Assembly (NCBI RefSeq): GCF_053078305.1
Contig: NZ_CP166875.1
DNA length: 64,000 nucleotides
From: a plasmid
Reading direction: 5' to 3' (one strand)
In this document: positions 1 through 64,000 of the stretch, piece by piece
Numbering within the stretch: the first letter of the stretch is position 1
Layout of the letters: each line of letters begins with the position of its first letter
Program-made: the position numbers and the translations under genes
The notes under the pieces: generated by a model
Told to the model about the DNA's origin: nothing
The model's input: the letters and a program-made list of their open reading frames with translations, nothing else
Databases searched by the model: none

Positions 1-8
1 TGGATGTT

Positions 9-1067
9 ATGTCCCGGACAGTGGGGATCCTCTGGTTGATTCTGCTTCCCATGACATTCGGCTTTCTGTGGATGTGGTTTCACCATCCGGCCCAGCCCCG
101 TTTTACCCGCAGGCCACTGAATATCCACACACTGCCCCATATTTTTTCAGCTCTGTCACCGGCGATCGCCCCCGTTCTGGCTGATGGAGACAACAACAGA
201 CTCTTCCACGGACAAAAACGTCCCGAGCGCCGTGTCGCACTAACCCCCGAAGTCTTTGTGGAGCAGAACAACCTTATCCGCAACATGCAGCTCGATGTTG
301 CGTCCACACGCCAGTGCTTCATGGCGCAACTGGGGCAACCACTGACCAGCTGGAAAGACATGGCCCCACATGAAAAAGCGCTCTTTGCCATCTTTGGCCT
401 GCAGTTCTTCCTCGGTGACCGGAAAGCAGCGGTAGCCCTGATGAACAACCTCAATCTCTCCTGCAGGCTCAAAAGTAAACGGGACCAGGGGCGTTTCAGC
501 ACGCCGGTGTATTCACTGGCCAGAAACGCCTTTATCCGGGTCATCAAAACAGAAGGCGCACAACAGTGGCTCAGGCAGCACCGTTACGTTCGCAGCGGTC
601 TGGTCTGGCTTTACGCACATGATTTGCGCCTGACGCCTCCGAACTGGCTGTGGCTCAAGGGCGTTGACCGGACGCTCTTCTATGCCCTTCACCGGGCAAA
701 CACCACAAAAGGCTTCATCGAAGGGGCCGGCGTGGTGGCCGTTGCCCGGGCAGAAAATGAAGCCAGCCGTCTCGGCCTCCCCTGCCCGGAACCCTGTGTG
801 GAAGAGGCCATTGAAGGGCTTCGACGGGACATGCTGGGGCTGGGCCTGATATGGGACGAACCTCAGCCAGATCGCGATCGTAAACGTCAGATCAGGACCC
901 GCTGGTCACTCACGGATGACGTGATACCCCGCCGCCATGATAACGACGAAGACACTGACACTGGTGAAACCACCGAAACCACCGAAACCACCGAAACCAC
1001 CGAAACCACCGAAACCACCGAAACCACCGAAAAACAGCATCCCGCCGACAAGGAAAAAGAACAATGA
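9..1067 (+). CDS. trbA: TrbA-like conjugative transfer protein (I-type transfer region); N-terminal hydrophobic segment, C-terminal acidic (ETT)n repeat
   Basis: ATG at 9 confirmed in sequence; first gene of a three-gene set that ends opposite nikB as in IncI/IncL-M plasmids; assignment by synteny, not by motif. Confidence 0.45.
   Translation: MSRTVGILWLILLPMTFGFLWMWFHHPAQPRFTRRPLNIHTLPHIFSALSPAIAPVLADGDNNRLFHGQKRPERRVALTPEVFVEQNNLIRNMQLDVASTRQCFMAQLGQPLTSWKDMAPHEKALFAIFGLQFFLGDRKAAVALMNNLNLSCRLKSKRDQGRFSTPVYSLARNAFIRVIKTEGAQQWLRQHRYVRSGLVWLYAHDLRLTPPNWLWLKGVDRTLFYALHRANTTKGFIEGAGVVAVARAENEASRLGLPCPEPCVEEAIEGLRRDMLGLGLIWDEPQPDRDRKRQIRTRWSLTDDVIPRRHDNDEDTDTGETTETTETTETTETTETTETTEKQHPADKEKEQ
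964..1030 (+). repeat. 9-bp tandem repeat (gaaaccacc) x about 7, encoding (ETT)n inside trbA
   Basis: Directly visible perfect tandem repeats in sequence. Confidence 0.9.
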
Positions 1068-2188
1068 CCATCCACTACACTGCAACACTGAATAATAAAC
1101 ACCTGTCCCTGACCGCCCTGTACCCTGACGGTAATCGGGAGGTGATTGCCATCCTGCCGGTAACAGAACTGGGCGCACTGATTAACCGTAATAACAGGCT
1201 GATGCACCTGTCCTTCAGTTCCCCTTTTCGCGAAATAACCGAAACGGTGCTTGTTGATACCGTTGATGCAGAACGTCCCGGACATCACATCGGCAGAATG
1301 CTCTCAGCGATTGATGCCTGCCTGGATGCCGAATATGCCGGAAAAGGAAAACATCCCTCCCGGAAATATGGCTTCTGGCGGACACTGATGTGTGGCTTTA
1401 TCGCCGGAATTGCTCTGCCGGCGACAGTTGCAGGTTACCACTGGATGAAGGCAGAGCCCCCTTCCACGCTGGCTTACCCTAAATCTCAGGAATGGAGAGC
1501 TGAACCAGTAACCGACACAGAGACACCACGCCCACATACGGAACATCATGTTAACAGCATCCCGGCCCGCCCGGCTCCCACACAGCAGGAACCTTCTTCT
1601 GCCCCCGCCCCGACGGCAGTGACGGAAGAACAACACGTTCAGGCCGCTGAGGCCCGCCGTAATCTGGCCACAGTACTTAAACGCAACGCAGACCGGGGGA
1701 TGTTCACCATTAACCTGTCCACTGGTCATGAACGCACGCTGTACGCCTTCCTTGACCCCGCATGCATCAACTGCCGTCTGCTGGAACCCGCGCTTAAGCA
1801 ACTGGCCCGGGAATTCAGCGTGGTGATTTATCCGGTCTCCGTGATTGGCGGGGAGTCCAGTACAAAGCGGACTGCTCCGCTGCTGTGTGAACCGGACTCA
1901 CAAAAACGGGCGACCGGATGGCATCAGCTGTATTCCGCTGACAGTGGTATGGCCCCCACCGGCGATGCACCGGCCGCACAGGATGGACAGTGTCTGACCG
2001 CCGCACGTGCTGCCATCGATGTCAATAACCAGGCTTTCCGCCAGTTCGGTTTTGGCGGAACCCCCTGGGTGTTATCAGATACCGGCTGGCACCTGCCGTC
2101 CGGCATCCTGAAAGACGCCACTTCCGTTCGCCTCTTCCTGAAAGCAACAGATAGCGAGGAGTATCACAATGAGCCAGCACCACGTTAA
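1064..2188 (+). CDS. trbB: Thioredoxin-fold DsbC-like disulfide isomerase of the transfer system (TrbB-like)
   Basis: CxxC motif (DPACINC) in a thioredoxin-like C-terminal half; overlaps trbA stop; synteny with trbC/nikB. Confidence 0.55.
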   Translation: MTIHYTATLNNKHLSLTALYPDGNREVIAILPVTELGALINRNNRLMHLSFSSPFREITETVLVDTVDAERPGHHIGRMLSAIDACLDAEYAGKGKHPSRKYGFWRTLMCGFIAGIALPATVAGYHWMKAEPPSTLAYPKSQEWRAEPVTDTETPRPHTEHHVNSIPARPAPTQQEPSSAPAPTAVTEEQHVQAAEARRNLATVLKRNADRGMFTINLSTGHERTLYAFLDPACINCRLLEPALKQLAREFSVVIYPVSVIGGESSTKRTAPLLCEPDSQKRATGWHQLYSADSGMAPTGDAPAAQDGQCLTAARAAIDVNNQAFRQFGFGGTPWVLSDTGWHLPSGILKDATSVRLFLKATDSEEYHNEPAPR

Positions 2189-4469
2189 TCCTGACCTCAT
2201 ACACCGCACGGCCTGGGGAAACCCGCTGTGGAATGCACTGCATAACCTGAACATCATTGGTCTGTGTCTGGCCGGCAGTATCATTACGGCCCTGATATGG
2301 CCACTGGCCCTTCCTGTCTGTCTGCTGTTCACCCTGGTCACCTCCGTGATATTCACGCTGCAACGCTGGCGATGCCCCCTGCGTATGCCCATGACGCTCA
2401 GCCTTGATGACCCCTCCCAGGACAGAAAGGTCAGGCGAAGCCTCTTCAGCTTCTGGCCCACCCTGTTTCAGTATGAAGCAGATGAAACATCCCCCGCACG
2501 GGGGATTTTTTATGTCGGTTACCGCCGTATCAATGATATCGGTCGTGAGCTCTGGCTGAGCATGGATGACCTCACCCGGCATGTCATGTTTTTTGCCACC
2601 ACCGGTGGCGGTAAAACAGAAACCACCTTTGCCTGGCTGCTCAACCCGCTCTGCTGGGGAAGAGGCTTTACCTTTGTTGACGGAAAGGCACAGAACGATA
2701 CCACGAGGACAATCTGGTATCTCTCCCGACGTTTTGGCAGGGAGGATGATATCGAGGTCATCAACTTCATGAACGGCGGAAAATCCCGCAGCGAAATCAT
2801 TCAGAGTGGCGATAAATCCCGCCCACAGTCAAACACCTGGAACCCGTTCGCATTCAGCACCGAAGCCTTCACCGCCGAAACCATGCAGTCCATGCTGCCC
2901 CAGAACGTTCAGGGCGGTGAATGGCAGTCACGGGCGATAGCCATGAACAAGGCACTGGTCTTTGGCACAAAATTCTGGTGCGTCCGGGAAGGTAAAACCA
3001 TGTCCCTGCAGATGTTACGGGAACATATGACGCTGGAAGGGATGGCAAAACTCTATTGCCGTGGCCTTGATGACCAGTGGCCGGAAGAAGCCATCGCACC
3101 ACTGCGAAACTACCTGCAGGATGTCCCGGGATTCGATATGTCACTGGTGAGAACGCCGTCAGCCTGGACTGAGGAGCCCCGTAAACAGCATGCTTATCTC
3201 TCCGGTCAGTTCTCGGAAACGTTCACAACCTTTGCCGAAACCTTCGGGGACGTCTTTGCGGCAGATGCCGGCGACATCGATATTCGCGACAGTATTCACA
3301 GCGACCGCATTCTGATTGTGATGATCCCTGCACTGGACACATCGGCCCATACCACGTCGGCACTCGGTCGTATGTTCGTCACCCAGCAGAGCATGATCCT
3401 CGCCCGTGACCTGGGCTACCGCCTGGAAGGCACAGATGCACAGACCCTGGAAGTCAAAAAATACAAAGGCAGCTTCCCCTATATCTGTATCCTTGACGAA
3501 GTCGGTGCCTACTACACAGACCGCATTGCTGTGGAGGCCACCCAGGTACGTTCACTGGAGTTTTCCCTGATAATGATGGCGCAGGATCAGGAGCGAATTG
3601 AAGGGCAGACCTCCGCCACCAACACCGCCACACTGATGCAGAACGCCGGCACCAAATTCGCCGGACGCATTGTCAGTGACGACAAAACGGCAAGAACGGT
3701 GAAAAATGCCGCCGGTGAAGAGGCACGGGCCAGAATGGGCAGCCTGCAGCGCCACGATGGTGTGATGGGTGAGTCCTGGGTGGACGGTAACCAGATCACC
3801 ATCCAGATGGAAAGCAAAATCGACGTGCAGGATTTGATCAGACTGAATGCCGGTGAGTTCTTTACCGTTTTCCAGGGGGATGTGGTGCCGTCAGCCTCTG
3901 TGTATATTCCGGACAGCGAGAAAAGTTGCGACAGTGATCCGGTGGTCATCAACCGCTATATTTCCGTTGAAGCCCCCCGGCTGGAGCGTCTCCGCCGTCT
4001 CGTCCCCAGGACAGTGCAGCGCAGGCTCCCCACACCGGAGCATGTCAGCAGCATCATCGGTGTACTGACAGCAAAACCATCCCGTAAACGTCGTAAAAAC
4101 CGTACAGAGCCTTACCGTATCATTGATACATTCCAGCGCCGGTTGGCAACAGCGCAGACATCACTGGATCTGCTTCCGCAATATGATACAGATATCGAAT
4201 CCCGGGCAAACGAACTGTGGAAAAAGGCTGTGCACACTATCAATAACACAACCTGGGAAGAACGCCGGGTATGTTATATCACACTGAATCGTCCGGAAGA
4301 GGAACACTCCGGTCCTGAAGATATACCTTCAGTAAAGGCGATTCTGAATACCCTGCTCCCCCTGGAGATACTGTTACCGGTCGCTGAAAATAATAAATCG
4401 CAGACAATAAATAATGATCATCCCCAGAAATCATGTGGAGCACAACCAACAACTGACGAAAAATACTGA
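2169..4469 (+). CDS. trbC: Type IV coupling protein (TrbC-like, VirD4/TraG-type ATPase)
   Basis: N-terminal transmembrane helices, Walker A (ATTGGGKTET) and Walker B-like (ICILDEVG); 766 aa; adjacent to relaxase operon. Confidence 0.6.
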   Translation: MSQHHVNPDLIHRTAWGNPLWNALHNLNIIGLCLAGSIITALIWPLALPVCLLFTLVTSVIFTLQRWRCPLRMPMTLSLDDPSQDRKVRRSLFSFWPTLFQYEADETSPARGIFYVGYRRINDIGRELWLSMDDLTRHVMFFATTGGGKTETTFAWLLNPLCWGRGFTFVDGKAQNDTTRTIWYLSRRFGREDDIEVINFMNGGKSRSEIIQSGDKSRPQSNTWNPFAFSTEAFTAETMQSMLPQNVQGGEWQSRAIAMNKALVFGTKFWCVREGKTMSLQMLREHMTLEGMAKLYCRGLDDQWPEEAIAPLRNYLQDVPGFDMSLVRTPSAWTEEPRKQHAYLSGQFSETFTTFAETFGDVFAADAGDIDIRDSIHSDRILIVMIPALDTSAHTTSALGRMFVTQQSMILARDLGYRLEGTDAQTLEVKKYKGSFPYICILDEVGAYYTDRIAVEATQVRSLEFSLIMMAQDQERIEGQTSATNTATLMQNAGTKFAGRIVSDDKTARTVKNAAGEEARARMGSLQRHDGVMGESWVDGNQITIQMESKIDVQDLIRLNAGEFFTVFQGDVVPSASVYIPDSEKSCDSDPVVINRYISVEAPRLERLRRLVPRTVQRRLPTPEHVSSIIGVLTAKPSRKRRKNRTEPYRIIDTFQRRLATAQTSLDLLPQYDTDIESRANELWKKAVHTINNTTWEERRVCYITLNRPEEEHSGPEDIPSVKAILNTLLPLEILLPVAENNKSQTINNDHPQKSCGAQPTTDEKY

Positions 4470-4504
4470 AGGAATACAAATATTTTCTGGTGACCATATC
4501 TGTC

Positions 4505-4545
4505 AATCCGACTGTAAAACCCTGTTCACTAAGTCCGGGGTTTTA
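4505..4545. terminator. Hairpin (aaaaccc...ggggtttt) between convergent trbC and nikB, probable bidirectional terminator
   Basis: Inverted repeat visible in intergenic sequence between convergent genes. Confidence 0.4.
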
Positions 4546-4689
4546 CGGCACACTGGATAAGGGCCGCAGACACGGCCCTTAATTCAGAGTTAACCGGGTA
4601 TAAACTCAATTCAGTGACTACTCCCGCCCTTATTGACGAAGGTTCCTGCCGTTTTGGGGCTGAATCTTTGCACCATCACTTATCCGGGC

Positions 4690-7410
4690 TTACATTCCAG
4701 GTGATGGTGGCTCCCATGTTTTCTCCTGCCGTAACGTATAATTATCATCATGGCTCTCCGATAAACGGGTCTGCTGTCTGATATATTCCCGGTAATACTG
4801 CTCACTGCGTTGACGGTGCAAATCCACGTCCGGACGAGTAATGGTGAAGTGTCCGTTTCCGGTTATTCCCGCTGCATTGTGCCAGGCCACCATTTCTGCA
4901 AACACATCATTAAACTGCTGGTATGAACCTTCCGGCTCAAAACCAAGCTTTCCGTTGCGGCTGAACAGAACTGGCGCAATTAAATCAAGCTTCTCTGCCA
5001 GTTCATTTCGGTCCGTGTGATGGTAGAACACAACCCGATCTCCGTAATCCGTACAGACATTTTTTCCTGTCCGCGTATCCCTGAAATGAACACTTCCATT
5101 TTTCTGAAGACGAGCTTCAAGTTTTGCAACATTATTAAAAAGTGGCGTTCCTCCGGGTTCGCAGAGTACGACACAACGATCAGCATTAGTTGTGCGTCTT
5201 TTATCCTTATTACGCGAGCGACGATCACGATAATCCCAGCCACGTAACTGCGATACTGCAGCCCTGTCTCCCTGAGCCGCCTGTTGTTCCACCCACTGCC
5301 GGTAGGACAAAGGATACCACTTACCCTCCGCAATCAGTGACAACCGCTCTTCCTTCACACTCTCCTTCAGCCTGATCAGCGCCTGCATACGCTGCACTTC
5401 CGCAATATGGTAATGCAGCTTACGCAATTGTGGATCCCGGAACTGCACACGGATATACGCCTTGCGCCGACGGCAGGCAGCATGAATTTCCCGTAACCGT
5501 TCTCCGTAACGTAAGTCGGGTTTACGCCAGTGCTCCTTCCATGCAAGATAACGCGCACGCAAATCTTCCCGCGCAGCTGCACGGGCTTCACGGCGCTCAC
5601 GACGAATCTCAGGATCGCGCCGGAAGCCTGGTTCCACTTCATCACTGGCAGCAAGTTCCGGATTGTAACGACATTCAGGCTTCACCCGTTCGAAAATATC
5701 TGCAGCCGCAATTTCAAATGGCCCGGCCTGAGGCTCGGCACGGGATAACGTCAAATCCGGGTGGATACTGCTGGCCTTCACCGGTGTCAGCTCATGATTA
5801 AACGCATCCACAATCACAAGACCATGATGCTGTTTCTGCAGCATAAGCCCTTTACGCGCAAACATCTCATGACATGCCTGCCAGCTGAAATCCCCGCCAG
5901 CTATCATCTCTTCAATCTGGCTCCTGCACTGAATAAGAGCGTATCCCCACAGACTTTCCTTATCGGAAAACAGTTCACGCTTTATAGCCCCCTGCGGACC
6001 TGTGCCCATCCTCATGCGATACCATTCGTAATCACTGACAGGCTGAGAGCCAATACTGTGTCCCCGGAATCGTTCTCCGGGAACGACCTGAGTAAAAATA
6101 TCCTTCGGTACAGGCTGCCATCCACCATCCAGATCCTGCATATAATCCAGCGTCATTAACGGCCACACACTGTCTGCACGTACTGGTGTCTGTTGTTTAT
6201 CAAATCCATCATGCAGTACCAGATGCCCGTGCTGAATCCCCATCCATAATCCCGCCTCTGCCAGAGTACGGTGTACAGCCAGGCAGCTTTTCAGTTCACC
6301 ATTGCGCGCCATTGCCGGTAAGCGTTCGGCAAAATGACGGCAGGCGTACTGTTTCAGACTCTCCGTTTCTGCCACTTTTTCCGGCCGGATATCAACGTTT
6401 ATGGCTTCCGGATCATAACGACCGGGTGTCCCCACCTGACTGAAAATATCTGTCGGTACAGGCTGATATTCCCCCAGTTTCCGCCCCAGTTTTTCAGCCG
6501 TCCATGACGGTCCGAACGAACTGAGTGCAACACCTTCCCGCGCTCTGTCCCAGCCATCCTTCACCACCAGTTCCCCTTCCTGCATCGTGATATACAGACC
6601 ATCGCTGGCCAGCCGTTTATGCAAAGATAACCAGTCCTGTGCAGGCTCTTCACGCAGCCCGGCAATCGACATCTGAGCAATATATTCCCTGAACGTCTGC
6701 TTTTTCCCGCGTCGCCAGGCATTACGGCGCTCACGTACCAGCGCTGTTTTGCGCACAATACGGTTGCCGGGTGCATGCACAAAGCAGCCATTATCCGGCG
6801 CGAATCCGTGCTTAAGTTCAAGTTCACGACATGCACGGCTGAGTTTTTCCTGGCTCCACGGAAGGCAATTGATATAGCCGGTTTCAGGGTGGACACGATT
6901 CACTGCAACATGTACATGCAGGTTATCCGTGTCTGTATGAACGGCTGCCACATACTGATGTTTTGACAGCTCAAGGGATTTCAGGGTGTGACGCACACAG
7001 TCAAAAAGCTGCTCAGAACGCGGACTTTCGTGCGCAGGCCAGGAGAGAATATAGTGAAAAACAGGATCTGTATCATCTTTGGAAAAATGAGCAAGGTCTG
7101 CTGCTTTCTGCATTTCTTCAGCCGCAGATTCAAGAGACAAACAGTTATGAAAGCAGGTCACACCATAGAAATTCACCCACTGACTGCCGTCTTTCATCAC
7201 ATCAATCAGGGAAACAAATTTTTCATTACGCAGACGTGTTGCATAATCAACAAGACGTCTGAAGCGATTCCGGTGCGGAACCTCACCTTTCACTTCCGTG
7301 TCTGGTCTGAGTTCATCTTCCGGCACATCATCCCGCACTGAGGTGTACGCAATCAGGTCTTCAAAAGAAGACTTTCCGTCGCGTCTTTTTTTCGGAATGA
7401 TGGCATTCAT
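4690..7410 (-). CDS. nikB: MOBP-type relaxase NikB
   Basis: 906 aa; N-terminal relaxase domain with HxDxxxxHxH-type motif (HTDTDNLHVHVAVNRVHPETG); directly downstream of nikA and oriT. Confidence 0.85.
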   Translation of the reverse strand: MNAIIPKKRRDGKSSFEDLIAYTSVRDDVPEDELRPDTEVKGEVPHRNRFRRLVDYATRLRNEKFVSLIDVMKDGSQWVNFYGVTCFHNCLSLESAAEEMQKAADLAHFSKDDTDPVFHYILSWPAHESPRSEQLFDCVRHTLKSLELSKHQYVAAVHTDTDNLHVHVAVNRVHPETGYINCLPWSQEKLSRACRELELKHGFAPDNGCFVHAPGNRIVRKTALVRERRNAWRRGKKQTFREYIAQMSIAGLREEPAQDWLSLHKRLASDGLYITMQEGELVVKDGWDRAREGVALSSFGPSWTAEKLGRKLGEYQPVPTDIFSQVGTPGRYDPEAINVDIRPEKVAETESLKQYACRHFAERLPAMARNGELKSCLAVHRTLAEAGLWMGIQHGHLVLHDGFDKQQTPVRADSVWPLMTLDYMQDLDGGWQPVPKDIFTQVVPGERFRGHSIGSQPVSDYEWYRMRMGTGPQGAIKRELFSDKESLWGYALIQCRSQIEEMIAGGDFSWQACHEMFARKGLMLQKQHHGLVIVDAFNHELTPVKASSIHPDLTLSRAEPQAGPFEIAAADIFERVKPECRYNPELAASDEVEPGFRRDPEIRRERREARAAAREDLRARYLAWKEHWRKPDLRYGERLREIHAACRRRKAYIRVQFRDPQLRKLHYHIAEVQRMQALIRLKESVKEERLSLIAEGKWYPLSYRQWVEQQAAQGDRAAVSQLRGWDYRDRRSRNKDKRRTTNADRCVVLCEPGGTPLFNNVAKLEARLQKNGSVHFRDTRTGKNVCTDYGDRVVFYHHTDRNELAEKLDLIAPVLFSRNGKLGFEPEGSYQQFNDVFAEMVAWHNAAGITGNGHFTITRPDVDLHRQRSEQYYREYIRQQTRLSESHDDNYTLRQEKTWEPPSPGM

Positions 7411-7421
7411 CAGCGATTATC

Positions 7422-7754
7422 TCAGCGTCCCATTAAATCTCTTCGCAGAGTATTAGCGAGTTCTGTAATAGCAACGAGAACCTCTGCATACTCTTTATCT
7501 CCCGTGCGTTTTCCTTCCACAAACAGATGCTTCTGCAGGCGACCAAGACGCATCAGCTCTTTCAAAAACTCTTCGTCAATGCGGGCATTTATCTGTTTTC
7601 CCAGCACAGTTTTTCTTATCAGAGTTGAAACTGTCAGTCCGTTTTTTTCTGCCTTTTCTCTAACAATCTCAGCCTCTTCTGGTGAAAAACGAACAGCAAT
7701 GAGGACATTCTTTTGCCGTTTCTCACTGCCACTTCGGGTTTTCTTCTCACTCAT
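7422..7754 (-). CDS. nikA: Relaxosome accessory protein NikA (ribbon-helix-helix)
   Basis: 110 aa basic RHH-like protein immediately upstream of the relaxase, adjacent to oriT hairpins. Confidence 0.8.
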   Translation of the reverse strand: MSEKKTRSGSEKRQKNVLIAVRFSPEEAEIVREKAEKNGLTVSTLIRKTVLGKQINARIDEEFLKELMRLGRLQKHLFVEGKRTGDKEYAEVLVAITELANTLRRDLMGR

Positions 7755-7759
7755 GGTCT

Positions 7760-7900
7760 GCTCCTTACCGGGGTGTCGGGGCTAAGCCCTGACCAGGTGG
7801 TAATCGTATAGCCGTGCGTGCGCGGTTATACGATTACACATCCTGTCCCGTTTTTCGGTCCATTATAGCCTGTTATTTTTGTGCATCATAGTCTTATGCA
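7760..7900. other. Origin of transfer (oriT) region with two inverted repeats
   Basis: Hairpin ggggctaagccc (about 7779-7790) and inverted repeat taatcgtatagccg...cggttatacgatta (about 7801-7836) just upstream of nikA. Confidence 0.6.
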
Positions 7901-7980
7901 GACGGCAGAGGCAGGGCGCAGCCCTGCCAGGAGTCAGTTTTTGATGATAAAATCAGACTTCAACATGAAACGGAGAGAAA

Positions 7981-8322
7981 GTGCCAATGGCTTCTAAAAA
8001 ATTTTACTCAGATGATGACATCCAGCTGGCAAAAGCTGCTTTATCAGAATTGCCGGACCTCACCGCTCAACGGAAAACATTGCGTGATTTTCTTGATGCC
8101 ATTCGTGATGACATTATTGTCCTGGTAAGGACAAAGGGTTATGCACTGGCAGATGTTCGTGACACGCTCAAAAATGCAGGGTATGAAGTAGGAGAGAAGG
8201 CACTTCGTGACATTATTCGGGAAGCAGAATCGAAAAAACCATCCCGCCGTTCTTCCTCTAAAACAGCACCTAAAAAGACAGATTCAGGCAGGAAAGATGG
8301 CATCGATATGAACAACAATTGA
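7981..8322 (+). CDS. Hypothetical protein with lysine/serine-rich basic tail
   Basis: ORF with upstream purine-rich stretch; no recognised domain. Confidence 0.35.
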   Translation: MPMASKKFYSDDDIQLAKAALSELPDLTAQRKTLRDFLDAIRDDIIVLVRTKGYALADVRDTLKNAGYEVGEKALRDIIREAESKKPSRRSSSKTAPKKTDSGRKDGIDMNNN

Positions 8323-8407
8323 TGTGACAATGTCACATCGTGTTCTGAGATTATGATGATTACAGAAAAAAAAGCCCCGGCATAAATACCAGGGCTTTTC
8401 TGTTTAA

Positions 8408-9259
8408 TCAGACTCGTGGCGGCAATGCACCAGGATAATGCCGTGCAATAATATCATTCAGTTTTTCAACAAGGTCAGAACGCTTAAAGACAATGTGTAC
8501 GGTCCCTTTCTGGTAGCCACGCACCGTAAAATATTCCCCTTCTAACAGCTTACCGACATTGTCGCCGTTCCCGAGAAATTCACCGTACTGCGCCCCGATG
8601 CTGCTCCGGAAGTCAGGAACGTTGCGCCCCTCCAGCAGATAAAACGGACGTACCAGGTCATCCAGTGCCTCCCGTCCGCTGCAGTCCAGCGTCACACGCC
8701 CGTTACTCCAGCGGTACAGCAGGTTTTCAATAATGATTTTCTTACCCAGACGGCAGGGATTATTGGTTCTGTAATCCCATGACAATTTCCGGTAGACATC
8801 AATCAGTCCCTGTTCAAATGTTTGCATCTTACTGGCATTCAGATAGCGAAAAGTTGCCAGTACATTGTCCAGGGTGATTTCAGGACAGGTGTCGCTCATC
8901 AGCTGGCTGTTCCACTCATCACGCTGGCATGAACTCATGAAGGTGTACATGCCAGTATCCGTCATCAGGCGATCCCAGATTTTCCGGTCGGCAAGACGGG
9001 TGATATTCTTTTTTGCTTCTTCCGGTTTATCCATGCATCGAACGGAGTCAGTCACGCAGTCTTCAAACCCGTAGAGAAAAATGTCACCGGAAGCATCGAG
9101 CAGAATCCTGCGCGCTGTCGCCAGGCATTCCATCGCCTGCATGAACAGTGCAATACCTTCGTTACGCTGCGCGATAATGCGGTCGATGGCCACAGACGGA
9201 ATAATATCTGTCGTGCCGGCAGTATTCAGGTCAGCAGTGGGTAAAGTCTGATTCATCAC
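8408..9259 (-). CDS. Leading-region hypothetical protein (DUF4942-like)
   Basis: 283 aa ORF in leading orientation, preceded by repeat A1; family assignment from memory only. Confidence 0.45.
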   Translation of the reverse strand: MMNQTLPTADLNTAGTTDIIPSVAIDRIIAQRNEGIALFMQAMECLATARRILLDASGDIFLYGFEDCVTDSVRCMDKPEEAKKNITRLADRKIWDRLMTDTGMYTFMSSCQRDEWNSQLMSDTCPEITLDNVLATFRYLNASKMQTFEQGLIDVYRKLSWDYRTNNPCRLGKKIIIENLLYRWSNGRVTLDCSGREALDDLVRPFYLLEGRNVPDFRSSIGAQYGEFLGNGDNVGKLLEGEYFTVRGYQKGTVHIVFKRSDLVEKLNDIIARHYPGALPPRV

Positions 9260-9284
9260 ATTGTCTCCTCATCGTCACGACTGC

Positions 9285-9645
9285 CGGGTCAGCCAGGTCA
9301 TTTCCCGGAGGAGCGAAGCTCCTTCTGCCGTCCGGGTCTTCGGGGATTTCCCCGCAGTGGACCTTTCCGATGGGGGCCCGTTTACCGCCTCACGGGACAG
9401 CTGTCCGGGGGCGGACGCAAAATTTTTAGCCGGGTTCATGGCTAAAAATTTTGTGGCCGGTGCATCTCACCCTGGACAGATGGAACGGGAGGGGGTTACG
9501 TCTGCCCCCTGGAAAGTCCACAGCGGGAAACAGGCCGCAGGGGTGGCGGCAGGAGGGAAGACTGCTGCGCCATCAGGCGCAGTTTCCTCACACACCGTCA
9601 GGTGTGCAGGGAGCGCAGGTCACGGCGCGACTGAAGAAAAACGAC
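9285..9645 (-). repeat. Repeat family A copy 1: GC-rich structured element (Frpo/ssi-like single-strand promoter candidate)
   Basis: Shares long near-identical blocks (ccgcagtggacctttccgatggg; cagctgtccgggggcggacgcaaaa; ggaaagtccacagcgggaaacaggccgcag) with copies at 12.7, 28.1 and 33.4 kb. Confidence 0.55.
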
Positions 9646-9719
9646 GGCACAACAATGGCATGTGGTGGTCACTGGCACACCACTCCCGCACAGGTGAAAA
9701 CAGAGAAAACCGCACGACA

Positions 9720-9830
9720 TTTACAACCAAAAAAAAGTGAAATTTCTTCACTTTTTCACGCTTATTTTTCGCGTTGATTTGGTGATTATGATGATAAAAT
9801 AAAGTGAAATTTTTTCACTTTTTCAAAGGT
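9720..9830. promoter_or_regulatory. Tandem palindromic operator-like sites (aaagtgaaa-N-tttcacttt, two copies) upstream of the HTH gene
   Basis: Two near-identical palindromes directly visible about 60 bp apart. Confidence 0.5.
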
Positions 9831-9835
9831 GTTTT

Positions 9836-10087
9836 ATGACCGGCTGGGAACTGCGAATCTGGCGAAAAAGCATGCTCTGGTCACGCGAAAAAGCGGCCAG
9901 AGAATTTGGCGTGACGCAGAGAACATGGCACGCCTGGGAAAATGCGGAACAGGTGGATGTCACCGTCTGGAGGACCACCCAGGCACTTTCAGTCCGTGAC
10001 CTGCTGCCTCACATGCAGGGGATGCGTAAGGCAGATATCATCAGGCGTCTGGAAAATGAACTGGGGGAAACGGCAGGGAATGTGTGA
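9836..10087 (+). CDS. Small HTH DNA-binding regulator
   Basis: 83 aa; helix-turn-helix-like segment (REKAAREFGVTQRTWHAWE); preceded by palindromic operators. Confidence 0.45.
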   Translation: MTGWELRIWRKSMLWSREKAAREFGVTQRTWHAWENAEQVDVTVWRTTQALSVRDLLPHMQGMRKADIIRRLENELGETAGNV

Positions 10088-10117
10088 GCGTGATTCACAG
10101 CCTGGCTGAATGCCAGG

Positions 10118-10387
10118 CTACTGCTCATCAGGAAACAGCTTTTTCAGTTCTTCACCGGAAAGTCCCGTGACCTCCTGAATCCGTTCCGGCGGCCAGCCTA
10201 TATCCCGCAGCCGGCAGGCTATTTCCCGCGCCACTTCAAGAACCCCTTGTTTAAAACCTTCTTTAAAACCTTCTTTAAAACCCTCGTCGAAACCTTTCTG
10301 TATAAGACGTTCTGCAATCGTCATGCTGTTTGCTCTGCTCCTGCTGGCAAAAAAGCCCGGGATTTTGCCGGGCTTTGTGGTTCTCAT
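10118..10387 (-). CDS. Small protein resembling the C-terminal domain of Rpn nucleases, with KEGF tandem repeats
   Basis: C-terminus (ACRLRDIGWPPERIQEVTGLSGEELKKLF) parallels the C-terminus of the adjacent Rpn protein; 12-bp tandem repeats in DNA. Confidence 0.5.
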   Translation of the reverse strand: MRTTKPGKIPGFFASRSRANSMTIAERLIQKGFDEGFKEGFKEGFKQGVLEVAREIACRLRDIGWPPERIQEVTGLSGEELKKLFPDEQ

Positions 10388-11301
10388 CAGTGAGTGATTT
10401 TCTTCAGTTCGTCATCGGAAAGTCCGGTAGCCTGCTTAATCTGCTCCGGCGTCATCCCCATTTTCTGAAGCTGGCACGCAATAGCCAGGGCTTTTTCAAG
10501 CGCTCCTTCCATGCGTCCTTCCATCCTGCCTTCCTGGCGACCTTTTTGCTCAAGACGTTCTGCGATAGTCATCAGTTTATCCTCATGCTGCGGCAGACGC
10601 TCAGCCAGCGCCCGCATAAATTCCGGTGATACAGAGTCCCCTGCGTTAACGATGTAATGAATCAGAACACGCACCTGTTCATCTGAAATTTCCACCATGA
10701 CCTGCGGGAGTTTGTCCAGCAGCTCCATCATGTCACGATGGCGGATATGCTTCATCAGCAGCGTCAGTGCGGCCATCCGGCGATGGTTCATGATTTCATT
10801 GTCATCAACGACAGTGATATCAACCAGCGGAAACGGCTTTGTGTATATTTTAGCCGCAAGAGCCGGATTCTCAAAACAGCCCAGCCAGTTCATGCTGTAC
10901 GGGTACGGGCTGCGCTCACCGTGATAGAACAGCACCGGAATCACCAGTGGCAACGTTTTGTGCTGCTCCAGATGTCTCTGCATCGCCGCCACACTGTAAC
11001 GTAACATGCGAAAAGGCATGTACAGATTTTCGGTGCTCTGGTGCTCGATGAGCGTATAAACATAGCCGTCTTCACCCCCGGTGGTTTTCACGCTCCAGAG
11101 GATATCGCTGGCGTACTGATGCAGGTCCGGCTCTACAAAGGTGGCGGGTTCCAGCTTCAGCGTGGACAGGTCGCACAACTGCCGGTACTCCGCAGGAAGA
11201 TGCAGTTCCAGAAAATCTCTGGCGACGTCGGGATTCGCCAGGAACGACCGGAACGCGGCATCATGCGGCGTGGGCGTTGTGGTGTTTTTCTTCTTACTCA
11301 C
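10387..11301 (-). CDS. Rpn-family recombination-promoting nuclease (YhgA-like PD-(D/E)xK)
   Basis: 304 aa; conserved Rpn N-terminal nuclease region (FLANPDVARDFLELHLP...TLIEHQS) recognised from memory. Confidence 0.7.
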   Translation of the reverse strand: MSKKKNTTTPTPHDAAFRSFLANPDVARDFLELHLPAEYRQLCDLSTLKLEPATFVEPDLHQYASDILWSVKTTGGEDGYVYTLIEHQSTENLYMPFRMLRYSVAAMQRHLEQHKTLPLVIPVLFYHGERSPYPYSMNWLGCFENPALAAKIYTKPFPLVDITVVDDNEIMNHRRMAALTLLMKHIRHRDMMELLDKLPQVMVEISDEQVRVLIHYIVNAGDSVSPEFMRALAERLPQHEDKLMTIAERLEQKGRQEGRMEGRMEGALEKALAIACQLQKMGMTPEQIKQATGLSDDELKKITH

Positions 11302-11762
11302 GGTTCCTCCATCAAATCAGCAGCATCGCAGCAATCATCGCCCAAATCCCCACAACCGAGAGGACAGCAATTGCGTTCAAAGCCATGACAACAATAGCCG
11401 CGTTCTGAGTCACGGCGTATTTCTTCAGCAATCTCTTCTGCGGAAAGGTAATCAAACTCCTCACGGGCCAGTTCCAGGACCAGTAGATGTTGTTCTGTCG
11501 GCAATGTGGCCACAAAATTATCAATAGCAGCACTCAAACGTCGCTGATATAGCTCATAAACAAGACCACAACGGGGCATTAGTTCTTCGGATAATAGTTC
11601 CAGTTTTGAGCGAATTCTGTCAGCGTTGAAAGTGACTTCATCAAAAGACATATGAAAAGCTTTGTCAGTATCAAAACAAGACTTCATTGTTATCTCCAGC
11701 CCTCCCGGGCCCTGAATGAAAGAGAATCTGTTTCCCTTTTCTGTTTTTTGTGGAGACACCAT
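11298..11762 (-). CDS. Hypothetical leading-region protein with Cys-rich C-terminus
   Basis: ORF in leading orientation; no recognised domain; true start may be internal. Confidence 0.35.
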   Translation of the reverse strand: MVSPQKTEKGNRFSFIQGPGGLEITMKSCFDTDKAFHMSFDEVTFNADRIRSKLELLSEELMPRCGLVYELYQRRLSAAIDNFVATLPTEQHLLVLELAREEFDYLSAEEIAEEIRRDSERGYCCHGFERNCCPLGCGDLGDDCCDAADLMEEP

Positions 11763-11863
11763 GCAACACAGACGTCGTGATGTTTTTCATCTTGCTCACG
11801 GTTCCTCCTGGTAAAGTACCTGAACACATCCTGCCACCTGCACAGGCAGACGGCAGGGGTTAA

Positions 11864-12130
11864 TCAGTGACAGACCCGTTCAATTTCAAGCGCGCGGAGC
11901 AGGTGGCCCCATTCGCTGACTTTCATGGCGGGGATACGTACCCGCTTCTGCTCACTGCAGCGTCTGGCGATATGACCGCCCATCGCCAGGACGTCCGGGT
12001 TAATCTCATCCGGTGCCAGTTCCTGGCGTCTGAAGCGGGTATGGCGGTGCAGGGGTTTATTCTCCCGCAGGCACTCTTCACGCAGACGCTTTACATACTC
12101 GGCGGTTGCGAAGATAATTGATGGTCTCAT
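11864..12130 (-). CDS. Hypothetical small leading-region protein
   Basis: Start refined to the internal ATG (MRPSIIF...); no recognised domain. Confidence 0.3.
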   Translation of the reverse strand: MRPSIIFATAEYVKRLREECLRENKPLHRHTRFRRQELAPDEINPDVLAMGGHIARRCSEQKRVRIPAMKVSEWGHLLRALEIERVCH

Positions 12131-12222
12131 GGCATAATCTCCATAGTTAGTGAATGAGATGCCGGACTTCCGTACGGGGAAGCGCCGGCGGAGAGAGGCA
12201 GGGTTTATCGCCCTGCTTTTTT

Positions 12223-12657
12223 TCATTCCGGACAGCGACGCAGTGCCAGCGCGAGCGCTTTCATCTTCCAGCCTTCCGGCGTGCGGTACATCACCTTCCA
12301 GTAGCCGTCGATGAACACATAATGGAAGCGCACCTCTTCAGTGCTTTCCGTGGCGATGGCCTCCCTGAAAGAACGGTACTCACGCGCCTCACTGTCCATC
12401 CGGAAACCACTGTCACGTCCGTAATAAGCCGTCACACCGTCCACCGGGTTCTGAAGCGTATGCCCGGCGGGTTTGTCGCAACGGGGACCGAGGCAACGGA
12501 TATCACCGTGTTCAACCAGGGCTTCGGCCTGCTGACCGGTGGCATAGTGGGTATGCAGGATGCGACCGTTCCAGGTCGGCTCACCGTGCAGGTGGCAGTA
12601 AACGGTACGGAACACCCCGTCGCGGCAAAAAACGGAAATCGTGCTGCTGACTGTCAT
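12223..12657 (-). CDS. Hypothetical leading-region protein (about 144 aa)
   Basis: Start refined to ATG at MTVSSTISVF; lies directly downstream of repeat A2. Confidence 0.4.
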   Translation of the reverse strand: MTVSSTISVFCRDGVFRTVYCHLHGEPTWNGRILHTHYATGQQAEALVEHGDIRCLGPRCDKPAGHTLQNPVDGVTAYYGRDSGFRMDSEAREYRSFREAIATESTEEVRFHYVFIDGYWKVMYRTPEGWKMKALALALRRCPE

Positions 12658-12689
12658 GAAAACGTCTCCTTCTGCTGAATCAGGTCGCC

Positions 12690-13210
12690 GGGCCGACCGA
12701 TTGCTCCCCCGGAGGGGCGAAAGCCCCTTCTGCCGTCCACTTCTTCGGGGTTTCTCCCCGCAGTGGACCTTTCCGATGGGGCAGCGACAGCCACGGCACG
12801 GGGCAGTTGTCCGGGGGCAGACGCAAAAGTTTTTGACGCTTGCGGCAAAAAGTTTTGTGGCTGGTACATCTCCCCCCTGGACGGCTGACACGTGTTGTGG
12901 CCGCTTCAGCCCCCGGAAAGTCCACAGCGGGAAACAGGCCGCAGGGGTGGCGGCGGAAGGGCAGACAACTGCGCCATCAGGCGCAGTTTCCTTACACACC
13001 GTCAGGTGTGCAGGGAGCGCAGGTCACGGCGCGACAGAGGCGGCGCGACCGGAACGGTCGCTGCAAGCCTGGTTTTTCAGACATCGGACCGTAGCGGCAG
13101 CCCGAAACCGCGCCAGCGGGTTCGGCGGAGACTGGCGGGTGCGCCAGCAGCTGCCTGTCGGAGTCGGGCCTGACGACCGGATGCCGCCAGGCAGCCGGGA
13201 GCCGAAGGTG
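12690..13210 (-). repeat. Repeat family A copy 2 (Frpo/ssi-like candidate)
   Basis: Shares conserved blocks with copies A1, A3, A4. Confidence 0.55.
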
Positions 13211-13388
13211 TCCCCGCCTCCGGAAATCAGAACAACAGAAACGACATAACAGAAAAATGCCTCACACCATGACGGGCAGGAAGGGCAGCGCCGCAGGCGC
13301 GGCCCTCCTGCATTTCAGGCAGGCGTAAGCCTGCCAGGGTTTTCCGGCGGCCTGGCAGGCCATACCCCCGCCGGAGCGGGGGAGTAAA

Positions 13389-13889
13389 TCACCGACGGAA
13401 CACATGACCGTCAATAAAGGTGAAGGAGTCCAGGAATAAATCCCGCGCATACGCCTCATAGTCAAAATAGAGCGCCACCGTCTCCGGCACGTCAGCCAGC
13501 AGGCCGGTATCACTGGCGAACTCAACCGCAAAAGCCTCCTCACTGTCAGCCTCGCCCCACCAGGCATCGCGGAAGCTGTCAAAATCCGTCTCACCGGTAT
13601 CATCCACCCAGAGACGATAAGCCTCTTCGCAGCCTTCATCCCGTGCCCGGCGGAAGCCTTCAACCCAGGCCCAGTTGATATGACATTCAGAGGCCATATT
13701 CCCCGGGAATCCCTCATAATCCTGAAACATCAGTTCAGGATCGGCTTCATCCTGGTGAAGAGCACGGCAGGCGGCGAAAAAGTCGCGCTCATCATCAAAC
13801 GTGGTCAGGTCAAACCAGCGTCCGGCGATGCTTCCACAGTTGTATTTGTGCCAGGTTCCAACGTATACAGCAGGTGCAACAACAGACAT
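13389..13889 (-). CDS. ardA: Antirestriction protein ArdA
   Basis: 166 aa from ATG at MSVVAPAVYVGTWHKYNCGSIAGRWFDLTTFDD; acidic C-terminal half; RBS-like sequence upstream. Confidence 0.9.
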   Translation of the reverse strand: MSVVAPAVYVGTWHKYNCGSIAGRWFDLTTFDDERDFFAACRALHQDEADPELMFQDYEGFPGNMASECHINWAWVEGFRRARDEGCEEAYRLWVDDTGETDFDSFRDAWWGEADSEEAFAVEFASDTGLLADVPETVALYFDYEAYARDLFLDSFTFIDGHVFRR

Positions 13890-13904
13890 TCCCGAATCCT
13901 CCAT

Positions 13905-14100
13905 AGTCACATGTTCTGCGACACCGGGCGGTGCCGTGCCTCCATCTTTGCCGGGCCTGCAGGGATGCAAGGGCGCAAGGAAAGCCGCAGCCCGACGCGC
14001 ACGGCTGACGGGAGTTGGAGGGTGAGACCGCGAAATCTGAGCGGGTGAACGACCGGAAAATCACGGCAGACGGGAAGGAGGGACCGGGTGACCGCAGCGG
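13905..14100 (-). repeat. Repeat family B copy 1 (upstream leader element of ardA)
   Basis: About 190 bp near-identical to 35140-35335, which sits upstream of the KlcA-like gene. Confidence 0.6.
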
Positions 14101-14302
14101 TTCATCTTACCTTGCAACCCGCCCGCAGAAGCCCGGCTACGATGGAGGCACGGCACAGCCCGCACACGACGCTGAGGCCACATAACTGAAAACCCACAAG
14201 GCCATGCCCCGCATGGCCGGGTAAAGCGGAGCCTGCGGCGACATCCTTTTGCTCTTTCCGGGGACCGGCTGGAAAAGGCGGAGATTTTCCCCGCCAGCGT
14301 CA

Positions 14303-15073
14303 TCATTTCCGGATTTTCGCCAGTGCATCCGCCATGCTGCGGATTTCAGTCCGGGCTTCCAGGACCACCTCCCGCAGAATATCCCGGTCAAACCAGCGAC
14401 GGGACGGTTCATCAGGTATACGCAGCACATCGCAGGCCAGCCCACTGGACAGGATATGCTCCACACACTCACTGACCAGATACATTTCCACCGACGAAAA
14501 ACGAGCGCCCCGGTTCAGGATGGCATCGAGCACCACGGGCAGGTTTTCGTCGTCTTCATCGAGCCAGCAGGGGTGATCGCTTTCCTTCACAACCAGACGA
14601 AAGCGGCGCGTCTGGCGGGTCAGCAACGTCTGACCGGTGGTAGTCAACGCCGCACGGATACGCCGCGCATCTTCTGCCACCCGGCAACTGACACTGCATA
14701 CTGCATCGCGCACCGCATCAAGAACTGCCCTGATTTCGTCTTCGGTCAGCCATTCTCCGGCATACGGGAAAGACACCTGCGTTCCGTCTGCCGGAAGTAC
14801 CGGCAGCGACTGCCACTGACTGCCGGACAGAACAAGTTCCGCCCCGGTTCCGGTCAGTTTCTGAATGGCAGAGGCCAGGAGCGGCGGCAGTACGCCGCCG
14901 TGACGGTTGATAAGTAACGTCGCCAGCCGGGGCGCATCCAGCCGCACGTAAATGCTGATCCAGCCCGGATACTTCGGGTTCCGCTGGTCAACATCCGTTT
15001 CTTCCGGCCAGCCCTGCGCCAGCAACAGGTTGCTGGCGTGGCGATAAATCAGTGCATTCAGCGTTTCATTCAT
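14303..15073 (-). CDS. Hypothetical leading-region protein (256 aa)
   Basis: ORF in leading orientation; no recognised domain. Confidence 0.4.
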
Positions 15074-15117
15074 AATTCATGAACTCCCTGTATCGCCGCC
15101 CGAAGGCGGCGATAACA

Positions 15118-15552
15118 TCAGTCGTTTTCGTGTGTGTTGTTTTTCAGCAGGGTGCGGGCCTGATTAACCACCTCCTGACGGCGGGTGACGCATTCCGGGA
15201 CGGCGAGGCCATGATCCCGGGCGGCCCATTCACGTTTCCACAATGCCTGCTCAGCGGTCTGAATCAGGGACGCCAGCAGTTCAGCAGGGACGGTCACCTG
15301 GCGGTTTTCGCTCACGTTATTGATGATCTCCATCACCGCAGCGGAAGAAATACCGGACTCAATCCGCTGTTCTTCCGGGATGTCCTCCAGGCGTGCCAGG
15401 ACGGTCCTGATTTCATGACCGGTCAGAGAAATTTCCATACCGTCAGCCAGTGCCTGAATCTCTTCCGGGGACCAGACAACCAGCATCAGCGGCGTGTTCT
15501 CCGTATACTGCGCTGCCAGCTCACGGCAGAGCGTTTCGCATGTTCCGTACAT
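15118..15552 (-). CDS. Hypothetical leading-region protein, paralog of 34229-34648 (DUF1380-like)
   Basis: Shared start MY(G/C)T and shared motif RxVTVPAxLL with the second copy. Confidence 0.45.
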   Translation of the reverse strand: MYGTCETLCRELAAQYTENTPLMLVVWSPEEIQALADGMEISLTGHEIRTVLARLEDIPEEQRIESGISSAAVMEIINNVSENRQVTVPAELLASLIQTAEQALWKREWAARDHGLAVPECVTRRQEVVNQARTLLKNNTHEND

Positions 15553-15565
15553 TCTCGTCTCCTTC

Positions 15566-15787
15566 TCAATCTTTAAAGCACGCATCCAGTTCCAGAATTT
15601 CGGTATATGCCTCCATCAGGAGGCGGTTTGCGCGAAACAACGTCTGACGCACCAGACGTTCCGGCAGGGTGTCAGCATTAAAGCTGTACCGCCGCTCCAT
15701 CTCATTCATGGTTGTACGCAGGTCGCACATGGCATTGGCCACATCCGCCACTTCGGCGCGAAGTTTTTCGTGTCCGGCATAGTTCAT
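15566..15787 (-). CDS. Hypothetical small protein
   Basis: 73 aa ORF tightly packed between neighbouring genes. Confidence 0.3.
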   Translation of the reverse strand: MNYAGHEKLRAEVADVANAMCDLRTTMNEMERRYSFNADTLPERLVRQTLFRANRLLMEAYTEILELDACFKD

Positions 15788-16471
15788 TTACGCAGCCTCC
15801 GGCATAAACCAGTCATCATTCGCGGCCCCCTGCTGCATGGCCCGTTGTACGGCGGCAAGGCGTTGCTGCCCGGCACGGTGATACTGCTCAAGCAGCTCGA
15901 TACCGATATACCGGCGTCCGGACTGGAAGGCGGCCACGCAGGTTGAGCCGCTGCCTGCAAACGGGTCCAGCACAATTGCGTTCGGGTGTGTGAAGCTCTC
16001 AATCAGCGGTTGCAGGCTGGTAACGGGCTTTTCCGTCGGGTGATGACGATTGCCTGAATATTTCCAGCCCAGCACGTCCGGCAGCGGGTTTTGTGGCAGA
16101 CGTGGACGGCCTTTTGCCAGGATGTAGGCACATTCGTGGCGATAGCCCACATATGCGGCCTTCGATGTGTAGTTTTTGGTGAAGACCAGGTGACCAACAA
16201 CGCTGAATCCCGCATTTTTCCAGGCAGACATAAAACGATCGACGCGATTCCAGCCATAGAAGCTCACCATTAACGCGTCTTTTTTGAGTACGCGGTACAT
16301 CTCATTACAGGCCGGTTGCAGCCATTCATCGGTTTTATCGCCGGCAATGGTACGCCCCTGACGGTCACGAAAACCGACGAGGTACGGCGGGTCGGTGAGG
16401 ATGAAATCAATGGCGTTATCAGGGATACGGGCCATAACATCGATGCAGTTACCGAGGACAAAACGGGACAT
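15788..16471 (-). CDS. Orphan N6-adenine DNA methyltransferase (beta class)
   Basis: DPPY catalytic motif near N-terminus and FxGxG SAM-binding motif (DPFAGSGST) near C-terminus; no adjacent restriction gene. Confidence 0.8.
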   Translation of the reverse strand: MSRFVLGNCIDVMARIPDNAIDFILTDPPYLVGFRDRQGRTIAGDKTDEWLQPACNEMYRVLKKDALMVSFYGWNRVDRFMSAWKNAGFSVVGHLVFTKNYTSKAAYVGYRHECAYILAKGRPRLPQNPLPDVLGWKYSGNRHHPTEKPVTSLQPLIESFTHPNAIVLDPFAGSGSTCVAAFQSGRRYIGIELLEQYHRAGQQRLAAVQRAMQQGAANDDWFMPEAA

Positions 16472-16479
16472 ACCAAACT

Positions 16480-16850
16480 CCTTCTCTTACAGAGGGCACC
16501 GGGAGGGCCCCCCTGTGGTGCCCGTTCCCCGCTGCCTGTGGGCTGTTCACCGCGTCCGGTAACGGGTCAGGCCGACCGTGGAATACCGCAGCCGTCGTCT
16601 TTTTGACGGCAAGGTTATGCCGCGAAAGCGGCTTGAAGGGCGTTCATCAGAAAAGGGCGACGGGCTGGCGTACACTGTCACCGGTGCCAGCCGGGAGCGG
16701 TAAAAGCGCCCGTCCCGTGCCCGGCCGGACGCGGGACACTGACCACAGGCAGCGTTTATGCCGCGCCGCGTCAGCCGGCGCAGTAAAAAGAGGAGCACGG
16801 CGACATCCTTTGTCGGAAAAGAAACGGGCGGTTGCCCGCCCGTCTCCGTC
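16480..16850 (-). repeat. Repeat family C copy 1 (about 330 bp GC-rich structured element)
   Basis: Near-identical to 17795-18125. Confidence 0.6.
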
Positions 16851-16855
16851 ATACT

Positions 16856-17782
16856 TCATCCGCCATAATGCGCCACCTTGTCGACTATCCACGCAGGTCC
16901 GGTGACTTCCGGCAGCTCATCGTCATCTGTCGGGGAAGACCATTCCAGTTCCCCCCACAGCACATCAACGAGCTCTCCGCGCTCATACAACTGCCAGCCA
17001 CAGAAATTGCAGCCCTGTTCGGCGTACCAGTGCTCCAGCGTGCAGCCGAAACGGCGGCTTAATTCTGCAACAACGTCGCTTTCCGGCTGACACCACGGCG
17101 TGTCGAAATCTACCTGAATGAAGTTTTCCCCCTGACTGCTGATATTCAGGTCATACCCACAAGGCCACTTCACGCCATACCGTTCTGTATACCAGTGATA
17201 TGCAGAAGGAACACCGTTCAGAACACCGCCGTTAAAGCCATTCACTTCAATATCCAGGCGGGTCGGCAAAACCGTCAGCAGGTCAAACGGCATGGTTTTT
17301 TCCGGCAGTACGTTGTCACACAGACGGTTCCACCACACCGATACATCCTCGTTACCCCAGATGTCACACCAGTCACCTCTTTTTGCGGTGAAATGCACAG
17401 TGATAGTTTCCCTGACATCATCCGGTAACTCTTCCCAGCGACGCTGTCCAGTACCGCTCTGCAGCCAGAGTTCATGCAGCATCAGGCAGTTTTGCTCATC
17501 CAGCAGTACACCGTTCTGCAGGTGTGTCAGCCAGCGGGTGAACGCGATATTTTCCGGTGATACAGCACCACGTCCGGCAGCCGTCACTCCGGGGCACTGC
17601 TCAGAGCGGATATTTTCAGTGATCTGCAGAAGTCCGGCACTTCCGGCCAGAAACAGCTGAATACCTTCATTTGTGGCGCGGCGATAAAACGGTGTGACTG
17701 CACCGCTGGCCAGTCGTTTAATCTCAGCAATCTGTGCCGGTTCACCAGAAAAATACATACGATTCGAGCACCAGTTTGGCAT
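16856..17782 (-). CDS. Hypothetical leading-region protein (DUF1281-like)
   Basis: Start refined to ATG at MPNWCSNRMYF; flanked on both sides by repeat family C. Confidence 0.45.
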   Translation of the reverse strand: MPNWCSNRMYFSGEPAQIAEIKRLASGAVTPFYRRATNEGIQLFLAGSAGLLQITENIRSEQCPGVTAAGRGAVSPENIAFTRWLTHLQNGVLLDEQNCLMLHELWLQSGTGQRRWEELPDDVRETITVHFTAKRGDWCDIWGNEDVSVWWNRLCDNVLPEKTMPFDLLTVLPTRLDIEVNGFNGGVLNGVPSAYHWYTERYGVKWPCGYDLNISSQGENFIQVDFDTPWCQPESDVVAELSRRFGCTLEHWYAEQGCNFCGWQLYERGELVDVLWGELEWSSPTDDDELPEVTGPAWIVDKVAHYGG

Positions 17783-17794
17783 GGGAATTCTCCT

Positions 17795-18125
17795 CACAGG
17801 AGCACCGGGAGGGAGCCCCTGTGGCGCCCGTTCCCCGCTGCCTGTGGGCTGTTCACCGCGTCCGGTAACGGGTCAGGCCGACCGTGGAATACCGCAGCCG
17901 TCGTCTGTTTGACGGCAAGGTTATGCCGCGAAAGCGGCTTGAAGGGCGTTCATCAGAAAAGGGCGACGGGCTGGCGTACACTATCACCGACGCCAGCCGG
18001 GAGCGGTAAAAGCGCCCGTCCCGTGCCCGCCGGACGCGGGACACTGACCACAGGCAGCGTTTATGCCGCGCCGCGTCAGCCGGCGCAGTAAAAAGAGGAG
18101 CACGGCGACATCCTTTTCCCCTGAA
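17795..18125 (-). repeat. Repeat family C copy 2
   Basis: Near-identical to 16480-16850. Confidence 0.6.
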
Positions 18126-18139
18126 CATCCGTCAGCCTT

Positions 18140-18380
18140 TCTCTGCGGCAAGATCAATCCTTAACAGAAAAAAAACCAACAAGCACCCACATAAAAAACA
18201 AAAAACCCAAGCAACACCCACACAAACAAAAAAAACACCCAGAAAACACCCAAAGACAAACAACAATAAAGTAATGAAACCCATAAAACACCCAAAAAAA
18301 GACAAAAAAGATTAAATAGCACTTGAACGCCACCAAAAAAATACTATTATGGGTATAGACACCCAAACGACACCCAAAAG
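18140..18380. other. A/C-rich iterated array (CACCC-type motifs), parC-like centromere candidate
   Basis: More than 10 spaced (A)CACCCA motifs in a very A/C-biased stretch directly upstream of the ParM-like gene. Confidence 0.5.
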
Positions 18381-18388
18381 AGGATTTT

Positions 18389-19360
18389 ATGATTAAGATA
18401 TTCTGTGATGATGGTTCTACAGCGGTTAAGCTGGCATGGTTTGAAAACGGGGAACTAAAAACCCTCATTAGTCACAATTCTTTCAAGGAAGGCTGGAACA
18501 CATCAGGATTTGGCAGTGAGAAAACTTATAATTACTTAGTCGATGGAGAGAAATATGCGTTTGATACACATAACCCATCAGCAATAGTCACAACCAATAT
18601 TGAGTTTCAATATAGTGTAGAAAATCGTCTCGCTGTACATCACGCACTACTACAAACAGGAATGGAGCCTGGGGATGTAGAGCTTTGGGTTACATTACCT
18701 GTATCTGAATATTTCACTACAGATATGCAAGAGAATTCGGATAACATAAGAAAAAAAATAGAAAACCTGAAAAAAGAAATTACACTGAATAAAGGCAGCG
18801 TATTTTCAATCAAGAAAGTTCATGTATTACCCGAGTCTCTACCTGCAGCGTTGACCTCTCTCGAAGAGGATAAAGTCAGTGATCTTGAAACGTCCCTTGT
18901 CGTCGATCTTGGTGGAACAACTCTTGATTGTGGCGCTATAGCTGGCAGATATAAAAATGTAACACAAGTATCCGGAGAACCTGGTCTTGGCGTAACTCTG
19001 GTAACAACGGCGACAATGAATGCCCTGAAACAGGCAGGAACGCATACCAGCTACTATATTGCAGATCAACTGGTTAGAAACAGAAATGCTGATGATTTAT
19101 TCGAAATTGTTGTTAATGACAGCAGTAAAATAGATGATGTGAAATCAGTAATTGAAAACAGTATTACAAGACTTTCAGACAGAGTTATAAATCATTTACA
19201 CTCGTACAAAGGGATAAATCGTATATACATGACTGGTGGTGGTGCGGAACTAATCTACCCTGCAATAAAAAAAGCATTCCCCTTATTAAAGGATAAAGTA
19301 AAAATTTTACCAGATGCGCAATTAGCCCTTGTTATTTCTATTGCTGAAATAAATCGATAA
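18389..19360 (+). CDS. parM: Actin-like segregation ATPase (ParM/StbA family)
   Basis: 323 aa; actin-fold phosphate motifs (DDGST; DLGGTTLD; MTGGGAE); RBS aagagga upstream. Confidence 0.75.
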   Translation: MIKIFCDDGSTAVKLAWFENGELKTLISHNSFKEGWNTSGFGSEKTYNYLVDGEKYAFDTHNPSAIVTTNIEFQYSVENRLAVHHALLQTGMEPGDVELWVTLPVSEYFTTDMQENSDNIRKKIENLKKEITLNKGSVFSIKKVHVLPESLPAALTSLEEDKVSDLETSLVVDLGGTTLDCGAIAGRYKNVTQVSGEPGLGVTLVTTATMNALKQAGTHTSYYIADQLVRNRNADDLFEIVVNDSSKIDDVKSVIENSITRLSDRVINHLHSYKGINRIYMTGGGAELIYPAIKKAFPLLKDKVKILPDAQLALVISIAEINR

Positions 19361-19923
19361 TGAGGTACAGGATGAGTGATGAACGTCGTAAATTATGGCT
19401 ATACTTATATCCTGATGAGCCACAGCAAAAATCCGCAATAGAAACCATTGAAGAAATACCTCAAAGACAACGTTCTGATTTCTTCAGAGATAGTATTGTT
19501 GCAGGTATTGCATTATCAAAACTCGATAAACGATTACCTGCACTTGTATCTATGTTACTACAGCAAGATAGTAATATAGATACTCTTGTACGTATTTTAA
19601 AAATACTATTCCCCAAGCTTGATATTGACTCAACGGAAGATAAATCTACACTCTGTGCCGTTGCTTGGCAAAAAAGATGTCGGGATGAATTACAACAAGG
19701 CACACCATGGTCTGCCTGGTTTGCGATTAGTGAGGATGAATATAATCATCATCTTAATCATCCAGAATCAAACAGTCAGGTACGTGCATTATGGGCTTAT
19801 GATGAAAACGAGCAGAAAAAGGATATACAGGATAAAGAGAGAACGCCCTTTCCGGAGGCCAACACCAATACAAGTTCAGAAACATTGAGTAATGCTAAAA
19901 AATTATTTGGTAATTCAAATTAA
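19360..19923 (+). CDS. Partition adaptor (ParR/StbB-like)
   Basis: Translationally coupled to the ParM-like gene; assignment by position only. Confidence 0.45.
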   Translation: MRYRMSDERRKLWLYLYPDEPQQKSAIETIEEIPQRQRSDFFRDSIVAGIALSKLDKRLPALVSMLLQQDSNIDTLVRILKILFPKLDIDSTEDKSTLCAVAWQKRCRDELQQGTPWSAWFAISEDEYNHHLNHPESNSQVRALWAYDENEQKKDIQDKERTPFPEANTNTSSETLSNAKKLFGNSN

Positions 19924-20033
19924 TTATTCAAAGAAAATCCCGGTCGAAGGGCCGGGATGTTTACACGTTAACCACCCTGCAATTCTGCCACTCCTGATGC
20001 GGAATAACAGGACAGGACCGGGAACAGTCAGGC

Positions 20034-21560
20034 TCACTTTTTTCTCCGTCGTCTGCCACGCGCTCTGCTGCCTGTATTTTTTTCCCGGGATGCCGGCTCA
20101 CTCTGCAATGCCGGGGGAGGTACCTGTTTCAGGAGCTGGCGCAGCACACTGTTGAGGATCAGCGTCCGCCGAGCCCGTGTGGCAGCCACATAGAGCAGGT
20201 TGAGTTCATCCCGCAGTTTCTCTTCAAATTCCTGCACATTGTCCGTTCCCGGCTGCTCAAGCTCCTGAAAATCCTCATGCAGCCTCACTGTGTCCCATTC
20301 CAGGCCTTTGGCCCTGTGCACCGTGGTGACAGTCACGGCAGCAGCCTTTTCGTCACGGACCTCATATTTTCGCAGCGTGGCCACATGTTCCGGCAGCGGC
20401 GAAAACTTCTGAATGATAGCCACTGACTGCAGCATTTCCGCGTCCCGGCTTGCCTTTGCCGTCGCCTCATAGTCAGAGAACGACTCCCACGCAGCAAAGC
20501 GAGCCGGCTCCCGGATTTTTTCCGTCATTCCCACAGAAAACCACCACAGATCCAGCAGGCGGGCAACCGGCCAGGCATTCATACCGTTGATCCAGTATGT
20601 TTTCTGCTTCCTCCGGGCCGCGTGAAGCGCAGCACCAATCACGCCCATCACTGTCCGGCACAGCACCGCACAGTGAGGCATATTCCTCTCGGGTTTCAGC
20701 AACAGACGGTCATCACCGCCAAGCCCACAGACTTTTTTCGTCTCCCCGTCCAGAGCCAGCACAGCATTTGCCACATCTGCCACACAGGGACCGAAACGGA
20801 AACTGCCGGTAAGCCACAGCCTGTCTGCCGTGGCCAGAGAGGGGGTATTCAGCGCATCCACGGCACCCCGGAAGCGATAAATCTGCTGATGTGGATCACC
20901 CACCATCACCAGCGTTCCACGGTGGCGCAGGACCAGGTCGGAGATCACCGGACTGGCGTCCTGGGCTTCATCAAACAGGATTTCATCGTACTTTGCGGAC
21001 AGATCCGGCTGCGAAAGCTGGTACAGCTTCAGATACAGATCATGAACGACCGGAAAGTCATCACTGCGGTCGCACATTCTTTGCCAGAGACGCACGGCCA
21101 GCGGCAGCACCTCTGCTGCGCGCAGTGGCGGCCTGGCACGGACATGCACCTCAGACAACGTCGTGTCCGCACTGTTCATGAAAGCCTGTAGGGTTTCCCT
21201 GACGGCCGCAGCCAACGGCCACTGGCGCAGTGAAAGCGCCCCGGCGATATCAGTAATGCCCAGGGAAGGCACGAGACGGTGGGAGTAATGTCGTCCAAAT
21301 TCCGGCCACGCCAGCTGATGTGCAGTCCGGCAACAGACATTCACCGGGAAGCGTGCCTGAGCCTCCTCCCGGACAGACCGGTTGAATGCGATATAGAGCA
21401 TACGGCGTTCAGGCCGGGCCTGCGCATAAGCCACCAGTGTGGCTGTTTTGCCGGTGCCGGCAAAAGCCCTGACAACCAGTCGCTGTCCCTGCCAGTTAAT
21501 GACAGCCTGTTGTTCAGCGGTCGGAGCGTGACGGATTTTCCTGACCGGGTGCTGAGTCAT
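20034..21560 (-). CDS. UvrD/Rep-family superfamily I helicase-like protein
   Basis: Walker A (AGTGKT), Walker B-like (LFDEAQD) and UvrD C-terminal motif (TVHRAKGLEWDTV); start uncertain. Confidence 0.6.
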   Translation of the reverse strand: MTQHPVRKIRHAPTAEQQAVINWQGQRLVVRAFAGTGKTATLVAYAQARPERRMLYIAFNRSVREEAQARFPVNVCCRTAHQLAWPEFGRHYSHRLVPSLGITDIAGALSLRQWPLAAAVRETLQAFMNSADTTLSEVHVRARPPLRAAEVLPLAVRLWQRMCDRSDDFPVVHDLYLKLYQLSQPDLSAKYDEILFDEAQDASPVISDLVLRHRGTLVMVGDPHQQIYRFRGAVDALNTPSLATADRLWLTGSFRFGPCVADVANAVLALDGETKKVCGLGGDDRLLLKPERNMPHCAVLCRTVMGVIGAALHAARRKQKTYWINGMNAWPVARLLDLWWFSVGMTEKIREPARFAAWESFSDYEATAKASRDAEMLQSVAIIQKFSPLPEHVATLRKYEVRDEKAAAVTVTTVHRAKGLEWDTVRLHEDFQELEQPGTDNVQEFEEKLRDELNLLYVAATRARRTLILNSVLRQLLKQVPPPALQSEPASREKNTGSRARGRRRRKK

Positions 21561-22183
21561 TTTGCCGTTGCGTCCTCCCCGTCCGTCATCCCGGCCAGAG
21601 CGACCTGTTTTTTCTCCCACCGTCGGTCCCGGATGGCCAGCCAGCGTTGAGCATTTTTTGCCTCATCCTCAGAAACCAGCCCGGCAGGCTTACCGTCGAG
21701 GTCATAGCGGGTGGCACCGGTGACAGCGGTACGCAACAGATAGACACGGCGGGAGGTGATACAGGATACGGCACAGTCCCATTCATCCCGGGTGAGTCCG
21801 GCTTCAGGGTGCTCAGCCAGCCAGGCAGGAATATCGCGGGAGATACCGACCCTGAGAGGCAGAAAACCGCCGCCTTCAGCGCGAAGATGCGGGAAAATCG
21901 CCTTGACCTTTTCCATGCACTGGTCGGTGAACTCCCGTGTCCAGTGCTCTCTGAGGGGTCTGCGTGGTGGTCTTCCTTTCCTTTTTTTTCCGACGGCAGC
22001 AGGCGCAGGAGACGCATCCTGGATGGGGGCTGGCAGCTGCTCATCAGCAGCAGCCGGTGGTGCCCCCACTTCCGGTACAGGCGAAATGACAGTCTCTGTT
22101 TTATCGACGACAGGTGGTGGTGAAATAACGCGACGTTTTTTCACCACAATGACGGGCGTTTTCTTTTCCTGATTCCTGGCCAT
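21557..22183 (-). CDS. ProQ/FinO-family RNA-binding protein (FopA-like)
   Basis: C-terminal region matches the ProQ/FinO pattern (FPxLRAEGGGFLPLRVGISRDI...SRRVYL...ATRYDLDGKPAG); paralog at 53208-53789. Confidence 0.6.
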   Translation of the reverse strand: MARNQEKKTPVIVVKKRRVISPPPVVDKTETVISPVPEVGAPPAAADEQLPAPIQDASPAPAAVGKKRKGRPPRRPLREHWTREFTDQCMEKVKAIFPHLRAEGGGFLPLRVGISRDIPAWLAEHPEAGLTRDEWDCAVSCITSRRVYLLRTAVTGATRYDLDGKPAGLVSEDEAKNAQRWLAIRDRRWEKKQVALAGMTDGEDATAK

Positions 22184-22635
22184 TAATACCCCGACAAGAT
22201 TAAATTCTGGTTAACGATATCATTATACAGCGAATAATATAATTATGGTTCACGTATTATTATCCGTGACTCTTTCCTGGTAACTCCCGCATAATAACTT
22301 CACTTTTCCAGTATTCCAGAAGATGATGTTTTTTCCTCGATAATAAAAATGTGCCAATATGGAAATAAGAAATCGGATTTTTTATCAGCATACGCAAATT
22401 TTCAGATAACAATGAATACAGATGTATTTTATATACACAGATAAAACCGCGCAACAGACATAAATATGACAGTAGCATGAAAAAGCAGAGAGAGACAGGG
22501 TGATACAGAAAAGTAACTATTTTTTTAGCTATAGTATTATTGGTTTTACCTATTTTCGTGATTGTGTTTCTGTATATTGGGGGTTCGCGCCCATTTCCTC
22601 TAAAAGTCTCACCTTGCTTAGGTAATTAATTGAAT

Positions 22636-23217
22636 TTATTTATAAAACGTTGCAATTTTAGCATCATTTTTTATTGTTCTTTTTAACCTGAAGTACGTCG
22701 ATCGAGAGATACCTGTTTTTTCTGTCACACTGCCCAGAGATTCTCCCTGTGATATAAGCTCCAACGCTGTAGGCGTTCGTGGATGCTTCTTCCTGCCAAA
22801 TTTTACGCCTGCGGCAAGTGCCGCTATTCTTCCGTCGTTTGTCCGCTCCAGAATACGCTCACGTTCCGCTTCAGCTACAGCAGCAAGGATTTGGATAACC
22901 ATTTTGCCCATTGTCCCTTCTGTACTGAGACCGTTCTCCAGGAACCGGATGGCGATCCCCTTTTTGTAACAGCTATCAACCACACGAATCATGTCAGCAG
23001 TGTTACGCCCCAGTCGGTCCATTTTTGTACAGATGATTACGTCGTCTTTCTCTGCACGGGCCAACAACCGCTGTAGTCCTTCCCGTTCATCAGTTGCGCC
23101 AGTCATCATATCCGTAAAAATACGATCTTCCCGTACCCCGGCATTTTTTAGCTCCGAGATTTGATGTGTTAGCTTCTGATGACTGGTTGATACCCGTGCA
23201 TACCCCAATAACGCCAT
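22636..23217 (-). CDS. tnpR: Serine recombinase / resolvase
   Basis: N-terminal catalytic serine motif (GYARVSTSHQ), C-terminal HTH; divergent from the transposase gene. Confidence 0.85.
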   Translation of the reverse strand: MALLGYARVSTSHQKLTHQISELKNAGVREDRIFTDMMTGATDEREGLQRLLARAEKDDVIICTKMDRLGRNTADMIRVVDSCYKKGIAIRFLENGLSTEGTMGKMVIQILAAVAEAERERILERTNDGRIAALAAGVKFGRKKHPRTPTALELISQGESLGSVTEKTGISRSTYFRLKRTIKNDAKIATFYK

Positions 23218-23373
23218 TTTTAGTCTCACTTATCGTTTTTGACACTGCATGGTATCATAATGTACAAAATACGATTTTTGAAACCTGCTTTTATGCTGTT
23301 TTAGACAGGTATCAGATATCTTAATATTTGATACTAGCCATATTTAACAAATATTTAGCATTTTGGTAAATGT

Positions 23374-26300
23374 ATGCAGAAGTACAAGAAAAGAATTAGT
23401 ATATTAACAAAAAGTGAAATAAATGAATTATATCAAGTCCCCTCTTTTAATCCTGTTGAAAGGGATGAGTTTTTTTCGCTGGATATCAGCCTTAAAAGAG
23501 AAATTGATAAAATAATAAATATAGAAAGCAGGGTGTATCTGATATTAATAACAGGGTATTTCAGATATAAACCTGTGATTCCTGAATTTACATTAAAAGA
23601 CGTAAAAAGGGATGTGAAATATATTATCCAGACATATTATAAAAACGAAAGTACTAATCTCAATTTAAACATACCTAAAAGTACAAAGTACCGCCTTGTT
23701 AAACGAATGCTTTCTACTCTAGGATTTGAACAACTCACCCCATCTATAAAAAATGAGTTAAGTGAACGTCTGAATGATGTTGCTACTATATGTATGGAAC
23801 CAAAATATATTTTTGATGAATTACTTGCTTTTTTAGGACAGCGGCGTATAGCTCTTCCTGGATACAGTACTGTCCAGAACCTCGTTTCAGATGCTTTAAA
23901 CTTTGAAAGGAAAAGGACAATTAATATTTTGTCAAAGAGAATTTATCCTGCCACTGCACAAAAGATTACATCCATCATCCATGATGATGGAATATTAAAT
24001 TCCATCAGGGGATATAATTATAGCACGAGAGACTTCTCAGCATCAGAAATAGAAAATGAATTAAGAACTCACAATGTGATAAGTAGTATTTACTATGAAA
24101 TAAAAGATATAATTAATTCATTAGGTATATCCCAGGGAAACATGGAGTACTATGCAACTATCGTAAAACACAGTACAACATTCAGACTTAAGCGACACCC
24201 TAAATGGCAAGGAATACTTTATTTGTGCTGCTACTTGTACTTCAGATACAGAGAGATAAATGATAAAATAATCACAGCCTTCAGATATTTAGTAAAAAAA
24301 CATAAAGACGCTTCAGTTTTGTTTGCAAAAGCTCGGGCAACAGAGGAAATAGATCTAATAAATAAAAAGCTTAAGTTTGCGAGTAAAATATTTAACTTCT
24401 TCGTTGATAGTAACATTGAAGACAGCATCCCTTTTGGATATGTTCGTGAAAAGGTTTTTTCACTTATATCGAAAGATGATATGCATCTTGTGAGTGAATT
24501 TTTTGACAAAAATAAAATCGATGTAATTGAATATCAATGGCAGTATATTGACAGCCATCACCTTAAGATCGCCAATTCAATCCGAAAGCTTTTTCTGGCT
24601 ATAGATATAGTATATGACAACGAGAAGTCTGTTATTGGCCAGCAAATTACTGCTGCCAAGGATGATCTCAGAGGAAAAGGAAAGCTGGATGCTAAGGATC
24701 TGAGGGTAATTCATCCATCCGAGAAAAATTACATTGTAAAAGAAGGAGAAATTAACACTCAACGATTCGAATTTCATATGTACAGCAGGGTATCTAACCA
24801 TCTGGAAAACGGTGTCTTTTATGCTGCGGAGAGTGAACAAAACAAGAGACTGGAAGATGATCTCATAGAACGAAGTTACTGGCATAAGAATAAATCGATT
24901 TTGATAGAGAAAACAGGCCTTGAACGACTTATCACACCAATAACGCAGACTCTTAATGAGCTGGAGAATACCTTTAGCGATAAACTGGCTCGTATAACCA
25001 TTGGAATAAACTCAGATGCTAATGAGTTTGTGAAAAAACAACCACACTCCAACAGATTACAGTGGAGTCTGGCCAGTAAAAAATGGAAGACCAGCATCGA
25101 TAATCCGATTTACAATCAGATAAAAAATATCGGAATAGTTGACGTAATGAAGTATGTAAACAATGAGACGAATTTTTTGTCTGTGTTTAATGCCATATCA
25201 TCCAGGAAAAATAATCTTGAAGCTGACTATAATGACCTTCTTGCCTGTATATTTGGTAATGGCGCAAATTATGGTGTTCACAGAATGGCATCTGCATCAG
25301 ACCGTAGTATTGGAATACTACGTGATGTGAATGACAAATTCATTCGTCCAGAAACAACAGGAATGGCCAACACAGTAATATCTGATGCAATTGCAAATCT
25401 TTCTGTATATAAATACTGGACGATAAATGAAGATTCTCCATTTGGAAGTGTTGATGGGCAGAAGCACACTTGCAGAATAAATACATTTAAAGCCCGTTAT
25501 TCTGCCAAGTATTTCAGAAAGGGGAAAGGGGTTTCTGCGATGACACTGGTATCTAATCATGTGCCATTATCAACTGTGGTAATTTCTCCAAATGAATATG
25601 AAGGTCATTTTGCATTTGACTTGTTATATAACAACACCAGTGAAATACAACCAAAGTCATTAGCGACTGACAATCATGGTATAAACAACGTTAATTTTGC
25701 GATTCTTGACATTTTTGGCTATCAGTTTTCACCACGTTATGCAAAATTCAAGAAAATATTTAATGAATTATTTGATGTTATACTGGAGAGTGATAAACTC
25801 ATTATAAAACTTAAAAAACAATTTAACTTTAAGCTCATTGAACATGAATGGGAAAACATCCAACATATTATTTGTTCTTTAAGCAGAAAAACAACCATTC
25901 AAAGTACGGTTGTTAAGAAGTTATCTAATACAAAGCGTAGCAACAAGACATTAGCAGCACTTCGGGAGTATGACCGAGTTATAAAATGCATATATGTCCT
26001 GGATTATGCTGACAATAAAACCTTAAGGCAATTTGTGCAACAAGCACTGAACAGAGGTGAAGCTTATCATCAACTAAGAAGAGCAATAGCATCAGTAAAT
26101 GGAAATCAATTTCGCGGTGGTAATGACTACCAAATAGATCAATGGAACGACTGTGCGAGGTTAATAGCTAATTGTGTAATCTATTATAATTCAGCAATAT
26201 TATCCAGGCTGGTCGAGAAATTTGAAAAAGAAAATAATAAAAAAGCGATAGATGTTCTGGCTAACTTATCCCCAGTAGCATGGAGACACATTCTCCTTGG

Positions 26301-26412
26301 AGGGAATTATTCTTTTGAAGATCAAGTTGCGATCACAAATTTGGACAGTCTTTTGGAGGGAGTAGACCCACTAAGTGATATCGGAGATATTGAGTCCGAA
26401 TATGACGGTTAA
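23374..26412 (+). CDS. tnpA: Tn3-family DDE transposase
   Basis: 1012 aa, size and organisation typical of Tn3-family TnpA; AT-rich codon usage unlike the backbone. Confidence 0.8.
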   Translation: MQKYKKRISILTKSEINELYQVPSFNPVERDEFFSLDISLKREIDKIINIESRVYLILITGYFRYKPVIPEFTLKDVKRDVKYIIQTYYKNESTNLNLNIPKSTKYRLVKRMLSTLGFEQLTPSIKNELSERLNDVATICMEPKYIFDELLAFLGQRRIALPGYSTVQNLVSDALNFERKRTINILSKRIYPATAQKITSIIHDDGILNSIRGYNYSTRDFSASEIENELRTHNVISSIYYEIKDIINSLGISQGNMEYYATIVKHSTTFRLKRHPKWQGILYLCCYLYFRYREINDKIITAFRYLVKKHKDASVLFAKARATEEIDLINKKLKFASKIFNFFVDSNIEDSIPFGYVREKVFSLISKDDMHLVSEFFDKNKIDVIEYQWQYIDSHHLKIANSIRKLFLAIDIVYDNEKSVIGQQITAAKDDLRGKGKLDAKDLRVIHPSEKNYIVKEGEINTQRFEFHMYSRVSNHLENGVFYAAESEQNKRLEDDLIERSYWHKNKSILIEKTGLERLITPITQTLNELENTFSDKLARITIGINSDANEFVKKQPHSNRLQWSLASKKWKTSIDNPIYNQIKNIGIVDVMKYVNNETNFLSVFNAISSRKNNLEADYNDLLACIFGNGANYGVHRMASASDRSIGILRDVNDKFIRPETTGMANTVISDAIANLSVYKYWTINEDSPFGSVDGQKHTCRINTFKARYSAKYFRKGKGVSAMTLVSNHVPLSTVVISPNEYEGHFAFDLLYNNTSEIQPKSLATDNHGINNVNFAILDIFGYQFSPRYAKFKKIFNELFDVILESDKLIIKLKKQFNFKLIEHEWENIQHIICSLSRKTTIQSTVVKKLSNTKRSNKTLAALREYDRVIKCIYVLDYADNKTLRQFVQQALNRGEAYHQLRRAIASVNGNQFRGGNDYQIDQWNDCARLIANCVIYYNSAILSRLVEKFEKENNKKAIDVLANLSPVAWRHILLGGNYSFEDQVAITNLDSLLEGVDPLSDIGDIESEYDG

Positions 26413-26478
26413 CAACATGATAAATAATGGTTTTTATGCTAAGAGTGAGACTTTTGGAGGAAATGGGCGCAGAACCCC

Positions 26479-26702
26479 TGTATCTGCCGTTCGGTTTTTG
26501 CACGAAGTTTTTCTGAGCTTTTACCGAACTGCATACGTTGCAGTTTCGCAACCAGCGCCTTCAGCCGGTTGATTTCGGAAGCATAAGCCGCCACCCGCTG
26601 TGAGAGCAGGCGGTTGTATTCAGCCATCTGGCGGATGGTGTCCTGTTGCGTCTGCAACAGTGCCCGCAGGCGGGCGTTCTCATGAGCAAGTGAGGTGTCC
26701 AT
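26479..26702 (-). pseudogene. IS66-family transposase TnpC, N-terminal fragment
   Basis: MDTSLAHENARLRALLQ... N-terminus typical of IS66 TnpC; reading frame continues into the transposon inverted repeat. Confidence 0.7.
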
Positions 26703-26721
26703 ATCCTCACTTTACAACGGG

Positions 26722-27069
26722 TTATATGCGGATTCCAGCGCGTTCCGTTCGTTTCGGGTGCTTCCAGTTGATACCTTCAAGAAGCATGGATAACTGAGCC
26801 GGAGTAAGGTGCACCTTGCCGTCACGGGTGACTGGCCAGACGAAGCGGCCCCGCTCCAGGCGTTTGGTGAAGAGGCACAGTCCGTCACTGTCAGCCCACA
26901 ACACTTTTATCTGGTCACCCCGGCGTCCGCGGAAGATGAACAGGTGTCCGGAGAACGGGTCATCCTTCAGGACGTTCTGAACTTTTGATGCCAGGCCGTT
27001 AAAGCCATTTCGCATATCGGTGATACCTGCAACCAGCCAGATACGCGAACCTGCAGGGAGAGATATCAT
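26722..27069 (-). CDS. IS66-family accessory protein TnpB (orfB)
   Basis: 115 aa with conserved IS66 orfB sequence (WLVAGITDMRNGFNGLA...). Confidence 0.75.
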   Translation of the reverse strand: MISLPAGSRIWLVAGITDMRNGFNGLASKVQNVLKDDPFSGHLFIFRGRRGDQIKVLWADSDGLCLFTKRLERGRFVWPVTRDGKVHLTPAQLSMLLEGINWKHPKRTERAGIRI

Positions 27070-27746
27070 CAGTGGCTGCTCCCTTTTATTTCGCGGATAA
27101 GTGTCTGTAATAACGCCGGCGTCAGTTTACCTTTAAGCCTGAGAGTTCCGGCCGGCAGAACCAGCTCACAACACAGACTGTCGGACGGTGTATTTATCTG
27201 CTCTGGTTCCTGTGCGGGGGCCGGGATTTTATTATCCGGCTCCGGCGTTAACGTCACGGGAAGCAGTGCCGGCATATTTTTTCCGGAAGGCAGCAGGCCA
27301 CCTTTCCGGTATTGATGGCGCCAGTTGAAGAGCAGGTTATCGTTGATTCCGTTTTCCCGGGCGATCTGCGCCACACAGGCTCCGGGCTGCAGTGACTGCT
27401 CCACTAAGGCGATTTTAAACTCATAAGGGAAGTTGGGCCGCCGGGGACGTTTTTTTACCACGGGGGCTTCGGATATAACGGTGCTTTCAGGACGTACGAC
27501 TGGTACCGTGGAAAATTGTCCGTAAAGGCAGGCATCAAGTTCCTGCTCCGACATGCCTGCGGGCAAAGGCCACGAAAGGCCAGCTCTCCGAAAGCGCACG
27601 AACATACTACAAACTGTTGATTTTGGTACACCCAGGCGACGCCCGGCCACAACCCGGGGTAAATGTTCTTCAAAGTGAAGACGTAAAGCTTCAGTGATCC
27701 AGGTCCGGTGTTTCATACGATAGTGTCCATTAAAAATGATGGACAT
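27069..27746 (-). CDS. IS66-family accessory protein TnpA (orfA), extended form
   Basis: Contains the conserved KRPRRPNFPYEFKIALVEQSLQPGA...NLLFNWRHQYR block. Confidence 0.7.
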   Translation of the reverse strand: MSIIFNGHYRMKHRTWITEALRLHFEEHLPRVVAGRRLGVPKSTVCSMFVRFRRAGLSWPLPAGMSEQELDACLYGQFSTVPVVRPESTVISEAPVVKKRPRRPNFPYEFKIALVEQSLQPGACVAQIARENGINDNLLFNWRHQYRKGGLLPSGKNMPALLPVTLTPEPDNKIPAPAQEPEQINTPSDSLCCELVLPAGTLRLKGKLTPALLQTLIREIKGSSH

Positions 27747-27997
27747 TATTTTTGTAGAGCCGGAGGAAACAGACCAGACGGTTTAAATGAGCCGGTTACA
27801 AACAAATTCGCTTCATAAATTTCATAGTGCAGACCACATCCCCAATGAGCCTGCTTTTCCAGCCTGCTGATCACCACATCAGCCCGGATAACATCAAAGG
27901 GATTGCGGGAATGAATATTACGAATAAAGCCATCGGTACGTGCTGCTGACATATTTCTGCCCATCTTTAATACACCTCTGTTTTTTGCCCCCATCAT
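27746..27997 (-). CDS. Hypothetical protein, possibly 3'-truncated by the IS66 insertion
   Basis: ORF ends exactly where IS66 orfA begins; located downstream of repeat A3. Confidence 0.25.
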   Translation of the reverse strand: MMGAKNRGVLKMGRNMSAARTDGFIRNIHSRNPFDVIRADVVISRLEKQAHWGCGLHYEIYEANLFVTGSFKPSGLFPPALQK

Positions 27998-28089
27998 CTG
28001 TTGAGTTTCGGGAGCCGCGGTTTTGACGTTTTGCGGGGACCTGCCTTTTGTTCCCTCCGGTATTCACCATCACCTGTTTGAGAACCTTC

Positions 28090-28490
28090 GCCGCAAGGGG
28101 CATCACTGCCACGGCCGGAAACGACTGTCCGGGGGCAGACCGCAAAAGTTTTTGCCTGCTTTTGGGCAAAAAGTTTTGCGGGATGTGCATTTCACCCCTG
28201 GACTGGCGGAGACGGTTGTGGCTGTCTTTGCCCCCGGCGACAGGGGCTTAAACAGGTGTATGGCACCGGACACAACAACGGGCAGGGACCCGCCGCAACG
28301 ACGAAGAGCGCGTGCGCGAAACGGCGTTGCCCCTTACATCCCGGCGGCCTTTTGCCGGGATGCCAGGAGCGCAGGCCACGGCGCGACAGAGGCGGCGCGA
28401 CCGGAACGGTCGCTGCAAGCCCGGGGTTTCGCGTCAGGGATGGAAGCCCGCCAGGGCGGAGACAGCTTCGCTGGCTCCGTTCACGACAGC
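28090..28490 (-). repeat. Repeat family A copy 3 (partial, more divergent)
   Basis: Shares the ctgtccgggggcagac...gcaaaagttttt and ggcgcgaccggaacggtcgctgcaagcc blocks. Confidence 0.5.
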
Positions 28491-28856
28491 CCGCCCCGCC
28501 TGGGGGACGCCCGGAAAAGGCATAAGCAGGAGAACAACAAAACAGACAATAATCAGGGCAGCAGTAATCAGAGTCAGAACAGGAGGAAAAAGAGAATAAT
28601 CAAAGGGAAGGTGATGTGATTTCCGACAGGTCATAAACAGAGAAGGCGGGGGAAAAGAACGGGCGCCGCAGGCGCGCGTTCATCCCCGTTCCCGGAGGGA
28701 ATCGGCCTTCCTGGCAGTCTGGTTGTTCATGCTGCTGCAATGTCAGCAAGGAGAAAGGGGCCACCGGCGAACCAGCAGCCCCTTTATAAAGGCGCTTCAG
28801 TGCAGTCAGACCAGCATCAGCCCTGAAAAGGCGGGCCTGCGCCCGCCTCCAGGTTG

Positions 28857-29015
28857 CTACTTACCGGATTCGTAAGCCATGAAAGCCGCCACCTCCCTGT
28901 ATCCGTCTCTGTAACGAATCTCGCACAGCGATTTTCGTGTCAGATAAGTAAATATCAACAGTGTGAGACACACAATCAACACACACCAGACAAGAGAGCT
29001 GCGTGGTAGTTTCAT
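28857..29015 (-). CDS. hok: Hok/Gef-family type I toxin (FlmA/Hok-like)
   Basis: 52 aa [52 protein letters not shown]; adjacent to psiA. Confidence 0.85.
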
Positions 29016-29289
29016 GGCCTTCTTCTCCTTGCGCAAAGCGCGGTAAGAGGCTATCCTGATGTTGTCAGACATATGGGATGCCTCGTGGGTTAATGAAAAA
29101 TTAACTACGGGGCTATCTTCTTTCTGCCACACAACACGGTAACAAACCACCTTCACGTCATGAGGCAGAAAGCCTCAAGCGCCGGGCACATCATAGCCCA
29201 TATACCTGCACGCTGACCACACTCACTTTTCCTGAAAATAACCCGCTCATTCAGGCTGTTTACGGGTAATCTGTGTGATTGTTGCCGCA

Positions 29290-30009
29290 TCACGCCGCCT
29301 CCCGGAGTTTGTTCGGCACCATCCACCGCTCCATCTCACGGACAGCGTGACCCGCCTCCCTTGCTGCCATACCTGCCTCTGCGATGACCTGCCAGAATGG
29401 CATATCCTGCCACTGCCAGCGTTCCATCCCGGCCAGTGACGGAAAACGCTCACCCCACTGCCAGAACAGGGTTTCCAGGTCATGCTCTGCCACCCGGTCA
29501 CTCCAGCGTGCATACCAGCTTCCGACTGTTTCCGGTGAATGGAACGCCAGTTCGATTTCAGCCTGAGCGACCAGCGTCTGGTACGCACGGGCTTTCTGCT
29601 CTGCCTCCCGTGCCTGCTGGCGGCTGTACTTCTGCATGACCAGCACGGATTTATGGCGACTGCGTTCCCTGACACGGAACCGCACCGACGGGAACAACCG
29701 CTCTGCTGCATCACCGGGAAGGGGAAGGAGGCAGACCTCGCCCTGTGTTTCAATCAGCACATCGACGGCATACAGCCACTGAGAACGGTTGCCGCGCAGT
29801 TCTTCTGCGGTCAGGGACGGCATGAAAAATCGCAGGTCAGACAGCGAAATCCTGCGGCTTCCGTTCAGACAGCGGAAAAACGCCCCCGCATACGGATATT
29901 CCGCCAGCGTGTTACCCTGGTGGCGGCGTTTTTCTGTCTCCGCCACCGCCCGCCATGCGGCCTGTTGCTCTGTGCTGAGAGGAACCAGTGCCTGTGAACG
30001 TGCGCTCAT
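29290..30009 (-). CDS. psiA: Plasmid SOS inhibition protein PsiA
   Basis: 239 aa with the recognised PsiA N-terminus ([24 protein letters not shown]). Confidence 0.9.
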
Positions 30010-30443
30010 GCCTGACCTCCTTCCGCCATCAGGATATGGATGATGTCACTGACGCTGTATCCCTGTTCATCCAGTGATGCCGCCAGTGCCAGTGAATGGC
30101 TGACAGCTTCCGGTGCAAACCGCCGCTGCACCTGAACCACCGCAAACGGCTCACCACCGGCATTCACCAGAACCAGCACCCAGACCTGAGAGACATCGCC
30201 CGGTGAACATAACGCCAGGTGAAAACGTTCGTGGGCAGGCGTGAAACGGACCTGGACGGGGAAAAAGCCGCCGAACTCGCTGCCGTACTCGCCATTCATC
30301 GTCCAGTTGTCCGGCGCATCCAGTTCCCGCATCACGGCGTGTGTCAGCTCACGGCGTTCATCACTTCCGGCAGCCCGGATATCTTCATATTCCTGTGCGC
30401 TCATGGTCTGTAATACATTCAGGGTCAGTTCAGTTTTCATCAC
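30006..30443 (-). CDS. psiB: Plasmid SOS inhibition protein PsiB
   Basis: 145 aa with the recognised PsiB sequence; overlaps psiA start. Confidence 0.9.
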
Positions 30444-30494
30444 GGTATCTCCCTTGCTGCCGCCCCGTCTCCGGCGGGGCGGTGTGGTTGTTCA

Positions 30495-32513
30495 TCAGGC
30501 GGCATCAGCCAGGTTATCGGCGCGTTCAGTGGCATCCGTCTGTGGACGTGGTGAACCCATCCAGCCAGGCACCCAGCGGTTGTCTTTCATGTGGAACTCT
30601 GCATGTTCAGCGGCATCGCCTTTCTTCATCTTCTCCGCGTCCCGTGCGGCACCGGACAGTCCGGCATCATTCAGGGCATCGATAATCTGCGGCTTTTTCA
30701 GGTGACCGAAGAAGTTTGCTTTTGTCGGCTGCCACCAGTCACGCATGTGAAAGCCGATGGCGCTCTCCAGCGAGTCCAGCGGACTGCGTGACGTGTGACC
30801 ATACTCGCGGGTCTGAACGCCGTGGATGCTGCACGCGGTGCAGAAACTGAGCAGTGATAACAGCACGTCCTGGCTGAGTGACAGGAACGTCGTCATGTCC
30901 CGTGCCCATCCCTCCGGTAACAGGGCAGCAAGACGGGCTTTTTCTGCCATCATCGCCATGAATGCGGCACCGTCCTTCCCCGATGGCGCATCGCTGGTCA
31001 GCGAATAATGTTTACATTCCAGGCTGATTTGTGCTGGTTTACTGTACGCTCCGCTGCCAAACACATTCAGGCAGAGCGTCCATGCCAGCAGTGCCAGAGA
31101 TTTGTCCGGTTGCTGCATGAGTGCCGCCTGGACTGCCAGCGTGCGTTCGGAAGACATTTTCGTCAGCAGTGGCAGACTGATTTCCTCCACTGACGCTTTC
31201 TCCTGCACCTGTTCCGTGCGGTCAGCGTCGTCAGTCACGTCATCTTCACTGCGCAACTGCACACCACGCTGGACACACACATTACCGTAACGCCAGGACA
31301 CCACCACGCCACTTCCGGCACGCATCTCCGGCGTCCACGCCCTGACCTTCGCCATGCAGTCAATCAGCTTCATTTCTGCTGCCAGCAGGTCAGATTCCTC
31401 ACACTGGTTTTCCAGCGCGTCGTAACGCATCATCAGTTCGTTCAGGCGTTCTTCTTCTGCCTCCGTCAGCACCGCTTCCGGCTCCGGCAGGTTGCGGTAT
31501 GCCCGGGAATCTTCACGGCACTCACCGACAGGCTCCATGCGTCCGGCGCACCATTCCCAGCCTTCGGCTTCCCGAAGGTGTTCAGCGACAGCCTGGAGTT
31601 TTTCCAGCAGGGCGGCATCGAGCGCCACGCAGTCCACATAGCCACCCTCGTCATCGCTGAACAAATCAGTACGCAGTTCGTCAGGTGAGAAAGCATCAGC
31701 CCCCACGAAGCGGAATTTAGTGTTGTCCTTCACCGCCACTTCACTTTCCGTAATCAGATTGCGGATAACCCGCACATCCGGTTTACCGCCCCATCCTGAC
31801 TGGCAGGCCGCTTCAAACACCTGCACCTGACGCGCGGTGTCGTTCTCCAGCGCCAGCGCCTGACAGTGCTCGGTGGTGATGCGGTCTTCTGCCAGCGCAT
31901 CGAGGATGACAGGCGCAAGGTCTGCCAGTTTCAGCATTCGCTGAACGTGGCGGGGCGAATAACCCAGCAAATCACCGATTTGTGCAGGTGTTTTGCCTTC
32001 CTGCGCCATTGCACGGAATCCGGCAATCTGTTCGGCAGGGTGCATATCCCGACGATGACCGTTCTCGGTCATCGATGCGGCAGTCGCCAGCTCCTGCGGA
32101 ATGACCTTCACACGGACAGGCCAGTCAACCTGAATGATGTCACGCTCTGCCAGCATGTTGAGTGCTGCCAGTCGGCGACCACCTGCGGCGACACCGTAAC
32201 GGTCACCTGGCAGGGCATGAACAACCAGATTCTGTAACAGGCCGACACCTTTAATGGAGTCCGCCAGTTCGCTGACGGACTCCGCAGAATACGGCACCGT
32301 GCGCACATTCAGCGGAGACTTAATCAGCGAGGCCAGCGGCACGCTCACTTCCTCCGTCTGCGCCAGCAGGGCCGACAGGACTGTTTCCTGCGTTTTTGCA
32401 GGTTTACGGCTGGATTTACGCTCCGTTTTTGCCTTAGACTCTGTAACTGACATAGTTAGTACCTCCCAAAACGGTAATAATGATTGTCTGCCGGACGCGT
32501 TCCCGTCCGGCAC
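30495..32513 (-). CDS. ParB-like nuclease-domain protein of the leading region
   Basis: About 650 aa; ParB/Srx-like N-terminal domain; conserved position between ssb and psiB; start may be the internal ATG (MSVTESK). Confidence 0.7.
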   Translation of the reverse strand: MPDGNASGRQSLLPFWEVLTMSVTESKAKTERKSSRKPAKTQETVLSALLAQTEEVSVPLASLIKSPLNVRTVPYSAESVSELADSIKGVGLLQNLVVHALPGDRYGVAAGGRRLAALNMLAERDIIQVDWPVRVKVIPQELATAASMTENGHRRDMHPAEQIAGFRAMAQEGKTPAQIGDLLGYSPRHVQRMLKLADLAPVILDALAEDRITTEHCQALALENDTARQVQVFEAACQSGWGGKPDVRVIRNLITESEVAVKDNTKFRFVGADAFSPDELRTDLFSDDEGGYVDCVALDAALLEKLQAVAEHLREAEGWEWCAGRMEPVGECREDSRAYRNLPEPEAVLTEAEEERLNELMMRYDALENQCEESDLLAAEMKLIDCMAKVRAWTPEMRAGSGVVVSWRYGNVCVQRGVQLRSEDDVTDDADRTEQVQEKASVEEISLPLLTKMSSERTLAVQAALMQQPDKSLALLAWTLCLNVFGSGAYSKPAQISLECKHYSLTSDAPSGKDGAAFMAMMAEKARLAALLPEGWARDMTTFLSLSQDVLLSLLSFCTACSIHGVQTREYGHTSRSPLDSLESAIGFHMRDWWQPTKANFFGHLKKPQIIDALNDAGLSGAARDAEKMKKGDAAEHAEFHMKDNRWVPGWMGSPRPQTDATERADNLADAA

Positions 32514-32518
32514 CTCTC

Positions 32519-32794
<276 letters not shown>

Positions 32795-32809
32795 TCACAG
32801 TCAGGCCAG

Positions 32810-33337
32810 TCAGAACGGGATATCGTCTGAAAATCCGTAATCCTCCCCCTCCGGCGGCTGAGGCTGAGGCTCGGGCTGCGCGGCCTTACGTCCACGGCCT
32901 TTCGTTTTCGCGCCACTTTTTTTCGTCGCGTCAGCACTCTGTGGCTGCCCATTCTGCTGAGGCTGCGGTTGTGCCTGAGCGTTCTGCTGTGGTGCAATCC
33001 CCAGCATCTGCATGGTGCCCGTGGTCTTAACAAGAATTTCAGTGACGTAACGGGTGATACCGTTATCTTCCCAGCTACGGGTTCGGAGTTGCCCCTCGAT
33101 ATAGACCTGCGCGCCCTTGCGCAGATATTCACCAGCCACTTCCGCGAGCTTGCCGAACAGCACCACGCGGTGCCATTCCGTCTGCTCCCGCATCTCCCCC
33201 GTCTTTTTGTCGCGCCAGCTTTCTGATGTGGCCACCTGCAGGTTTGCCACTGCGCCCCCGTTGGGGATGTAACGGACCTCCGGATCATTGCCCAGACGCC
33301 CGACGAGGATGACCTTGTTGATACCACGTGCACTCAT
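32810..33337 (-). CDS. ssb: Plasmid single-stranded DNA-binding protein
   Basis: 175 aa; OB-fold N-terminus, Gln/Pro-rich linker and C-terminal acidic tail DDIPF. Confidence 0.9.
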
Positions 33338-33394
33338 GAGAACCTCCTGACTGAAAGATGTGAGATAAACCGGATACCGGAGACGGGACGTTCA

Positions 33395-33850
33395 TATGCC
33401 CCTTCAGAGGAGCGAAAGCTCCTCCTGCCGTCCACTTCTTCGGGGTTTCTCCCCGCAGTGGACCTTTCCGATGGGGGCCCGTTTACCGCCTCACGGGACA
33501 GCTGTCCGGGGGCGGACGCAAAATTTTTTGCCGGGTTCATGGCTAAAAATTTTGTGGCCGGTATATCTTCCCCTGGACTGATGGAACGGGAGGTGGTTAC
33601 GTCTGCCCCCCGGAAAGTCCACAGCGGGAAACAGGCCGCAGAGGTGGCGGCAGAAGAGGAGCGCAGGCCACGGCGCGACAAAGGCGGCGCGACCGTTCCG
33701 GTCGCTGCAAGCCCGGGTTTTCACGCATCGGACCGTAGCGACAGCCCGAAACCGCGCCAGCGGGTTCGGCGGAGACTGGCGGGTGCGCCAGCAGTTGCCT
33801 GTCGGAGTCGGGCCTGACGACCGGATGCCGCCAGGCAGCCGGGAGCCGAA
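33395..33850 (-). repeat. Repeat family A copy 4 (upstream of ssb)
   Basis: Nearly identical to copy A1 over about 250 bp. Confidence 0.6.
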
Positions 33851-34037
33851 GGGGCGCATGTGTAAGAAGGTTCTTTAACGACAGGTCTGTAACAGGTACT
33901 TCCTGAAACAACGCCTGTCACCAACAGGAAGGGTAACGGGCGACGCGCCAGCGTGGCCCGCATCCCTTCCGGCAGGCGCCAGCCTGCCAGGGGTTTTCGC
34001 GCGGGCTGACAGGCGGCCTCCACCGCCTACCCCTGTA

Positions 34038-34229
34038 TCACCTGTGCCTGCTGCCCTGAAGGATGTAGTGACCACCGAGGAAAACCGCCTGCTGATTCGC
34101 CACAAAATCACAGATTTCATCAACAATCTGCGCGGTGGTGAGCGGTTTCTGCCCCATTTCACGACGCCGCGCATTAATCACGGCTTTGTAATTGCGCAGA
34201 ATTTCGCGGGTTTCCGTGCTGATATTCAT
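34038..34229 (-). CDS. Hypothetical small protein
   Basis: 63 aa ORF in leading orientation. Confidence 0.3.
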   Translation of the reverse strand: MNISTETREILRNYKAVINARRREMGQKPLTTAQIVDEICDFVANQQAVFLGGHYILQGSRHR

Positions 34230-34648
34230 TACCCGTTCTCCCCGTCCAGCGCCTGACGCATTACCCGCATAATCTCACGTTCTTCCCTGACAAATGCGTC
34301 ACCGTCGCCCCCGTTCTCGCTCCCTACAGCATGGAGGCGATAAATTTCACTACCAGCCATCACCATCACTTTTTCCAGCAGCACCGCAGGGACTGTTACA
34401 AGACGGTTTACGCGCTTTTCCTCCATCAGTTCATTGACAATATCGGAAACAACTCTGTCACATGCGCCATATACAAAAGCATCGTCCAGCCGCTGCATGA
34501 CGGTTTCCAGCTCATCGTCTGACAGGTTCCAGTCCCGGGCTATGTGGCGCACATCCCCGCGGGTCAGCACCACGGCAAAAACACATTCACTGTCCGGCAC
34601 GTCTGTATTCAGCACTTCGCGGATAATTTCTTTAACAGTACAGTACAT
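34229..34648 (-). CDS. Hypothetical leading-region protein, paralog of 15118-15552 (DUF1380-like)
   Basis: Shares start and RxVTVPAxLL region with the first copy. Confidence 0.45.
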   Translation of the reverse strand: MYCTVKEIIREVLNTDVPDSECVFAVVLTRGDVRHIARDWNLSDDELETVMQRLDDAFVYGACDRVVSDIVNELMEEKRVNRLVTVPAVLLEKVMVMAGSEIYRLHAVGSENGGDGDAFVREEREIMRVMRQALDGENG

Positions 34649-34694
34649 GTTCTCGTCTCCTTTACAGGGGCGGCATTGCCGCCCCGTCCGTTAA

Positions 34695-35120
34695 TCAGTC
34701 CAGTGCCGCGTAAATCGCGTTACATTCGGGGTGAAATTCGATGTGGCTCCACAACTGCGCATCGCGCATCCGGTAAAGCTGGGTCAGTCCTGCATCCCCG
34801 CTGTCGTGGTACAGCCACAACTGGCGGTTAATCACAAGGGAAGTCAGGATGATACCTGCGGCATCAGCACTCACAGTGCGGTCAAACCAGTTTTCACCGT
34901 TGACCAGATGAAAACGGTCGCCATCCGGCATCATGTAACCGCCACCGTCCGGCAGGCGGATGAAATGCCAGAAGCCTCCCTGATATTCCGGCATCATTTT
35001 TTGCGCCAGCGCGTACACATACGCCTCGGCATACAGAAAATCGTTGCCAAACAGGTAAGGCAGAAAGGAGAGACGGTCGCACTCTTCAACGTTCAGAGTG
35101 ACAGATTTCGCATACTGCAT
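34695..35120 (-). CDS. Antirestriction protein, KlcA/ArdB family
   Basis: 141 aa from ATG at MQYAKS with RBS ggagg; family assignment from memory; preceded by repeat B2. Confidence 0.6.
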
Positions 35121-35139
35121 GGGATTTCCTCCGTTGTTC

Positions 35140-35335
35140 ACATATTCCGCGACACCGGGCGGTGCCGTGCCTCCAGAAAAGCCGGGCGATAAGGCGGGGA
35201 TGCAAGGGCGCAAGGGAAGCCGCAGCCTGACGCACACGGCTGGCGGGAGTTGGAGGGTGAGACCGCGAAATCTGAGCGGGTGAACGACCGGAAAATCACG
35301 GCAGACGGGAAGGAGGGACCGGGTGACCGCCGCGT
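35140..35335 (-). repeat. Repeat family B copy 2 (upstream leader element of the KlcA-like gene)
   Basis: Near-identical to 13905-14100. Confidence 0.6.
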
Positions 35336-35746
35336 GCACATTATATTCAGCGCCACATCCGGTAGCCTGCGATATAACACAGTTATCCTGTCAGTAAGAG
35401 CAGGTATGATGAATACACGGAGATTAAAAATATAATCTCCGTCACATGTTACCCCCGGAAACCGGTAACGCCGTCACGGGAAAGACGTGACAGAAAAAGC
35501 AGCCTCCGTTACTCCAGGTATCAGAAGGCTGAATAATGCATGAGACTTTCTTTCTTATGTGTCTGGTCAGGCTGGCTGACCAGCGTTTTTAGTAACACAT
35601 AGCCATATGTGTATTAAGCCACCTCATCTTATTTTGTTGAATTGATCACAATTCAACGGTTTATTTTTGGCGTGATGTGTGAGCCGTTATTCATCCCGGC
35701 ATGGAATTCATGCAATAACGAAAAGTAATCAGTGACGGAGAGTAAA

Positions 35747-36208
35747 ATGAAGAAATATATACCACTGGTATTATTTGTTTTTTCATGTCAGGTATTTTCT
35801 GCTGATATTCATGGACGGGTTGTGCGTGTTCTGGATGGCGATACCATTGACGTTATGTTATCTCAGCATCCGGTGCGTGTCCGTCTTGTTAATATTGATG
35901 CACCTGAAAAGAAACAGGACTATGGCCGGTGGTCTGAAAAAATAATGAAATCTCTGGTTGCGGGAAAAACGGTTACTGTCACATATTTTCAGCGAGATCG
36001 TTATGGTCGTATTCTCGGGCAGGTTTATGCACCAGACGGAATGAATGTTAATCAGTTTATGGTCCGTGCAGGCGCTGCATGGGTTTATGAGCAGTACAAC
36101 ACCGATCCTGTTCTTCCCGTCCTGCAGGGAGAAGCACGACAGCAGAAACGTGGTCTGTGGGCAGACAGCGCTCCTGTTCCGCCCTGGGTATGGCGCTCAC
36201 GGAAATAA
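35747..36208 (+). CDS. nuc: Secreted thermonuclease-family (SNase-like) endonuclease
   Basis: Signal peptide (MKKYIPLVLFVFSCQVFSA), SNase-like motifs; RBS ggagag; AT-rich. Confidence 0.7.
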   Translation: MKKYIPLVLFVFSCQVFSADIHGRVVRVLDGDTIDVMLSQHPVRVRLVNIDAPEKKQDYGRWSEKIMKSLVAGKTVTVTYFQRDRYGRILGQVYAPDGMNVNQFMVRAGAAWVYEQYNTDPVLPVLQGEARQQKRGLWADSAPVPPWVWRSRK

Positions 36209-36295
36209 TGATATTTCTGTGGCTATTGAGTTCTCATTGAAATGCGATATTTAAAAGTATGAAGCATATTACATTATTAACTTATTTCTCTGTTA

Positions 36296-36694
36296 ATGAA
36301 AGGTGAACAAATGAACTATCAGGCAGTATCAGAATTAATCACATCGTCTAATCATAATGTTCTTATTGTGGGGGACTCAGCTTCTGAAGTTGATAGCTTT
36401 TTAAATAAACTGAATATTACTGATTATAAGTATTATGATTTCAGCCAGATTTACAGTTGTTCTGACAGAACATTAAATGATTATGCGGTTATTTTTATCA
36501 GGGATGCACTGAACGCCAGTGAGCATATTATTATTTTTAATTGTACAGGATGGCCTGATTTGAATAATGAATCTGCCGTCATGCAGTTTGCCAGAGTGGC
36601 ACGAAAATCAGGAAAACAACTGATAGTCGCAGTAAGAGAACAGGATATGAAAAAAATGGAAGCAGAGTTTGGAAGGATCATAAAAATCCACTGA
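36296..36694 (+). CDS. Hypothetical AT-rich protein
   Basis: 132 aa ORF; no recognised domain. Confidence 0.35.
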   Translation: MKGEQMNYQAVSELITSSNHNVLIVGDSASEVDSFLNKLNITDYKYYDFSQIYSCSDRTLNDYAVIFIRDALNASEHIIIFNCTGWPDLNNESAVMQFARVARKSGKQLIVAVREQDMKKMEAEFGRIIKIH

Positions 36695-36973
36695 CGCCTT
36701 CGCGTTGCTCAGTTGTCCAACCCCGGGGACGGGAAAAAGCAAGTTTTCCCCGCCCCCGGCGTTTCTGTAGTGAAAAGCGGGAAATGGAGGGAATGGTCAG
36801 TAACAGGGAATGTGGTATTATCGCGGCGGGTGTCTGAGCCTTTCTGGTTCAGGCAAGACGCAGGTACTAGAAATGCGAAGACCCCACTTGTTAATCCATT
36901 AACTCGTGAGGCCTGCATGAAGTACTTGAACACTACTGATTGTAGCCTCTTCCTTGCAGAGAGGTCAAAGTTT

Positions 36974-37123
36974 ATGACGAAATATGCCCTTATCGGGTTG
37001 CTCGCCGTGTGCGCCACGGTGTTGTGTTTTTCACTGATATTCAGGGAACGGTTATGTGAGCTGAATATTCACAGGGGAAATACAGTGGTGCAGGTAACTC
37101 TGGCCTACGAAGCACGGAAGTAA
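36974..37123 (+). CDS. srnB: Hok/Gef-family type I toxin (SrnB/PndA-like)
   Basis: 49 aa MTKYALIGLLAVCATVLCFSLIFRERLCELNIHRGNTVVQVTLAYEARK; leader ORF starts at about 36917. Confidence 0.75.
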   Translation: MTKYALIGLLAVCATVLCFSLIFRERLCELNIHRGNTVVQVTLAYEARK

Positions 37124-37406
37124 GCTGCCGGGCGGGGACGGAAGTCCCCGCTTTCCGGAAGTGTGAGGTATTTCAGGGGCAGACACCCGACATGCCAGAA
37201 ACCGCCGGTCCCGCCCGGGGCCGGCACACAGGTTAAGGCATTTCCTGTTTTTCAGCCATTTCGCAACAAAAATCACATTAAACAACAGTAATCACCGTTG
37301 ATTTGTGCGCCAACACAGATCTTCGTCACAATTCTCAAGTCGCTGATTTCAAAAAACTGTAGTATCCTCTGCGAAACGATCCCTGTTTGAGAATTGAGGA
37401 GGCGAG

Positions 37407-37667
37407 ATGTCGCAGACAGAAAATGCAGTGACTTCCTCATTGAGTCAAAAGCGGTTTGTGCGCAGAGGTAAGCCTATGACTGACTCTGAGAAACAAATGG
37501 CCGCTGTTGCAAGAAAACGTCTTACACACAAAGAGATAAAAGTTTTTGTCAAAAATCCTCTGAAAGATCTCATGGTTGAGTACTGCGAGAGAGAGGGGAT
37601 AACACAGGCTCAGTTCGTTGAGAAAATCATCAAAGATGAACTGCAGAGACTGGATATACTAAAGTAA
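37407..37667 (+). CDS. copB: IncFII replication regulator CopB (RepA2)
   Basis: 86 aa with the recognised RepA2 sequence ([23 protein letters not shown]...). Confidence 0.85.
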
Positions 37668-37754
37668 AGACTTTACTTTGTGGCGTAGCATGCTAGATTA
37701 CTGATCGTTTAAGGAATTTTGTGGCTGGCCACGCCATAAGGTGGCAGGGAACTG

Positions 37755-37850
37755 GTTCTGATGTGGATGTACAGGAGCCAGAAAAGTGAAAACCCCGATA
37801 ATCTTCTTTAACTTTGGCGAGTGAGAAAGATTACCGGGGCCATCTAAAAA
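37755..37850 (-). ncRNA. copA: CopA-type antisense RNA (replication control), inferred
   Basis: Imperfect long stem-loop (ccccgataatctt...aagattaccgggg) in the repA leader between copB and tap; position as in IncFII replicons. Confidence 0.4.
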
Positions 37851-37890
37851 CCGTATAGCCAACAATTCAGCTATGCGGGGAGTATAGTTA

Positions 37891-37965
37891 TATGCCCGGA
37901 AAAGTTCAAGACTTCTTTCTGTGCTCGCTCCTTCTGCGCATTGTAAGTGCAGGATGGTGTGACTG
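37891..37965 (+). CDS. tap: RepA leader peptide Tap (RepA6)
   Basis: 24-codon [27 protein letters not shown] whose stop overlaps the repA start. Confidence 0.7.
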
Positions 37966-38816
37966 ATCTTCAACAAACGTATTACCGCCAGGTAAAGAAC
38001 CCGAATCCGGTGTTTACACCCCGTAAAGGTGCCGGAACGCTGAAGTTCTGCGAAAAACTGATGGAAAAGGCGGTGGGCTTCACCTCCCGTTTTGATTTCG
38101 CCATTCATGTGGCGCATGCCCGTTCGCGTGGTCTGCGTCGACGCATGCCACCGGTGCTGCGTCGACGGGCTATTGATGCGCTGCTGCAGGGGCTGTGTTT
38201 CCATTATGACCCGCTGGCCAACCGCGTCCAGTGTTCCATTACCACACTGGCCATTGAGTGCGGACTGGCGACAGAGTCCGGTGCAGGAAAACTCTCCATC
38301 ACCCGGGCCACCCGGGCCCTGACGTTCCTGTCAGAGCTGGGACTGATTACCTACCAGACGGAATATGATCCGCTTATCGGGTGCTACATTCCGACCGATA
38401 TCACGTTCACACCGGCGCTGTTTGCCGCCCTTGATGTGTCTGAGGATGCAGTGGCAGCTGCGCGCCGCAGCCGTGTGGTATGGGAAAACAGACAGCGCAA
38501 AAAGCAGGGGCTGGATACCCTGGGTATGGATGAGCTGATAGCGAAAGCCTGGCGTTTTGTCCGTGAGCGTTTCCGCAGTTACCAGACAGAGCTTAAGTCC
38601 CACGGCATGAAACGTGCCCGTGCGCGCCGCGATGCAGGCAGAACCCGCCAGGACATTGTCACCCTGGTGAAACGGCAGCTGACGCGTGAAATCGCGGAAG
38701 GGCGTTTCCGGGGAAGCCTGGAGGCCGTGAAGCGCGAAATCGACCGTCGTGTGAAGGAACGCATGATAATGTCGCGTAACAACAACTACACACGGCTGGC
38801 CACTGCCTCCCCCTGA
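37959..38816 (+). CDS. repA: IncFII replication initiator RepA1
   Basis: 285 aa from the start overlapping the tap stop; recognised RepA1 sequence. Confidence 0.9.
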
Positions 38817-38829
38817 GTTTTACCTCATC

Positions 38830-39250
38830 TGAATAATCCGGCCTGCGCCGGAGGCATCTGCACGCCTGAAGCCTGTCAGCGAACAAAAAAACAGCACCAC
38901 ATACAAAAAACAATCTCATCATCCCGCTTCTGGTGCATCCGGCCCCCCTGTTTTCGATACAAAACATGCCTCACTGACGGGGAATTTTGCTTATCCACAT
39001 TTAACTGCAAGGGACTTCCCCATAAAGTTACAACCGTTCATGTCATAAAGCGCCAGCCGCCAGCCTTACAGGGTGCAATGTATCTTTTAAACACCTGTTT
39101 ATATCTCCTTTAAACCACTTAACTACATTCATTTAAAAAGAAAACCTATTCACTGCCTGTCCTGTGGACAGACAGATATGCACCTCCCACCGCAAGCGGC
39201 GGGCCCCGACCGGAGCCACTTTAGTTACAACACTCAGATACAACCACCAG
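38830..39250. other. Vegetative replication origin region (oriR) with DnaA box
   Basis: DnaA box ttatccaca at about 38987, AT-rich stretch downstream of repA1. Confidence 0.55.
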
Positions 39251-39384
39251 AAAAACCCAAGTCCCGCGCAGAACTGAAACCACAAAGCCCCTCCTCATAA
39301 CTGAAAAGCGGCCCCGCCCCGGCCCAAAGGGCCGGAACAGAGTCGCTTTTAATTATGAATGTTGTAACTATACTCCATCATTGC

Positions 39385-39665
39385 TGTCAGTATTCTGGCT
39401 GGAAGTCCTCAGTACACGCTCGTAAGCGGCCCTCACGGCCCGCTAACGCGGAGATACGCCCCGACTTCGGGTAAACCCTCGTCGGGACCACTCCGACCGC
39501 GCACATAAGCTCTATCATAGCTGACAGCGGGTATGGCTTTGCAGGGTGGGGATGGGTAAGGTGAAATCTATCAATCAGTACCGGCTTACGCCGGGCTTCG
39601 GCGGTTTTACTCCGGTATCACATGTAACCACAGCGTGCCGCCTTACATGCGCTGACGCGCATAAA
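39385..39665 (+). repeat. Repeat family D copy 1 (about 280 bp, upstream of a toxin-antitoxin cassette)
   Basis: Near-identical to 41273-41548 and partially to 49862-49950; contains GC hairpins including a terminator-like cgccgggcttcggcggtttta. Confidence 0.6.
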
Positions 39666-39751
39666 CAACAAGTTGCTACATTAGCTTACAGGTTAATTCA
39701 CCTTGCATAAGATTAGCATATAGGTTAATGTTTATCGAAATGGGAGGTCAT

Positions 39752-40081
39752 ATGTTTAGCGTTGTTTATCACCCGGAAGCCAGGGAAGAAGCCACAGCAT
39801 TACCCATAAAAATCAGGGTGAAGTTTGACCGTCTCATCAGCAAACTGGAATATGACGCCCGATTACTGCGGGAACCGGATACAAAGCCCCTGGGGGATGG
39901 ACTTTTTGAGATCCGCACGATGGGGACGGACATAGCCAGAGGCATCTGGGTATACCACAAAGGCAATACCATCATCATGCTCCGGGTTTTCATCAAGAAG
40001 TCTCAGAAAACGCCAGCAAAAGAAATCGATCTCGCCAAAAAGCGGTTAGCGGAGGTACTTAATGAAACTGGTAAGCCATAA
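39752..40081 (+). CDS. higB: RelE/ParE-superfamily toxin, HigB-like
   Basis: Toxin-first arrangement with overlapping HTH antitoxin; RBS gggagg. Confidence 0.55.
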   Translation: MFSVVYHPEAREEATALPIKIRVKFDRLISKLEYDARLLREPDTKPLGDGLFEIRTMGTDIARGIWVYHKGNTIIMLRVFIKKSQKTPAKEIDLAKKRLAEVLNETGKP

Positions 40082-40343
40082 AGAACTGCATAACGAGTGG
40101 ATGCAGGACGACGAATATCGCGCTGCATGGCAGGAAGAAGAACGTAAGGAGAAACTCAGGGAGTTGCTTGCAGAATGGCGTAAGCATGACAATTTGACAA
40201 AAGCGCAGGTTGCTGAACGCATGGGGGTTACTCCTCCTGTTATTTCCCGCCTGGAAAACAACATCACTAAAGCCAGCATCGACACCCTGACTCGCTATGC
40301 CCATGCGTGCGGTATCAAAAAACCTGTTATTACGCTGTACTGA
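40062..40343 (+). CDS. higA: HTH (XRE-type) antitoxin, HigA-like
   Basis: HTH segment (LTKAQVAERMGVTPPVISRLENN); overlaps toxin stop. Confidence 0.55.
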   Translation: MKLVSHKELHNEWMQDDEYRAAWQEEERKEKLRELLAEWRKHDNLTKAQVAERMGVTPPVISRLENNITKASIDTLTRYAHACGIKKPVITLY

Positions 40344-40531
40344 ACTCTGCTCTATGGCTGCCAGTTCTGGAGAAATCAGTAACTAAATTTTAATTAGCTA
40401 CGTTATGGTAAATCTGCCTGATGTGTCGATTTCTCTGAAAGTAATTCGGCTTCTGTGGGCTGCGTTTGCCTTGTGCCACCTGAATGTAATCACTATGATT
40501 AAATATGATTAACAACTAATCGGATATACAA

Positions 40532-40810
40532 ATGAAAAACAATACCGCACAGGCAACAAAAGTAATTACCGCGCATGTGCCATTACCTATGGCTGATAAA
40601 GTCGACCAGATGGCCGCCAGACTGGAACGCTCCCGGGGCTGGGTTATCAAACAGGCACTTTCTGCATGGCTTGCCCAGGAGGAGGAGCGTAATCGCCTGA
40701 CGCTGGAAGCCCTGGACGATGTGATATCCGGACAGATTATCGACCATCAGGCTGTACAGGCCTGGGCAGACAGCCTCAGTACTGACAATCCGTTACCGGT
40801 TCCACGCTGA
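40532..40810 (+). CDS. Ribbon-helix-helix antitoxin (ParD/CopG-like)
   Basis: 92 aa; stop overlaps start of the downstream toxin. Confidence 0.55.
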   Translation: MKNNTAQATKVITAHVPLPMADKVDQMAARLERSRGWVIKQALSAWLAQEEERNRLTLEALDDVISGQIIDHQAVQAWADSLSTDNPLPVPR

Positions 40811-41085
40811 TGGAACTGAAGTGGACCAGTAAGGCGCTTTCTGATTTGGCGCGGTTATATGATTTTCTGGTGCTGGCCAGTAAACCTGCCGCCGCCAGAA
40901 TGGTACAGTCCCTGATACAGGCACCGGTCATTCTGTTAACTCATCCACGTATGGGAGAACAGTTGTTTCAGTTTGAACCCAGGGAGGTCAGACGGATTTT
41001 TGCTGGCGAGTACGAAATCCGTTACGAACTTAATGGGCTGCGTTTGGGAAACGTACAATATTGTACGGTTGCGCTATTGCGGTAG
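40810..41085 (+). CDS. ParE/RelE-family toxin
   Basis: 91 aa, coupled to the upstream RHH antitoxin. Confidence 0.55.
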   Translation: MELKWTSKALSDLARLYDFLVLASKPAAARMVQSLIQAPVILLTHPRMGEQLFQFEPREVRRIFAGEYEIRYELNGLRLGNVQYCTVALLR

Positions 41086-41272
41086 GGTGTACTCCAACGC
41101 TATACGGTATTTGGCAGACCTTTAGGGACATGAGATAACCTAAATGCAATAAGAGAAAAGCAATAACTTAAAGGCGATAGCTGATCACGATGAATCAATC
41201 AGTTACTTATCCGCATCGATTAAAAAATGCTCCTAACGTACAATAATTCCGTTTCCCAAACCGACCCCTCAG

Positions 41273-41548
41273 TGTTCTGGCTGGAAGTCCTCAGTACACG
41301 CTCGTAAGCGGCCCTGACGGCCCGCTAACGCGGAGATACGCCCCGACTTCGGGTAAACCCTCGTCGGGACCACTCCGACCGCGCACAGAAGCTCTCTCAT
41401 GGCTGAAAGCGGGTATGGCTTAACAGGGTGGGAATGGGATAGGCGAAATCTATCAATCAGTACCGGCTTACGCCGGGCTTCGGCGGTTTTACTCCGGTAT
41501 CACATGTAACCACAGCGTACCGCCTTCCATGCCGCTGGCGCGGCATAT
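41273..41548 (+). repeat. Repeat family D copy 2
   Basis: Near-identical to D1. Confidence 0.6.
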
Positions 41549-41600
41549 CATGGTGACGATATCTGAATCGTTATATACTGTGTATATACGTGGTAATGAC

Positions 41601-41700
41601 GAGGTGATAAATGGCACAGGTTAATATGAGTTTAAGAATCGACGCTGAACTGAAGGATGCTTTTATGGGGTCAGCCTGGAATTCGGAAAATAAACCACGT
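41601..41700 (+). pseudogene. RelB/DinJ-like antitoxin N-terminal fragment, truncated by a miniature element
   Basis: MAQVNMSLRIDAELKDAF then runs straight into the GGGG terminus of the Tn3-type inverted repeat. Confidence 0.5.
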
Positions 41701-41856
41701 TAAGACTATTTTTTAGCCAAATGACTGTCAGGAATCCGGACGGTCGGAACATTTCGTACAGCCTTTACGTTCAGTGAGTTAGCTGGCCTGGATGTAACCA
41801 CTCGTTCAACTCAATTCTCTTAGCGTGGGAAAATTTCCGTTTTCCAAGCGGACCCC
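41667..41856 (+). mobile_element. Tn3-derived miniature element (TIME-like, 190 bp)
   Basis: Left IR GGGGTCAGCCTGGAATTCGGAAAATAAACCACGTTAAG (41667-41704) and right IR, reverse complement GGGGTCCGCTTGGAAAACGGAAATTTTCCCACGCTAAG (41819-41856); no coding capacity. Confidence 0.65.
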
Positions 41857-41875
41857 TAGAAGAAGGGAAGCGATA

Positions 41876-42292
41876 TCAAGCCCAGGGATTAATAATTGAT
41901 ACTCCGGTTAATTCAAAATCACCAACATTTCTGGTTACAACCGTCATCCCATGTACCAGCGCCGTTGCTGCGATCAATGCGTCTCGTTCACTGCGCCTGT
42001 CGGGAACATGTAAACGAGAACAACGTAATGCAACCGCAGTATCTACAGGAAGTATCTTATCAGAAAACGCTGGTAACACATGCTGATCCATCCAAGAACG
42101 TAGCATAATCCCTTGTCGCATATCTCGACGTTCAACTTGTAATATTCCCTGTTCAAGTTCCATTATGGAAATAACAGAAATAAAGAAATCTGCCGCATCT
42201 GTATGCAATACCCATTTTGCAACATTATTATCTATACGTCCTGTCCGAGCCTTCCGTAGCTCAGAGATAACATTAGTATCAAGAATATACAC
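41876..42292 (-). CDS. vapC: PIN-domain toxin VapC
   Basis: 138 aa starting MYILDTNVISELRK; PIN acidic residues. Confidence 0.8.
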   Translation of the reverse strand: MYILDTNVISELRKARTGRIDNNVAKWVLHTDAADFFISVISIMELEQGILQVERRDMRQGIMLRSWMDQHVLPAFSDKILPVDTAVALRCSRLHVPDRRSERDALIAATALVHGMTVVTRNVGDFELTGVSIINPWA

Positions 42293-42546
42293 TATAAAAA
42301 CTCCGCAGGTTTTAAACTAACCGTAATACGAGGCGGTTCAAATTCAACTGCATCAGCATCGGGCATCGCCAGAATGTCAATGAGAGTTCGTCGTTGTTGC
42401 GTCAATTTTCGGTATTCTTCGATACTAAGAAGTACATGTGCGGTTTTACCCCGATCAGTAATAAATACTGGACCATAATTCGTGGCGCGTTTGGCTCGAG
42501 TTACATCTTGATTAAGTTCCCGACTGGATAGGGTTGTAATCTTCAT
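42292..42546 (-). CDS. vapB: Antitoxin VapB (Phd/YefM-type)
   Basis: Start refined to MKITTLSSREL; overlaps vapC start. Confidence 0.7.
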   Translation of the reverse strand: MKITTLSSRELNQDVTRAKRATNYGPVFITDRGKTAHVLLSIEEYRKLTQQRRTLIDILAMPDADAVEFEPPRITVSLKPAEFL

Positions 42547-42657
42547 GCTGTTGCCTTTTGATGTATATAGGTACGTTACTACATTGTAGGGCATGAAATA
42601 GTACAATGCAAGAAATGTACTTGATTAGGGGTAGTCTTCGCCGCTTGTTGCTGTCAG

Positions 42658-42692
42658 ATATTAATGCTAATGTATGCATACATTAGCATTAA
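42658..42692. promoter_or_regulatory. Perfect 34-bp palindrome attaatgctaatgtatgcatacattagcattaat, copy 1
   Basis: Directly visible; identical copy at 47242-47275. Confidence 0.6.
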
Positions 42693-42729
42693 TGAGGGAT
42701 GATATGTGAGAGACAAAACCAGGGAGGCC

Positions 42730-43068
42730 ATGCGGTTTTTTTTAGGCGGCAGGTGTTACACGGCTGAAAACCTTGAAAAGGATTATCTGGCTGAAGTTGC
42801 TAATTACAGTGACGACCGCTGGGAAGCACCCCAACGCGCCGCACGTCTGGCAGCTGCCGTAAAGCGTTACAAGACATCAGAAATGCTGCGCTTTATTTTT
42901 GCTACCACTGCCTACGATCCCGATCCAGATTTAACCCCGCTGACTGTGAGACGTTTGTGCAAGGCATTGTTCGGCAGAACAGGAAGCCAGTGGCTGGTTG
43001 TTGAAGTTTTTGGGGAGAAGGGGCGTCAGCACCGCAGCGCGGACAGCAATCCGGAGATGGTGGAAAAA
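42730..43068 (+). pseudogene. Hypothetical gene (about 160 aa when rejoined), 5' part, interrupted by Tn3-family copy 2
   Basis: ATG with RBS agggagg; frame continues across the transposon into 46969-47214. Confidence 0.5.
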
Positions 43069-43125
43069 GGGGGTTCGCGCCCATTTCCTCTAAAAGTCTC
43101 ACCTTGCTTAGGTAATTAATTGAAT

Positions 43126-43707
43126 TTATTTATAAAACGTTGCAATTTTAGCATCATTTTTTATTGTTCTTTTTAACCTGAAGTACGTCGATCGAGAGAT
43201 ACCTGTTTTTTCTGTCACACTGCCCAGAGATTCTCCCTGTGATATAAGCTCCAACGCTGTAGGCGTTCGTGGATGCTTCTTCCTGCCAAATTTTACGCCT
43301 GCGGCAAGTGCCGCTATTCTTCCGTCGTTTGTCCGCTCCAGAATACGCTCACGTTCCGCTTCAGCTACAGCAGCAAGGATTTGGATAACCATTTTGCCCA
43401 TTGTCCCTTCTGTACTGAGACCGTTCTCCAGGAACCGGATGGCGATCCCCTTTTTGTAACAGCTATCAACCACACGAATCATGTCAGCAGTGTTACGCCC
43501 CAGTCGGTCCATTTTTGTACAGATGATTACGTCGTCTTTCTCTGCACGGGCCAACAACCGCTGTAGTCCTTCCCGTTCATCAGTTGCGCCAGTCATCATA
43601 TCCGTAAAAATACGATCTTCCCGTACCCCGGCATTTTTTAGCTCCGAGATTTGATGTGTTAGCTTCTGATGACTGGTTGATACCCGTGCATACCCCAATA
43701 ACGCCAT
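43126..43707 (-). CDS. tnpR: Serine recombinase / resolvase (copy 2)
   Basis: Identical to 22636-23217. Confidence 0.85.
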   Translation of the reverse strand: MALLGYARVSTSHQKLTHQISELKNAGVREDRIFTDMMTGATDEREGLQRLLARAEKDDVIICTKMDRLGRNTADMIRVVDSCYKKGIAIRFLENGLSTEGTMGKMVIQILAAVAEAERERILERTNDGRIAALAAGVKFGRKKHPRTPTALELISQGESLGSVTEKTGISRSTYFRLKRTIKNDAKIATFYK

Positions 43708-43863
43708 TTTTAGTCTCACTTATCGTTTTTGACACTGCATGGTATCATAATGTACAAAATACGATTTTTGAAACCTGCTTTTATGCTGTTTTAGACAGGT
43801 ATCAGATATCTTAATATTTGATACTAGCCATATTTAACAAATATTTAGCATTTTGGTAAATGT

Positions 43864-46800
43864 ATGCAGAAGTACAAGAAAAGAATTAGTATATTAACAA
43901 AAAGTGAAATAAATGAATTATATCAAGTCCCCTCTTTTAATCCTGTTGAAAGGGATGAGTTTTTTTCGCTGGATATCAGCCTTAAAAGAGAAATTGATAA
44001 AATAATAAATATAGAAAGCAGGGTGTATCTGATATTAATAACAGGGTATTTCAGATATAAACCTGTGATTCCTGAATTTACATTAAAAGACGTAAAAAGG
44101 GATGTGAAATATATTATCCAGACATATTATAAAAACGAAAGTACTAATCTCAATTTAAACATACCTAAAAGTACAAAGTACCGCCTTGTTAAACGAATGC
44201 TTTCTACTCTAGGATTTGAACAACTCACCCCATCTATAAAAAATGAGTTAAGTGAACGTCTGAATGATGTTGCTACTATATGTATGGAACCAAAATATAT
44301 TTTTGATGAATTACTTGCTTTTTTAGGACAGCGGCGTATAGCTCTTCCTGGATACAGTACTGTCCAGAACCTCGTTTCAGATGCTTTAAACTTTGAAAGG
44401 AAAAGGACAATTAATATTTTGTCAAAGAGAATTTATCCTGCCACTGCACAAAAGATTACATCCATCATCCATGATGATGGAATATTAAATTCCATCAGGG
44501 GATATAATTATAGCACGAGAGACTTCTCAGCATCAGAAATAGAAAATGAATTAAGAACTCACAATGTGATAAGTAGTATTTACTATGAAATAAAAGATAT
44601 AATTAATTCATTAGGTATATCCCAGGGAAACATGGAGTACTATGCAACTATCGTAAAACACAGTACAACATTCAGACTTAAGCGACACCCTAAATGGCAA
44701 GGAATACTTTATTTGTGCTGCTACTTGTACTTCAGATACAGAGAGATAAATGATAAAATAATCACAGCCTTCAGATATTTAGTAAAAAAACATAAAGACG
44801 CTTCAGTTTTGTTTGCAAAAGCTCGGGCAACAGAGGAAATAGATCTAATAAATAAAAAGCTTAAGTTTGCGAGTAAAATATTTAACTTCTTCGTTGATAG
44901 TAACATTGAAGACAGCATCCCTTTTGGATATGTTCGTGAAAAGGTTTTTTCACTTATATCGAAAGATGATATGCATCTTGTGAGTGAATTTTTTGACAAA
45001 AATAAAATCGATGTAATTGAATATCAATGGCAGTATATTGACAGCCATCACCTTAAGATCGCCAATTCAATCCGAAAGCTTTTTCTGGCTATAGATATAG
45101 TATATGACAACGAGAAGTCTGTTATTGGCCAGCAAATTACTGCTGCCAAGGATGATCTCAGAGGAAAAGGAAAGCTGGATGCTAAGGATCTGAGGGTAAT
45201 TCATCCATCCGAGAAAAATTACATTGTAAAAGAAGGAGAAATTAACACTCAACGATTCGAATTTCATATGTACAGCAGGGTATCTAACCATCTGGAAAAC
45301 GGTGTCTTTTATGCTGCGGAGAGTGAACAAAACAAGAGACTGGAAGATGATCTCATAGAACGAAGTTACTGGCATAAGAATAAATCGATTTTGATAGAGA
45401 AAACAGGCCTTGAACGACTTATCACACCAATAACGCAGACTCTTAATGAGCTGGAGAATACCTTTAGCGATAAACTGGCTCGTATAACCATTGGAATAAA
45501 CTCAGATGCTAATGAGTTTGTGAAAAAACAACCACACTCCAACAGATTACAGTGGAGTCTGGCCAGTAAAAAATGGAAGACCAGCATCGATAATCCGATT
45601 TACAATCAGATAAAAAATATCGGAATAGTTGACGTAATGAAGTATGTAAACAATGAGACGAATTTTTTGTCTGTGTTTAATGCCATATCATCCAGGAAAA
45701 ATAATCTTGAAGCTGACTATAATGACCTTCTTGCCTGTATATTTGGTAATGGCGCAAATTATGGTGTTCACAGAATGGCATCTGCATCAGACCGTAGTAT
45801 TGGAATACTACGTGATGTGAATGACAAATTCATTCGTCCAGAAACAACAGGAATGGCCAACACAGTAATATCTGATGCAATTGCAAATCTTTCTGTATAT
45901 AAATACTGGACGATAAATGAAGATTCTCCATTTGGAAGTGTTGATGGGCAGAAGCACACTTGCAGAATAAATACATTTAAAGCCCGTTATTCTGCCAAGT
46001 ATTTCAGAAAGGGGAAAGGGGTTTCTGCGATGACACTGGTATCTAATCATGTGCCATTATCAACTGTGGTAATTTCTCCAAATGAATATGAAGGTCATTT
46101 TGCATTTGACTTGTTATATAACAACACCAGTGAAATACAACCAAAGTCATTAGCGACTGACAATCATGGTATAAACAACGTTAATTTTGCGATTCTTGAC
46201 ATTTTTGGCTATCAGTTTTCACCACGTTATGCAAAATTCAAGAAAATATTTAATGAATTATTTGATGTTATACTGGAGAGTGATAAACTCATTATAAAAC
46301 TTAAAAAACAATTTAACTTTAAGCTCATTGAACATGAATGGGAAAACATCCAACATATTATTTGTTCTTTAAGCAGAAAAACAACCATTCAAAGTACGGT
46401 TGTTAAGAAGTTATCTAATACAAAGCGTAGCAACAAGACATTAGCAGCACTTCGGGAGTATGACCGAGTTATAAAATGCATATATGTCCTGGATTATGCT
46501 GACAATAAAACCTTAAGGCAATTTGTGCAACAAGCACTGAACAGAGGTGAAGCTTATCATCAACTAAGAAGAGCAATAGCATCAGTAAATGGAAATCAAT
46601 TTCGCGGTGGTAATGACTACCAAATAGATCAATGGAACGACTGTGCGAGGTTAATAGCTAATTGTGTAATCTATTATAATTCAGCAATATTATCCAGGCT
46701 GGTCGAGAAATTTGAAAAAGAAAATAATAAAAAAGCGATAGATGTTCTGGCTAACTTATCCCCAGTAGCATGGAGACACATTCTCCTTGGAGGGAATTAT

Positions 46801-46902
46801 TCTTTTGAAGATCAAGTTGCGATCACAAATTTGGACAGTCTTTTGGAGGGAGTAGACCCACTAAGTGATATCGGAGATATTGAGTCCGAATATGACGGTT
46901 AA
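43864..46902 (+). CDS. tnpA: Tn3-family DDE transposase (copy 2)
   Basis: Identical to 23374-26412. Confidence 0.8.
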   Translation: MQKYKKRISILTKSEINELYQVPSFNPVERDEFFSLDISLKREIDKIINIESRVYLILITGYFRYKPVIPEFTLKDVKRDVKYIIQTYYKNESTNLNLNIPKSTKYRLVKRMLSTLGFEQLTPSIKNELSERLNDVATICMEPKYIFDELLAFLGQRRIALPGYSTVQNLVSDALNFERKRTINILSKRIYPATAQKITSIIHDDGILNSIRGYNYSTRDFSASEIENELRTHNVISSIYYEIKDIINSLGISQGNMEYYATIVKHSTTFRLKRHPKWQGILYLCCYLYFRYREINDKIITAFRYLVKKHKDASVLFAKARATEEIDLINKKLKFASKIFNFFVDSNIEDSIPFGYVREKVFSLISKDDMHLVSEFFDKNKIDVIEYQWQYIDSHHLKIANSIRKLFLAIDIVYDNEKSVIGQQITAAKDDLRGKGKLDAKDLRVIHPSEKNYIVKEGEINTQRFEFHMYSRVSNHLENGVFYAAESEQNKRLEDDLIERSYWHKNKSILIEKTGLERLITPITQTLNELENTFSDKLARITIGINSDANEFVKKQPHSNRLQWSLASKKWKTSIDNPIYNQIKNIGIVDVMKYVNNETNFLSVFNAISSRKNNLEADYNDLLACIFGNGANYGVHRMASASDRSIGILRDVNDKFIRPETTGMANTVISDAIANLSVYKYWTINEDSPFGSVDGQKHTCRINTFKARYSAKYFRKGKGVSAMTLVSNHVPLSTVVISPNEYEGHFAFDLLYNNTSEIQPKSLATDNHGINNVNFAILDIFGYQFSPRYAKFKKIFNELFDVILESDKLIIKLKKQFNFKLIEHEWENIQHIICSLSRKTTIQSTVVKKLSNTKRSNKTLAALREYDRVIKCIYVLDYADNKTLRQFVQQALNRGEAYHQLRRAIASVNGNQFRGGNDYQIDQWNDCARLIANCVIYYNSAILSRLVEKFEKENNKKAIDVLANLSPVAWRHILLGGNYSFEDQVAITNLDSLLEGVDPLSDIGDIESEYDG

Positions 46903-46968
46903 CAACATGATAAATAATGGTTTTTATGCTAAGAGTGAGACTTTTGGAGGAAATGGGCGCAGAACCCC

Positions 46969-47214
46969 ACTGTGAGACGTTTGTGCAAGGCATTGTTCGG
47001 CAGAACCGGAAGCCAGTGGCTGGTTGTTGAAGTTTTTGGGGAGAAGGGGCGTCAGCACCGCAGCGCGGACAGCAATCCGGAGATGGTGGAAAAAATGGCT
47101 GCCAGATATCGTCATGCCGCCGAACTACACTGGTCCGCAACGCTGGCAGAAATTGAACGGGTAAAGCGGCTTTATCAGACGAAAATTAAGAAATCCAAAA
47201 AAGAAGTGGGTTGA
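46969..47214 (+). pseudogene. 3' part of the interrupted hypothetical gene
   Basis: Repeats residues LTVRRLCKALF...EMVEK of the 5' part, then continues to a stop. Confidence 0.5.
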
Positions 47215-47241
47215 CTGCCATTGTTATTCTTTTCCTTCATC

Positions 47242-47275
47242 ATTAATGCTAATGTATGCATACATTAGCATTAAT
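47242..47275. promoter_or_regulatory. Perfect 34-bp palindrome, copy 2
   Basis: Identical to copy 1. Confidence 0.6.
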
Positions 47276-47299
47276 GATGGTGCGTTGAACGTACAATAA

Positions 47300-47420
47300 G
47301 GGGTCCGCTTGGAATTCGGAAATTTTCCCACGCTAAGTGAATTGAGTTGAACGAGTGGTTACATCCAGGCCAGCTAACTCACTGAACGTAAAGACTGTAC
47401 GAAATGTTCCGACCGTCCGA
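47300..47420 (+). repeat. Solo Tn3-type terminus: inverted copy of the right 120 bp of the miniature element
   Basis: Begins GGGGTCCGCTTGGAATTCGGAAATTTTCCCACGCTAAG; reverse complement of 41739-41856; no partner IR found to its right. Confidence 0.6.
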
Positions 47421-47577
47421 TAACCATTTGGCTTACTTCCGTACATTTCCTTGCGTAGATGTACAGAATTGTACGTTTTCGTACGGTTGGCCCTCAAACC
47501 CCATCCTTGAGTAGTGGCATAAGAAAACGGCTCCCTGTTGTGGAAGCCGTTATCAGTTGCACGATTAGCATTGGAGT

Positions 47578-48003
47578 TTAAAGGATACCTTTCTGAGAAA
47601 ATGTGATCCGGGTTGCTTCATTTAAATCCATATATTTTAGGGTGTCAGGAGATGCCCAGACTATATCCTGAAACTCCTCATTAAATGTAACTGTACGGTT
47701 TGTACTGATACAGTCGAATATTAGGTAAATCATGTAAATGTCCTCGTGGGTACCATCCGGGTACGTTTTTGTACGGATATCATCACGAAAGGCCCAGGGT
47801 TTTACGTCAGTGATATGCAGTTCTTTTCCCAGTTCTTCCTTTATTTCACGCCTCAATGCTGTTTCCATAGTCTCTCCGGGTTCCATTCCTCCACCGGGCA
47901 GTGCCCATTGGCCCGGGAATACTCCGCGATCAGAGGCCATTTTACAAAGTAGAAACTCACCTTCATTTTGTATCACAGGGCACACTATTACTCTCTGGCG
48001 CAT
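47578..48003 (-). CDS. Nudix hydrolase
   Basis: Nudix box [23 protein letters not shown]; low-GC operon. Confidence 0.8.
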
Positions 48004-48004
48004 T

Positions 48005-48739
48005 TTATGTCCTCAACATCATGGCTTTTTGGATAACCTTATCAGAAAAATCATCAATGTCATCCGGGTGAGCACATACCATAATCCGCTCACGAAGGTG
48101 TAACGGAAGATTATCAGTAAAATGTTGATATTCCGCATGCCATCCTGTGATCCATTTTATCTTCATTTCCTCATCTGGAAATTCTTCAGGCCGTACACCA
48201 TGAATTTCATCATCATTGAGATGCATGAGTGAATGTGCGATGGGATAATTAATGAATGCTATAATGTCTGGCTCTGTAAGTAATTCATTTATTCTACTCC
48301 AGAGCACCATGTATGCATCATATTGTGCTTTATTTATATATTCGGACTTCAGCATGAAGTTGATAAAAATATAATCCTCAATATGGGATCTCTCCATAAT
48401 AAGGTTAAACCCTTTATCCAGCCAAGATTTTATCAGTAATGCCCGTTGTATCATAAAATTAAGCTGGATTAGATAACCGTAGTTACTGGTATCGTCAAAA
48501 AGGTAAGGAAGGAGAGTGTGGTGGACACTTTTTTCATCTATCGCGACAGTGTCTGGATCTACCTTAAATAACTCCTTTGACATGCGTCTCAGAAGAGTAC
48601 TTTTACCTACACCGGAATTACCCGACAGACATATATACAGAGGATTTCGAGTTTTATTCTTCTCTTTTTTATCTGCTGACCAAGGATCCATATACAAGTA
48701 ATTATATCTCATACTGTAAACTCCATTTTGTCCAACCAA
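48005..48739 (-). CDS. P-loop nucleoside/nucleotide kinase (dNK/TMK-like)
   Basis: Walker [10 protein letters not shown] in an about 240 aa protein; overlaps both neighbours; start uncertain. Confidence 0.6.
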
Positions 48740-49575
48740 AAGCGGTTGTTCTTACATTTTTGCATGATTTCATTATTTCCGAAAATTGCACTGATTATAT
48801 GATCTTGTGAATCTGTCAGCATATTTCCCAACAGAGTATAGTTTTCTCCATCAGGGATAATAATGTCAAAATTGGGTTCCATAACAACATTGGCTTTGTC
48901 CCGTTCTTCGAAAGTTGCCCAACTAATGGGCATGTTAGGGTGTTGTTTTTTTAGCATTACCATTTTCTCTTTAAATATATCCGTATTGATTTCCAGTTTA
49001 TCTCTTTTTTCTTTTCCGACTCCTAGAGGACAGAACTGGTAAAATCGCCAAGCTTGGATCTTATAGGGCAGAGAATCAACCCAGCAAACAATATCACTGA
49101 GATGATTAATGTTAGACTGAGATACGACGGTCGTGAGTTTTATATTAATTCGATTATTATTTTGGGGTAACCATGTTAATATATTTTTGATAACCCTGTG
49201 TTGGTTACTCATTTTATCACTGCGAATTTCTGAATTGACAAGACTGTCAATTCCATCAATTGGTATTCCTACCCAGTCTAACACCGGATTTAACCGAGCA
49301 TGATCCATAATAAATCGATGCCCGACCGTGGAGAGATATGTCATAAAACCCAGTTGCTTAGCGTATTCAATCAGATCAATGAAATCACTCCGGGATGTAG
49401 GTTCCCCTCCGGTAAAACCGATACGACGGAATCCCATTTTATACATCCGCTCAATTACATTACGAGCACTAGCAAGAGAAGAGTCCTGAATTCCAGGTGT
49501 ACGAAAACACTGATCACATCCTAGGTTACAATGTGAAGTTATTCTGAAATCTAAAAGAAGGGTGCTAATATCCAT
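48709..49575 (-). CDS. Radical SAM enzyme, viperin-like (prokaryotic viperin candidate)
   Basis: CxxxCxxC (SHCNLGCDQCF), GGEP motif (IGFTGGEPT), and C-terminal WRFYQFCPLG region resembling viperin RWKVFQCLLIEG; 288 aa. Confidence 0.6.
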   Translation of the reverse strand: MDISTLLLDFRITSHCNLGCDQCFRTPGIQDSSLASARNVIERMYKMGFRRIGFTGGEPTSRSDFIDLIEYAKQLGFMTYLSTVGHRFIMDHARLNPVLDWVGIPIDGIDSLVNSEIRSDKMSNQHRVIKNILTWLPQNNNRINIKLTTVVSQSNINHLSDIVCWVDSLPYKIQAWRFYQFCPLGVGKEKRDKLEINTDIFKEKMVMLKKQHPNMPISWATFEERDKANVVMEPNFDIIIPDGENYTLLGNMLTDSQDHIISAIFGNNEIMQKCKNNRFWLDKMEFTV

Positions 49576-49861
49576 AACAAGTCCTCTGACTATGATACAT
49601 CAATAACCATTAAAACATAATGGTTATTGCAGACCATGACAAAGCGCAACCTTCGGCTTACCAGGGATATAATATCTGCCAGTAATCAGAGCAGTGGGTT
49701 GCGCAAGGAACTCATGAATGATGAGTTCCGGTAATCGCATTACTGGAAGCCCATGATCGGAGGGACGCTATCAGTCACACCAGTGAAAATTGTGCACAGA
49801 AGCATTTTCATCACTGACAGGCCGTATGCCTCACAAGACGGGAGATAACTGGAGAATATTT

Positions 49862-49950
49862 AGTTCTTCTACCGGCTTACGCCGATTTTACTCCTGTGTT
49901 ATATGTAACCACTGTGTGCCACCTTCCATGCGCTGGTGCGGCATCAGAGT
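49862..49950 (+). repeat. Repeat family D copy 3 (3' portion only)
   Basis: Matches the 3' 85 bp of D1/D2; followed by a TA cassette. Confidence 0.5.
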
Positions 49951-50059
49951 AAAAAATCAGCATTAAATTTATTTGCAAATGTATGAGTAATACAGACTTG
50001 TTAACGGGTCCTTTCAGATGTATCTTTAAGACTTATTAAACAGTCTTAAAAGGTGCATT

Positions 50060-50311
50060 ATGCCTAACATCATTCTGTCTGACATCAGTGCAAGTGTCAG
50101 TGAACTGAAAAAAAATCCGATGGCGACAGTCGGTGCTGGTGATGGTTATCCGGTCGCCATTCTGAATCGCAATCAGCCGGCATTCTACTGTGTTCCTGCT
50201 GAACTGTATGAAAGGATGCTTGATGCTCTGGATGACCAGGAGCTGGTGAAACTGGTTACTGAACGTAGCAGTCAACCTCTGCATGATGTTGACCTGGACA
50301 GTTATTCATGA
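50060..50311 (+). CDS. Phd/YefM-family antitoxin
   Basis: 83 aa; stop overlaps start of the downstream toxin. Confidence 0.65.
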   Translation: MPNIILSDISASVSELKKNPMATVGAGDGYPVAILNRNQPAFYCVPAELYERMLDALDDQELVKLVTERSSQPLHDVDLDSYS

Positions 50312-50595
50312 CTTATACGATAAAATTCAGGGATGATGCGCTTAAAGAATGGCTGAAACTGGATAAGACCATTCAACAACAGTTTGTGAAAAAACTAAAA
50401 AAATGTAGCAAAAATCCTCATATACTGTCTGCAAAACTACGTGGGCTAAAGGACTGCTACAAAATTAAACTTCGTGCATCGGGATTTCGTCTGGTTTATC
50501 AGGTGATTGATGATATGTTAATTATTGCGGTTGTTGCGGTAGGTAAACGAGAACGTAGTAACGTTTATTATCTCGCCAGTGAGAGAATGAGATAG
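50308..50595 (+). CDS. RelE/ParE-family toxin
   Basis: 95 aa; coupled to the YefM-like antitoxin. Confidence 0.65.
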   Translation: MTYTIKFRDDALKEWLKLDKTIQQQFVKKLKKCSKNPHILSAKLRGLKDCYKIKLRASGFRLVYQVIDDMLIIAVVAVGKRERSNVYYLASERMR

Positions 50596-50759
50596 TAACA
50601 TAAATAGCCTTTCCCGCAGATAACTCTCAGAATTGTTATTCTCTCTGTGGCCTCGCCTGAGGCGGAAAAAGAAAAGTTTTGTTGAGAGAATGATTTTACC
50701 TGCCGGGATGAGTCTGGGGTTATTTATATTACCAGACAAATTGAAACGGAGGGACATGT

Positions 50760-51167
50760 TTGATGACAATACTTGTGACGGCACAGGCTCAACTCATAGT
50801 TGGTGAGGCTATGGCGATAAAAAGTTTAGCTCCTGATGGAATGTTGGCCGCTGTATTTGAAGACGACGGGAATACCGGATATTTCTATGCACTTGATGAG
50901 TCCGTTGAAGGTAACCCTGTCAGGGATGCTGTGCATATATATAACGTTGAAGACATTTCAGATGCTCACATCCCCTCTGATGTGAAGATTGGCTGGTCTG
51001 AGGATTGCCTGAAGTGTGTTCTGCTGATAAACGGATATCCACATGGGGTATTCGATTTTGAGGGGAAGAACGGCTACTGTCGAAGTGGATTCCCGCCACC
51101 GGTTAATCATGAATGGTCTGTTCAGGGGCATTCATGGGATGATTACGTCGATAATTTCTTCCGGTGA
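50760..51167 (+). CDS. Hypothetical protein (DUF2251-like)
   Basis: 135 aa ORF; no recognised motif. Confidence 0.4.
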   Translation: MMTILVTAQAQLIVGEAMAIKSLAPDGMLAAVFEDDGNTGYFYALDESVEGNPVRDAVHIYNVEDISDAHIPSDVKIGWSEDCLKCVLLINGYPHGVFDFEGKNGYCRSGFPPPVNHEWSVQGHSWDDYVDNFFR

Positions 51168-51475
51168 TTGAACCGAAAAATTACCTGACGGACAAGTCTG
51201 GGGCCGAATCGTGATGATTCATCATGGCCGTTTATAGTTCAGCAGTCTTGTTCTTTTGCTGTCAGTGGGATACCAGGAAAATAACCGATTGTTACCAGAC
51301 AGAATAACCATCATAAGACGTCACAAGACGGTGACGCTTACATAGTTCCGGGGAGTTAAACAATATACCCTGACTTTGTAATCATTTGAATTATATCCGT
51401 AACGTGTAACTTCCTGCCGTAACACCGGATTTAAGATATTCAAACTTTATCTTTATACCGATATTAAGAGACACA

Positions 51476-52960
51476 ATGCGAAAAATAATTGCTCATTTCA
51501 AGATAGTTTTAACCTTACTTTTGCCCGCAACAGTATCTGCCCAGTCGATAGAGTGGCAATCCTGTATGACCACTCCATTTAGTAACTGGTTTGGTGAGGA
51601 AAAACCGTCTCCTGACTTACTATGTGGTTATTTGTCTGTTCCATTAAAATATACAGACACAGGCGGAGATAGTTCTTCTGTAAAAAGACAGCAGGTAAAA
51701 CTGGCGCTGACAAAATTGCCAGCAAAAAGCAGGCATAAAGGGAGTATCATTATAATAAGTGGTGGACCAGGATTACCTGGCATTAATCCTTATATTAACT
51801 TTGACTGGCCGGTAACAAATCTTCGCGAATCATGGGATATTATTGGCTTTGATCCACGGGGAGTCGGCCAGTCCATTCCTGCAATAAACTGCCAGCAATC
51901 AGATACAGGGATTCAGGAAAACATAACTGAAAAGCAACGGGTATTAAATAAAATTAACAGCTGTATCCATAATACCGGAACTGAAGTTATTCGCCATATT
52001 GGTTCTAACGAGGCGGTATATGATATTGATCGTATCAGGCAAGCCCTGGGTGACGAGCAACTGACAGCTGTGGCATATTCGTATGGAACACAAATTGCAG
52101 CCTTATATGCAGAACGTTTCCCATCCAGCATCAGATCTATCGTTCTTGATGGGGTCGTCGATATTGATGACCTGGGGGACAACTTCACATGGCAACTCAA
52201 ACAAGCACAGAGTTATCAGGAAACGTTCGATCGCTTTGCATCCTGGTGTGCACGTACAAAAAGTTGCCCACTTTCTTCAGTCAGAGATAAGGCAATAACT
52301 CAGTTCCATGAGCTGTTATCAAAATTGCATCACAAGCCTTTATTAGACAGCAAGGGAGAAAATATATCTTCAGATGAACTCATATTATTAACAACAGACC
52401 TTTTGTTATGGCGTTCATCATGGCCAACCCTTGCAACTGCCATACGTCAGTTCTCTCAGGGGATTGTCAGTAATGAAATTGAAACTGCGCTCAGTACTCC
52501 TATAGCCTCAGAAGAGTCAAGTGATGCTCTGGGGGTAATCCTTTGTGTTGATCAGGGGGGGGAGCAATTAACCCCAGAAGAGCGAAAATCCCGAAAAGAC
52601 GCTCTTGCGAATGCCTTCCCGGCTATTAACTTTGACAATGGACGTTCCGATTCACCTGATTTTTGTGAATTATGGCCAATACATAGCAACCTGAATAAAA
52701 CCCGGCTGAAAAATACAGTTCTGCCCTCTGGTTTACTGTTTGTAGCACACAAATACGATCCAACAACACCATGGATTAATGCTCGTAAGATGGCAGAGAA
52801 ATTTTCCAGCCCGTTGCTGACAATAAATGGTGATGGGCATACATTAGCTCTTACCGGAGTCAATTTATGTGTAGATAAGGCCGTTGTTCGTCATCTTATC
52901 ACCCCTATGAAAATGGGAAATATATCCTGTCCAGGAAATGCTGAAATAGATATAAAATAG
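51476..52960 (+). CDS. Secreted alpha/beta-hydrolase (S33 peptidase-like)
   Basis: Signal peptide; nucleophile elbow AYSYGT (GxSxG); 494 aa. Confidence 0.6.
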   Translation: MRKIIAHFKIVLTLLLPATVSAQSIEWQSCMTTPFSNWFGEEKPSPDLLCGYLSVPLKYTDTGGDSSSVKRQQVKLALTKLPAKSRHKGSIIIISGGPGLPGINPYINFDWPVTNLRESWDIIGFDPRGVGQSIPAINCQQSDTGIQENITEKQRVLNKINSCIHNTGTEVIRHIGSNEAVYDIDRIRQALGDEQLTAVAYSYGTQIAALYAERFPSSIRSIVLDGVVDIDDLGDNFTWQLKQAQSYQETFDRFASWCARTKSCPLSSVRDKAITQFHELLSKLHHKPLLDSKGENISSDELILLTTDLLLWRSSWPTLATAIRQFSQGIVSNEIETALSTPIASEESSDALGVILCVDQGGEQLTPEERKSRKDALANAFPAINFDNGRSDSPDFCELWPIHSNLNKTRLKNTVLPSGLLFVAHKYDPTTPWINARKMAEKFSSPLLTINGDGHTLALTGVNLCVDKAVVRHLITPMKMGNISCPGNAEIDIK

Positions 52961-53207
52961 TTTAAAAATTGCCCGCCATTTGCTCCTGATACCGGACATA
53001 TTTTGCATTGGGAGCAAAATGCGTTCAGTGCGATCACGGCACCAGAAACGTCAAACTGGATACACGTAAAAAATGTCGCGATCGCGCAAAATCAAGCCAT
53101 TACTCTCGGGAGTGCTTAAATAATACGCACAATATACAACGCTCTCTTCTCTACAGTCTGTTTCCTGTAATATCCTGCGGTTATTTTGATTTCTCAGAAA
53201 TATTTTC

Positions 53208-53789
53208 CTACCGGGCCTTCATACTCAGCCACCTCTGCTCTTTCGCCGCCAGCCAGCGCCTGGAATTTTGAGCATCACATTCCGATACTTCCCCCTCTGG
53301 TTGACCATCCAGGTTATAACGGGGAGTTCCTGCAACAGAGGTTCTCTGCAGGTAGATCCGGCGACTGGTAATGCAGGATACTGCACAATTCCATTCGTCC
53401 AGGGTCAGCGCTGTTTCCGGATGTGCTGCCAGATATGTAGTAATGTCACGGGTTATGCCTGTTTTCAGAGGCAGAAAACCGCCCCCTTCGGCACGAAGTT
53501 GAGGAAACAGCGCTTTCACCTTCTCCAGACAATCGTGAGTGAACTCACTGGTCCAGTGGGATGGTCTTGGAAAGCGTTGTCTTTTCTTTTTCTTCTTCCT
53601 GGCTGGCGCTTCGGGGATATGAGTTTCGACGGCAGGTGAACTGATTCCGGAGGAGACTGATTCTGTCGCCTGTTCAGTGAGTGCAGGCGCGATAACATCT
53701 TTTTTTTCGGCTAAGGAAGGCGGTGAAAAAGAGCGACGTTTTTTCACCACAATGACGGGATTTTTCTTTTCTTCCAGATCTTTTCCCAT
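53208..53789 (-). CDS. ProQ/FinO-family RNA-binding protein (FopA-like), second paralog
   Basis: Same domain pattern as 21557-22183; AT-rich upstream region. Confidence 0.6.
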   Translation of the reverse strand: MGKDLEEKKNPVIVVKKRRSFSPPSLAEKKDVIAPALTEQATESVSSGISSPAVETHIPEAPARKKKKKRQRFPRPSHWTSEFTHDCLEKVKALFPQLRAEGGGFLPLKTGITRDITTYLAAHPETALTLDEWNCAVSCITSRRIYLQRTSVAGTPRYNLDGQPEGEVSECDAQNSRRWLAAKEQRWLSMKAR

Positions 53790-54025
53790 AAATACCTCTG
53801 CTTCAGAATTTATTTTTTAATAATATCACAAATTATAAATTAATAAAGATTCTCATCTGATAAATTTGTTTAATAATCGGCCTCTAAAAAATATATTGTA
53901 TCCACTTTGTTGTGGTTCTGACAGAAGTAAATTAATTTGAAGTAAATAAAGCAAAATATCAGAAGAATATATCGGGGCGCACAGTCTATCTCTGCCTTTG
54001 TTTCATGGGATGTTCTTTGTATATT

Positions 54026-54062
54026 TTACTTGCTGTTTACTTGCTGTTTACTTGCTGTTTAA
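54026..54062 (+). repeat. 11-bp tandem repeat (gtttacttgct) x 3
   Basis: Directly visible. Confidence 0.8.
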
Positions 54063-54416
54063 GTATGTATATAAGGAGTGCATTCATTATGCCAATGAAG
54101 CTTGTAAAGAAGAATCCCCGGAGCAAAGTGATTCGGGAGCTTAGCTGTGAGCAAGAGATGGCAGTAAAGGCGGTCTGCGGACTGAAAAAACAGCAACTAC
54201 GGCACTACATGCCCTGGCCAATGATCTTCTCCGGGAAATGCGTGAGTATGATGCATGGTTACAGTGTGACTGTATTCCGGGAGATTCGCCGACCATGAAT
54301 TTTGCTGCTCTTAAAAACAACACGGGAACTTTTTATCTGTCCAGTTTGGATATAGATAATTATTGTACTAATAAGGGAAGCCAACACCAGCCGACAGACC
54401 AGACGCCGCTGCTCAT

Positions 54417-54638
54417 TCAGTGAAACGCAGATAAACAGTAAAGCAAATCCAGACTCCAGTACGGAATAATCGTCAGCGGTATTAACGGGATCCGGTGCTC
54501 CCAGTCAAACACCAGGCTGCTGATGTTTTCTCTCCCGGCGGTAAACTGATTCGTCATGCCATAAGTAAGAAAGAAGAATGGGGCCAGCACCATTAGCCAG
54601 CCGATTCCCTGAATAATCACCGCACGCCGCGTTGTCAT
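54417..54638 (-). pseudogene. YnbD-like membrane protein, N-terminal fragment only
   Basis: 73 aa with transmembrane segment, coupled to the upstream gene, then premature stop. Confidence 0.35.
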
Positions 54639-56395
54639 GGTTGACGTCGTACCGCCATAGAGACCGTGAAGATGCCCATTTCATCAATTAGTTGCGTGCA
54701 TTTCTCAAAACCGGCGTCACGGACCAGCGCGTCCATCTCGCCCTGAGTACGTACGCGCATTACCCAGGCTTTGCCATTTTTGTGACTGGTGAGTGACCAG
54801 GCGATGGTTTTTAACTGAGGGTGCCAGGGCTGACAGGTGTAGATCAGAATGCCTCCCGGTTCAATCGCTGCAGCCAGCCCGGCAAGCGAATCTCGTACCG
54901 GCCCGTTTTCCGGGAACAGTTCATACAGACCGGACACGATCCCCAGCGTCGGACGCGGTTCCAGTGCCGCCAGTTCATTACGATTAAAGGCATCCCCCTG
55001 CTCAAATCGCGCACGGCCCACCATACCGCGAGAGGCTATCATCTCCTGACCTTTCGCCACGTTTAATTCGCTGTAATCGCGCAGAAGGATCTCGCTTACC
55101 GCCGTTTCGCCTTGCAGGGCATCAAGCACATAGCGTCCATGCCCGGCGGCAATATCCACGATCCGGACCGAGCTACCCTGCTCTGTTAACCGAGCAACAG
55201 CCTGCTGAATTAACATCTGCAGATGAATTTTACGCTGGCGGATCCCCTTCCAGCCCACGCTATTCAGGTAGTTTTTATCAATGAGGCGCCCCAACGAGGT
55301 GCTGCCCTGAGGCTGGTTGCGATAGATGTAGTCTAGGGTACTGCCGGAATCGAAACCAGTCTCAAATCCCAGACGCACCCCCGTGGACTGCGTGCCCAGC
55401 ACTTTCATCCCGTAGCGCAAACAGCGGTAAGAGATATCGTCCAGCGAATACAGCGCAGGGCCACCGCTCAGTATGCGCCAAGTATCGGCGCTGGGGCTCC
55501 AGCGATCTTCCTGGCTGTAATCAAAACGCTGCACGGGACGGGCATACAAGGTATCAATAAAACTGCGCATCCTGTCAAATGCCAGATGCCGCTCTTTTTC
55601 GCCTAAGGTGTCATGATAAAATCCCGGCAGTACATGCAGTTCTTTCTGCGGATTTCGCAGGTTCTGATAAAAATCAAGCTGCGGCTGGCGGTGCACAACG
55701 TAATCTTCCCCGGAGACCAGCAACTGCACAGGTAGCGTAATGGCGCTGGCATCGCTGACGACTCGCTCAGCCGTTTTGTAGAGATCAAGCAGAATATTCA
55801 CAGCAATTGGTCGGGTAATCAGCGGATCCTTATTGAAGCTTGCCACCCGCTCGGGATCGTGCGTCAGATACTTGCCTTTCACATACGAGTTGACGAAGAA
55901 AAGACCGCGCAGGCGATACATCAATTCCAGCCCCTGGCGAGCAAACGGCACATACAATTTGACCTTAAACGCCGGTGATGCCAACACCAGGCCACGAATG
56001 TCCGGGGCATAATCATGCGCCCAGGTTGCCGCCAGAACCGCCCCGACGCTTTGCGCCACGACGACCACATCCGTCATCCCAGCTTGGCTATCTGCGGCGG
56101 CGAAACGCACAAACTCGTCAACATCCTGCACCGAACGCACGAGCGACGGACTGTAACCACGCAGACCCGGTGAGCGACCATGACCTCGGGCATCCATGGC
56201 ATAAAACGCTGTATCCGGCATCGCCAGCTCATCAACAATGTGTTGCAAACGCCCGGAGTGCTCATGCCCACGATGAAACAGGACCACCACTTTTGGCGTT
56301 GAACTGGCTTCTTGTGCTGGCCAGTGGCGATAAAACAGCTCTGTATTATCACTGGTCAGAAACTGCCGTTCATCGGGTATGCGGGAATTAGTCAT
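54635..56395 (-). CDS. Bifunctional alpha/beta hydrolase + class I SAM-dependent methyltransferase (YnbC-like)
   Basis: 586 aa; N-terminal hydrolase region (HRGHEHSGR..., AQSVGA) and C-terminal MTase region (VDIAAGHGR). Confidence 0.6.
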
Positions 56396-57029
56396 GGGGA
56401 TGATTTCCTTGCGAGGGTTGCAAAAGCGCCGTTAGTCTTTGCTCCAGGTCGTCCATAAACGTTTTCTTCTCCGGATGCGTACTTAGCGCATCGCCAATAT
56501 TTACATCAATAAACAGCGGCAAAGGGATACGATTACCTTTCGCCATCACACGCTCAGTACCGCGCAACCCAACGGGGATAATGGGCACCTCCGGCATGCG
56601 CTGACTCAAATGCCACACTCCGGATTTCAATGGCGCAAGTACGCCTGGCTCACCGCGCGTCCCTTCCGGAAACAGGATCAGTGTTTTACCTTCACGCAGC
56701 GCCTGTTCACATTGCGCCAGCGGATCGGTATAACAGCCCTTTCTTGAAATAGGAATGATGTTAAGGATCTTCAGCGCAAACCAAGCCATGCGTTTATCCC
56801 GCAGAAAATAATCCGCGGCAGCAACCGGATGAACAGAAGCCTGGTAACGCAGCGGAAAAAGCGAAAGCAAGGCGAAAACATCCATATGGCTGTTGTGATT
56901 TGCCACGATTATCGAAGGCCCGTGCTTCGGCAGTCGCTCGCGGTGGCGGACACGCAGACCAAGCCACAGCCAGATGACCGGCCAGACGATACACAGCGTA
57001 AACAGGGTACGGAGTAGTCGTGTCATCAT
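56388..57029 (-). CDS. Lysophospholipid acyltransferase (PlsC-like)
   Basis: HxxxxD motif (ANHNSHMD) and PEGTR motif (FPEGTRG). Confidence 0.7.
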   Translation of the reverse strand: MMTRLLRTLFTLCIVWPVIWLWLGLRVRHRERLPKHGPSIIVANHNSHMDVFALLSLFPLRYQASVHPVAAADYFLRDKRMAWFALKILNIIPISRKGCYTDPLAQCEQALREGKTLILFPEGTRGEPGVLAPLKSGVWHLSQRMPEVPIIPVGLRGTERVMAKGNRIPLPLFIDVNIGDALSTHPEKKTFMDDLEQRLTALLQPSQGNHPHD

Positions 57030-57032
57030 AGG

Positions 57033-57950
57033 TTAGTAGCAGAAATAGCGAACAAAATGGAAGAAGACCGGTGCGGTAAAAATCAGCGAATCCAGCCGAT
57101 CAAGGATGCCTCCATGGCCGGGTAGCAGCGTACCACTGTCTTTGACGCCGATATCACGCTTGATTGCCGACATCACCACGTCGCCGCAAAAGCCAGTAAC
57201 GCCGATAATAACCCCGGCTAACAGTGCCATCGGCCAGCTCAGGGGAGTCAACAGTGGCCCCAGGACTGTTGCCGCCAGCGCCGTCGTTGCCACCCCACCC
57301 AGCAATCCCTCCAGGGTTTTGTTTGGGCTGACCTTCGGTATGACTTTTATACGACCAAGCGACTTGCCCCACAGGTATTGCGCGATGTCGTTAAATTCGG
57401 TCAGGCCGACCAAAAACAGCACCAACAGCGCGCTGGTTTGCATTCCATCCGCCGGTAACACCAGTAAAAACGCGACATGGCTGAAGGCAAATACGGTGGT
57501 CATCAGACTCCAGTGCAACTGGGAAACGGTACGTAAAAAGCCCTGTGTATCCCCAGCAATCACCATTCGCGCCGGTAAAAAAAGGAACACGTAGACCGGG
57601 ATAAACACCACAAACATGCCGTACCAGCCGATACCTATCAGCCAGTAGTTAAGGGGAATTGCAATAAACATCCATAACAGCGGCATGCGGTCGGACTGGC
57701 GGGAAGGCACCAGCGTCAAAAACTCTTTTAGCGCCATAAAGCTGACCAGCGCGAAGAACGTCAGTGCCAGCCAGCTAGGACTTAATAGTGCGAAGGAAAA
57801 CAGGACGATAATCACCCACCAGGTGCGAATACGTAATGTCAGCTCGCGCCAGTCTTTACCTGGACGCAGCCACACCAGCAACCCGTTGATTACGGTGGCA
57901 ATCAACAGCAGGGAAAAAATAACGATCAGTGATTTTTCAAGTAGCGTCAT
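57033..57950 (-). CDS. CDP-diglyceride synthetase-like membrane protein (CdsA/YnbB-like)
   Basis: 305 aa polytopic membrane protein; C-terminal PGHGGILDRLDS signature. Confidence 0.65.
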   Translation of the reverse strand: MTLLEKSLIVIFSLLLIATVINGLLVWLRPGKDWRELTLRIRTWWVIIVLFSFALLSPSWLALTFFALVSFMALKEFLTLVPSRQSDRMPLLWMFIAIPLNYWLIGIGWYGMFVVFIPVYVFLFLPARMVIAGDTQGFLRTVSQLHWSLMTTVFAFSHVAFLLVLPADGMQTSALLVLFLVGLTEFNDIAQYLWGKSLGRIKVIPKVSPNKTLEGLLGGVATTALAATVLGPLLTPLSWPMALLAGVIIGVTGFCGDVVMSAIKRDIGVKDSGTLLPGHGGILDRLDSLIFTAPVFFHFVRYFCY

Positions 57951-58558
57951 TTCACACCCTCTTCACGCAATGCGCTGCGACAGCGATTAAAAATCGTCCA
58001 TAACAACAACAGTGTTGCGACACCCCATATGACATTATTCCAGGCGACAATCTGCGGCCAGATCGACAGTGACAGCCCCCATGCACCAAACACCAGCGCT
58101 CTGTCGCTTTTGCCCAGCGGACCGGCATAGCTGCGCACGCCGTTAATCGTTTGCGCCAGCACGCCGCAAAACTCGGTCATCAGCGCACAAAACACCACGA
58201 TCAGCACCAGCGGTATACTGCTCTGCGGGAGTAGCATAAAGGGCAGATAAAGCGAGATGTCGGAAATTACATCACCCGTCTCATTGAGGATGGCCCCCAG
58301 ACGCGATCTTTGATTACATTCACGCGCCAGCATACCATCGAGCGCATTGAGCGCCATTCGTACAAACAACACCACGGGCAGAAGGACGAATAATCCGGGC
58401 TGAGGATGAATAATGAGCACCACGCCGGTGATAAGGGAAAGCACCATCGCGCACAGTGTAATGTGATTAGCGGTGACGCCGCGCCTGTTCAGCCAGAACA
58501 TCAGCGGTCTTAACAGAGCCTGAAACGAGGGCTTTATCTGGTAAAGGGTCATCATCAC
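57947..58558 (-). CDS. CDP-alcohol phosphatidyltransferase-family membrane protein (YnbA-like)
   Basis: 203 aa; motif DGxxAR...G...D...D pattern (LDGMLARECNQRSRLGAILNETGDVISD). Confidence 0.65.
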   Translation of the reverse strand: MMMTLYQIKPSFQALLRPLMFWLNRRGVTANHITLCAMVLSLITGVVLIIHPQPGLFVLLPVVLFVRMALNALDGMLARECNQRSRLGAILNETGDVISDISLYLPFMLLPQSSIPLVLIVVFCALMTEFCGVLAQTINGVRSYAGPLGKSDRALVFGAWGLSLSIWPQIVAWNNVIWGVATLLLLWTIFNRCRSALREEGVK

Positions 58559-59035
58559 TCCTTAATAAGCATATTTGACGGGGTTGAGTCTGGCCTTTTA
58601 TTGGGGCTGTCACTGGCACACTGAAAGTGAATACAGTTCCGGGCGCGGAAATCCTGCCTGCTGCGCCGGTAAAGGCGACTGACTGGTATTACGGGAGGCC
58701 AGAGAGCCAGTACCTGTGCCGGTAGACTGTGTGGCTGAACCATAAACATAGTGTCCTGGACAACGGTACAGCACTCTGTGCAGCTGTGTCAGCATGCGCT
58801 TTTCTTTAATTATGCCCAGTCATGTGCGGAGGCAAGGATTTCAAAATATCCGTTACATTTGTTGCATGATGCCTTATCGCTGGTCCGGGCTATTGCTTTA
58901 CTTCTTTTAAATCAGCTCTGATGAACATTTTTTACCACTTTATCGCATTAAGGTTATGTCATTCATCGTCTGGCATCACGTTTTTGGTTATGGTGTCAGG
59001 GTGTACCCTACCGCGATAACGCAACCCTAATAAAG

Positions 59036-59902
59036 TCATTCGATGGCATATTTCTTATTGAGAATATATACGCATAAAATAGTTATAAAAACGCCTAGTC
59101 CCTGAATAAATGATATATCTTCCTGCAGGAAGAACCAGGACAACAGCAATGCTACCAGAGGAATAAAATAGAGCATTGCTCCTGCTATGTGAACGGGAAT
59201 CCAGCGTAGGGAATAAAGATAGAAACAAAAAGCCAAAAAATATTGTAAAATTCCTGACAAAAACACAAGAAATACAGATTCTATTGGCAGTTGCAGGGAT
59301 GTGCCAGTTAGAACAATAAAAAAACAAGCAAGAATAAAAGAGAAAGTCAACTGCCCGGTTAACAACGTAACAGGCTCAAAATTCACAATAAGTCGTGATG
59401 AGATAACAACATAAAAGGATGCTGAGAGTACACCTGCAACAATAAGTATATATCCTGTAATATTATCAATGCGGTCATTGATATCAGGTAGGGCAACCAT
59501 TATACTGCCTGCCATTGCTCCAGCAAGCAATAATATAAAGTGTAATGGTGAGTTAATTTTAACGGAAAATAATATAACAGATAGTATAAGAATAAATACT
59601 GACTCAAGTGAAAAAATAACAGCTGTTATACCAGCAGAAATAAATTTTAGGCCATAGAGAGTGAATGTATACGCCAGAAATGGCTCAAAAATTCCTGTTG
59701 AATAGGCAAGGATTGATTTTTTTGTTACCGGGAGTTTTTTTCTGCTAATTGCGAGAACAAACCATGATAACATTGCAGCACTACCAACTTGCCAGAAAAA
59801 CAACTCTCCGGCATCCATGTTTTCGAGACCTTTTTTGCTCATCACTATTGCTGCTCCCCATGAAAAAGCAGCAAGAAATGCAAACATAATTCCCTTAATC
59901 AT
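59036..59902 (-). CDS. DMT-superfamily (EamA-like) transporter
   Basis: 288 aa, about ten hydrophobic segments, very AT-rich. Confidence 0.55.
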   Translation of the reverse strand: MIKGIMFAFLAAFSWGAAIVMSKKGLENMDAGELFFWQVGSAAMLSWFVLAISRKKLPVTKKSILAYSTGIFEPFLAYTFTLYGLKFISAGITAVIFSLESVFILILSVILFSVKINSPLHFILLLAGAMAGSIMVALPDINDRIDNITGYILIVAGVLSASFYVVISSRLIVNFEPVTLLTGQLTFSFILACFFIVLTGTSLQLPIESVFLVFLSGILQYFLAFCFYLYSLRWIPVHIAGAMLYFIPLVALLLSWFFLQEDISFIQGLGVFITILCVYILNKKYAIE

Positions 59903-60604
59903 ATTTAGTTATCTCCTCAGTATAAAGAGGTTTATTTTCAAACGCTCTTGGTGGAAATGGATTAAAAAACTTTGCTTCTTCATCCACAGGAATACCTGGA
60001 ATTTCTCCATAATAAGGATTGCCAACAGGAAACTTTTCCAGTGAGACATAAAACAATACATTCCAGTTAAAAATCATAGGATCATTACTATCAACATCAT
60101 GGATTATGATGGCGTCCTAAGCCAGTTCTCCAGGAATTAATACATCTGTATGATAAAAACCTGAATAGTAATCACTATTAGTAGAATGTATAGGGCAAGC
60201 AAAGCGATTCATTTTAGTATCTGAGTGCCATGTGGTTGATATTTTTTCTGGTGCGGGAATGATGAAATCTGCTATCATAATATTAAGAAAATACTTTACA
60301 GATATATCCAGTTTCATCTGGTTTCTCCTTTATTGTTATCGTGTACCGGTGCATGACAACATAATCACAGCATGATAATAACAATCAATAACAATCAATA
60401 ACAATAAGCTGTGTCACGTTTACATCATGGAACGGAGGTGCTCCTGTGACCTTTGAGCAGAAAAAAGCCCGGCCATGCCCTGATGGACAGCAAAAAGATG
60501 TGGCGGAGCAATTATGCCCCTCCTCTTCTGCGTATTCTCTGGCGGCTGGGTATCCGGCTTCCGCCATTACCCTTTATGCCGTTCTGGCAGGTCACGCTGT
60601 TGAT

Positions 60605-60642
60605 GGGGCTCTGTGGGAATTTCTGCGATAACACCCGCTAAG
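60605..60642 (+). repeat. 38-bp left terminal inverted repeat of a Tn3-family transposon
   Basis: GGGGCTCTGTGGGAATTTCTGCGATAACACCCGCTAAG, matching the GGGG...CGCTAAG pattern of Tn3-family ends. Confidence 0.6.
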
Positions 60643-60779
60643 CGATTTCTCCCTGACGGAAATCACTTGTTTTCCGTCAGGTCCTGCAGTTGAAGAACAT
60701 TGAATCCATAAATCTGCGATTTTTTGCGTGACAAACCCTGTCGGAATGAGAAACTGTACGGAAACTTCAATTTTAAGGT

Positions 60780-61412
60780 TTGTCGCACATGTTGATTGGT
60801 TATATGCGGGTATCAAGCAATGATGAACGTCAGTCAGTTTCTTTGCAGCGTGATGCGTTGATTGCTGCCGGAGTGGATCCCCGGCATTTACATCAGGATC
60901 ATGCTTCAGGTGCTCGTGATAATCGCCCGGGACTTAAGTCCTGTCTCGCTGAACTTCGCGAAGGTGATGTACTGATAGTCTGGAAACTGGATCGACTTGG
61001 TCGTTCACTCTCACATTTGCTCCGAATTATTGAAGACCTGAAAATTCGTGGTATTGCTTTCCGATCATTGACTGAATCTATTGATACAACAACGCCACAC
61101 GGCTCGTTCCTCTTTAACCTTTTTGGCACGCTCGCGGAGTACGAAAGAGCACTTATCACAGAACGCGTTAATGCTGGTCTGGCTGCTGCTCTCCGGCGGG
61201 GGCGAAAAGGCGGAAGGCCACCGGCGATAGATGCTGAAAAGGTTGATCAAATCCTCGCAGCTCTGGAAGGAGGTGCCAGTAAAGCGTCAGTATGTCGCGC
61301 ATTCAGTGTGCCACGCTCAACACTCACCGATACTCTACGACGAATTGGCTGGGCCGGACCTGGGGGCCGTAATCTGACAACGGATCAGAGCAATGTCATT
61401 TCTCGACGCTAA
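60780..61412 (+). CDS. tnpR: Serine recombinase / resolvase
   Basis: Catalytic serine motif (GYMRVSSNDERQ); C-terminal HTH. Confidence 0.85.
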   Translation: MSHMLIGYMRVSSNDERQSVSLQRDALIAAGVDPRHLHQDHASGARDNRPGLKSCLAELREGDVLIVWKLDRLGRSLSHLLRIIEDLKIRGIAFRSLTESIDTTTPHGSFLFNLFGTLAEYERALITERVNAGLAAALRRGRKGGRPPAIDAEKVDQILAALEGGASKASVCRAFSVPRSTLTDTLRRIGWAGPGGRNLTTDQSNVISRR

Positions 61413-64000
61413 ATCGTACGATACGCTTTTTGGATTACCTGAACTTTATGAGGATGCACTTCCCCGGTTTTCGCTCTCCTGCGAGGATATTGCATTCGCC
61501 AGAACTCATCGTCGATCTCATAACCGTCTGGGTTTTGCCATTCAGCTTGCACTTGTCCGTGATCTCGGTCGTACACTGCGTGCAGGAGAGATTCCCCCGG
61601 AGGCTGTTATCACCGTTGTTGCGGAACAACTGGATATTGACCCTGCTGTTTTTACACTTTACGCGCAACGTGAGGAAACCCGTCGGGAACATGCCCGCGA
61701 AATAGTTTCGGCTTTGGCGCTTCGTTCCATCCGGAGTAGCGATTACAGAATGCTCATTATCGCGGCTACACGCGAAGCAGCAACCACCGAAAAAGGACTG
61801 CCGATCACCAGAGCAGTTATCAATAAGCTGAAGGACCAGAAGTTACTTGCTCCTGCTCCGGCGCAACTAATCCGTCTGGCAATGGCGGGCCGGGCGGCTG
61901 CCCGTCGCCTTTCTTATCGGGAACTCATCAGGGATCTGAAACCTTCATCCATTAGCGCTCTCGAGCAGTTGCTTACCGAACGAGTCGGAGAAAAGAGCAT
62001 TTTAGGCTGGATAGCTGAAGCGCCGGAAGGCGTGAAGCTCAAGAATCTTAAGGGGTTAATTGCCAGGCTGGAGGTATTACGAGCAGCGGCAATCTCCGAT
62101 GAGCAACGTAAACGGATTCATGTAAACCGTTACGGTATTATTGCCCGGGATTCTCGCGTTTTACATGCGCGTGAAATACAACGAATGGCATCCGAACGCC
62201 GTCATGCCACGCTGGTAGCCTTTGTTATTGAAAAGCAGGCAACAATTACAGATCTGGCAATTGATATGTTCTGCAAATTGATTGGCAGCACGAGGCGCAG
62301 AGCAGAGATAAGCCAGAAAGAGCGTCGTCTGAAAGCCGCTGAAGTACTTGAAGTCGTAGCTCAGGATCATATTAAGCTGGGACGGGCTCTCCTGGCAGCA
62401 CGTGATGGTAATACTGATATTGAATCTGTAATAACAGCATCACTCGGCTGGGAAGGTTTGATTGCCAGTATGGAGGCTGCAGCTTCGGTGGCATCTTCCC
62501 ATCACTGTTCTGAACTGGATGAACTTATTGGACGACAAAAATCATTACGTAAGCTTGGACGACTCATTTTCAGTGCTTTTTCTTTCAGAGCTTTTCGCCC
62601 GGATGATAGCGTTTTGTTGGCGATTGGGTATTTGCAGGCGTTCTATCATGGCCGAAAATTACCCAAACAAATTCCGCTCGATTTTATGTCCCATAAATGG
62701 CGACGTCGTGTCATCCATGGAGAAAATACCGATCTGCAGGCGTGGGAAGTCGCCGTATTCGTTCATTTGCGAGAACGCCTGAAAACAGGTGACATATGGG
62801 TTGATGGTAGTCGGGCCTGGCGTAGTTTTGAGGACTACCTTCTTCCTCACCATGTTTTCGGGCAGATGCGGGCAGAATCCCGGCTGGGACTTGCCATTCC
62901 GGACAACTTTGCTGAATGGCGGGCTGAGCGAACCACCACACTCAACGCAAAACTGAAAGCGCTGGCAAAAGCTGCTTCGGAGAATGCCATACCCGATGCA
63001 GAACTTTCCAGCAGAGGGTTGTCTGTGTCTCCGATTCGCGAAGAAGAGAACGACAAAATTAAGGCTCTCAGCCGTAAACTATACATGCTGGTACCACGCA
63101 TCAGAATTACCAGTTTGCTGGCAGAAGTTCATAGCTGGACCAGTTTTCTTGATTGTTTCACACATTATCGCACCGGGGAACAGGCGGAAGATGAAGCTGC
63201 ACTTATGGCTGCGATCCTTGCCGATGCGACGAATGCGGGAGCAGAACGGATGGCGCAGAGTTCCCGGGGGGTCACCATTCACCAGATGATGGTAATGATG
63301 GATCGTCATTTACGCACTGAAACCTATGCGTCTGCCACATCAGTTCTGGTCGATGCGCAACAGGAACATCCTTTTGCTGCTATATGGGGTGATGGGCATG
63401 TGTCATCCTCGGACAGGCAGTTTTTTCCTGCGGGTGGACGAGGAGAAGCCAGCCTCGAATATAACGCCAAATACGGCAAACGACCTGGCGCGTCGATTTA
63501 TGGTTTTTTATCGAACCGTTTTGCATCCTTTTTTTCCAGAATGATTCAGGCCTCTGAAAGCGAGGCTCCCTACGTACTTGACGGCTTACTTCATAACGAA
63601 AGTTCTGTGGAGATTCATGAGCATGCCACCGATACAGCCGGTGCGACTGAAACAACATTTTCAATGTTTCACTCTTTTGGTTACAGACTCATACCCCGTA
63701 TTCGCAACCTCGGCAGTCGCAGGTTGTACGTTATTTCACCTTCTGAGGAATATAAACCACTTGATGCCCTGATCGCCGGAAAGGCCAAAATGGAAGTAAT
63801 AGAACAGCACTGGGATGAAGTTTTGCGGCTTAAGGCCTCGATCGGCGCTGGTCTGGTACCACCATCGGTAATACTGAAAAAGCTGGCAGCATCTCCGAGA
63901 CAAAACAGGCTCAATCTGGCCCTGCGTGAAATGGGACGTATTGAACGCTCAATTTTTATCTGTGACTGGTTGCTTGACACTCGGTTACGTCGCAGATCAC
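61393..64000 (+). CDS. tnpA: Tn3-family transposase, 3'-partial (runs off the window)
   Basis: Hand translation from ATG at about 61393 gives an uninterrupted frame to the window end with a TnpA-like N-terminus (NRLGFAIQLALVR); absent from the ORF track because it has no stop. Confidence 0.75.
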   Translation, partial: MSFLDAKSYDTLFGLPELYEDALPRFSLSCEDIAFARTHRRSHNRLGFAIQLALVRDLGRTLRAGEIPPEAVITVVAEQLDIDPAVFTLYAQREETRREHAREIVSALALRSIRSSDYRMLIIAATREAATTEKGLPITRAVINKLKDQKLLAPAPAQLIRLAMAGRAAARRLSYRELIRDLKPSSISALEQLLTERVGEKSILGWIAEAPEGVKLKNLKGLIARLEVLRAAAISDEQRKRIHVNRYGIIARDSRVLHAREIQRMASERRHATLVAFVIEKQATITDLAIDMFCKLIGSTRRRAEISQKERRLKAAEVLEVVAQDHIKLGRALLAARDGNTDIESVITASLGWEGLIASMEAAASVASSHHCSELDELIGRQKSLRKLGRLIFSAFSFRAFRPDDSVLLAIGYLQAFYHGRKLPKQIPLDFMSHKWRRRVIHGENTDLQAWEVAVFVHLRERLKTGDIWVDGSRAWRSFEDYLLPHHVFGQMRAESRLGLAIPDNFAEWRAERTTTLNAKLKALAKAASENAIPDAELSSRGLSVSPIREEENDKIKALSRKLYMLVPRIRITSLLAEVHSWTSFLDCFTHYRTGEQAEDEAALMAAILADATNAGAERMAQSSRGVTIHQMMVMMDRHLRTETYASATSVLVDAQQEHPFAAIWGDGHVSSSDRQFFPAGGRGEASLEYNAKYGKRPGASIYGFLSNRFASFFSRMIQASESEAPYVLDGLLHNESSVEIHEHATDTAGATETTFSMFHSFGYRLIPRIRNLGSRRLYVISPSEEYKPLDALIAGKAKMEVIEQHWDEVLRLKASIGAGLVPPSVILKKLAASPRQNRLNLALREMGRIERSIFICDWLLDTRLRRRS

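Follow-up and report, generated by a model that had tools for sequence, protein, structure and literature searches.

A probable mosaic plasmid in which IncK2/Z transfer genes meet an F-type replicon at a Tn3-family transposon

Our analysis indicates that the 64,000-nucleotide stretch of plasmid DNA studied here (the window) probably takes in a joint of a plasmid that is a true mosaic or cointegrate, an E. coli-type patchwork of IncK2/Z (I-complex) and F DNA. Judged from the sequence, two backbones of unlike ancestry appear to have been joined, with a transposon at the joints (Table 1). K2/Z DNA ends at the first of two copies of a Tn3-family element; beyond it come a truncated ISCro1, a leading region that is largely of F type and a copB-copA-tap-repA replicon. 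Four of four junctions are transposon ends, and the transposon was thus involved. The matches to relatives, kilobases long and at 97-100% identity, are well above chance. The claim of the first-pass annotation that I-type transfer genes and an IncFII-type replicon share one plasmid is confirmed by the sequence.

Table 1. Features of the window with position, strand and supporting evidence.
Feature	Position	Strand	Evidence or remark
I-complex transfer genes trbA, trbB, trbC	1..4469	+	99.87% to pL2-87 (typed IncK2/Z)
trbA	5' end cut by window start	+	DotM-like TrbA match
trbB	1064-2188	+	DsbC-like
trbC	2169-4469	+	NCBIfam NF041447, 1011 bits
nikB	4690-7410	-	MOBP relaxase, TraI/MobA(P), 5e-124
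nikA	7422-7754	-	MobA/NikA-type RHH protein, 1.5e-32
oriT core	~7800-7850	.	15-nt inverted repeat and adjacent ATCCTG-type nick region; 99.87% to pL2-87
I-complex leading region	8408..18119	-	Pfam matches; without psiAB/parB/ssb
DUF4942, Rpn genes	within 8408-18119	-	Pfam
ardA	13389-13970	-	Pfam ArdA, 3e-29
hypothetical gene	14303-15073	-	I-type leading region
DUF1380 gene	within 8408-18119	-	I-type leading region; Pfam
DNA methylase	15788-16471	-	I-type leading region
DUF1281 gene	16856-17797	-	I-type leading region
I-complex maintenance block	18389..22183	.	99.98% to pL2-87; family matches
parM	18389-19360	+	maintenance block
stbB	19360-19923	+	maintenance block
UvrD-like helicase	20034-21560	-	maintenance block
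ProQ/FinO-like gene	21557-22183	-	maintenance block
Tn3-family copy 1	22579..26478	+	3900 bp; Tn3 transposase 605 bits, resolvase domain 5e-38
tnpR, copy 1	22636-23229	-	resolvase domain
putative res, copy 1	23230-23373		spacer tnpR/tnpA
tnpA, copy 1	23374-26412	+	Tn3 transposase
ISCro1 remnant (IS66 family)	26479..27799	-	tnpA, tnpB and initial part of tnpC; truncated by copy 1
second leading region, mostly F-type	27979..35343	-	94.6% to F; 96.7% to F-type C3 plasmid A
sok RNA	29013-29184		second leading region
psiA	29290-30009	-	F type
psiB	30006-30443	-	F type
parB-like gene	30495-32513	-	F type
ssb	32810-33337	-	allele I/K-like, 97% to pL2-87
DUF1380 gene	34229-34648	-	second leading region
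KlcA-like antirestriction gene	~34695-35120	-	second leading region
F-plasmid replicon module	35341..41092	+	99.4% to p_STEC1585_2 (typed MOBF/MPF_F)
SNase	35732-36208	+	replicon module; followed by hypothetical gene
hok/sok	sok 36828-36984		replicon module
copB	37407-37667	+	NF010256, 4.4e-41
CopA RNA	37784-37874	-	Rfam RF00042, 98.9 bits (gathering score 60)
tap	37892-37966	+	24-codon ORF
repA	37959-38816	+	TIGR03474, 581 bits (cut-off 447)
oriR (inferred)	~38817-39250		downstream of repA
RelE/HTH	39728-40343		toxin-antitoxin, replicon module
RHH/ParE	40532-41085		toxin-antitoxin, replicon module
F-type variable region	41269..43068	.	between replicon module and copy 2
second copy of origin-downstream sequence	41269-41668		F-type variable region
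PIN/Phd toxin-antitoxin pair	41876-42606	-	F-type variable region
hypothetical gene, left part	up to 43068		interrupted by copy 2
Tn3-family copy 2	43069..46968	+	3900 bp; 100% identical to copy 1, direct orientation

The left part of the window carries what characterizes an I-complex backbone: a NikB MOBP relaxase with NikA and an R64-type oriT, and TrbA, TrbB and TrbC adjoining nikB. Family matches and the 99.87% identity to pL2-87 (NC_025145.1) bear out the earlier assignment of trbABC-nikAB-oriT to the I-complex. The oriT inverted repeat, GTAATCGTATAACCG / CGGCTATACGATTAC, and the adjoining GGACAGGATGTG, the complement of the nick region, were read directly from the sequence; the nick position is presumed from what is known of R64/RP4-type oriT. 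Positions 1-22578 align to pL2-87 at 99.2-99.98% identity with the order kept (1-14248 at 99.87%, 13897-22580 at 99.2-99.98%), and trbABC, nikBA, oriT, the ardA region, parM/stbB, the helicase and ProQ are shared over 22.6 kb with pL2-87 and other IncK2/Z plasmids. The MPF_I type IV secretion genes (traA-Y), the thin-pilus pil genes and the shufflon of such a backbone would be expected to precede position 1.

The psiA-to-klcA part of pL2-87 and its group II intron are both absent from the window; compared with pL2-87, the I-type leading region is without psiA-psiB-parB-ssb-klcA. The two pL2-87 alignments overlap by 352 bp at 13897-14248, the mark of a repeat-mediated deletion of about 6.6 kb. 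The psiAB and ssb genes present in the window, which the first-pass annotation had counted with the I-type leading region, lie outside it, within the transposon-bracketed segment. The same deleted form of the leading region occurs in pRb23_1.

This second leading region has the same orientation as the I-type one. Its psiA DNA shares 95-97% identity with F and with C3 plasmid A (F-type), versus 68-76% with pL2-87; the PsiA protein shares 64% with its counterparts in pL2-87 and pCT and 95% with that of the psiA-psiB-ssb leading-region copy in pEC6-1/2a (a plasmid of MOB-suite type IncC). Positions 31250-32450 are 100% identical to F; the stretch 32750-33950 is nearer to I/K types, and ssb is the only I/K-like allele among psiA, psiB, the parB-like gene and ssb. 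The idea that the region is the relocated missing I-type part was rejected, since in one comparison psiA DNA is 73.7% identical to pL2-87 versus 99.9% for the rest of the backbone. Between this region and copy 1 lies the ISCro1 remnant (99.92% to the ISCro1 of pCT; IS66 accessory TnpA, 1e-88). ISCro1 homology begins where the right inverted repeat of copy 1 ends on its outer side; about 1.35 kb of tnpC is missing, and no record of a shortened ISCro1 TnpC product was found. A site shared with the ISCro1 of pCT or pEC6-1/2a was also rejected, the positions being different.

K2/Z homology runs up to the left inverted repeat of copy 1 and stops 0-2 nt from its outer tip. The break falls between the ProQ-like gene and the exonuclease-yacAB-repA block, with the native replicon of pL2-87 still about 3 kb away. 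Where pL2-87 has exonuclease-yacAB-repA(K2/Z)-pil, the window has the Tn3-family element, and it is without the I-complex replicon control element. The exact helicase protein was surveyed for its context (24 contigs read; 442 blocks listing the protein; 10 contexts shown). All ten contexts shown read helicase-ProQ-exonuclease-yacAB-repA(K2/Z)-pil, uninterrupted; because in these the helicase always accompanies the native K2/Z replicon, the arrangement in the window is derived, not ancestral.

The replicon comprises all parts of the IncFII family (RepFIIA/RepFIC): CopB, a CopA antisense RNA between copB and repA, Tap and RepA1. The tap ORF overlaps the GTG start of repA (37959) by 8 nt, a layout also given by an existing annotation. 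A tblastn search with RepE(FIA), RepFIB, K2/Z RepA and two other Rep proteins matched this repA only, in agreement with the earlier statement that it belongs to the sole replicon in the window, inside the transposon bracket. The exact RepA sits in F-type surroundings, downstream of traI-traX-finO, in 10 of 10 contexts shown. The copA sequence matches that of pSTEC639_5 (MOB-suite 'IncFIC') at 100% identity and that of C3 plasmid A, whose RepA is annotated as incFII family, at 85.9%; the RepFIC copA of F matched in parts only. Typing the replicon by RepA identity alone was rejected, as it is 91% identical to both the K2/Z RepA and the incFII-family RepA of C3 plasmid A.

This similarity raises the alternative of an ancestral, uninterrupted I-complex backbone with a native FII-like (IncZ-type) replicon and no fusion at all. 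The FII-family RepA of pL2-87 is 91.2% identical to that of the window and its repA-ori DNA 87%, and the IncZ RepA is reportedly FII-like (Praszkier et al. 1991). The control regions, however, are of different kinds: pL2-87 gives a PK-repZ pseudoknot at 166.7 bits, has no copB and matches CopA below threshold only, whereas the window has CopB and a copA identical to that of an F plasmid, and neither PK-repZ nor PK-repBA matched in it at the Rfam gathering score. Also, the SNase-hok and toxin-antitoxin flanks are 99.4% identical to F plasmids, the transposon and the ISCro1 remnant lie between the replicon and K2/Z DNA, and all native contexts shown are unlike the window. An ancestral backbone is thus extremely improbable. 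It was the observation that the first-pass annotation had set against its own reading, and it was not seen: native contexts differ, and native K2/Z control is of PK-repZ type.

F-type DNA goes on to the right of copy 2, and positions 35589-60608 show a blockwise and mostly colinear match to pFHI_NMBU_11_02, an F plasmid (98.4-99.4%; cargo at 47467-60608, 99.4%). The SNase-hok-copB-copA-tap-repA-toxin/antitoxin module is shared at 98.4-99.4% with p_STEC1585_2, pSTEC639_5 and pFHI_NMBU_11_02 (MOB-suite IncFIA/FIB/FIC, MOBF). In these plasmids the module follows traI-traX-finO, whereas in the window it follows the distal end of the leading region, in inverted relative order. F transfer genes were found neither in the bracketed 16.6 kb nor elsewhere in the window, and the bracketed segment is a piece of F in rearranged form that falls short of a full backbone. 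The internal junction at 35341 does not run across repeats.

The element at the joints shows the features of the Tn3 family: at each end an inverted repeat of about 38 bp that starts with GGGG, a DDE TnpA of about 1000 aa, and a serine resolvase together with a res spacer. This unnamed 3.9-kb element circulates among plasmids of E. coli, E. albertii and Salmonella. It is mobile, as the 5-bp duplication AACAT around it in pFHI_NMBU_11_03 shows, and two other plasmids of a single strain (FHI_NMBU_11) carry it at 100% identity. The two window copies do bracket the replicon, as first noted, but a 5-bp target-site duplication is absent at either. Their flanks (copy 1 ATATT/TGTAT, copy 2 AAAAA/ACTGT) match in no pairing, and the window thus offers no record of any single transposition event. 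Copy 2 is flanked by a 126-bp direct duplication (42943-43068 = 46969-47094), and both its flanks end at the repeat tips.

Tn3-family elements make cointegrates through replicative transposition. A hybrid plasmid formed via the composite transposon Tn6952, including Tn3-family remnants, has been described (PMC8193513). One rival reading, on the lines of the first-pass annotation, is a one-step replicative cointegrate with the in-window copies as its two joints; later deletions beside the copies would have erased the target duplications and most of one partner. Two identical direct copies around the only replicon, at joints between plasmid ancestries and with GGGG-type repeats, are indeed what cointegrate intermediates of this family look like. 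Such intermediates differ, however, from what is found here: cross-matched 5-bp duplications are missing, one copy carries 126 bp duplicated on either side, and what lies between the copies is a fragment and no whole replicon partner. Since the four flanks match in no pairing, the pair of copies in the window does not mark both joints of a one-step cointegrate. The inner flanks (TGTAT/AAAAA) fall within ISCro1 tnpC and within a hypothetical gene unrelated to it, the outer ones (ATATT/ACTGT) in a K2/Z intergenic region and that same hypothetical gene, and the model would require two or more additional deletions, each stopping precisely at a transposon tip. We regard the one-step model as very unlikely. 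What stands of the proposed transposon-mediated fusion are the unlike ancestries and the joints at the transposon; a pairing of the two copies and a whole backbone between them do not.

A mosaic of IncK2/Z and F DNA could have arisen in two ways. An F-type copy residing in ISCro1 may have transposed replicatively into a K2/Z plasmid, with the partner copy outside the window; alternatively, recombination between K2/Z and F plasmids each carrying the transposon would have given the K2/Z-transposon-ISCro1 joint. Later exchanges between transposon copies may have given copy 2 its flanking duplication. This order of events is what we infer. The partner joint was taken to have the form GGAAATGGGCGCAGAACCCC + ATATT/TATTG + GGACAATGAG, with GGACAATGAGTCTC on the exonuclease side of the K2/Z break; the partner junction, IRR followed by ATATTGGACAATGAG..., is absent from the window. 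The I-complex backbone would supply the relaxosome (NikAB at oriT), TrbABC, ParM/StbB for partition and, as the first DNA to enter, the ardA leading region. The F side would contribute the ISCro1 hosting the transposon, the psiAB-ssb leading region, an IncFII-family (MOB-suite 'IncFIC') replicon, hok/sok and three toxin-antitoxin pairs. From the window, replication would proceed by RepA under CopA/CopB/Tap control and transfer by the I-type system.

An assembly artefact was also weighed, in which a normal IncK2/Z plasmid and at least one F plasmid, each with the 3.9-kb transposon, had their flanks wrongly joined by the assembler. The two copies do not differ at any of 3900 bp, a length that neither short reads nor short inserts can bridge, none of the four flanks has a partner, and strain FHI_NMBU_11 does carry the identical element on two separate plasmids along with an F plasmid bearing the same cargo. 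Searches by exact string in JGI metagenomes and with a 701-bp probe against 5426 complete E. coli genomes (no spanning match) did not recover the K2/Z-transposon junction, nor did it appear elsewhere in PLSDB, so that no independent assembly supports the join. No record in PLSDB or the complete E. coli genomes covered more than 46% of 17000-41000 or 22000-44000, and a 91-nt exact string from the window end was absent from GTDB representative genomes. On the other hand, the 126-bp duplication and the junction at 35341 are not across repeats and speak for real rearrangement in the lineage, true recombination between copies would leave mismatched flanks just as readily, and nothing in the window points positively to a misassembly. 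We consider an artefact unlikely.

I-complex/FII hybrids are already known, and the window plasmid is a real but ordinary mosaic. In the PLSDB record of pCoo (NC_007635.1; enterotoxigenic E. coli), an I-type RepA and MOBP relaxase occur with a copB-repA FII replicon and F remnants, with ISCro1-like and IS100 elements near the joints; it is typed IncI-gamma/K1 and has an FII replicon besides. Its joints are presumably IS100 copies, not a Tn3-family element. pCoo differs in keeping its I-type replicon, and its sequence relation to the window, judged from that record, is not close beyond shared modules. The title of Froehlich et al. 2005, as cited in PMC10433428, calls pCoo 'a mosaic cointegrate'.

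A natural replicon swap, in which a pL2-87-like plasmid lost its own K2/Z replicon and now depends wholly on the captured F-type one, is conceivable though doubtful. If true, a RepA 91% identical to the lost one would work with CopA/CopB instead of RNAI/pseudoknot control, and incompatibility and copy control would have changed while I-type transfer was kept. It counts against the mosaic reading that a direct pair of copies, in which tnpR is intact and the spacer is of res size, should normally resolve; under a swap the pair would persist since resolution would split the transfer backbone from its only replicon. More generally, replicon typing alone would mis-bin a plasmid with I-type transfer and an F-type replicon, and such a plasmid could coexist with or exclude other plasmids than its transfer type suggests. 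The window adds a 3.9-kb Tn3-family element sitting at joints between plasmid backbones, and is otherwise one more example in a well-known class of mosaic plasmids.

To map the window, we listed its ORFs, ran family searches and compared the sequence with annotated plasmids (Table). The I-complex transfer genes reported by the first-pass annotation (trbABC, nikBA and oriT) are indeed present, and pL2-87 (NC_025145.1), an IncK2/Z reference plasmid of the I-complex, shares 99.87% identity over 1-14248 and 99.2-99.98% over 13897-22580. Generic IncI1/B/O plasmids reach about 97%. By sequence, the backbone is more specific than "I-like", matching the IncK2/Z plasmid pL2-87. Just past the DUF1281-flanking repeat pL2-87 carries a group II intron that is absent from the window.

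Features of the window (nucleotide positions)
Feature	Position	Description
I-complex conjugative backbone	1-22578	starts with trbA (truncated at window start), trbB, trbC; nikB and nikA on the opposite strand
oriT core	about 7800-7850	15-nt inverted repeat beside ATCCTG-type nick region
I-type leading region		DUF4942, Rpn, ardA, DUF1380, DNA methylase, DUF1281
Backbone maintenance genes		parM/stbB, UvrD-like helicase, ProQ/FinO-like gene
Elements of about 200-330 nt repeated in both leading regions	9304-9631, 12708-13035, 33407-33660
Further leading-region repeats	13014-13208 / 33658-33852, also 28361-28430
Direct repeat flanking DUF1281 gene	16482-16811, 17788-18116	330 bp, 96%
Copy 1	22579-26478	3900-bp Tn3-family element; left inverted repeat starts GGGGGTTCGCGCCCATTTCC...; tnpR 22636-23229, 144-bp spacer, tnpA 23374-26412
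ISCro1 remnant	26479-27799	99.92% identical to pCT ISCro1; cut within tnpC by copy 1
Second leading region	27979-35343	sok, psiA, psiB, parB-like, ssb, DUF1380, KlcA-like gene
F-plasmid replicon module	35341-41092	SNase, hok/sok, copB, CopA RNA, tap, repA (37959-38816), two toxin-antitoxin pairs
Direct repeat downstream of replication origin	39387-39663, 41269-41547	279 bp, 94%; brackets RelE/HTH and RHH/ParE pairs
Inverted repeats	41737-41857, 47299-47419	121 nt, 97% complementary; bracket PIN/Phd pair and transposon-bearing gene
Direct duplication of hypothetical gene	42943-43068, 46969-47094	126 bp, one mismatch; flanks copy 2
Copy 2	43069-46968	100% identical to copy 1, direct orientation
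Three-gene cassette (-)	47578-49575	NudI-like hydrolase, deoxynucleoside-kinase-like protein, 288-aa radical-SAM protein
Lipid-synthesis-like cluster (-)	54635-59902	bifunctional alpha/beta hydrolase/SAM methyltransferase, lysophospholipid acyltransferase, phosphatidate cytidylyltransferase, fourth gene (57947-58558); followed by DMT transporter gene
Third Tn3-family element	60593-64000	unrelated to copies 1 and 2; recombinase 60780-61412, transposase past window end

Homology to pL2-87 stops at 22578-22580, where the left inverted repeat of copy 1 has its outer tip. There pL2-87 reads ...TGTATATTGG up to the break and ACAATGAGTC beyond it, after which it carries a 3'-5' exonuclease gene, yacAB, a native repA and the pil genes; this continuation was looked for in the window and is absent. 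For the exact helicase protein, public assemblies give 442 blocks, and all ten contexts shown keep the native K2/Z order (pil, repA (290 aa), yacAB, exonuclease, ProQ, helicase, stbB, parM), so the arrangement in the window is derived.

The claim that a copB-copA-tap-repA set of IncFII type between the transposon copies is the sole replicon holds for the window: the set is complete, and no second initiator gene was detected within the 64 kb. The 24-codon tap overlaps the GTG start of repA, and CopA RNA (98.9 bits) is 100% identical in sequence to copA of pSTEC639_5. The module matches p_STEC1585_2 at 99.4% identity and pSTEC639_5 at 98.5%; MOB-suite types the two plasmids as MOBF/MPF_F and "IncFIC". 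RepA with exactly this sequence is found very often, and in ten of ten contexts shown it lies downstream of traI-traX-finO-SNase-hok-copB-tap. The 279-bp repeat suggests that the two toxin-antitoxin pairs were inserted or duplicated via recombination at this site.

RepA-protein typing alone is unable to tell the K2/Z replicon from an F-type replicon. The native RepA of pL2-87 (its positions 18779-19651) belongs to the FII family and is 91.2% identical to the window RepA, and RepA of the F-type C3 plasmid A (incFII family) is just as near (90.9%); repA-ori DNA of the window and pL2-87 is 87% identical. The control regions, by contrast, are unrelated: pL2-87 scores 166.7 bits for the I-complex PK-repZ pseudoknot and only 34.6 bits for CopA, and lacks copB, whereas the window carries both CopB and CopA and gave no match to PK-repZ. 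Because the control regions differ and the replicon is flanked by F DNA (99.4%), we regard it as foreign to the backbone. These same observations rule out an ancestral, uninterrupted I-complex backbone with its own FII-like replicon, the counter-scenario named by the first-pass annotation, and the derived gene order likewise speaks against it.

The psiAB and ssb genes had been assigned to the I-type leading region. This is incorrect: that region contains ardA and lacks psiAB/ssb, which sit in the F-derived segment bracketed by the transposon copies. PsiB and the ParB-like protein closely resemble those of the F plasmid (96.5% and 97.7% identity). PsiA shares only 64% with PsiA of pL2-87 and pCT, and 95% with the psiA-psiB-ssb leading-region copy on pEC6-1/2a (MOB-suite: IncC); psiA DNA is 95-97% identical to F and C3 plasmid A versus 68-76% to pL2-87. 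Between 31250 and 32450 the DNA shows 100% identity to F, and the ssb stretch (32750-33950) is nearer to I/K types. The bracketed DNA is also rearranged: at 35341-35343 the distal end of this leading region meets the SNase-hok-rep module in a relative order inverted with respect to F. Since psiAB/ssb share the strand of the I-type leading genes, they would enter a recipient oriented for early expression on transfer from the I-type oriT.

Compared with pL2-87, the I-type leading region has lost about 6.6 kb, from psiA to klcA, and pRb23_1 shares this deletion. The 352-bp overlap of two pL2-87 alignments at 13897-14248 points to loss by recombination between repeated leading-region elements. The elements that the Table lists as repeated in the leading regions are probably the substrates of this deletion, and they are candidate single-strand promoters of the Frpo/ssi type; as single-stranded DNA, the + strand of 9300-9640 is predicted to form a hairpin of about 190 nt (-102.6 kcal/mol, z = -10.7).

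All four junctions lie at transposon tips, so the transposon was involved in the fusion and each junction is attributable to transposition. The 3.9-kb element is mobile: in strain FHI_NMBU_11 an IncF plasmid and an untyped plasmid of 34 kb carry identical copies, and a clean 5-bp duplication (AACAT) flanks the copy on the untyped one. A target duplication of 5 bp is expected for a Tn3-family element. The flanks are ATATT-Tn-TGTAT for copy 1 and AAAAA-Tn-ACTGT for copy 2, with no matching 5-bp flanks in any pairing of the four. Divergence from the reference plasmids drops from about 7% to under 1% exactly where the 126-bp block begins. The unmatched flanks and the 126-bp duplication at copy 2 indicate that the two copies are not both joints of one replicative event, and a single replicative cointegrate with copies 1 and 2 as its paired joints is very unlikely. 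Transposon-mediated fusion, as first proposed, stands with respect to the junctions and is not supported for this pairing. The joint of K2/Z DNA, transposon and ISCro1 would be the product either of replicative transposition from an F-type donor carrying a copy in ISCro1, with the partner copy beyond the window, or of recombination between K2/Z::Tn and F::Tn.

A misjoined assembly could also account for the joins at the transposon copies. Identical 3.9-kb repeats are a classic source of such errors in plasmids, one cell is documented with this element on several plasmids, and the K2/Z-Tn joint was found in no other public sequence (PLSDB, 5426 complete E. coli genomes and JGI metagenomes); we nevertheless consider an artefact unlikely. 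Two copies in direct orientation that retain an intact resolvase and a res-sized spacer would be expected to resolve; that both persist could be due to selection, if no other replicon serves the transfer backbone.

The F-type cargo extends rightward past copy 2, at 99.4% identity to pFHI_NMBU_11_02. The segment between the 121-nt inverted repeats is inverted relative to that plasmid. The three-gene cassette, also 99.4% identical there, includes a candidate plasmid-borne prokaryotic viperin, the 288-aa radical-SAM protein (PADLOC pVip, "viperins associated with kinases", 1.6e-30). The lipid-synthesis-like cluster also occurs on E. coli, Enterobacter and Citrobacter plasmids; at the position matching its fourth gene, related plasmids are annotated with a CDP-alcohol phosphatidyltransferase. 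Copies of the third Tn3-family element occur, at 98.8% identity, on many plasmids from E. coli and Salmonella.

Plasmids that combine I-complex and FII-type parts are already known, and the window is a further case. The enterotoxigenic E. coli plasmid pCoo (NC_007635.1), "a mosaic cointegrate" according to a title in the reference list of PMC10433428, is recorded in PLSDB with RepA of I type, an FII replicon (copB-repA) and a MOBP relaxase; it keeps the I-type RepA beside the FII replicon, whereas the window carries the FII-family replicon only. Plasmid fusions have been described via IS26 and via the composite transposon Tn6952, which includes Tn3-family remnants (PMC8193513). Here, a pL2-87-like IncK2/Z backbone meets a replicon of F type (FII/FIC), the two being joined at a Tn3-family element of 3.9 kb that is so far unnamed; the case would be of somewhat more interest if the native K2/Z replicon proves to be lost.

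Follow-up and report, generated by a model that had tools for sequence, protein, structure and literature searches.

A copy-number-variable, in-frame 9-bp tandem repeat in the 3′-terminal part of trbA from IncB/O/K/Z-type I-complex plasmids

The trbA locus and its repeat array

The stretch of plasmid DNA analysed here, 64,000 nucleotides in full and called the window below, opens inside trbA, which encodes a protein of the DotM/IcmP family that is a subunit of the coupling complex of I-type (type IVB) systems. Its open reading frame, Pfam matches and the annotation of relatives assign the 3′ 1,067 nt of this gene to positions 1–1067 of the plus strand. The 5′ 249 nt (about 83 codons) lie outside the window, and the full-length gene with seven repeat units, as in relative L001, measures 1,317 nt and encodes 438 amino acids; as the window starts 249 nt into trbA, the ATG at window position 9 is not the true start. 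Downstream on the same strand lie a homologue of trbB (DsbC/thioredoxin-like; 1064–2188) and trbC (DotL/TraD-like coupling protein; 2169–4469), assigned from their reading frames, domain searches and the annotation of the collinear relative L023, which together with trbA form a TrbABC module. The trbB start and the trbA stop share an ATGA overlap at 1064–1067, seen in the sequence and in annotated CDS ends. Beyond trbC, the L023 annotation places a relaxase gene, nikA/mobA and the leading region, and the window reading frames and this annotation agree on a trbA-trbB-trbC order adjoining nikBA/oriT. Plasmids closest to the window type as IncK2/Z, IncI-gamma/K1 or IncI1/B/O, all of them MOBP/MPF_I, and their typing and annotation identify the window as part of an IncB/O/K/Z-type I-complex plasmid (IncK2/Z-type). 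Upstream of trbA, at about 0.5–1.3 kb, relatives also differ in the number of copies of dqlB, a DinQ-like (pnd-like) type I toxin gene that is present twice in some and once in others, a polymorphism seen in L002, L006 and L012.

The conserved part of the protein is a DotM_C-like cytoplasmic domain spanning residues ~186–358 of the full-length protein (306–824, plus strand), which includes the invariant R307. The window sequence scores 162.6 bits against Pfam DotM_C (PF23127; cutoff 27), covering profile positions 2–171 of 172, and a phmmer search against PDB DotM chains aligns TrbA residues 186–358 with Legionella DotM residues 200–362 (E = 2.5e-7). The first-pass annotation had called the protein TrbA-like, a name borne out by this domain match, by the trbA annotation of relatives and by the trbB and trbC genes next to it. 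Alleles with 1, 7, 9, 10 and 13 units score 72.3–72.6 bits against the NCBIfam DotM/IcmP equivalog NF033890, below its cutoff of 230, which marks TrbA as a relative of DotM and not as a Legionella-type equivalog. N-terminal membrane-spanning helices may be present: in an AlphaFold2 model of full-length TrbA from L001, long helices are predicted at residues 12–32, 34–52, 55–73 and 92–111.

Comparison with better-known relatives sets off the end of the protein from the rest. Legionella DotM/IcmP (PDB 6EXA–6EXE, 6SZ9) has a homologous all-helical cytoplasmic domain in which R314 corresponds to TrbA R307, but it ends ~18 residues past the domain, without a repeat tail. The IncI1 TrbA of R64 and pJIE174 shares the trbA-trbB-trbC synteny, the DotM_C domain and 76–77% identity over residues 1–394, and it is needed for conjugation (PMC10286972). 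The pJIE174 protein, however, has 402 residues and ends in ...SLTEDILPRTPATDNEF (...PRTPATDNEF), lacking both the ETT unit described below and the extension that carries it, and the IncI1 gene is separated from trbB by an 18-nt spacer in place of the overlap found in IncB/O/K/Z-type plasmids. The trbA knock-outs of pMS7163B (PMC10286972) and of the IncK plasmid pCT (PMC6868128) were unable to conjugate.

Tandem Repeats Finder reports a single outstanding array in the 64-kb window, at 966–1032, where 7.4 copies of period 9 match at 100% and without indels (score 134; consensus unit GAAACCACC). Read directly, it consists of seven perfect in-frame units (966–1028, plus strand) followed by a partial eighth unit, GAAA (1029–1032), in the context ...gacactggt (GAAACCACC)x7 gaaaaacagcat..., and it ends 36 nt upstream of the trbB overlap. 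Each unit, GAA ACC ACC, encodes Glu-Thr-Thr in the frame of the reading frame that ends at 1067, so that the units make up (ETT)7, residues 406–426 of full-length TrbA, and the translated C-terminal end reads ...DNDEDTDTG(ETT)7EKQHPADKEKEQ*. About seven perfect gaaaccacc repeats encoding (ETT)n had been noted here at first pass, and the seven full units confirm that reading; the coordinates given for them, 964–1030, were 2 nt off at each end, an immaterial difference. Because of the first GAAA and the GAAA of the partial unit, a direct repeat of 4 nt brackets the unit also in alleles with one copy (GAAACCACCGAAA), such as that of L004, GGT GAAACCACC GAAAAACAG. A three-unit probe matched the window within the array only and gave 0 matches in 100 dinucleotide-preserving shuffles of the window, so the array is not a product of chance. 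Products of the other frames through it, (KPP)n on the plus strand and (GGF)n, (VVS)n or (RWF)n on the minus strand, were rejected because they come from short reading frames contained within trbA and trbB, whereas the ETT frame continues conserved TrbA sequence.

Other repeats occur elsewhere in the window. An A/C-rich non-coding stretch at 18160–18390 holds many (A)nCACCCA-type repeats, reported by Tandem Repeats Finder with period 31 at 18168–18252 and with period 11 at 18232–18252, 18279–18299 and 18358–18378. It stands directly upstream of a reading frame starting at 18389 (MIKIFCDDGSTAVKLAWFENG...) that by eye looks like a ParM/StbA-type partition gene, and the stretch is possibly a centromere or iteron region. 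Near here, too, the window diverges from L023, its best PLSDB relative. A perfect 11-bp tandem repeat, TTTACTTGCTG x3.4, lies at 54025–54061, apparently between genes and just upstream of an ATG at 54090, where it could be slippage-prone or regulatory, and a perfect 10-bp repeat, AATAACAATC x2.9, is intergenic at 60377–60405. Judged by collinearity with L023, the imperfect 12/24-bp tandem repeat at 10245–10296 (CCTTCTTTAAAA x3.2) falls inside a small hypothetical gene (10118–10363, minus strand) of the leading region.

Copy number across related plasmids

Relatives were collected with a 601-bp query (window positions 700–1300), which matched 471 plasmids in PLSDB and, in RefSeq, 392 replicons of 380 E. 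coli genomes. Of the 397 places matched in these RefSeq genomes, one is chromosomal, and one genome carries four places; these cases suggest an I-complex transfer region that is integrated or present more than once. Length classes were determined from evenly spaced samples of 40 of the 471 PLSDB rows and 60 of the 392 RefSeq rows. In every one of these 100 sampled rows, match and query lengths were apart by exact multiples of 9 bp, corresponding to unit numbers (n) of 1 to 13. The PLSDB sample was spread over all of these classes (n = 1, five plasmids; 2, five; 3, three; 4, four; 5, three; 6, seven; 7, three; 8, two; 9, two; 10, two; 11, one; 12, two; 13, one), as was the RefSeq sample (n = 1, nine; 2, fifteen; 3, two; 4, six; 5, five; 6, four; 7, three; 8, four; 9, three; 10, two; 11, three; 12, two; 13, two). 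Clonal oversampling of EHEC-type plasmids, and not a mutation bias, may underlie the skew towards one and two units.

We then read the arrays themselves in 19 relatives: 18 loci fetched to span the length classes and plasmid pZPK-H21, which was found with a synthetic 25-unit query and carries 16 pure units. Between them these relatives hold every n from 1 to 13, plus 16, and in all 19 the length difference lies wholly within the array. The first-pass annotation had expected copy number to vary between isolates and had named identical numbers in all related sequences as the result that would count against it; the relatives show the opposite. All units are identical in 16 of the 19 arrays; ACT variant units occur in the other three (L014, L015 and L017), and in L015 the variant unit has itself been multiplied to three copies. 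A second allele background, ...GGCTCAGATACTGGT (GAAACCACY)n GAAACCCGG..., has one to four units only, with ACC-to-ACT interruptions. None of the arrays examined is frameshifted. No zero-unit allele was seen among the 19 relatives read or in any sampled match, all of which keep the tail with at least one ETT unit, and this could reflect constraint. An exact look-up of synthetic TrbA sequences with n = 0 and n = 14–17, in two backgrounds, found no match in a collection of 15 billion proteins, from which the real n = 7 control is absent as well.

Array length was set against the surrounding sequence by comparing 3,660 nt of flank (960 nt upstream and 2,700 nt downstream). The window, with seven units, has 0 flank differences from L002, with 11, and one from L006, with six. 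Loci L003, L004 and L005 carry 13, 1 and 3 units on flanks identical to each other, and L001, L009 and L010, with 7, 9 and 5 units, are separated by 1–3 flank differences. Similarly, pZPK-H21 (L024, 16 units) and p4809.66 (L008, 12 units) have 0 differences in 3,400 nt of flank. Up to 12 units' difference thus separates loci with 0–1 substitutions in 3.4–3.7 kb, and such different lengths on identical flanks indicate that the array changes faster than point substitutions accumulate. As the flank-compared loci were picked to span the length classes, the comparison establishes the phenomenon and not a rate.

Within epidemiologically linked sets of plasmids the array can also be constant. Twelve units are found uniformly in at least 13 Danish farm and slaughterhouse IncK2 plasmids and in plasmids KR905384 and KR905389, of poultry and human origin; four of four 108.8-kb plasmids have 13 units; and five of the large plasmids sampled (146–160 kb), from Homo sapiens and bovine sources, all have two. 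For the first 25 kb of the window, the best PLSDB matches reach 72–73% coverage at ~97% identity, with no end-to-end match.

The C-terminal tail and the source of its length variation

The array lies within a lineage-specific acidic tail, predicted to be disordered, outside the conserved domain. In the AlphaFold2 model, built on a 29-sequence alignment, the domain is helical and confidently predicted; residues 375–438 (873–1064, plus strand) have pLDDT values of 30–48 and no secondary structure. From residue ~398 onwards the sequence is an extension confined to IncB/O/K/Z-type TrbA, RRHDNDEDTDTG(ETT)nEKQHPADKEKEQ, whose coding end overlaps the start of trbB. The IncI1 and Mixta proteins and 25 further homologues end before the array, most of them in a short acidic stretch closed by a Phe. 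Outside IncB/O/K/Z, most TrbA homologues share this ending as a conserved motif, as in ...GQEDDEQPF, ...PATDNEF and ...GDDDDLIF, and in IncB/O/K/Z it is replaced by the ETT extension. The last 12 residues, the frame and the 4-nt trbB overlap are kept in every variant examined (the 19 relatives and the window, with annotated CDS ends). With a unit of three codons, a change in length never shifts the frame. An on/off phase-variable locus was considered and rejected, since frame and trbA/trbB overlap are kept in the 19 relatives and the window and folding predictions show no change in pairing at the start of trbB.

The arrangement has partial parallels among known repeats. The 24-bp repeats of the S. 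aureus spa X-region and the 18-bp SD repeats of clfA and clfB are in-frame VNTRs that encode low-complexity, non-globular segments, vary by slippage and serve as typing markers. They belong to surface-exposed proteins in which length affects display or immune recognition, whereas the trbA array is plasmid-borne and encodes part of a cytoplasmic tail, in a conjugation protein of the inner membrane. Contingency loci of Haemophilus and Neisseria carry tetra- or pentanucleotide coding repeats that change by slipped-strand mispairing, and, as these units are not multiples of three, the resulting frameshifts turn the genes on or off; the 9-bp unit of trbA, in contrast, never changes the frame. TraD of F-like plasmids is a coupling-complex protein with a variable-length Gln/Pro-rich repeat in its C-terminal part, but TraD is the VirD4-type ATPase itself, of another family, with another repeat and on another plasmid group.

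Taken together, the array is very probably a hypermutable, in-frame replication-slippage VNTR at the 3′ end of trbA, with a tail whose length is probably near neutral. During replication, possibly including conjugative strand synthesis, nascent and template strands would misalign by whole 9-bp units, and ETT tripeptides would be gained or lost. Every such event would leave the frame, the C-terminal end of TrbA (EKQHPADKEKEQ) and the trbA/trbB overlap (ATGA) intact; it would alter tail length alone and never switch the gene off. Long, pure, variable arrays beside short, interrupted, stable ones are the signature of slipped-strand mispairing, and the co-occurrence here of long pure variable arrays and short interrupted ones points to this process. 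Slippage, which the first-pass annotation had also proposed, is thus suggested as the cause by the pattern of variation in the sequences. Near-neutrality would likewise follow from the position of the tail, an extension beyond the conserved DotM-like domain in which changes of length should be tolerated. Of the 471 PLSDB matches, 464 are typed conjugative, plasmids of all n included, and pCT, whose 1,263-nt trbA has a single unit, was described as highly conjugative (PMC6868128).

Several other explanations of the length differences deserve weighing. That they are sequencing or assembly artefacts, with repeats collapsed or expanded, could be supposed because tandem repeats are known to cause assembly errors and many records come from mixed technologies. 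It is effectively refuted by the exact multiples of 9 in 100 of 100 sampled rows, by arrays of at most 144 bp, below typical read length, by the uniformity of units in 16 of 19 arrays with ACT variants in three and a frameshift in none, and by the agreement of independent isolates of one plasmid lineage (n = 12 in at least 13, n = 13 in four). Homologous, unequal recombination between plasmid copies or co-resident related plasmids is improbable as the main source of change. I-complex backbones are mosaic, no PLSDB plasmid matches the first 25 kb of the window end to end, and in L008 and L022 an array in the first (allele-A) context stands between flanks resembling those of the second (allele-B) group, all of which would fit recombination; arrays of 9–144 bp, however, are short substrates for RecA-dependent exchange, and changes between loci with 0 flank differences fit both mechanisms. 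A role at the RNA level, in which array length would alter mRNA structure or spacing before the trbB start and so tune TrbB translation, appears highly improbable. The proximity of the array to the trbB ATG (36 nt) and the 4-nt gene overlap make it conceivable, but the distance from array to Shine–Dalgarno sequence and start is constant with n, and partition-function calculations (ViennaRNA) give a mean pairing probability of 0.22–0.24 over the trbB SD-to-AUG region for all n from 0 to 20, the A/C-rich array itself being mostly unpaired at two or more units (mean pairing 0.17–0.32; 0.55 at n = 1).

The remaining alternative concerns function. The length of the acidic (ETT)n tail might act as an adaptive tuning knob that modulates the coupling complex, setting conjugation efficiency or substrate choice, with the variation under selection; for example, the tail could reach back to the basic, Glu-rich-peptide-binding groove of the DotM-like domain in the same TrbA chain or in an adjacent subunit. 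In Legionella, DotM uses Arg patches to bind acidic Glu-rich peptides, which are secretion signals, and R314 is the sole highly conserved residue of these patches (PMC5802825); this residue aligns with TrbA R307, invariant in 29 homologues. An acidic C-terminus is moreover a family trait, as the short acidic tails with terminal Phe in most TrbA homologues indicate, and a zero-unit allele was never seen. We nevertheless consider selected tuning distinctly improbable: on one background all n from 1 to 13 occur at comparable frequencies, without a preferred value; IncI1 and other conjugative relatives function without the extension; and the single-unit plasmid pCT conjugates well (PMC6868128). 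Its most specific form, by analogy with DotM, would make the (ETT)n tail a length-tunable acidic pseudo-substrate that folds back onto the basic groove of TrbA around R307, and this we regard as a long shot. If true, slippage would generate variants with different gating or substrate selectivity, and the array would be a contingency locus for conjugation efficiency. The evidence as a whole favours a slippage repeat in a tail of nearly neutral length.

Annotation, typing and biological meaning

Array length affects how these plasmids compare in searches and appears to affect how they are named. Gaps in the array alone lower the BLAST identity of the 601-bp query from 100% to about 92–95%. In NCBI annotation, most alleles with up to nine units are named 'IncI1-type conjugal transfer protein TrbA'. 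PLSDB rows with ten or more units carry 'hypothetical protein' or 'conjugal transfer protein TrbA' instead, and the corresponding RefSeq rows 'DotM-related subunit' or 'conjugal transfer protein TrbA', one nine-unit allele also being called DotM-related. The change of name with n can be seen in the trbA CDS of L002, L003, L008, L011, L022 and L024, where alleles of ten or more units are also called 'secretion/conjugation apparatus DotM-related subunit'. No NCBIfam HMM behind this change was found: the sole library model, for the DotM/IcmP equivalog, gave every n the same score, below its threshold. The change probably stems from a BLAST rule or from a coverage or length criterion in the naming rule. 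A full-text literature search that included the repeat sequence found no published description of the polymorphism in its coverage, which leaves out most subscription journals.

The array is a candidate single-locus VNTR marker for subtyping IncB/O/K/Z resistance and virulence plasmids (IncK1, IncK2, IncZ and IncB/O), which have no pMLST scheme and are often very few SNPs apart. It splits plasmids with identical 3.5-kb flanks and is constant in linked sets, with 12 units in poultry-associated IncK2 plasmids and 13 in a hospital set. For the protein, the variation indicates that the TrbA extension tolerates 45 residues of length difference, which would be useful for tagging or engineering this essential subunit of the coupling complex. 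Biologically, unless the tail turns out to have a function, the array is a slippage repeat of an ordinary kind.

Follow-up and report, generated by a model that had tools for sequence, protein, structure and literature searches.

Eight repeats in a plasmid leading region as probable copies of three known classes of single-stranded DNA promoter

INTRODUCTION

The leading regions of enterobacterial plasmids carry three known classes of hairpin promoter that switch on anti-defence genes while the plasmid is single-stranded. RNA-seq and 5' RACE in plasmids pESBL and F served to define classes 1, 2 and 3 (PMC12672017, NAR 2025); that report describes six induced operons in pESBL, served by three promoter classes with start sites placed by 5' RACE, and classes 2 and 3 mapped in pESBL and conserved in F. 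Class 1 comprises F Frpo and ColIb-P9 ssi1-3, and deletions of Frpo1 and Frpo2 abolish early expression (PMC9849209). The elements ssp1, ssp2 and ssp3 are treated in a 2026 preprint (10.64898/2026.01.09.698686), and PMC11541004 with its supplement 4 is the source of the reference sequences used here.

In this work we have analysed a 64 kb stretch of plasmid DNA (the window) in which an earlier note had described three families of GC-rich repeats, A, B and C, and had read all of them as Frpo/ssi-type elements. Our results indicate that the repeats are very probably copies of the three known classes. The repeat-family finding is correct, yet it is already known, because the three families match the three published single-stranded DNA promoter classes.

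RESULTS

Repeat copies and their downstream genes

A direct-repeat search, together with BLAST searches of the whole window with each copy as query, confirmed that the three families are real, with the four copies of family A that had been claimed, and revealed no further copy in the 64 kb beyond the eight given here. The elements, their genes and the transfer origin are as follows.

7422-7754, minus strand: nikA, next to the oriT nick region
7837..7846, plus strand: oriT nick region CACATCCTGT, IncI-type origin, read in the sequence
8408-9259, minus strand: DUF4942 gene, downstream of A1
9285..9640, plus strand: A1, class 1, 5' of the DUF4942 gene
12223-12657, minus strand: hypothetical gene, downstream of A2
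12689..13208, plus strand: A2, class 1, core hairpin 12731-12955 followed by a conserved 3' extension
13389-13889, minus strand: ardA, downstream of B1
13897..14248, plus strand: B1, complete class 2 unit, 5' of ardA
15788-16471, minus strand: methylase gene (M.EcoGIX-type), downstream of C1
16496..16811, plus strand: C1, class 3, main stem 16530-16753, 25 nt 5' of the methylase ATG
16856-17782, minus strand: DUF1281 gene, downstream of C2
17802..18116, plus strand: C2, second full class 3 copy, main stem about 17836-18058
26722-27746: IS66 TnpA/TnpB genes
27746-27997, minus strand: ygeA-like ORF, downstream of A3, abutting the IS66 genes
28060..28440, plus strand: A3, class 1 of the F Frpo1 type, 5' of the ygeA-like ORF
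32810-33337, minus strand: ssb, downstream of A4
33384..33852, plus strand: A4, class 1, core hairpin 33418-33662 plus a 3' extension
34695-35120, minus strand: klcA-like gene, downstream of B2
35127..35338, plus strand: B2, truncated class 2, 5' of the klcA-like gene, with the 5' arm and central part left

As repeats, A1 spans 9304-9634 and A3 28097-28430. Within the window, BLAST aligned A1 with A4 at 93% identity (250 nt, E 1e-104), A1 with A2 at 83% (334 nt) and A2 with A3 at 68% (340 nt, E 6e-24). The family B pair (13897-14099 and 35127-35334) is 89% identical over 208 nt (E 2e-75), and C1 and C2 are 97.5% identical over 316 nt (E 2e-153). As the earlier note had it, all eight copies lie on the 5' side of minus-strand genes; each is 20-130 nt from the start codon and in the right orientation. 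A2 stands downstream of ardA and 5' of the hypothetical gene, and A4 precedes the ssb-DUF905-parB-psiB-psiA operon (33337 down to 29290). The elements are conserved, as unannotated intergenic DNA, in at least 5000 plasmids of several genera.

Assignment to the three classes

The proposed alignment to known elements was run against F, ColIb-P9/pESBL and IncK plasmids, and gave 80-98% identity to characterised elements. It supported the earlier reading as single-strand promoters, with one correction: family A is homologous to Frpo/ssi, while B and C are separate classes and no Frpo homologues. All four copies of family A align with class 1 over a unit of about 330 nt. A1, A2 and A4 match the pESBL ssi copies at 80-90% identity (A4 reaches 90.5% with the one at ssb), and A3 matches F Frpo1 at 98.0% over 254 nt; A2, A3 and A4 are longer than the family A core, A2 and A4 sharing an extension of about 200 nt. 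By alignment family B is class 2, the type found 5' of ardA and klcA, and B1 matches the class 2 element of pESBL and F at 88% identity over about 265 nt that include both arms. Family C, again by alignment, is class 3, the type found 5' of an M.EcoGIX-type methylase; C1 shares 97.1% identity with the element that precedes M.EcoGIX in pESBL and 95% with the F copy.

Family C had been described as flanking the gene at 16856-17782. Two copies do lie there, but C1 is not a mere flank: it stands directly 5' of the methylase gene. In silico, C1 appears to serve the methylase operon, with C2, 20 nt 5' of the DUF1281 ATG, as an extra copy serving that gene. Other plasmids, pDW54_2 among them, have the two copies arranged in the same way, and they make up at least 18% of the best-matching set.

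Transferred strand, folding and covariation

Synteny of the oriT/nikAB region with pESBL, and also with IncK plasmids, was found. Since the nick region lies on the plus strand, this is the transferred strand, entering 5' to 3' towards higher coordinates; the nick itself is reported to fall inside ATCCTG/T of the oriT region (Furuya and Komano, 1991). All leading-region downstream genes are on the minus strand, with the plus strand as their template. A3 and A4 are 20-26 kb away from oriT.

Folding of the transferred strand, which the earlier note had suggested as a check, gave long hairpins for seven copies, with DNA-folding z scores of -9.1 to -3.8; B2 is the exception. A hairpin scan of the plus strand from 7.5 to 38 kb, with the published setting of 300-nt windows and dG < -75 kcal/mol, recovered exactly these seven copies, which are the strongest hairpins there; the only other sites were the A4 extension and a weak one within parB. 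The strongest of the scan is A2 (-103 kcal/mol per 300 nt). A1 is a peak (DNA fold -102.9 kcal/mol, z -9.1), as are C1 (fold -106.9 kcal/mol, z -6.1) and A3 (-93.5 kcal/mol), A4 peaks at window starts 33330-33500 and 33620-33770, and C2 also passes (z -3.8). In B1 the best window reaches -79.8 kcal/mol and a long-range stem closes the element. The class 1 DNA fold is 11-18 kcal/mol more stable on the plus than on the minus strand (13.9 for A1, 17.9 for A2); for classes 2 and 3 the difference is small, 1-4 kcal/mol.

Conserved secondary structure on the transferred strand, a prediction of the earlier note, is present as strong compensatory covariation in classes 1 and 2. For class 1, 95.7% of cells were paired, where slid partners gave about 50%, and both sides had changed in 11 pairs, against 2-4; for class 2, 94.9% were paired against 33-42%, and 17 pairs had changed on both sides against 1-6, values reached by 0 of 500 shuffles. 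The class 3 structure lacks support of this kind because the homologues retrieved were all at least 95% identical; a protein-based search aimed at diverged loci gave at least 92% identity among the matches listed.

-35 and -10 boxes

Reconstituted -35/-10 boxes, which had been expected in the hairpins, are clear for class 2, but none could be pinned down in silico for classes 1 and 3. Class 2 carries an invariant GCCCGGCTAnnnT; its TAnnnT lies in the 3' arm, within a conserved internal loop, and a paired TTGnnn precedes it by 15-20 nt. Class 1 has a conserved, paired TGGAC(A/T/G), plausibly a -35 judging by its sequence; at the -10 position, 17-18 nt further on, there is no conservation (TACGTC in A1 and A4, CGCTTC in A2), and consensus scans of class 1 for hexamers found nothing shared. 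A search for conventional duplex promoters gave no enrichment of matches, and upstream of ardA, ssb, klcA and the methylase gene there was none.

The two class 2 copies and a deleted module

Both family B copies exist where the earlier note placed them, 5' of ardA and of the klcA-like gene, but the first is longer than it had held and the second is broken. The unit at ardA runs to 14248, because the klcA copy has no counterpart of the second hairpin arm. In the ardA unit the 5' arm starts at about 13926 and the 3' arm ends at about 14161; a -35-like TTGCAA occupies 14112-14117 and a -10-like TACGAT 14138-14143, followed by a terminator-like hairpin (14195-14213, minus sense) and a boundary motif (14237-14248). 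In B2, homology ends at about 35334, where by alignment IncF nuclease-region DNA starts. The GCCCGGCTA 3' arm is absent downstream of B2, folding found no long hairpin (z -1.8; best 300-nt window -51.5 kcal/mol), and the junction is absent among the 5000 best-matching plasmids. The claim that the klcA-like gene is an early gene was not borne out: the 3' arm is lost and the hairpin cannot form. As B2 has no arm to complete a hairpin, it is predicted to be inactive and the klcA-like gene not to be induced in this way.

Homology blocks of an IncK locus overlap at 13897-14248, and the sequence suggests that B1 is a recombinant of ardA-side and klcA-side class 2 copies. On structural grounds, its flanks appear to record a recombination between two class 2 copies in which the native psiA-psiB-parB-ssb-klcA module was deleted. 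The window has another copy of this module, of F type, at 28-35.3 kb. As direct repeats in duplex DNA the elements would have a second role, as recombination substrates, for which class 1 offers a precedent (PMC3817090).

A boundary motif shared by classes 2 and 3

All class 2 and class 3 copies, whether in the window or in the stretches compared from IncK plasmids, pESBL and F, end on the transferred strand in the 12-nt GGCGACNTCCTT, which is found nowhere else in these sequences, and homology between copies stops right after it. Its variable base is A in the three copies of the window, so that the motif there contains ACATCCT, the IncI nick-region core. We give little credit to the speculation that class 2 and class 3 units are 'promoter cassettes', mobile and with a functionally defined edge. 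If the motif were the site of a strand-specific enzyme (relaxase-like, or another single-strand nuclease or recombinase), leading-region operons would be gained and lost in a site-specific manner, which is more than homologous recombination between repeats.

DISCUSSION

Our identification of the repeats draws on homology, strand, position and folding, and for classes 1 and 2 on covariation; promoter activity, early expression and shut-off once the DNA is double-stranded are extrapolated from the published homologues. We propose that each intact element folds into a long imperfect hairpin on the plus strand entering the recipient, that its stem mimics duplex promoter DNA at which the host sigma-70 RNA polymerase would initiate, with transcription running towards lower coordinates, and that complementary-strand synthesis would iron out the hairpin and turn the promoter off. 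The predicted early operons would be the DUF4942 gene (from A1), the hypothetical genes from 12657 downwards (A2), ardA (B1), the methylase gene, DUF1380 and neighbouring genes (C1), the DUF1281 gene (C2), the ygeA-like remnant (A3) and ssb, parB, psiB and psiA (A4).

Could the elements mainly be replication signals on the incoming strand, either ssi priming sites or roadblocks that delay complementary-strand synthesis? Their original isolation was as ssi sites, and Frpo transcripts prime DNA synthesis in vitro (PMC7690428); ssp1 transcripts prime conversion in vivo, and F ssp2, of class 2, stalls complementary-strand synthesis until UvrD resolves it (10.64898/2026.01.09.698686). The two roles are not exclusive, since priming is transcription from the same promoter. 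Deletion of Frpo1 or Frpo2 abolishes downstream gene expression (PMC9849209), mRNA 5' ends have been mapped for 6 of 6 pESBL elements (PMC12672017), and every copy in the window is correctly oriented 20-130 nt 5' of a start codon. A mainly replicative function is therefore unlikely. The structures might instead act as RNA, as a 5' UTR, an attenuator or a small RNA: each hairpin would be partly transcribed, the 3' part of B1 holds a terminator-like hairpin, and in the DNA folds a 3'-flank GGAG pairs with CTCC, the complement of the downstream Shine-Dalgarno. Yet no Rfam family matches, the G-T pairs of the class 1 stem become C-A mismatches in the mRNA sense, the class 1 plus strand is the more stable by 11-18 kcal/mol, and the mRNA would be expected to contain a single hairpin arm because of the promoter geometry that we infer for class 2. 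We find this explanation very improbable.

Just as improbable is that the repeats are inert duplicated DNA, recombination scars or mobile-element remnants with no function of their own. Their location at mosaic junctions (the hybrid B1, the truncated B2, C2 at the leading-region edge) and the IS66 and Tn3 genes nearby would fit such an origin, but it is already contradicted by the compensatory changes that keep the stems, and conservation across so many plasmids and genera, as well as homology to experimentally active elements, also speaks against it. Least of all do we believe that the conserved sequence encodes small proteins. RefSeq does annotate 'hypothetical protein' ORFs over family C and part of family A, and ORFs are annotated over class 3 in pESBL, F and IncK and over an ssi copy of one IncK locus (L001); against this, substitutions in the C1 ORF are not biased towards third positions (for the three codon positions they number 1/1/2, 4/2/2 and 4/5/3, all small counts), ORF length and start differ between C1 and C2, and the hairpin explains the sequence. 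Single-stranded DNA promoters thus remain our preferred reading.

The minus-strand origins of filamentous phages M13/f1 and the sso of rolling-circle plasmids are also single-stranded DNA hairpins recognised by RNA polymerase as a promoter. They are not known to be related in sequence to the repeats and, unlike the leading-region elements, yield only a short primer and are not known to drive mRNA of downstream genes. The comparison with sso has been made in a review (PMC7690428).

Among conjugative plasmids the likeness is much closer. Family A aligns over its whole length with F Frpo1/Frpo2 (ssiD; ssp1a/ssp1b) and ColIb-P9/pESBL ssi1-3, and shares with them an imperfect hairpin of about 110 bp with an A/T-rich tip, the conserved TGTCCGGGG / CCTGGAC block, the transferred-strand orientation and a place upstream of leading genes, ssb among them. 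In contrast to F and ColIb-P9, there are four class 1 copies here, of two lineages: one pair comes from the IncK backbone and the other sits in an F-type fragment. In this second pair A3 alone has the F Frpo1 type of sequence; A4 follows the ColIb/pESBL ssi type and lacks about 80 nt, which comprise two small hairpins located 3' to the main stem. The native ssb-proximal class 1 copy of the IncK backbone is deleted.

For class 2, placed 5' of ardA and klcA in pESBL (PMC12672017) and 5' of yfgB in F (ssp2), B1 has the same long-range stem, the invariant GCCCGGCTAnnnT, the TAnnnT in an internal loop and the same downstream genes. It is an IncK sequence variant, in which a 3'-arm spacing of 20 nt between the -35-like and -10-like boxes, against 15 nt, is compensated by a shorter 5' arm. 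Unlike the pESBL and F elements, B1 is an ardA/klcA hybrid copy, and B2, without its 3' arm, is predicted to be dead. For class 3, C1 is the same hairpin in the same position 5' of the methylase gene as in pESBL (5' of M.EcoGIX) and as F ssp3, whereas C2, 5' of the DUF1281 gene, sets this plasmid apart from pESBL, where the DNA upstream of that gene is unrelated (46% identity in the alignment).

Results

A repeat search, together with BLAST in which every copy was queried against the full window, recovered the three GC-rich repeat families that the earlier note had described, with four copies of family A (A1 to A4), two of family B (B1 and B2) and two of family C (C1 and C2), at E-values of 6e-24 to 2e-153, and no additional copies of these families were found in the 64 kb. 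Every copy lies 5' of a minus-strand gene, as had been claimed, and the G+C content of the sequence windows containing them is 60-68%. The closest backbones are those of IncK2/Z plasmids, NZ_LR890274 being 98% identical across 3000-14248 and pDW54_2 99.8% identical near 17.4-18.4 kb. An IncI-type relaxase pair, adjoined by an R64-like oriT, occupies the left side:

4690-7410, minus strand, nikB
7422-7754, minus strand, nikA
7837-7846, plus strand, R64-like oriT nick region CACATCCTGT

The nick is taken to lie within ATCCTG/T at oriT, a position attributed to Furuya & Komano 1991. With the relaxase pair and this oriT at the left, the leading region therefore begins at ~7.85 kb; it extends toward higher coordinates, and the transferred strand is the plus strand, on which the minus-strand leading genes are templated, the same arrangement as pESBL and F have. 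Leading-region gene names were taken from annotated relatives, since NCBIfam, applied to the leading-region ORFs, named Rpn and IS66 proteins only. Two 30-nt A/T-rich repeats (AAAAnAAAGTGAAATTTnTTCACTTTTTCA), each with an internal inverted repeat, lie in 9729-9825 directly 5' of a plus-strand HTH regulator gene (9836-10087), with a looser third copy at 23406-23435, and may be operator sites. Past the leading region, the IncK/Z backbone at 18389-22183 encodes a ParM-like protein, a stability protein, a ProQ/FinO-family protein and a 528-aa protein with a UvrD-like helicase domain, the last being of note given the report that the class 2 hairpin is resolved by UvrD of the host.

According to a 2025 paper (PMC12672017), six operons of the IncI1 plasmid pESBL are induced up to ~500-fold within 15 min of transfer, and ahead of each lies a hairpin-forming segment with a start site located by 5' RACE. 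The paper divides these segments into class 1, the Frpo homologues ssi1-3, class 2, a pair of elements that resemble each other and precede ardA and klcA, and class 3, a single element 5' of the methylase M.EcoGIX, classes 2 and 3 being also conserved in F. A 2026 preprint names the three classes ssp1, ssp2 and ssp3, and reports that ssp2 also stalls complementary-strand synthesis until resolved by UvrD. When the corresponding intergenic regions of pESBL (NC_018659) and F (NC_002483) were aligned with the repeats, family A proved to be class 1, with identities of 98.0% between A3 and F Frpo1, 90.5% between A4 and the ssi copy that pESBL has at ssb, and 80-87% between A1 or A2 and pESBL ssi copies. 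All three families had been read as Frpo/ssi-type elements; this stands for family A, whereas families B and C align with the separate classes 2 and 3. For B1, identity is 88% to the class 2 elements of pESBL and F and 98% to the IncK copy; for C1 it is 97% to the class 3 element of pESBL and 95% to that of F. On alignment, then, the three families correspond to the published three-class scheme. The reading of the repeats as single-stranded DNA promoters is supported; they match published, experimentally characterised elements and the finding is therefore already known. Rfam holds no family covering them.

Three class 1 copies extend beyond the published 328-nt unit, and A1 lacks the extension:

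13014-13208, conserved class 1 extension of A2
28361-28430, conserved class 1 extension of A3
33658-33852, conserved class 1 extension of A4

The extension contains the hairpin CGACCGGAACGGTCG, which diverged sequences from Salmonella in supplement 4 of Samuel et al. share, and folds strongly by itself (scan peak, window starts 33620-33770).

The proposal that the repeats fold on the incoming strand was borne out for seven of the eight copies. The transferred strand of A1, folded as single-stranded DNA, reaches -102.9 kcal/mol (z -9.1); an imperfect stem of ~110 bp is formed by all four A copies, and z scores are -4.05 for B1, -6.1 for C1 and -3.8 for C2. The homology-free scan from the literature was rerun over the plus strand of 7.5-38 kb, with windows of 300 nt moved in steps of 10 nt and a threshold of dG < -75 kcal/mol. 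It recovered A1, A2, B1, C1, C2, A3 and A4, and in addition the A4 3' extension and a single borderline site within parB. The covariation set was enlarged with diverged sequences (Serratia, insect-gut metagenome) that Samuel et al. 2024 give in Supplementary file 4. For class 1, 95.7% of cells were paired, against ~50% with slid partners, and 11 pairs had changes on both sides, against 2-4; for class 2 the values were 94.9% against 33-42%, and 17 pairs against 1-6, and none of 500 shuffles attained the observed class 2 values on any measure. The class 3 homologues retrieved were all at least 95% identical among the matches listed, too alike for covariation, and in a methylase-protein search for diverged copies all matches listed, the best 5000, had at least 92% identity.

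Action of the structures at the RNA level was rejected on strand asymmetry: in class 1 the plus strand folds 11-18 kcal/mol more stably than its complement, several of the commonest pairs being G-T, which become C-A mismatches on the other strand. In classes 2 and 3 the difference is just 1-4 kcal/mol. That family C is conserved as coding sequence was rejected on the substitution pattern, the class 3 'hypothetical protein' ORF having substitutions without third-position bias, with small counts.

The -35/-10 boxes that such hairpins were expected to reconstitute are clear in class 2; the searches of classes 1 and 3 yielded no convincing conserved canonical promoter. On the class 2 3' arm, GCCCGGCTAnnnT is invariant in all nine sequences, two of which are only ~50% identical overall. 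Its TAnnnT (TACGAT, 14138-14143 in B1) lies mostly within a conserved internal loop, and a paired TTGnnn (TTGCAA, 14112-14117) is 15-20 nt upstream of it. In the IncK variant a 20-nt spacer on the 3' arm faces a shorter one on the 5' arm; the pESBL/F variant shows the reverse, 15 nt on the 3' arm and longer on the 5' arm. We infer that the mean helical distance remains ~17. The 3' arm would serve as non-template strand and the 5' arm as template, and transcription would exit the stem base toward ardA. A terminator-like hairpin with a U-rich tail is located at 14195-14213 (minus sense), within the class 2 unit toward its 3' end; a unit of this kind may therefore both terminate the operon upstream and supply the promoter for the one that follows. 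In class 1, the conserved paired block CCTGGAC / TGTCCGGGG is a plausible -35, and the sequence 17-18 nt past it is variable (TACGTC, CGCTTC, TGTCTT). Consensus sigma-70 scans of the transferred strand that took pairing state into account found no conserved canonical promoter in classes 1 and 3, and none of the tip-proximal, bulge and lower-stem hexamers inspected on that strand was convincing. Conventional duplex promoter matches were not enriched in the leading region, and none lay ahead of ardA, ssb, klcA or the methylase gene.

The family C copies had been described as flanking the gene at 16856-17782. C2 does belong to this DUF1281 gene, as a full extra copy 20 nt from its ATG, but C1 ends 25 nt from the methylase ATG and serves the methylase operon. 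In pESBL, by contrast, the DNA upstream of the DUF1281 gene is unrelated. The two-copy arrangement is common: it occurs in pDW54_2, and two places are matched in at least 18% of the best-matching records. A 12-nt motif, GGCGACNTCCTT, has just three sites in the window against 0.02 expected, and on the transferred strand each lies at the 3' edge of a unit belonging to class 2 or class 3:

14237-14248, GGCGACNTCCTT motif
16799-16810, GGCGACNTCCTT motif
18104-18115, GGCGACNTCCTT motif

In the IncK, pESBL and F stretches fetched for comparison (L001, L003, L004 and L005) it is found at every class 2 or 3 copy and nowhere else, and homology between copies stops directly after it. The three copies in the window read GGCGACATCCTT, and this includes ACATCCT, which forms the core of the nick region at oriT.

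B1 has a 5' flank of the ardA-side type, and its 3' flank and the genes past it are of the klcA-side type; the two blocks of homology with the IncK plasmid have exactly the 352-bp unit 13897-14248 in common. B1 is thus predicted to be a recombinant, the native psiA-psiB-parB-ssb-klcA module and ssi3 having probably been deleted between two class 2 direct repeats. The junction is present in 27 of the 5000 best-matching plasmids. An F-type leading fragment, colinear with F, lies at 28-35.3 kb (Frpo1-type A3, hok/sok, psiA, psiB, parB, ssb, A4 and klcA), joined to the IncK backbone by Tn3-family and IS66 genes and in the orientation that keeps the plus strand as template. The intervening 22636-27746 carries genes for a serine recombinase, a 1012-aa Tn3-family transposase and IS66 TnpA/TnpB. 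The ygeA-like ORF downstream of A3 (27746-27997), which adjoins the IS66 genes, encodes 83 aa, against 95 in its F counterpart.

Both family B copies had been proposed as single-strand promoters, which suits B1 and not the truncated B2, 5' of the klcA-like gene. Homology of B2 to all other class 2 copies ends at ~35334, ahead of the 3' arm; it forms no long hairpin (z -1.8), its best 300-nt window reaches -51.5 kcal/mol against -79.8 for B1, and the 3'-arm motif was not found downstream. Lacking that arm and the long hairpin, B2 is therefore predicted to be a dead class 2 copy, which would leave the klcA-like gene without single-strand induction. Past the break the sequence is that of the IncF plasmid nuclease region, and none of the best 5000 matches spans the junction. 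Rfam RNAs and the nuclease gene indicate an IncFII-type replicon beside B2:

29013-29184, minus strand, sok antitoxin RNA
35428-35570, minus strand, AS-pc02
35732-36208, nuclease gene
36828-36984, plus strand, sok antitoxin RNA
37784-37874, minus strand, CopA-like replication-control RNA

Discussion

It is already published that single-stranded DNA promoter elements govern the first minute of plasmid life in a new host, and that they set when genes for anti-restriction, SOS inhibition and methylation are expressed, genes on which the survival of a resistance plasmid against host defences depends. To this the window would add a class 2 promoter truncated in a natural plasmid, an apparent loss of the native ssb-psiB-klcA module through recombination between class 2 repeats, the gain of an F-type copy of that module elsewhere on the plasmid, and a separate class 3 copy for the DUF1281 gene. 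Such local features are ready-made natural variants with which the contribution of each promoter class could be tested. The window-specific points, including the mixed IncK and F-type promoter sets on one plasmid, are modest additions and still predictions from sequence.

The boundary motif that classes 2 and 3 seem to share is likewise a modest addition. The accessible text of PMC12672017 sets class 3 apart from the other hairpins and makes no mention of this shared motif. The recombination that we propose between class 2 repeats has an analogue in that between class 1 repeats, described in 2013 (PMC3817090).

Follow-up and report, generated by a model that had tools for sequence, protein, structure and literature searches.

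Among regulators of solved structure, the best match in both sequence and fold to the small plasmid protein considered here is Aca2 (phage ZF40, Oceanimonas), a match confined to the N-terminal helix-turn-helix (HTH) domain. Aca2 is a dimeric autorepressor whose promoter carries two similar inverted repeats, the core promoter being blocked through one of them (PMC6765145), and YdiL is a stand-alone protein with an inverted repeat over its -10 element (PMC8434428). The 83-aa regulator likewise has two related inverted repeats and is proposed to act as a dimeric autorepressor, and like YdiL it stands alone. It is smaller than Aca2 and YdiL (83 versus 116-125 aa), and the alpha/beta dimerisation domain of Aca2 is absent, only two helices following the HTH; none of 30 family members matches Pfam Aca2_YdiL (PF08965) at E<=0.001. 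Aca proteins are defined by a position downstream of acr in the operon that they repress, whereas no ORF lies here between the operators and the ATG. The operator core also differs, being AAGTG-N9-CACTT here and TTCG-N6/8-CGAA for Aca2 (PMC6765145). The 83-aa regulator would work like Aca2 and YdiL, but it falls outside that family.

Regulators of the ArdK/KorA type, found on the IncW plasmid R388 and the IncN plasmid pKM101, repress establishment genes through operator copies at several leading-region promoters. The regulator described here is also plasmid-encoded and located in the establishment or leading region, but it belongs to another protein family and has no operator copies beyond its own promoter at <=1 mismatch. 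The C proteins of restriction-modification systems are similar in being small XRE-type HTH proteins (about 80 aa) whose autoregulation relies on paired palindromes upstream of their own genes. However, C-boxes are adjacent (about 35 bp in total) and a nuclease gene follows the C gene, whereas the sites here are 67 bp apart with no nuclease partner, and the neighbours are opposite-strand genes (DUF4942, Rpn-like, hypothetical) rather than a linked restriction endonuclease gene; fold similarity to the C protein 3clc is weak (Foldseek probability 0.38). Cro/CI-like repressors and antitoxin repressors (HipB, HigA, MqsA) share the five-helix XRE fold and a palindromic operator over the promoter, but the gene here is monocistronic, with neither a toxin partner nor a lysis-lysogeny context.

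The regulator family has been catalogued before, as ygeA of R64 and as family 22 of Samuel et al. 2024, with which the 83-aa protein is identified by position, size and strand. The 2333 members of family 22 have a median position of 2 from oriT on strand -1; the family is labelled 'HTH transcriptional regulator; aca6' (PMC11541004, Suppl. Table 1), and is flanked by an RpnE-like family at position 3 and an RpnB family at position 4 (PMC11541004). No description of the operators or function of family 22 or ygeA was found in the searchable literature. The ygeA of the F plasmid is another gene, a leading gene driven by Frpo1, and has only the name in common (PMC9849209).

Genomic setting and the encoded protein

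The window (the whole stretch of DNA analysed, 64,000 nt) includes the oriT-proximal part of the leading region of an I-complex (IncK2/Z-like) plasmid. Positions 9400-10400 have 100% identity to the E. coli plasmid pDW54_2 (IncK2/Z, MOBP, MPF_I) and 90-99% identity to about 2000 further PLSDB plasmids. The features of the region are:

4690-7410, minus strand: nikB
7422-7754, minus strand: nikA
about 7.8-8.0 kb: oriT
7981-8322, plus strand: yggA-like gene, 113 aa, beside oriT
8408-9259, minus strand: DUF4942 gene, in the oriT-proximal operon
9342-9634, transferred (plus) strand: class-1 ssi/Frpo-type single-strand promoter hairpin, 100 bp left of Op1
9734-9754: predicted distal operator Op1, AAAGTGAA-ATTTC-TTCACTTT, an exact match to AAAGTGAANNNNNTTCACTTT
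9792-9800, plus strand: predicted extended -10 element TGaTAAAAT, read from sequence
9801-9821: predicted proximal operator Op2, AAAGTGAA-ATTTT-TTCACTTT, equivalently AAAGTGAAA-TTT-TTTCACTTT, an exact match to AAAGTGAANNNNNTTCACTTT
9826-9830, plus strand: ribosome-binding site AAAGG, read from sequence and invariant in A1 and A3
9836-10087, plus strand: XRE-type HTH gene, 83 aa (R64-style name ygeA; pESBL Hp21), from the ORF list
10099-10119: hairpin with an 8-bp stem, AGCCTGGC-tgaat-GCCAGGCT, read from sequence and folded
10118-10387, minus strand: 89-aa Rpn-C-terminal-like gene, matching the Rpn C-terminal domain only (TIGR01784 positions 216-273, HTH_Rpn_C)
10387-11301, minus strand: Rpn-family nuclease gene, followed by the separate 89-aa gene
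12748-13038: second ssi/Frpo copy, 79-94% identical to the copy at 9342-9634

In an annotated relative, 19 leading-region genes (DUF4942, Rpn, ardA, psiA, psiB, ParB-like, ssb and others) lie on the minus strand, and the only leading-region genes on the plus strand are the HTH gene and the yggA-like gene. The original prediction was thus correct that the regulator is transcribed away from oriT, unlike nearly all of its neighbours. In ColIb-P9 and F, leading genes are known to use the transferred strand as template (a point repeated in PMC11541004 and PMC12672017), and since the leading genes here are on the minus strand, the plus strand of the window is therefore the transferred strand. With regard to the other plus-strand gene, deletion of the yggA-like homologue orf35 of pCTX-M3 derepresses nikA/nikB and increases mobilisation more than 100-fold (PMC6112013); no HTH operator is present near the yggA-like gene.

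Downstream, the HTH gene and the 89-aa gene converge, and the 30-nt gap between their stop codons holds the hairpin at 10099-10119, a possible bidirectional transcript end; its fold is statistically not unusual (z=-1.5) and a T-run is absent. The Rpn nuclease and the 89-aa gene presumably resemble the reported arrangement of an Rpn toxin with a small C-terminal antitoxin, here split into two genes. No known Rfam RNA families were detected within 7700-13200.

The assignment of an 83-aa HTH gene, as first proposed, is borne out by the ORF itself, by a match to Pfam HTH_31 (E=1e-4, residues 3-40), and by the RefSeq annotation in pDW54_2 ('helix-turn-helix transcriptional regulator', WP_000148286.1). 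Across the family, 19 of 30 members match HTH_31 and HTH_3 (E<=0.001). The protein also matches phrog_6962, a phage family of unknown function (E=1.8e-13), and PADLOC and NCBIfam searches of the regulator gave nothing significant. The AlphaFold model, built on a 30-sequence alignment (pLDDT 90.5), is a compact all-helical XRE-type fold with five helices (residues 3-12, 17-24, 28-35, 42-60 and 65-76) in which the helix 2-turn-helix 3 unit is present, with about residues 28-35 (TQRTWHAW) as the predicted recognition helix. The top Foldseek matches are all XRE-type, every one with an E-value above 0.1, and the first of them is Aca2 (probability 0.99, TM 0.57-0.60; target-normalised TM 0.41-0.44). 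When the family profile was compared with the PDB, residues 1-52 matched 7ezy_A (E=1.9e-6) and 8w35_A and 7vjo_B (about 6e-5), and the single sequence matched the Aca2 HTH domain at E=7.8e-4.

Paired palindromes on the regulator's promoter

Op1 and Op2 are exact 21-bp palindromes of the form AAAGTGAA-N5-TTCACTTT upstream of the HTH gene, and Op2 can be extended inwards to a perfect 9+3+9 palindrome. The two palindromes of the original prediction are confirmed at these positions, where chance would supply 0.02 matches to AAAGTGAANNNNNTTCACTTT per shuffled window at <=2 mismatches. The predicted extended -10 element directly adjoins Op2, and because of this the transcription start, predicted at about 9806-9808, falls inside the operator. 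The 3′ end of Op2 is 14 nt ahead of the ATG, and the centre of Op1 is about 63 bp upstream of the predicted start. The -35 region of the HTH promoter is poor, with no conserved element found, which is why a consensus promoter scan misses the promoter at 9792-9800. The -10 hexamer (TAAAAT/TAGAAT) is kept in A1 and A3, and in the variant LC567059 the TG of the extended -10 is lost.

Within the I-complex, the operators are conserved beyond their surroundings. Among eight I-complex variants, 29 of 32 half-site columns are invariant, compared with 31 of 85 columns elsewhere in the intergenic region 9700-9835 (Fisher p=6.6e-8). The central spacer bases vary among the same eight variants, which fits bases that are free of protein contact. 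A Salmonella variant with 84% aa identity retains both operators, the 67-bp spacing, a TGnTA(A/G)AAT element and the ribosome-binding site, and unalignable sequence has taken the place of the inter-operator DNA and of that upstream of Op1.

More distant relatives were sought among 1.84 billion representatives, giving 79 proteins at E<=0.001, and the genomic context of several members was examined. Homologues with 30-57% identity, on MOBP plasmids and phage-like contigs, have one to three cognate palindromes on their own promoters. On other Enterobacterales MOBP plasmids (L008-L011, L013 from Edwardsiella and L014 from Citrobacter) the homologues are 46-57% identical, again lie in the leading region on the strand opposite to their neighbours, and have AAGTGCA-N5-TGCACTT upstream in one to three copies, at intervals of 54-57 bp. 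In the plasmid homologues 15-27 nt separate the end of the proximal 19-nt operator core from the ATG, and a TAAAAT-like hexamer usually adjoins this operator in MOBP plasmids (L009, L010, L014). On phage-like IMG/VR contigs (32-46% identity), the corresponding sites are AAAGTGTCA-N3-TGACACTTT or AAGGCGCA-N5-TGCGCTTT beside a TGnTAAAAT-like -10 element. Two apparent relatives were set aside. The one on pOXA-48/IncL shows only generic XRE similarity (41% over 44 aa), shares its operon with a restriction-endonuclease-like gene and belongs to another family, and a Klebsiella IncFIA locus (L015) was dropped as a family member on the same ground of a generic XRE match.

A 21-bp frame, AAAG-N13-CTTT, is constant throughout the family, and the inner operator bases change by protein clade (GTGAA, GTGCA, GTGTC, GTGAC and GCGCA) alongside the predicted recognition helices (TQRTWHAWEN, SLRTYKDYEN, SLATYKRYEK, SVRTYKRYEK and SRRTYQGYEK). 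These comparisons argue strongly that the palindromes are operators of the 83-aa HTH protein, and from the conserved, clade-matched palindromes we infer that the protein most likely binds them sequence-specifically as a dimer.

The genes that surround the regulator are not conserved across homologous loci. On one IMG/VR contig (L141), a homologue with its own palindromic operator occupies 3001-3219 between a terS-like and a terL-like gene, on the strand opposite to them, a location that suggests that regulator and operator move as a self-contained cassette. The 3′ ends of the HTH gene and its convergent neighbour share 1-4 nt at several loci (L014, 6001-6258/6255-6557; L017, 4609-4854/4851-5177; L141, 3001-3219/3216-4025), and the transcripts of the two genes must therefore overlap or collide.

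Our preferred reading, to which we would assign a probability of roughly 0.7, is that the gene encodes a small XRE-type HTH autorepressor that acts on two operators at its own promoter in a circuit apparently self-contained on the plasmid. The protein, related to the DNA-binding domain of Aca2/YdiL, would bind as a dimer to the two 21-bp palindromes, and occupation of Op2, which abuts the extended -10 element and would cover the start, would exclude RNA polymerase and result in negative autoregulation. Op1, 67 bp upstream, would serve as an auxiliary site, probably by binding cooperatively or by hindering upstream promoter contacts. Neither the 67-bp operator spacing here nor that of 54-57 bp on other plasmids corresponds to whole helical turns, and simple looping is therefore not obviously favoured; in principle, binding at Op1, centred near -63, could activate instead of repress. 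The proposal of an autoregulated repressor is supported by the constancy of the half-sites, by the Salmonella variant, and by the palindromes that homologues carry on their own promoters.

The template of the HTH gene is the non-transferred strand, and for this reason the gene is expected to be expressed only after the complementary strand has been made. It would be silent until complementary-strand synthesis in the recipient and would then be expressed continuously, at a self-limited level, in established cells. The original prediction placed the action of the regulator after the formation of double-stranded DNA, and this timing is sound, since it follows from the strand alone.

Possible roles beyond the regulator's own promoter

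It is unlikely that autoregulation is a housekeeping loop for a protein whose real targets lie off the plasmid, be they host genes, defence systems or rival elements, or that the protein is an Aca-like partner of an anti-defence gene. The nearest solved relatives are Aca2 proteins, a few family members were tagged 'aca6' by Samuel et al., and the cassette recurs on its own, inserted on the opposite strand, in unrelated settings, among them the terS-like/terL-like position noted above. The module is also kept in 1335 of 5426 complete E. coli genomes despite laboratory neutrality: the pESBL orthologue Hp21, recognised as such by synteny and position, size and strand, scored non-essential (1.00) for both maintenance and transfer in TnSeq (PMC4288162, Table 2). 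Against an Aca-like partnership, no acr-like ORF occurs between the operators and the ATG, and the neighbours vary across loci. As for chromosomal targets, BLAST of the operator region against complete E. coli genomes gave 31 chromosomal places and, among the matches listed, a 26-nt chance-level match (E=3); no chromosomal operator was found at BLAST sensitivity, a search too insensitive to exclude host sites. The exact palindrome gave only chance-like matches in unrelated taxa among the matches listed from a 100k-species collection, and this test, too, is weak.

A local role on the plasmid is similarly doubtful. The ssi/Frpo element at 9342-9634, assigned to its class by analogy with PMC12672017, is predicted to drive the oriT-proximal DUF4942 operon, and the DNA fold of 9270-9840 has z=-9.1. 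The operators could form a bidirectional switch together with a leftward promoter, active on duplex DNA, that reads into the DUF4942 operon, or they could insulate oriT-nikAB from read-through. A candidate leftward promoter (-35 GTGAAA at 9818-9813 and -10 TATCAT at 9796-9791, minus strand, 9/12 matches) lies within Op2 and the inter-operator DNA, and its hexamers are retained in the Salmonella variant; a leftward transcript would pass through Op1 and the ssi element, with Op1 at about +30 to +50 as a possible roadblock. For insulation, bound protein could be combined with convergent transcription, as the 3′ overlaps with the convergent neighbour at several loci suggest. However, shuffled sequences give 0.7 such promoter matches against the one seen, the conserved TGAT of the rightward promoter, read on the complementary strand, accounts for the leftward -10, and no equivalent is recognisable by eye in L009-L011; the candidate is not conserved outside I-complex plasmids.

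A further point in favour of a local switch comes from Edwardsiella, where a perfect orphan operator, AAGTGCAATATTTGCACTT, lies at 11874-11892 of L013 (31817-31835 of CP084513.1). It neighbours a second ssi copy and precedes a DGQHR-domain gene, and no HTH gene follows it; 0.01 such sites are expected per 71-kb plasmid. The flanks of this orphan resemble the operator array of L011, and it is read for that reason as a remnant of a lost second cassette or HTH promoter, which weighs against its use as a switch. As it is not a chance site, targets beyond the regulator's own promoter exist, or existed, in at least one lineage.

Improbable as it stands is the idea that the regulator and its promoter form a module of the duplex state, placed back-to-back with the ssi/Frpo hairpin and tuning the duration of expression of the first leading operon, or else that the targets are promoters of the host or of rival elements. 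After entry and complementary-strand synthesis, a burst of divergent transcription before the repressor builds up, or the repressor bound later, might act on the adjacent hairpin-forming DNA, and the routes could include supercoiling-driven extrusion, a roadblock, or insulation of oriT-nikAB.

The original prediction had also suggested that the regulator may control leading-region expression, in effect as a global ArdK-like repressor (as in IncW and IncN plasmids) that closes the leading-region operons once the plasmid is double-stranded, and it named beforehand a search for the palindrome elsewhere on the plasmid among its tests. That search gave no further copies at <=1 mismatch in either the 64-kb window or the complete related plasmid pDW54_2 (87.6 kb), and it is on these two sequences that the statement for the whole plasmid rests. 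In pDW54_2 there are two exact sites, none at one or three mismatches, one at two and three at four, and the window gives the same counts; the 4-mismatch sites are all within coding regions. Nor, apart from the Edwardsiella orphan, were operators found elsewhere in the flanks of seven homologous loci, where they occur only at the regulator's own promoter. The single 2-mismatch site, AAAGAGAATCTGTTTCCCTTT at 11719-11739, is intergenic and upstream of the operon for a hypothetical protein and Rpn, where 0.02 are expected, and could be taken in favour of global control. It lacks, however, the GTG/CAC core that is present in every family operator, no promoter was detected there, and it is probably a chance match, or else a very weak site.

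Expression from duplex DNA only, by virtue of strand, is compatible with a global repressor and is stated for opposite-strand families in PMC11541004. On the other side, the second ssi copy at 12748-13038 has no operator, and the shut-off of leading genes is explained by single-strand promoters losing their structure once the duplex forms (PMC12672017, PMC9849209, bioRxiv 10.64898/2026.01.09.698686), a route that needs no repressor. The pESBL orthologue, moreover, is neutral in TnSeq (PMC4288162). Leading-region control is thus unsupported and a global repressor very improbable: the sequence gives no sign that the HTH protein controls the neighbouring early genes. The result narrows the earlier idea to a self-regulated gene that is not demonstrably a leading-region regulator.

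It is scarcely credible that the palindromes serve not as operators but as structural hairpins in DNA or RNA or as weak bidirectional terminators. Each is preceded by an A-run and followed by a T-run, small hairpins appear in the single-strand fold, and symmetry is kept while the inner bases change among clades. Yet the stems are AT-rich with only two G:C pairs, and there are uncompensated asymmetric changes (GTGAA/GTGTA in both operators of L004 and TGCCC in two copies of L011). The outer AAAG/CTTT sequence is itself invariant throughout the family, which goes beyond what pairing would demand, and each locus has one sequence type that tracks the protein clade and a fixed position relative to the -10 element. 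The reading as an antitoxin, or as a repressor that partners a toxic neighbouring gene (the convergent Rpn nuclease, for instance), is hardly tenable either, for although the 83-aa protein has weak HipB/MqsA/HigA-like similarity and is convergent with Rpn both here and in a Providencia plasmid, the HTH gene is co-transcribed with no neighbour, Rpn is missing from the L009-L014 contexts, and the pESBL orthologue tolerates transposon insertions (PMC4288162). Gene context is the ground for rejecting the toxin-antitoxin and C-protein readings alike.

Retention of the module and features of the source plasmid

With negative autoregulation as the preferred reading, the protein is an ordinary XRE-type negative autoregulator that is very widespread, clearly under selection, and unusually oriented within the leading region. 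Besides its presence in the E. coli genomes counted above, the promoter-operator module occurs in about 2000 PLSDB plasmids. Self-regulation is presumably not the whole function of a gene retained in over 2000 plasmids. A local bidirectional or insulating role beside the ssi hairpin, or targets off the plasmid, are possible, though little supported. The I-complex plasmids (IncI1, IncK, IncB/O and IncZ) are major carriers of ESBL and AmpC resistance genes, and their leading region is now viewed as an anti-defence 'first-strike' island driven by single-strand promoters. The HTH gene is among the very few conserved leading-region genes that are unable to join this first-strike burst. The AAAG-N13-CTTT operator, the predicted promoter and the clade variants make its function directly testable, and the clade-specific variants offer a small orthogonal set of repressor-operator pairs.

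Some other features of the source plasmid may be recorded. The window is colinear with pDW54_2 only to about 24 kb, and its 30-42 kb segment looks IncF-like; no PLSDB record covers it, and the source plasmid looks like a mosaic or a cointegrate. Direct repeats of about 320 nt (16496-16811 and 17802-18116), 97-99% identical and 1.3 kb apart, appear to be internal to the large ParB-like leading-region gene or to lie at its start, as judged by offset from the pDW54_2 annotation. Two ORFs of equal length, each of 1012 aa, are found on the plus strand at 23374-26412 and 43864-46902, 20.49 kb apart; they probably represent a Tn3-family transposase present twice or a large duplication.
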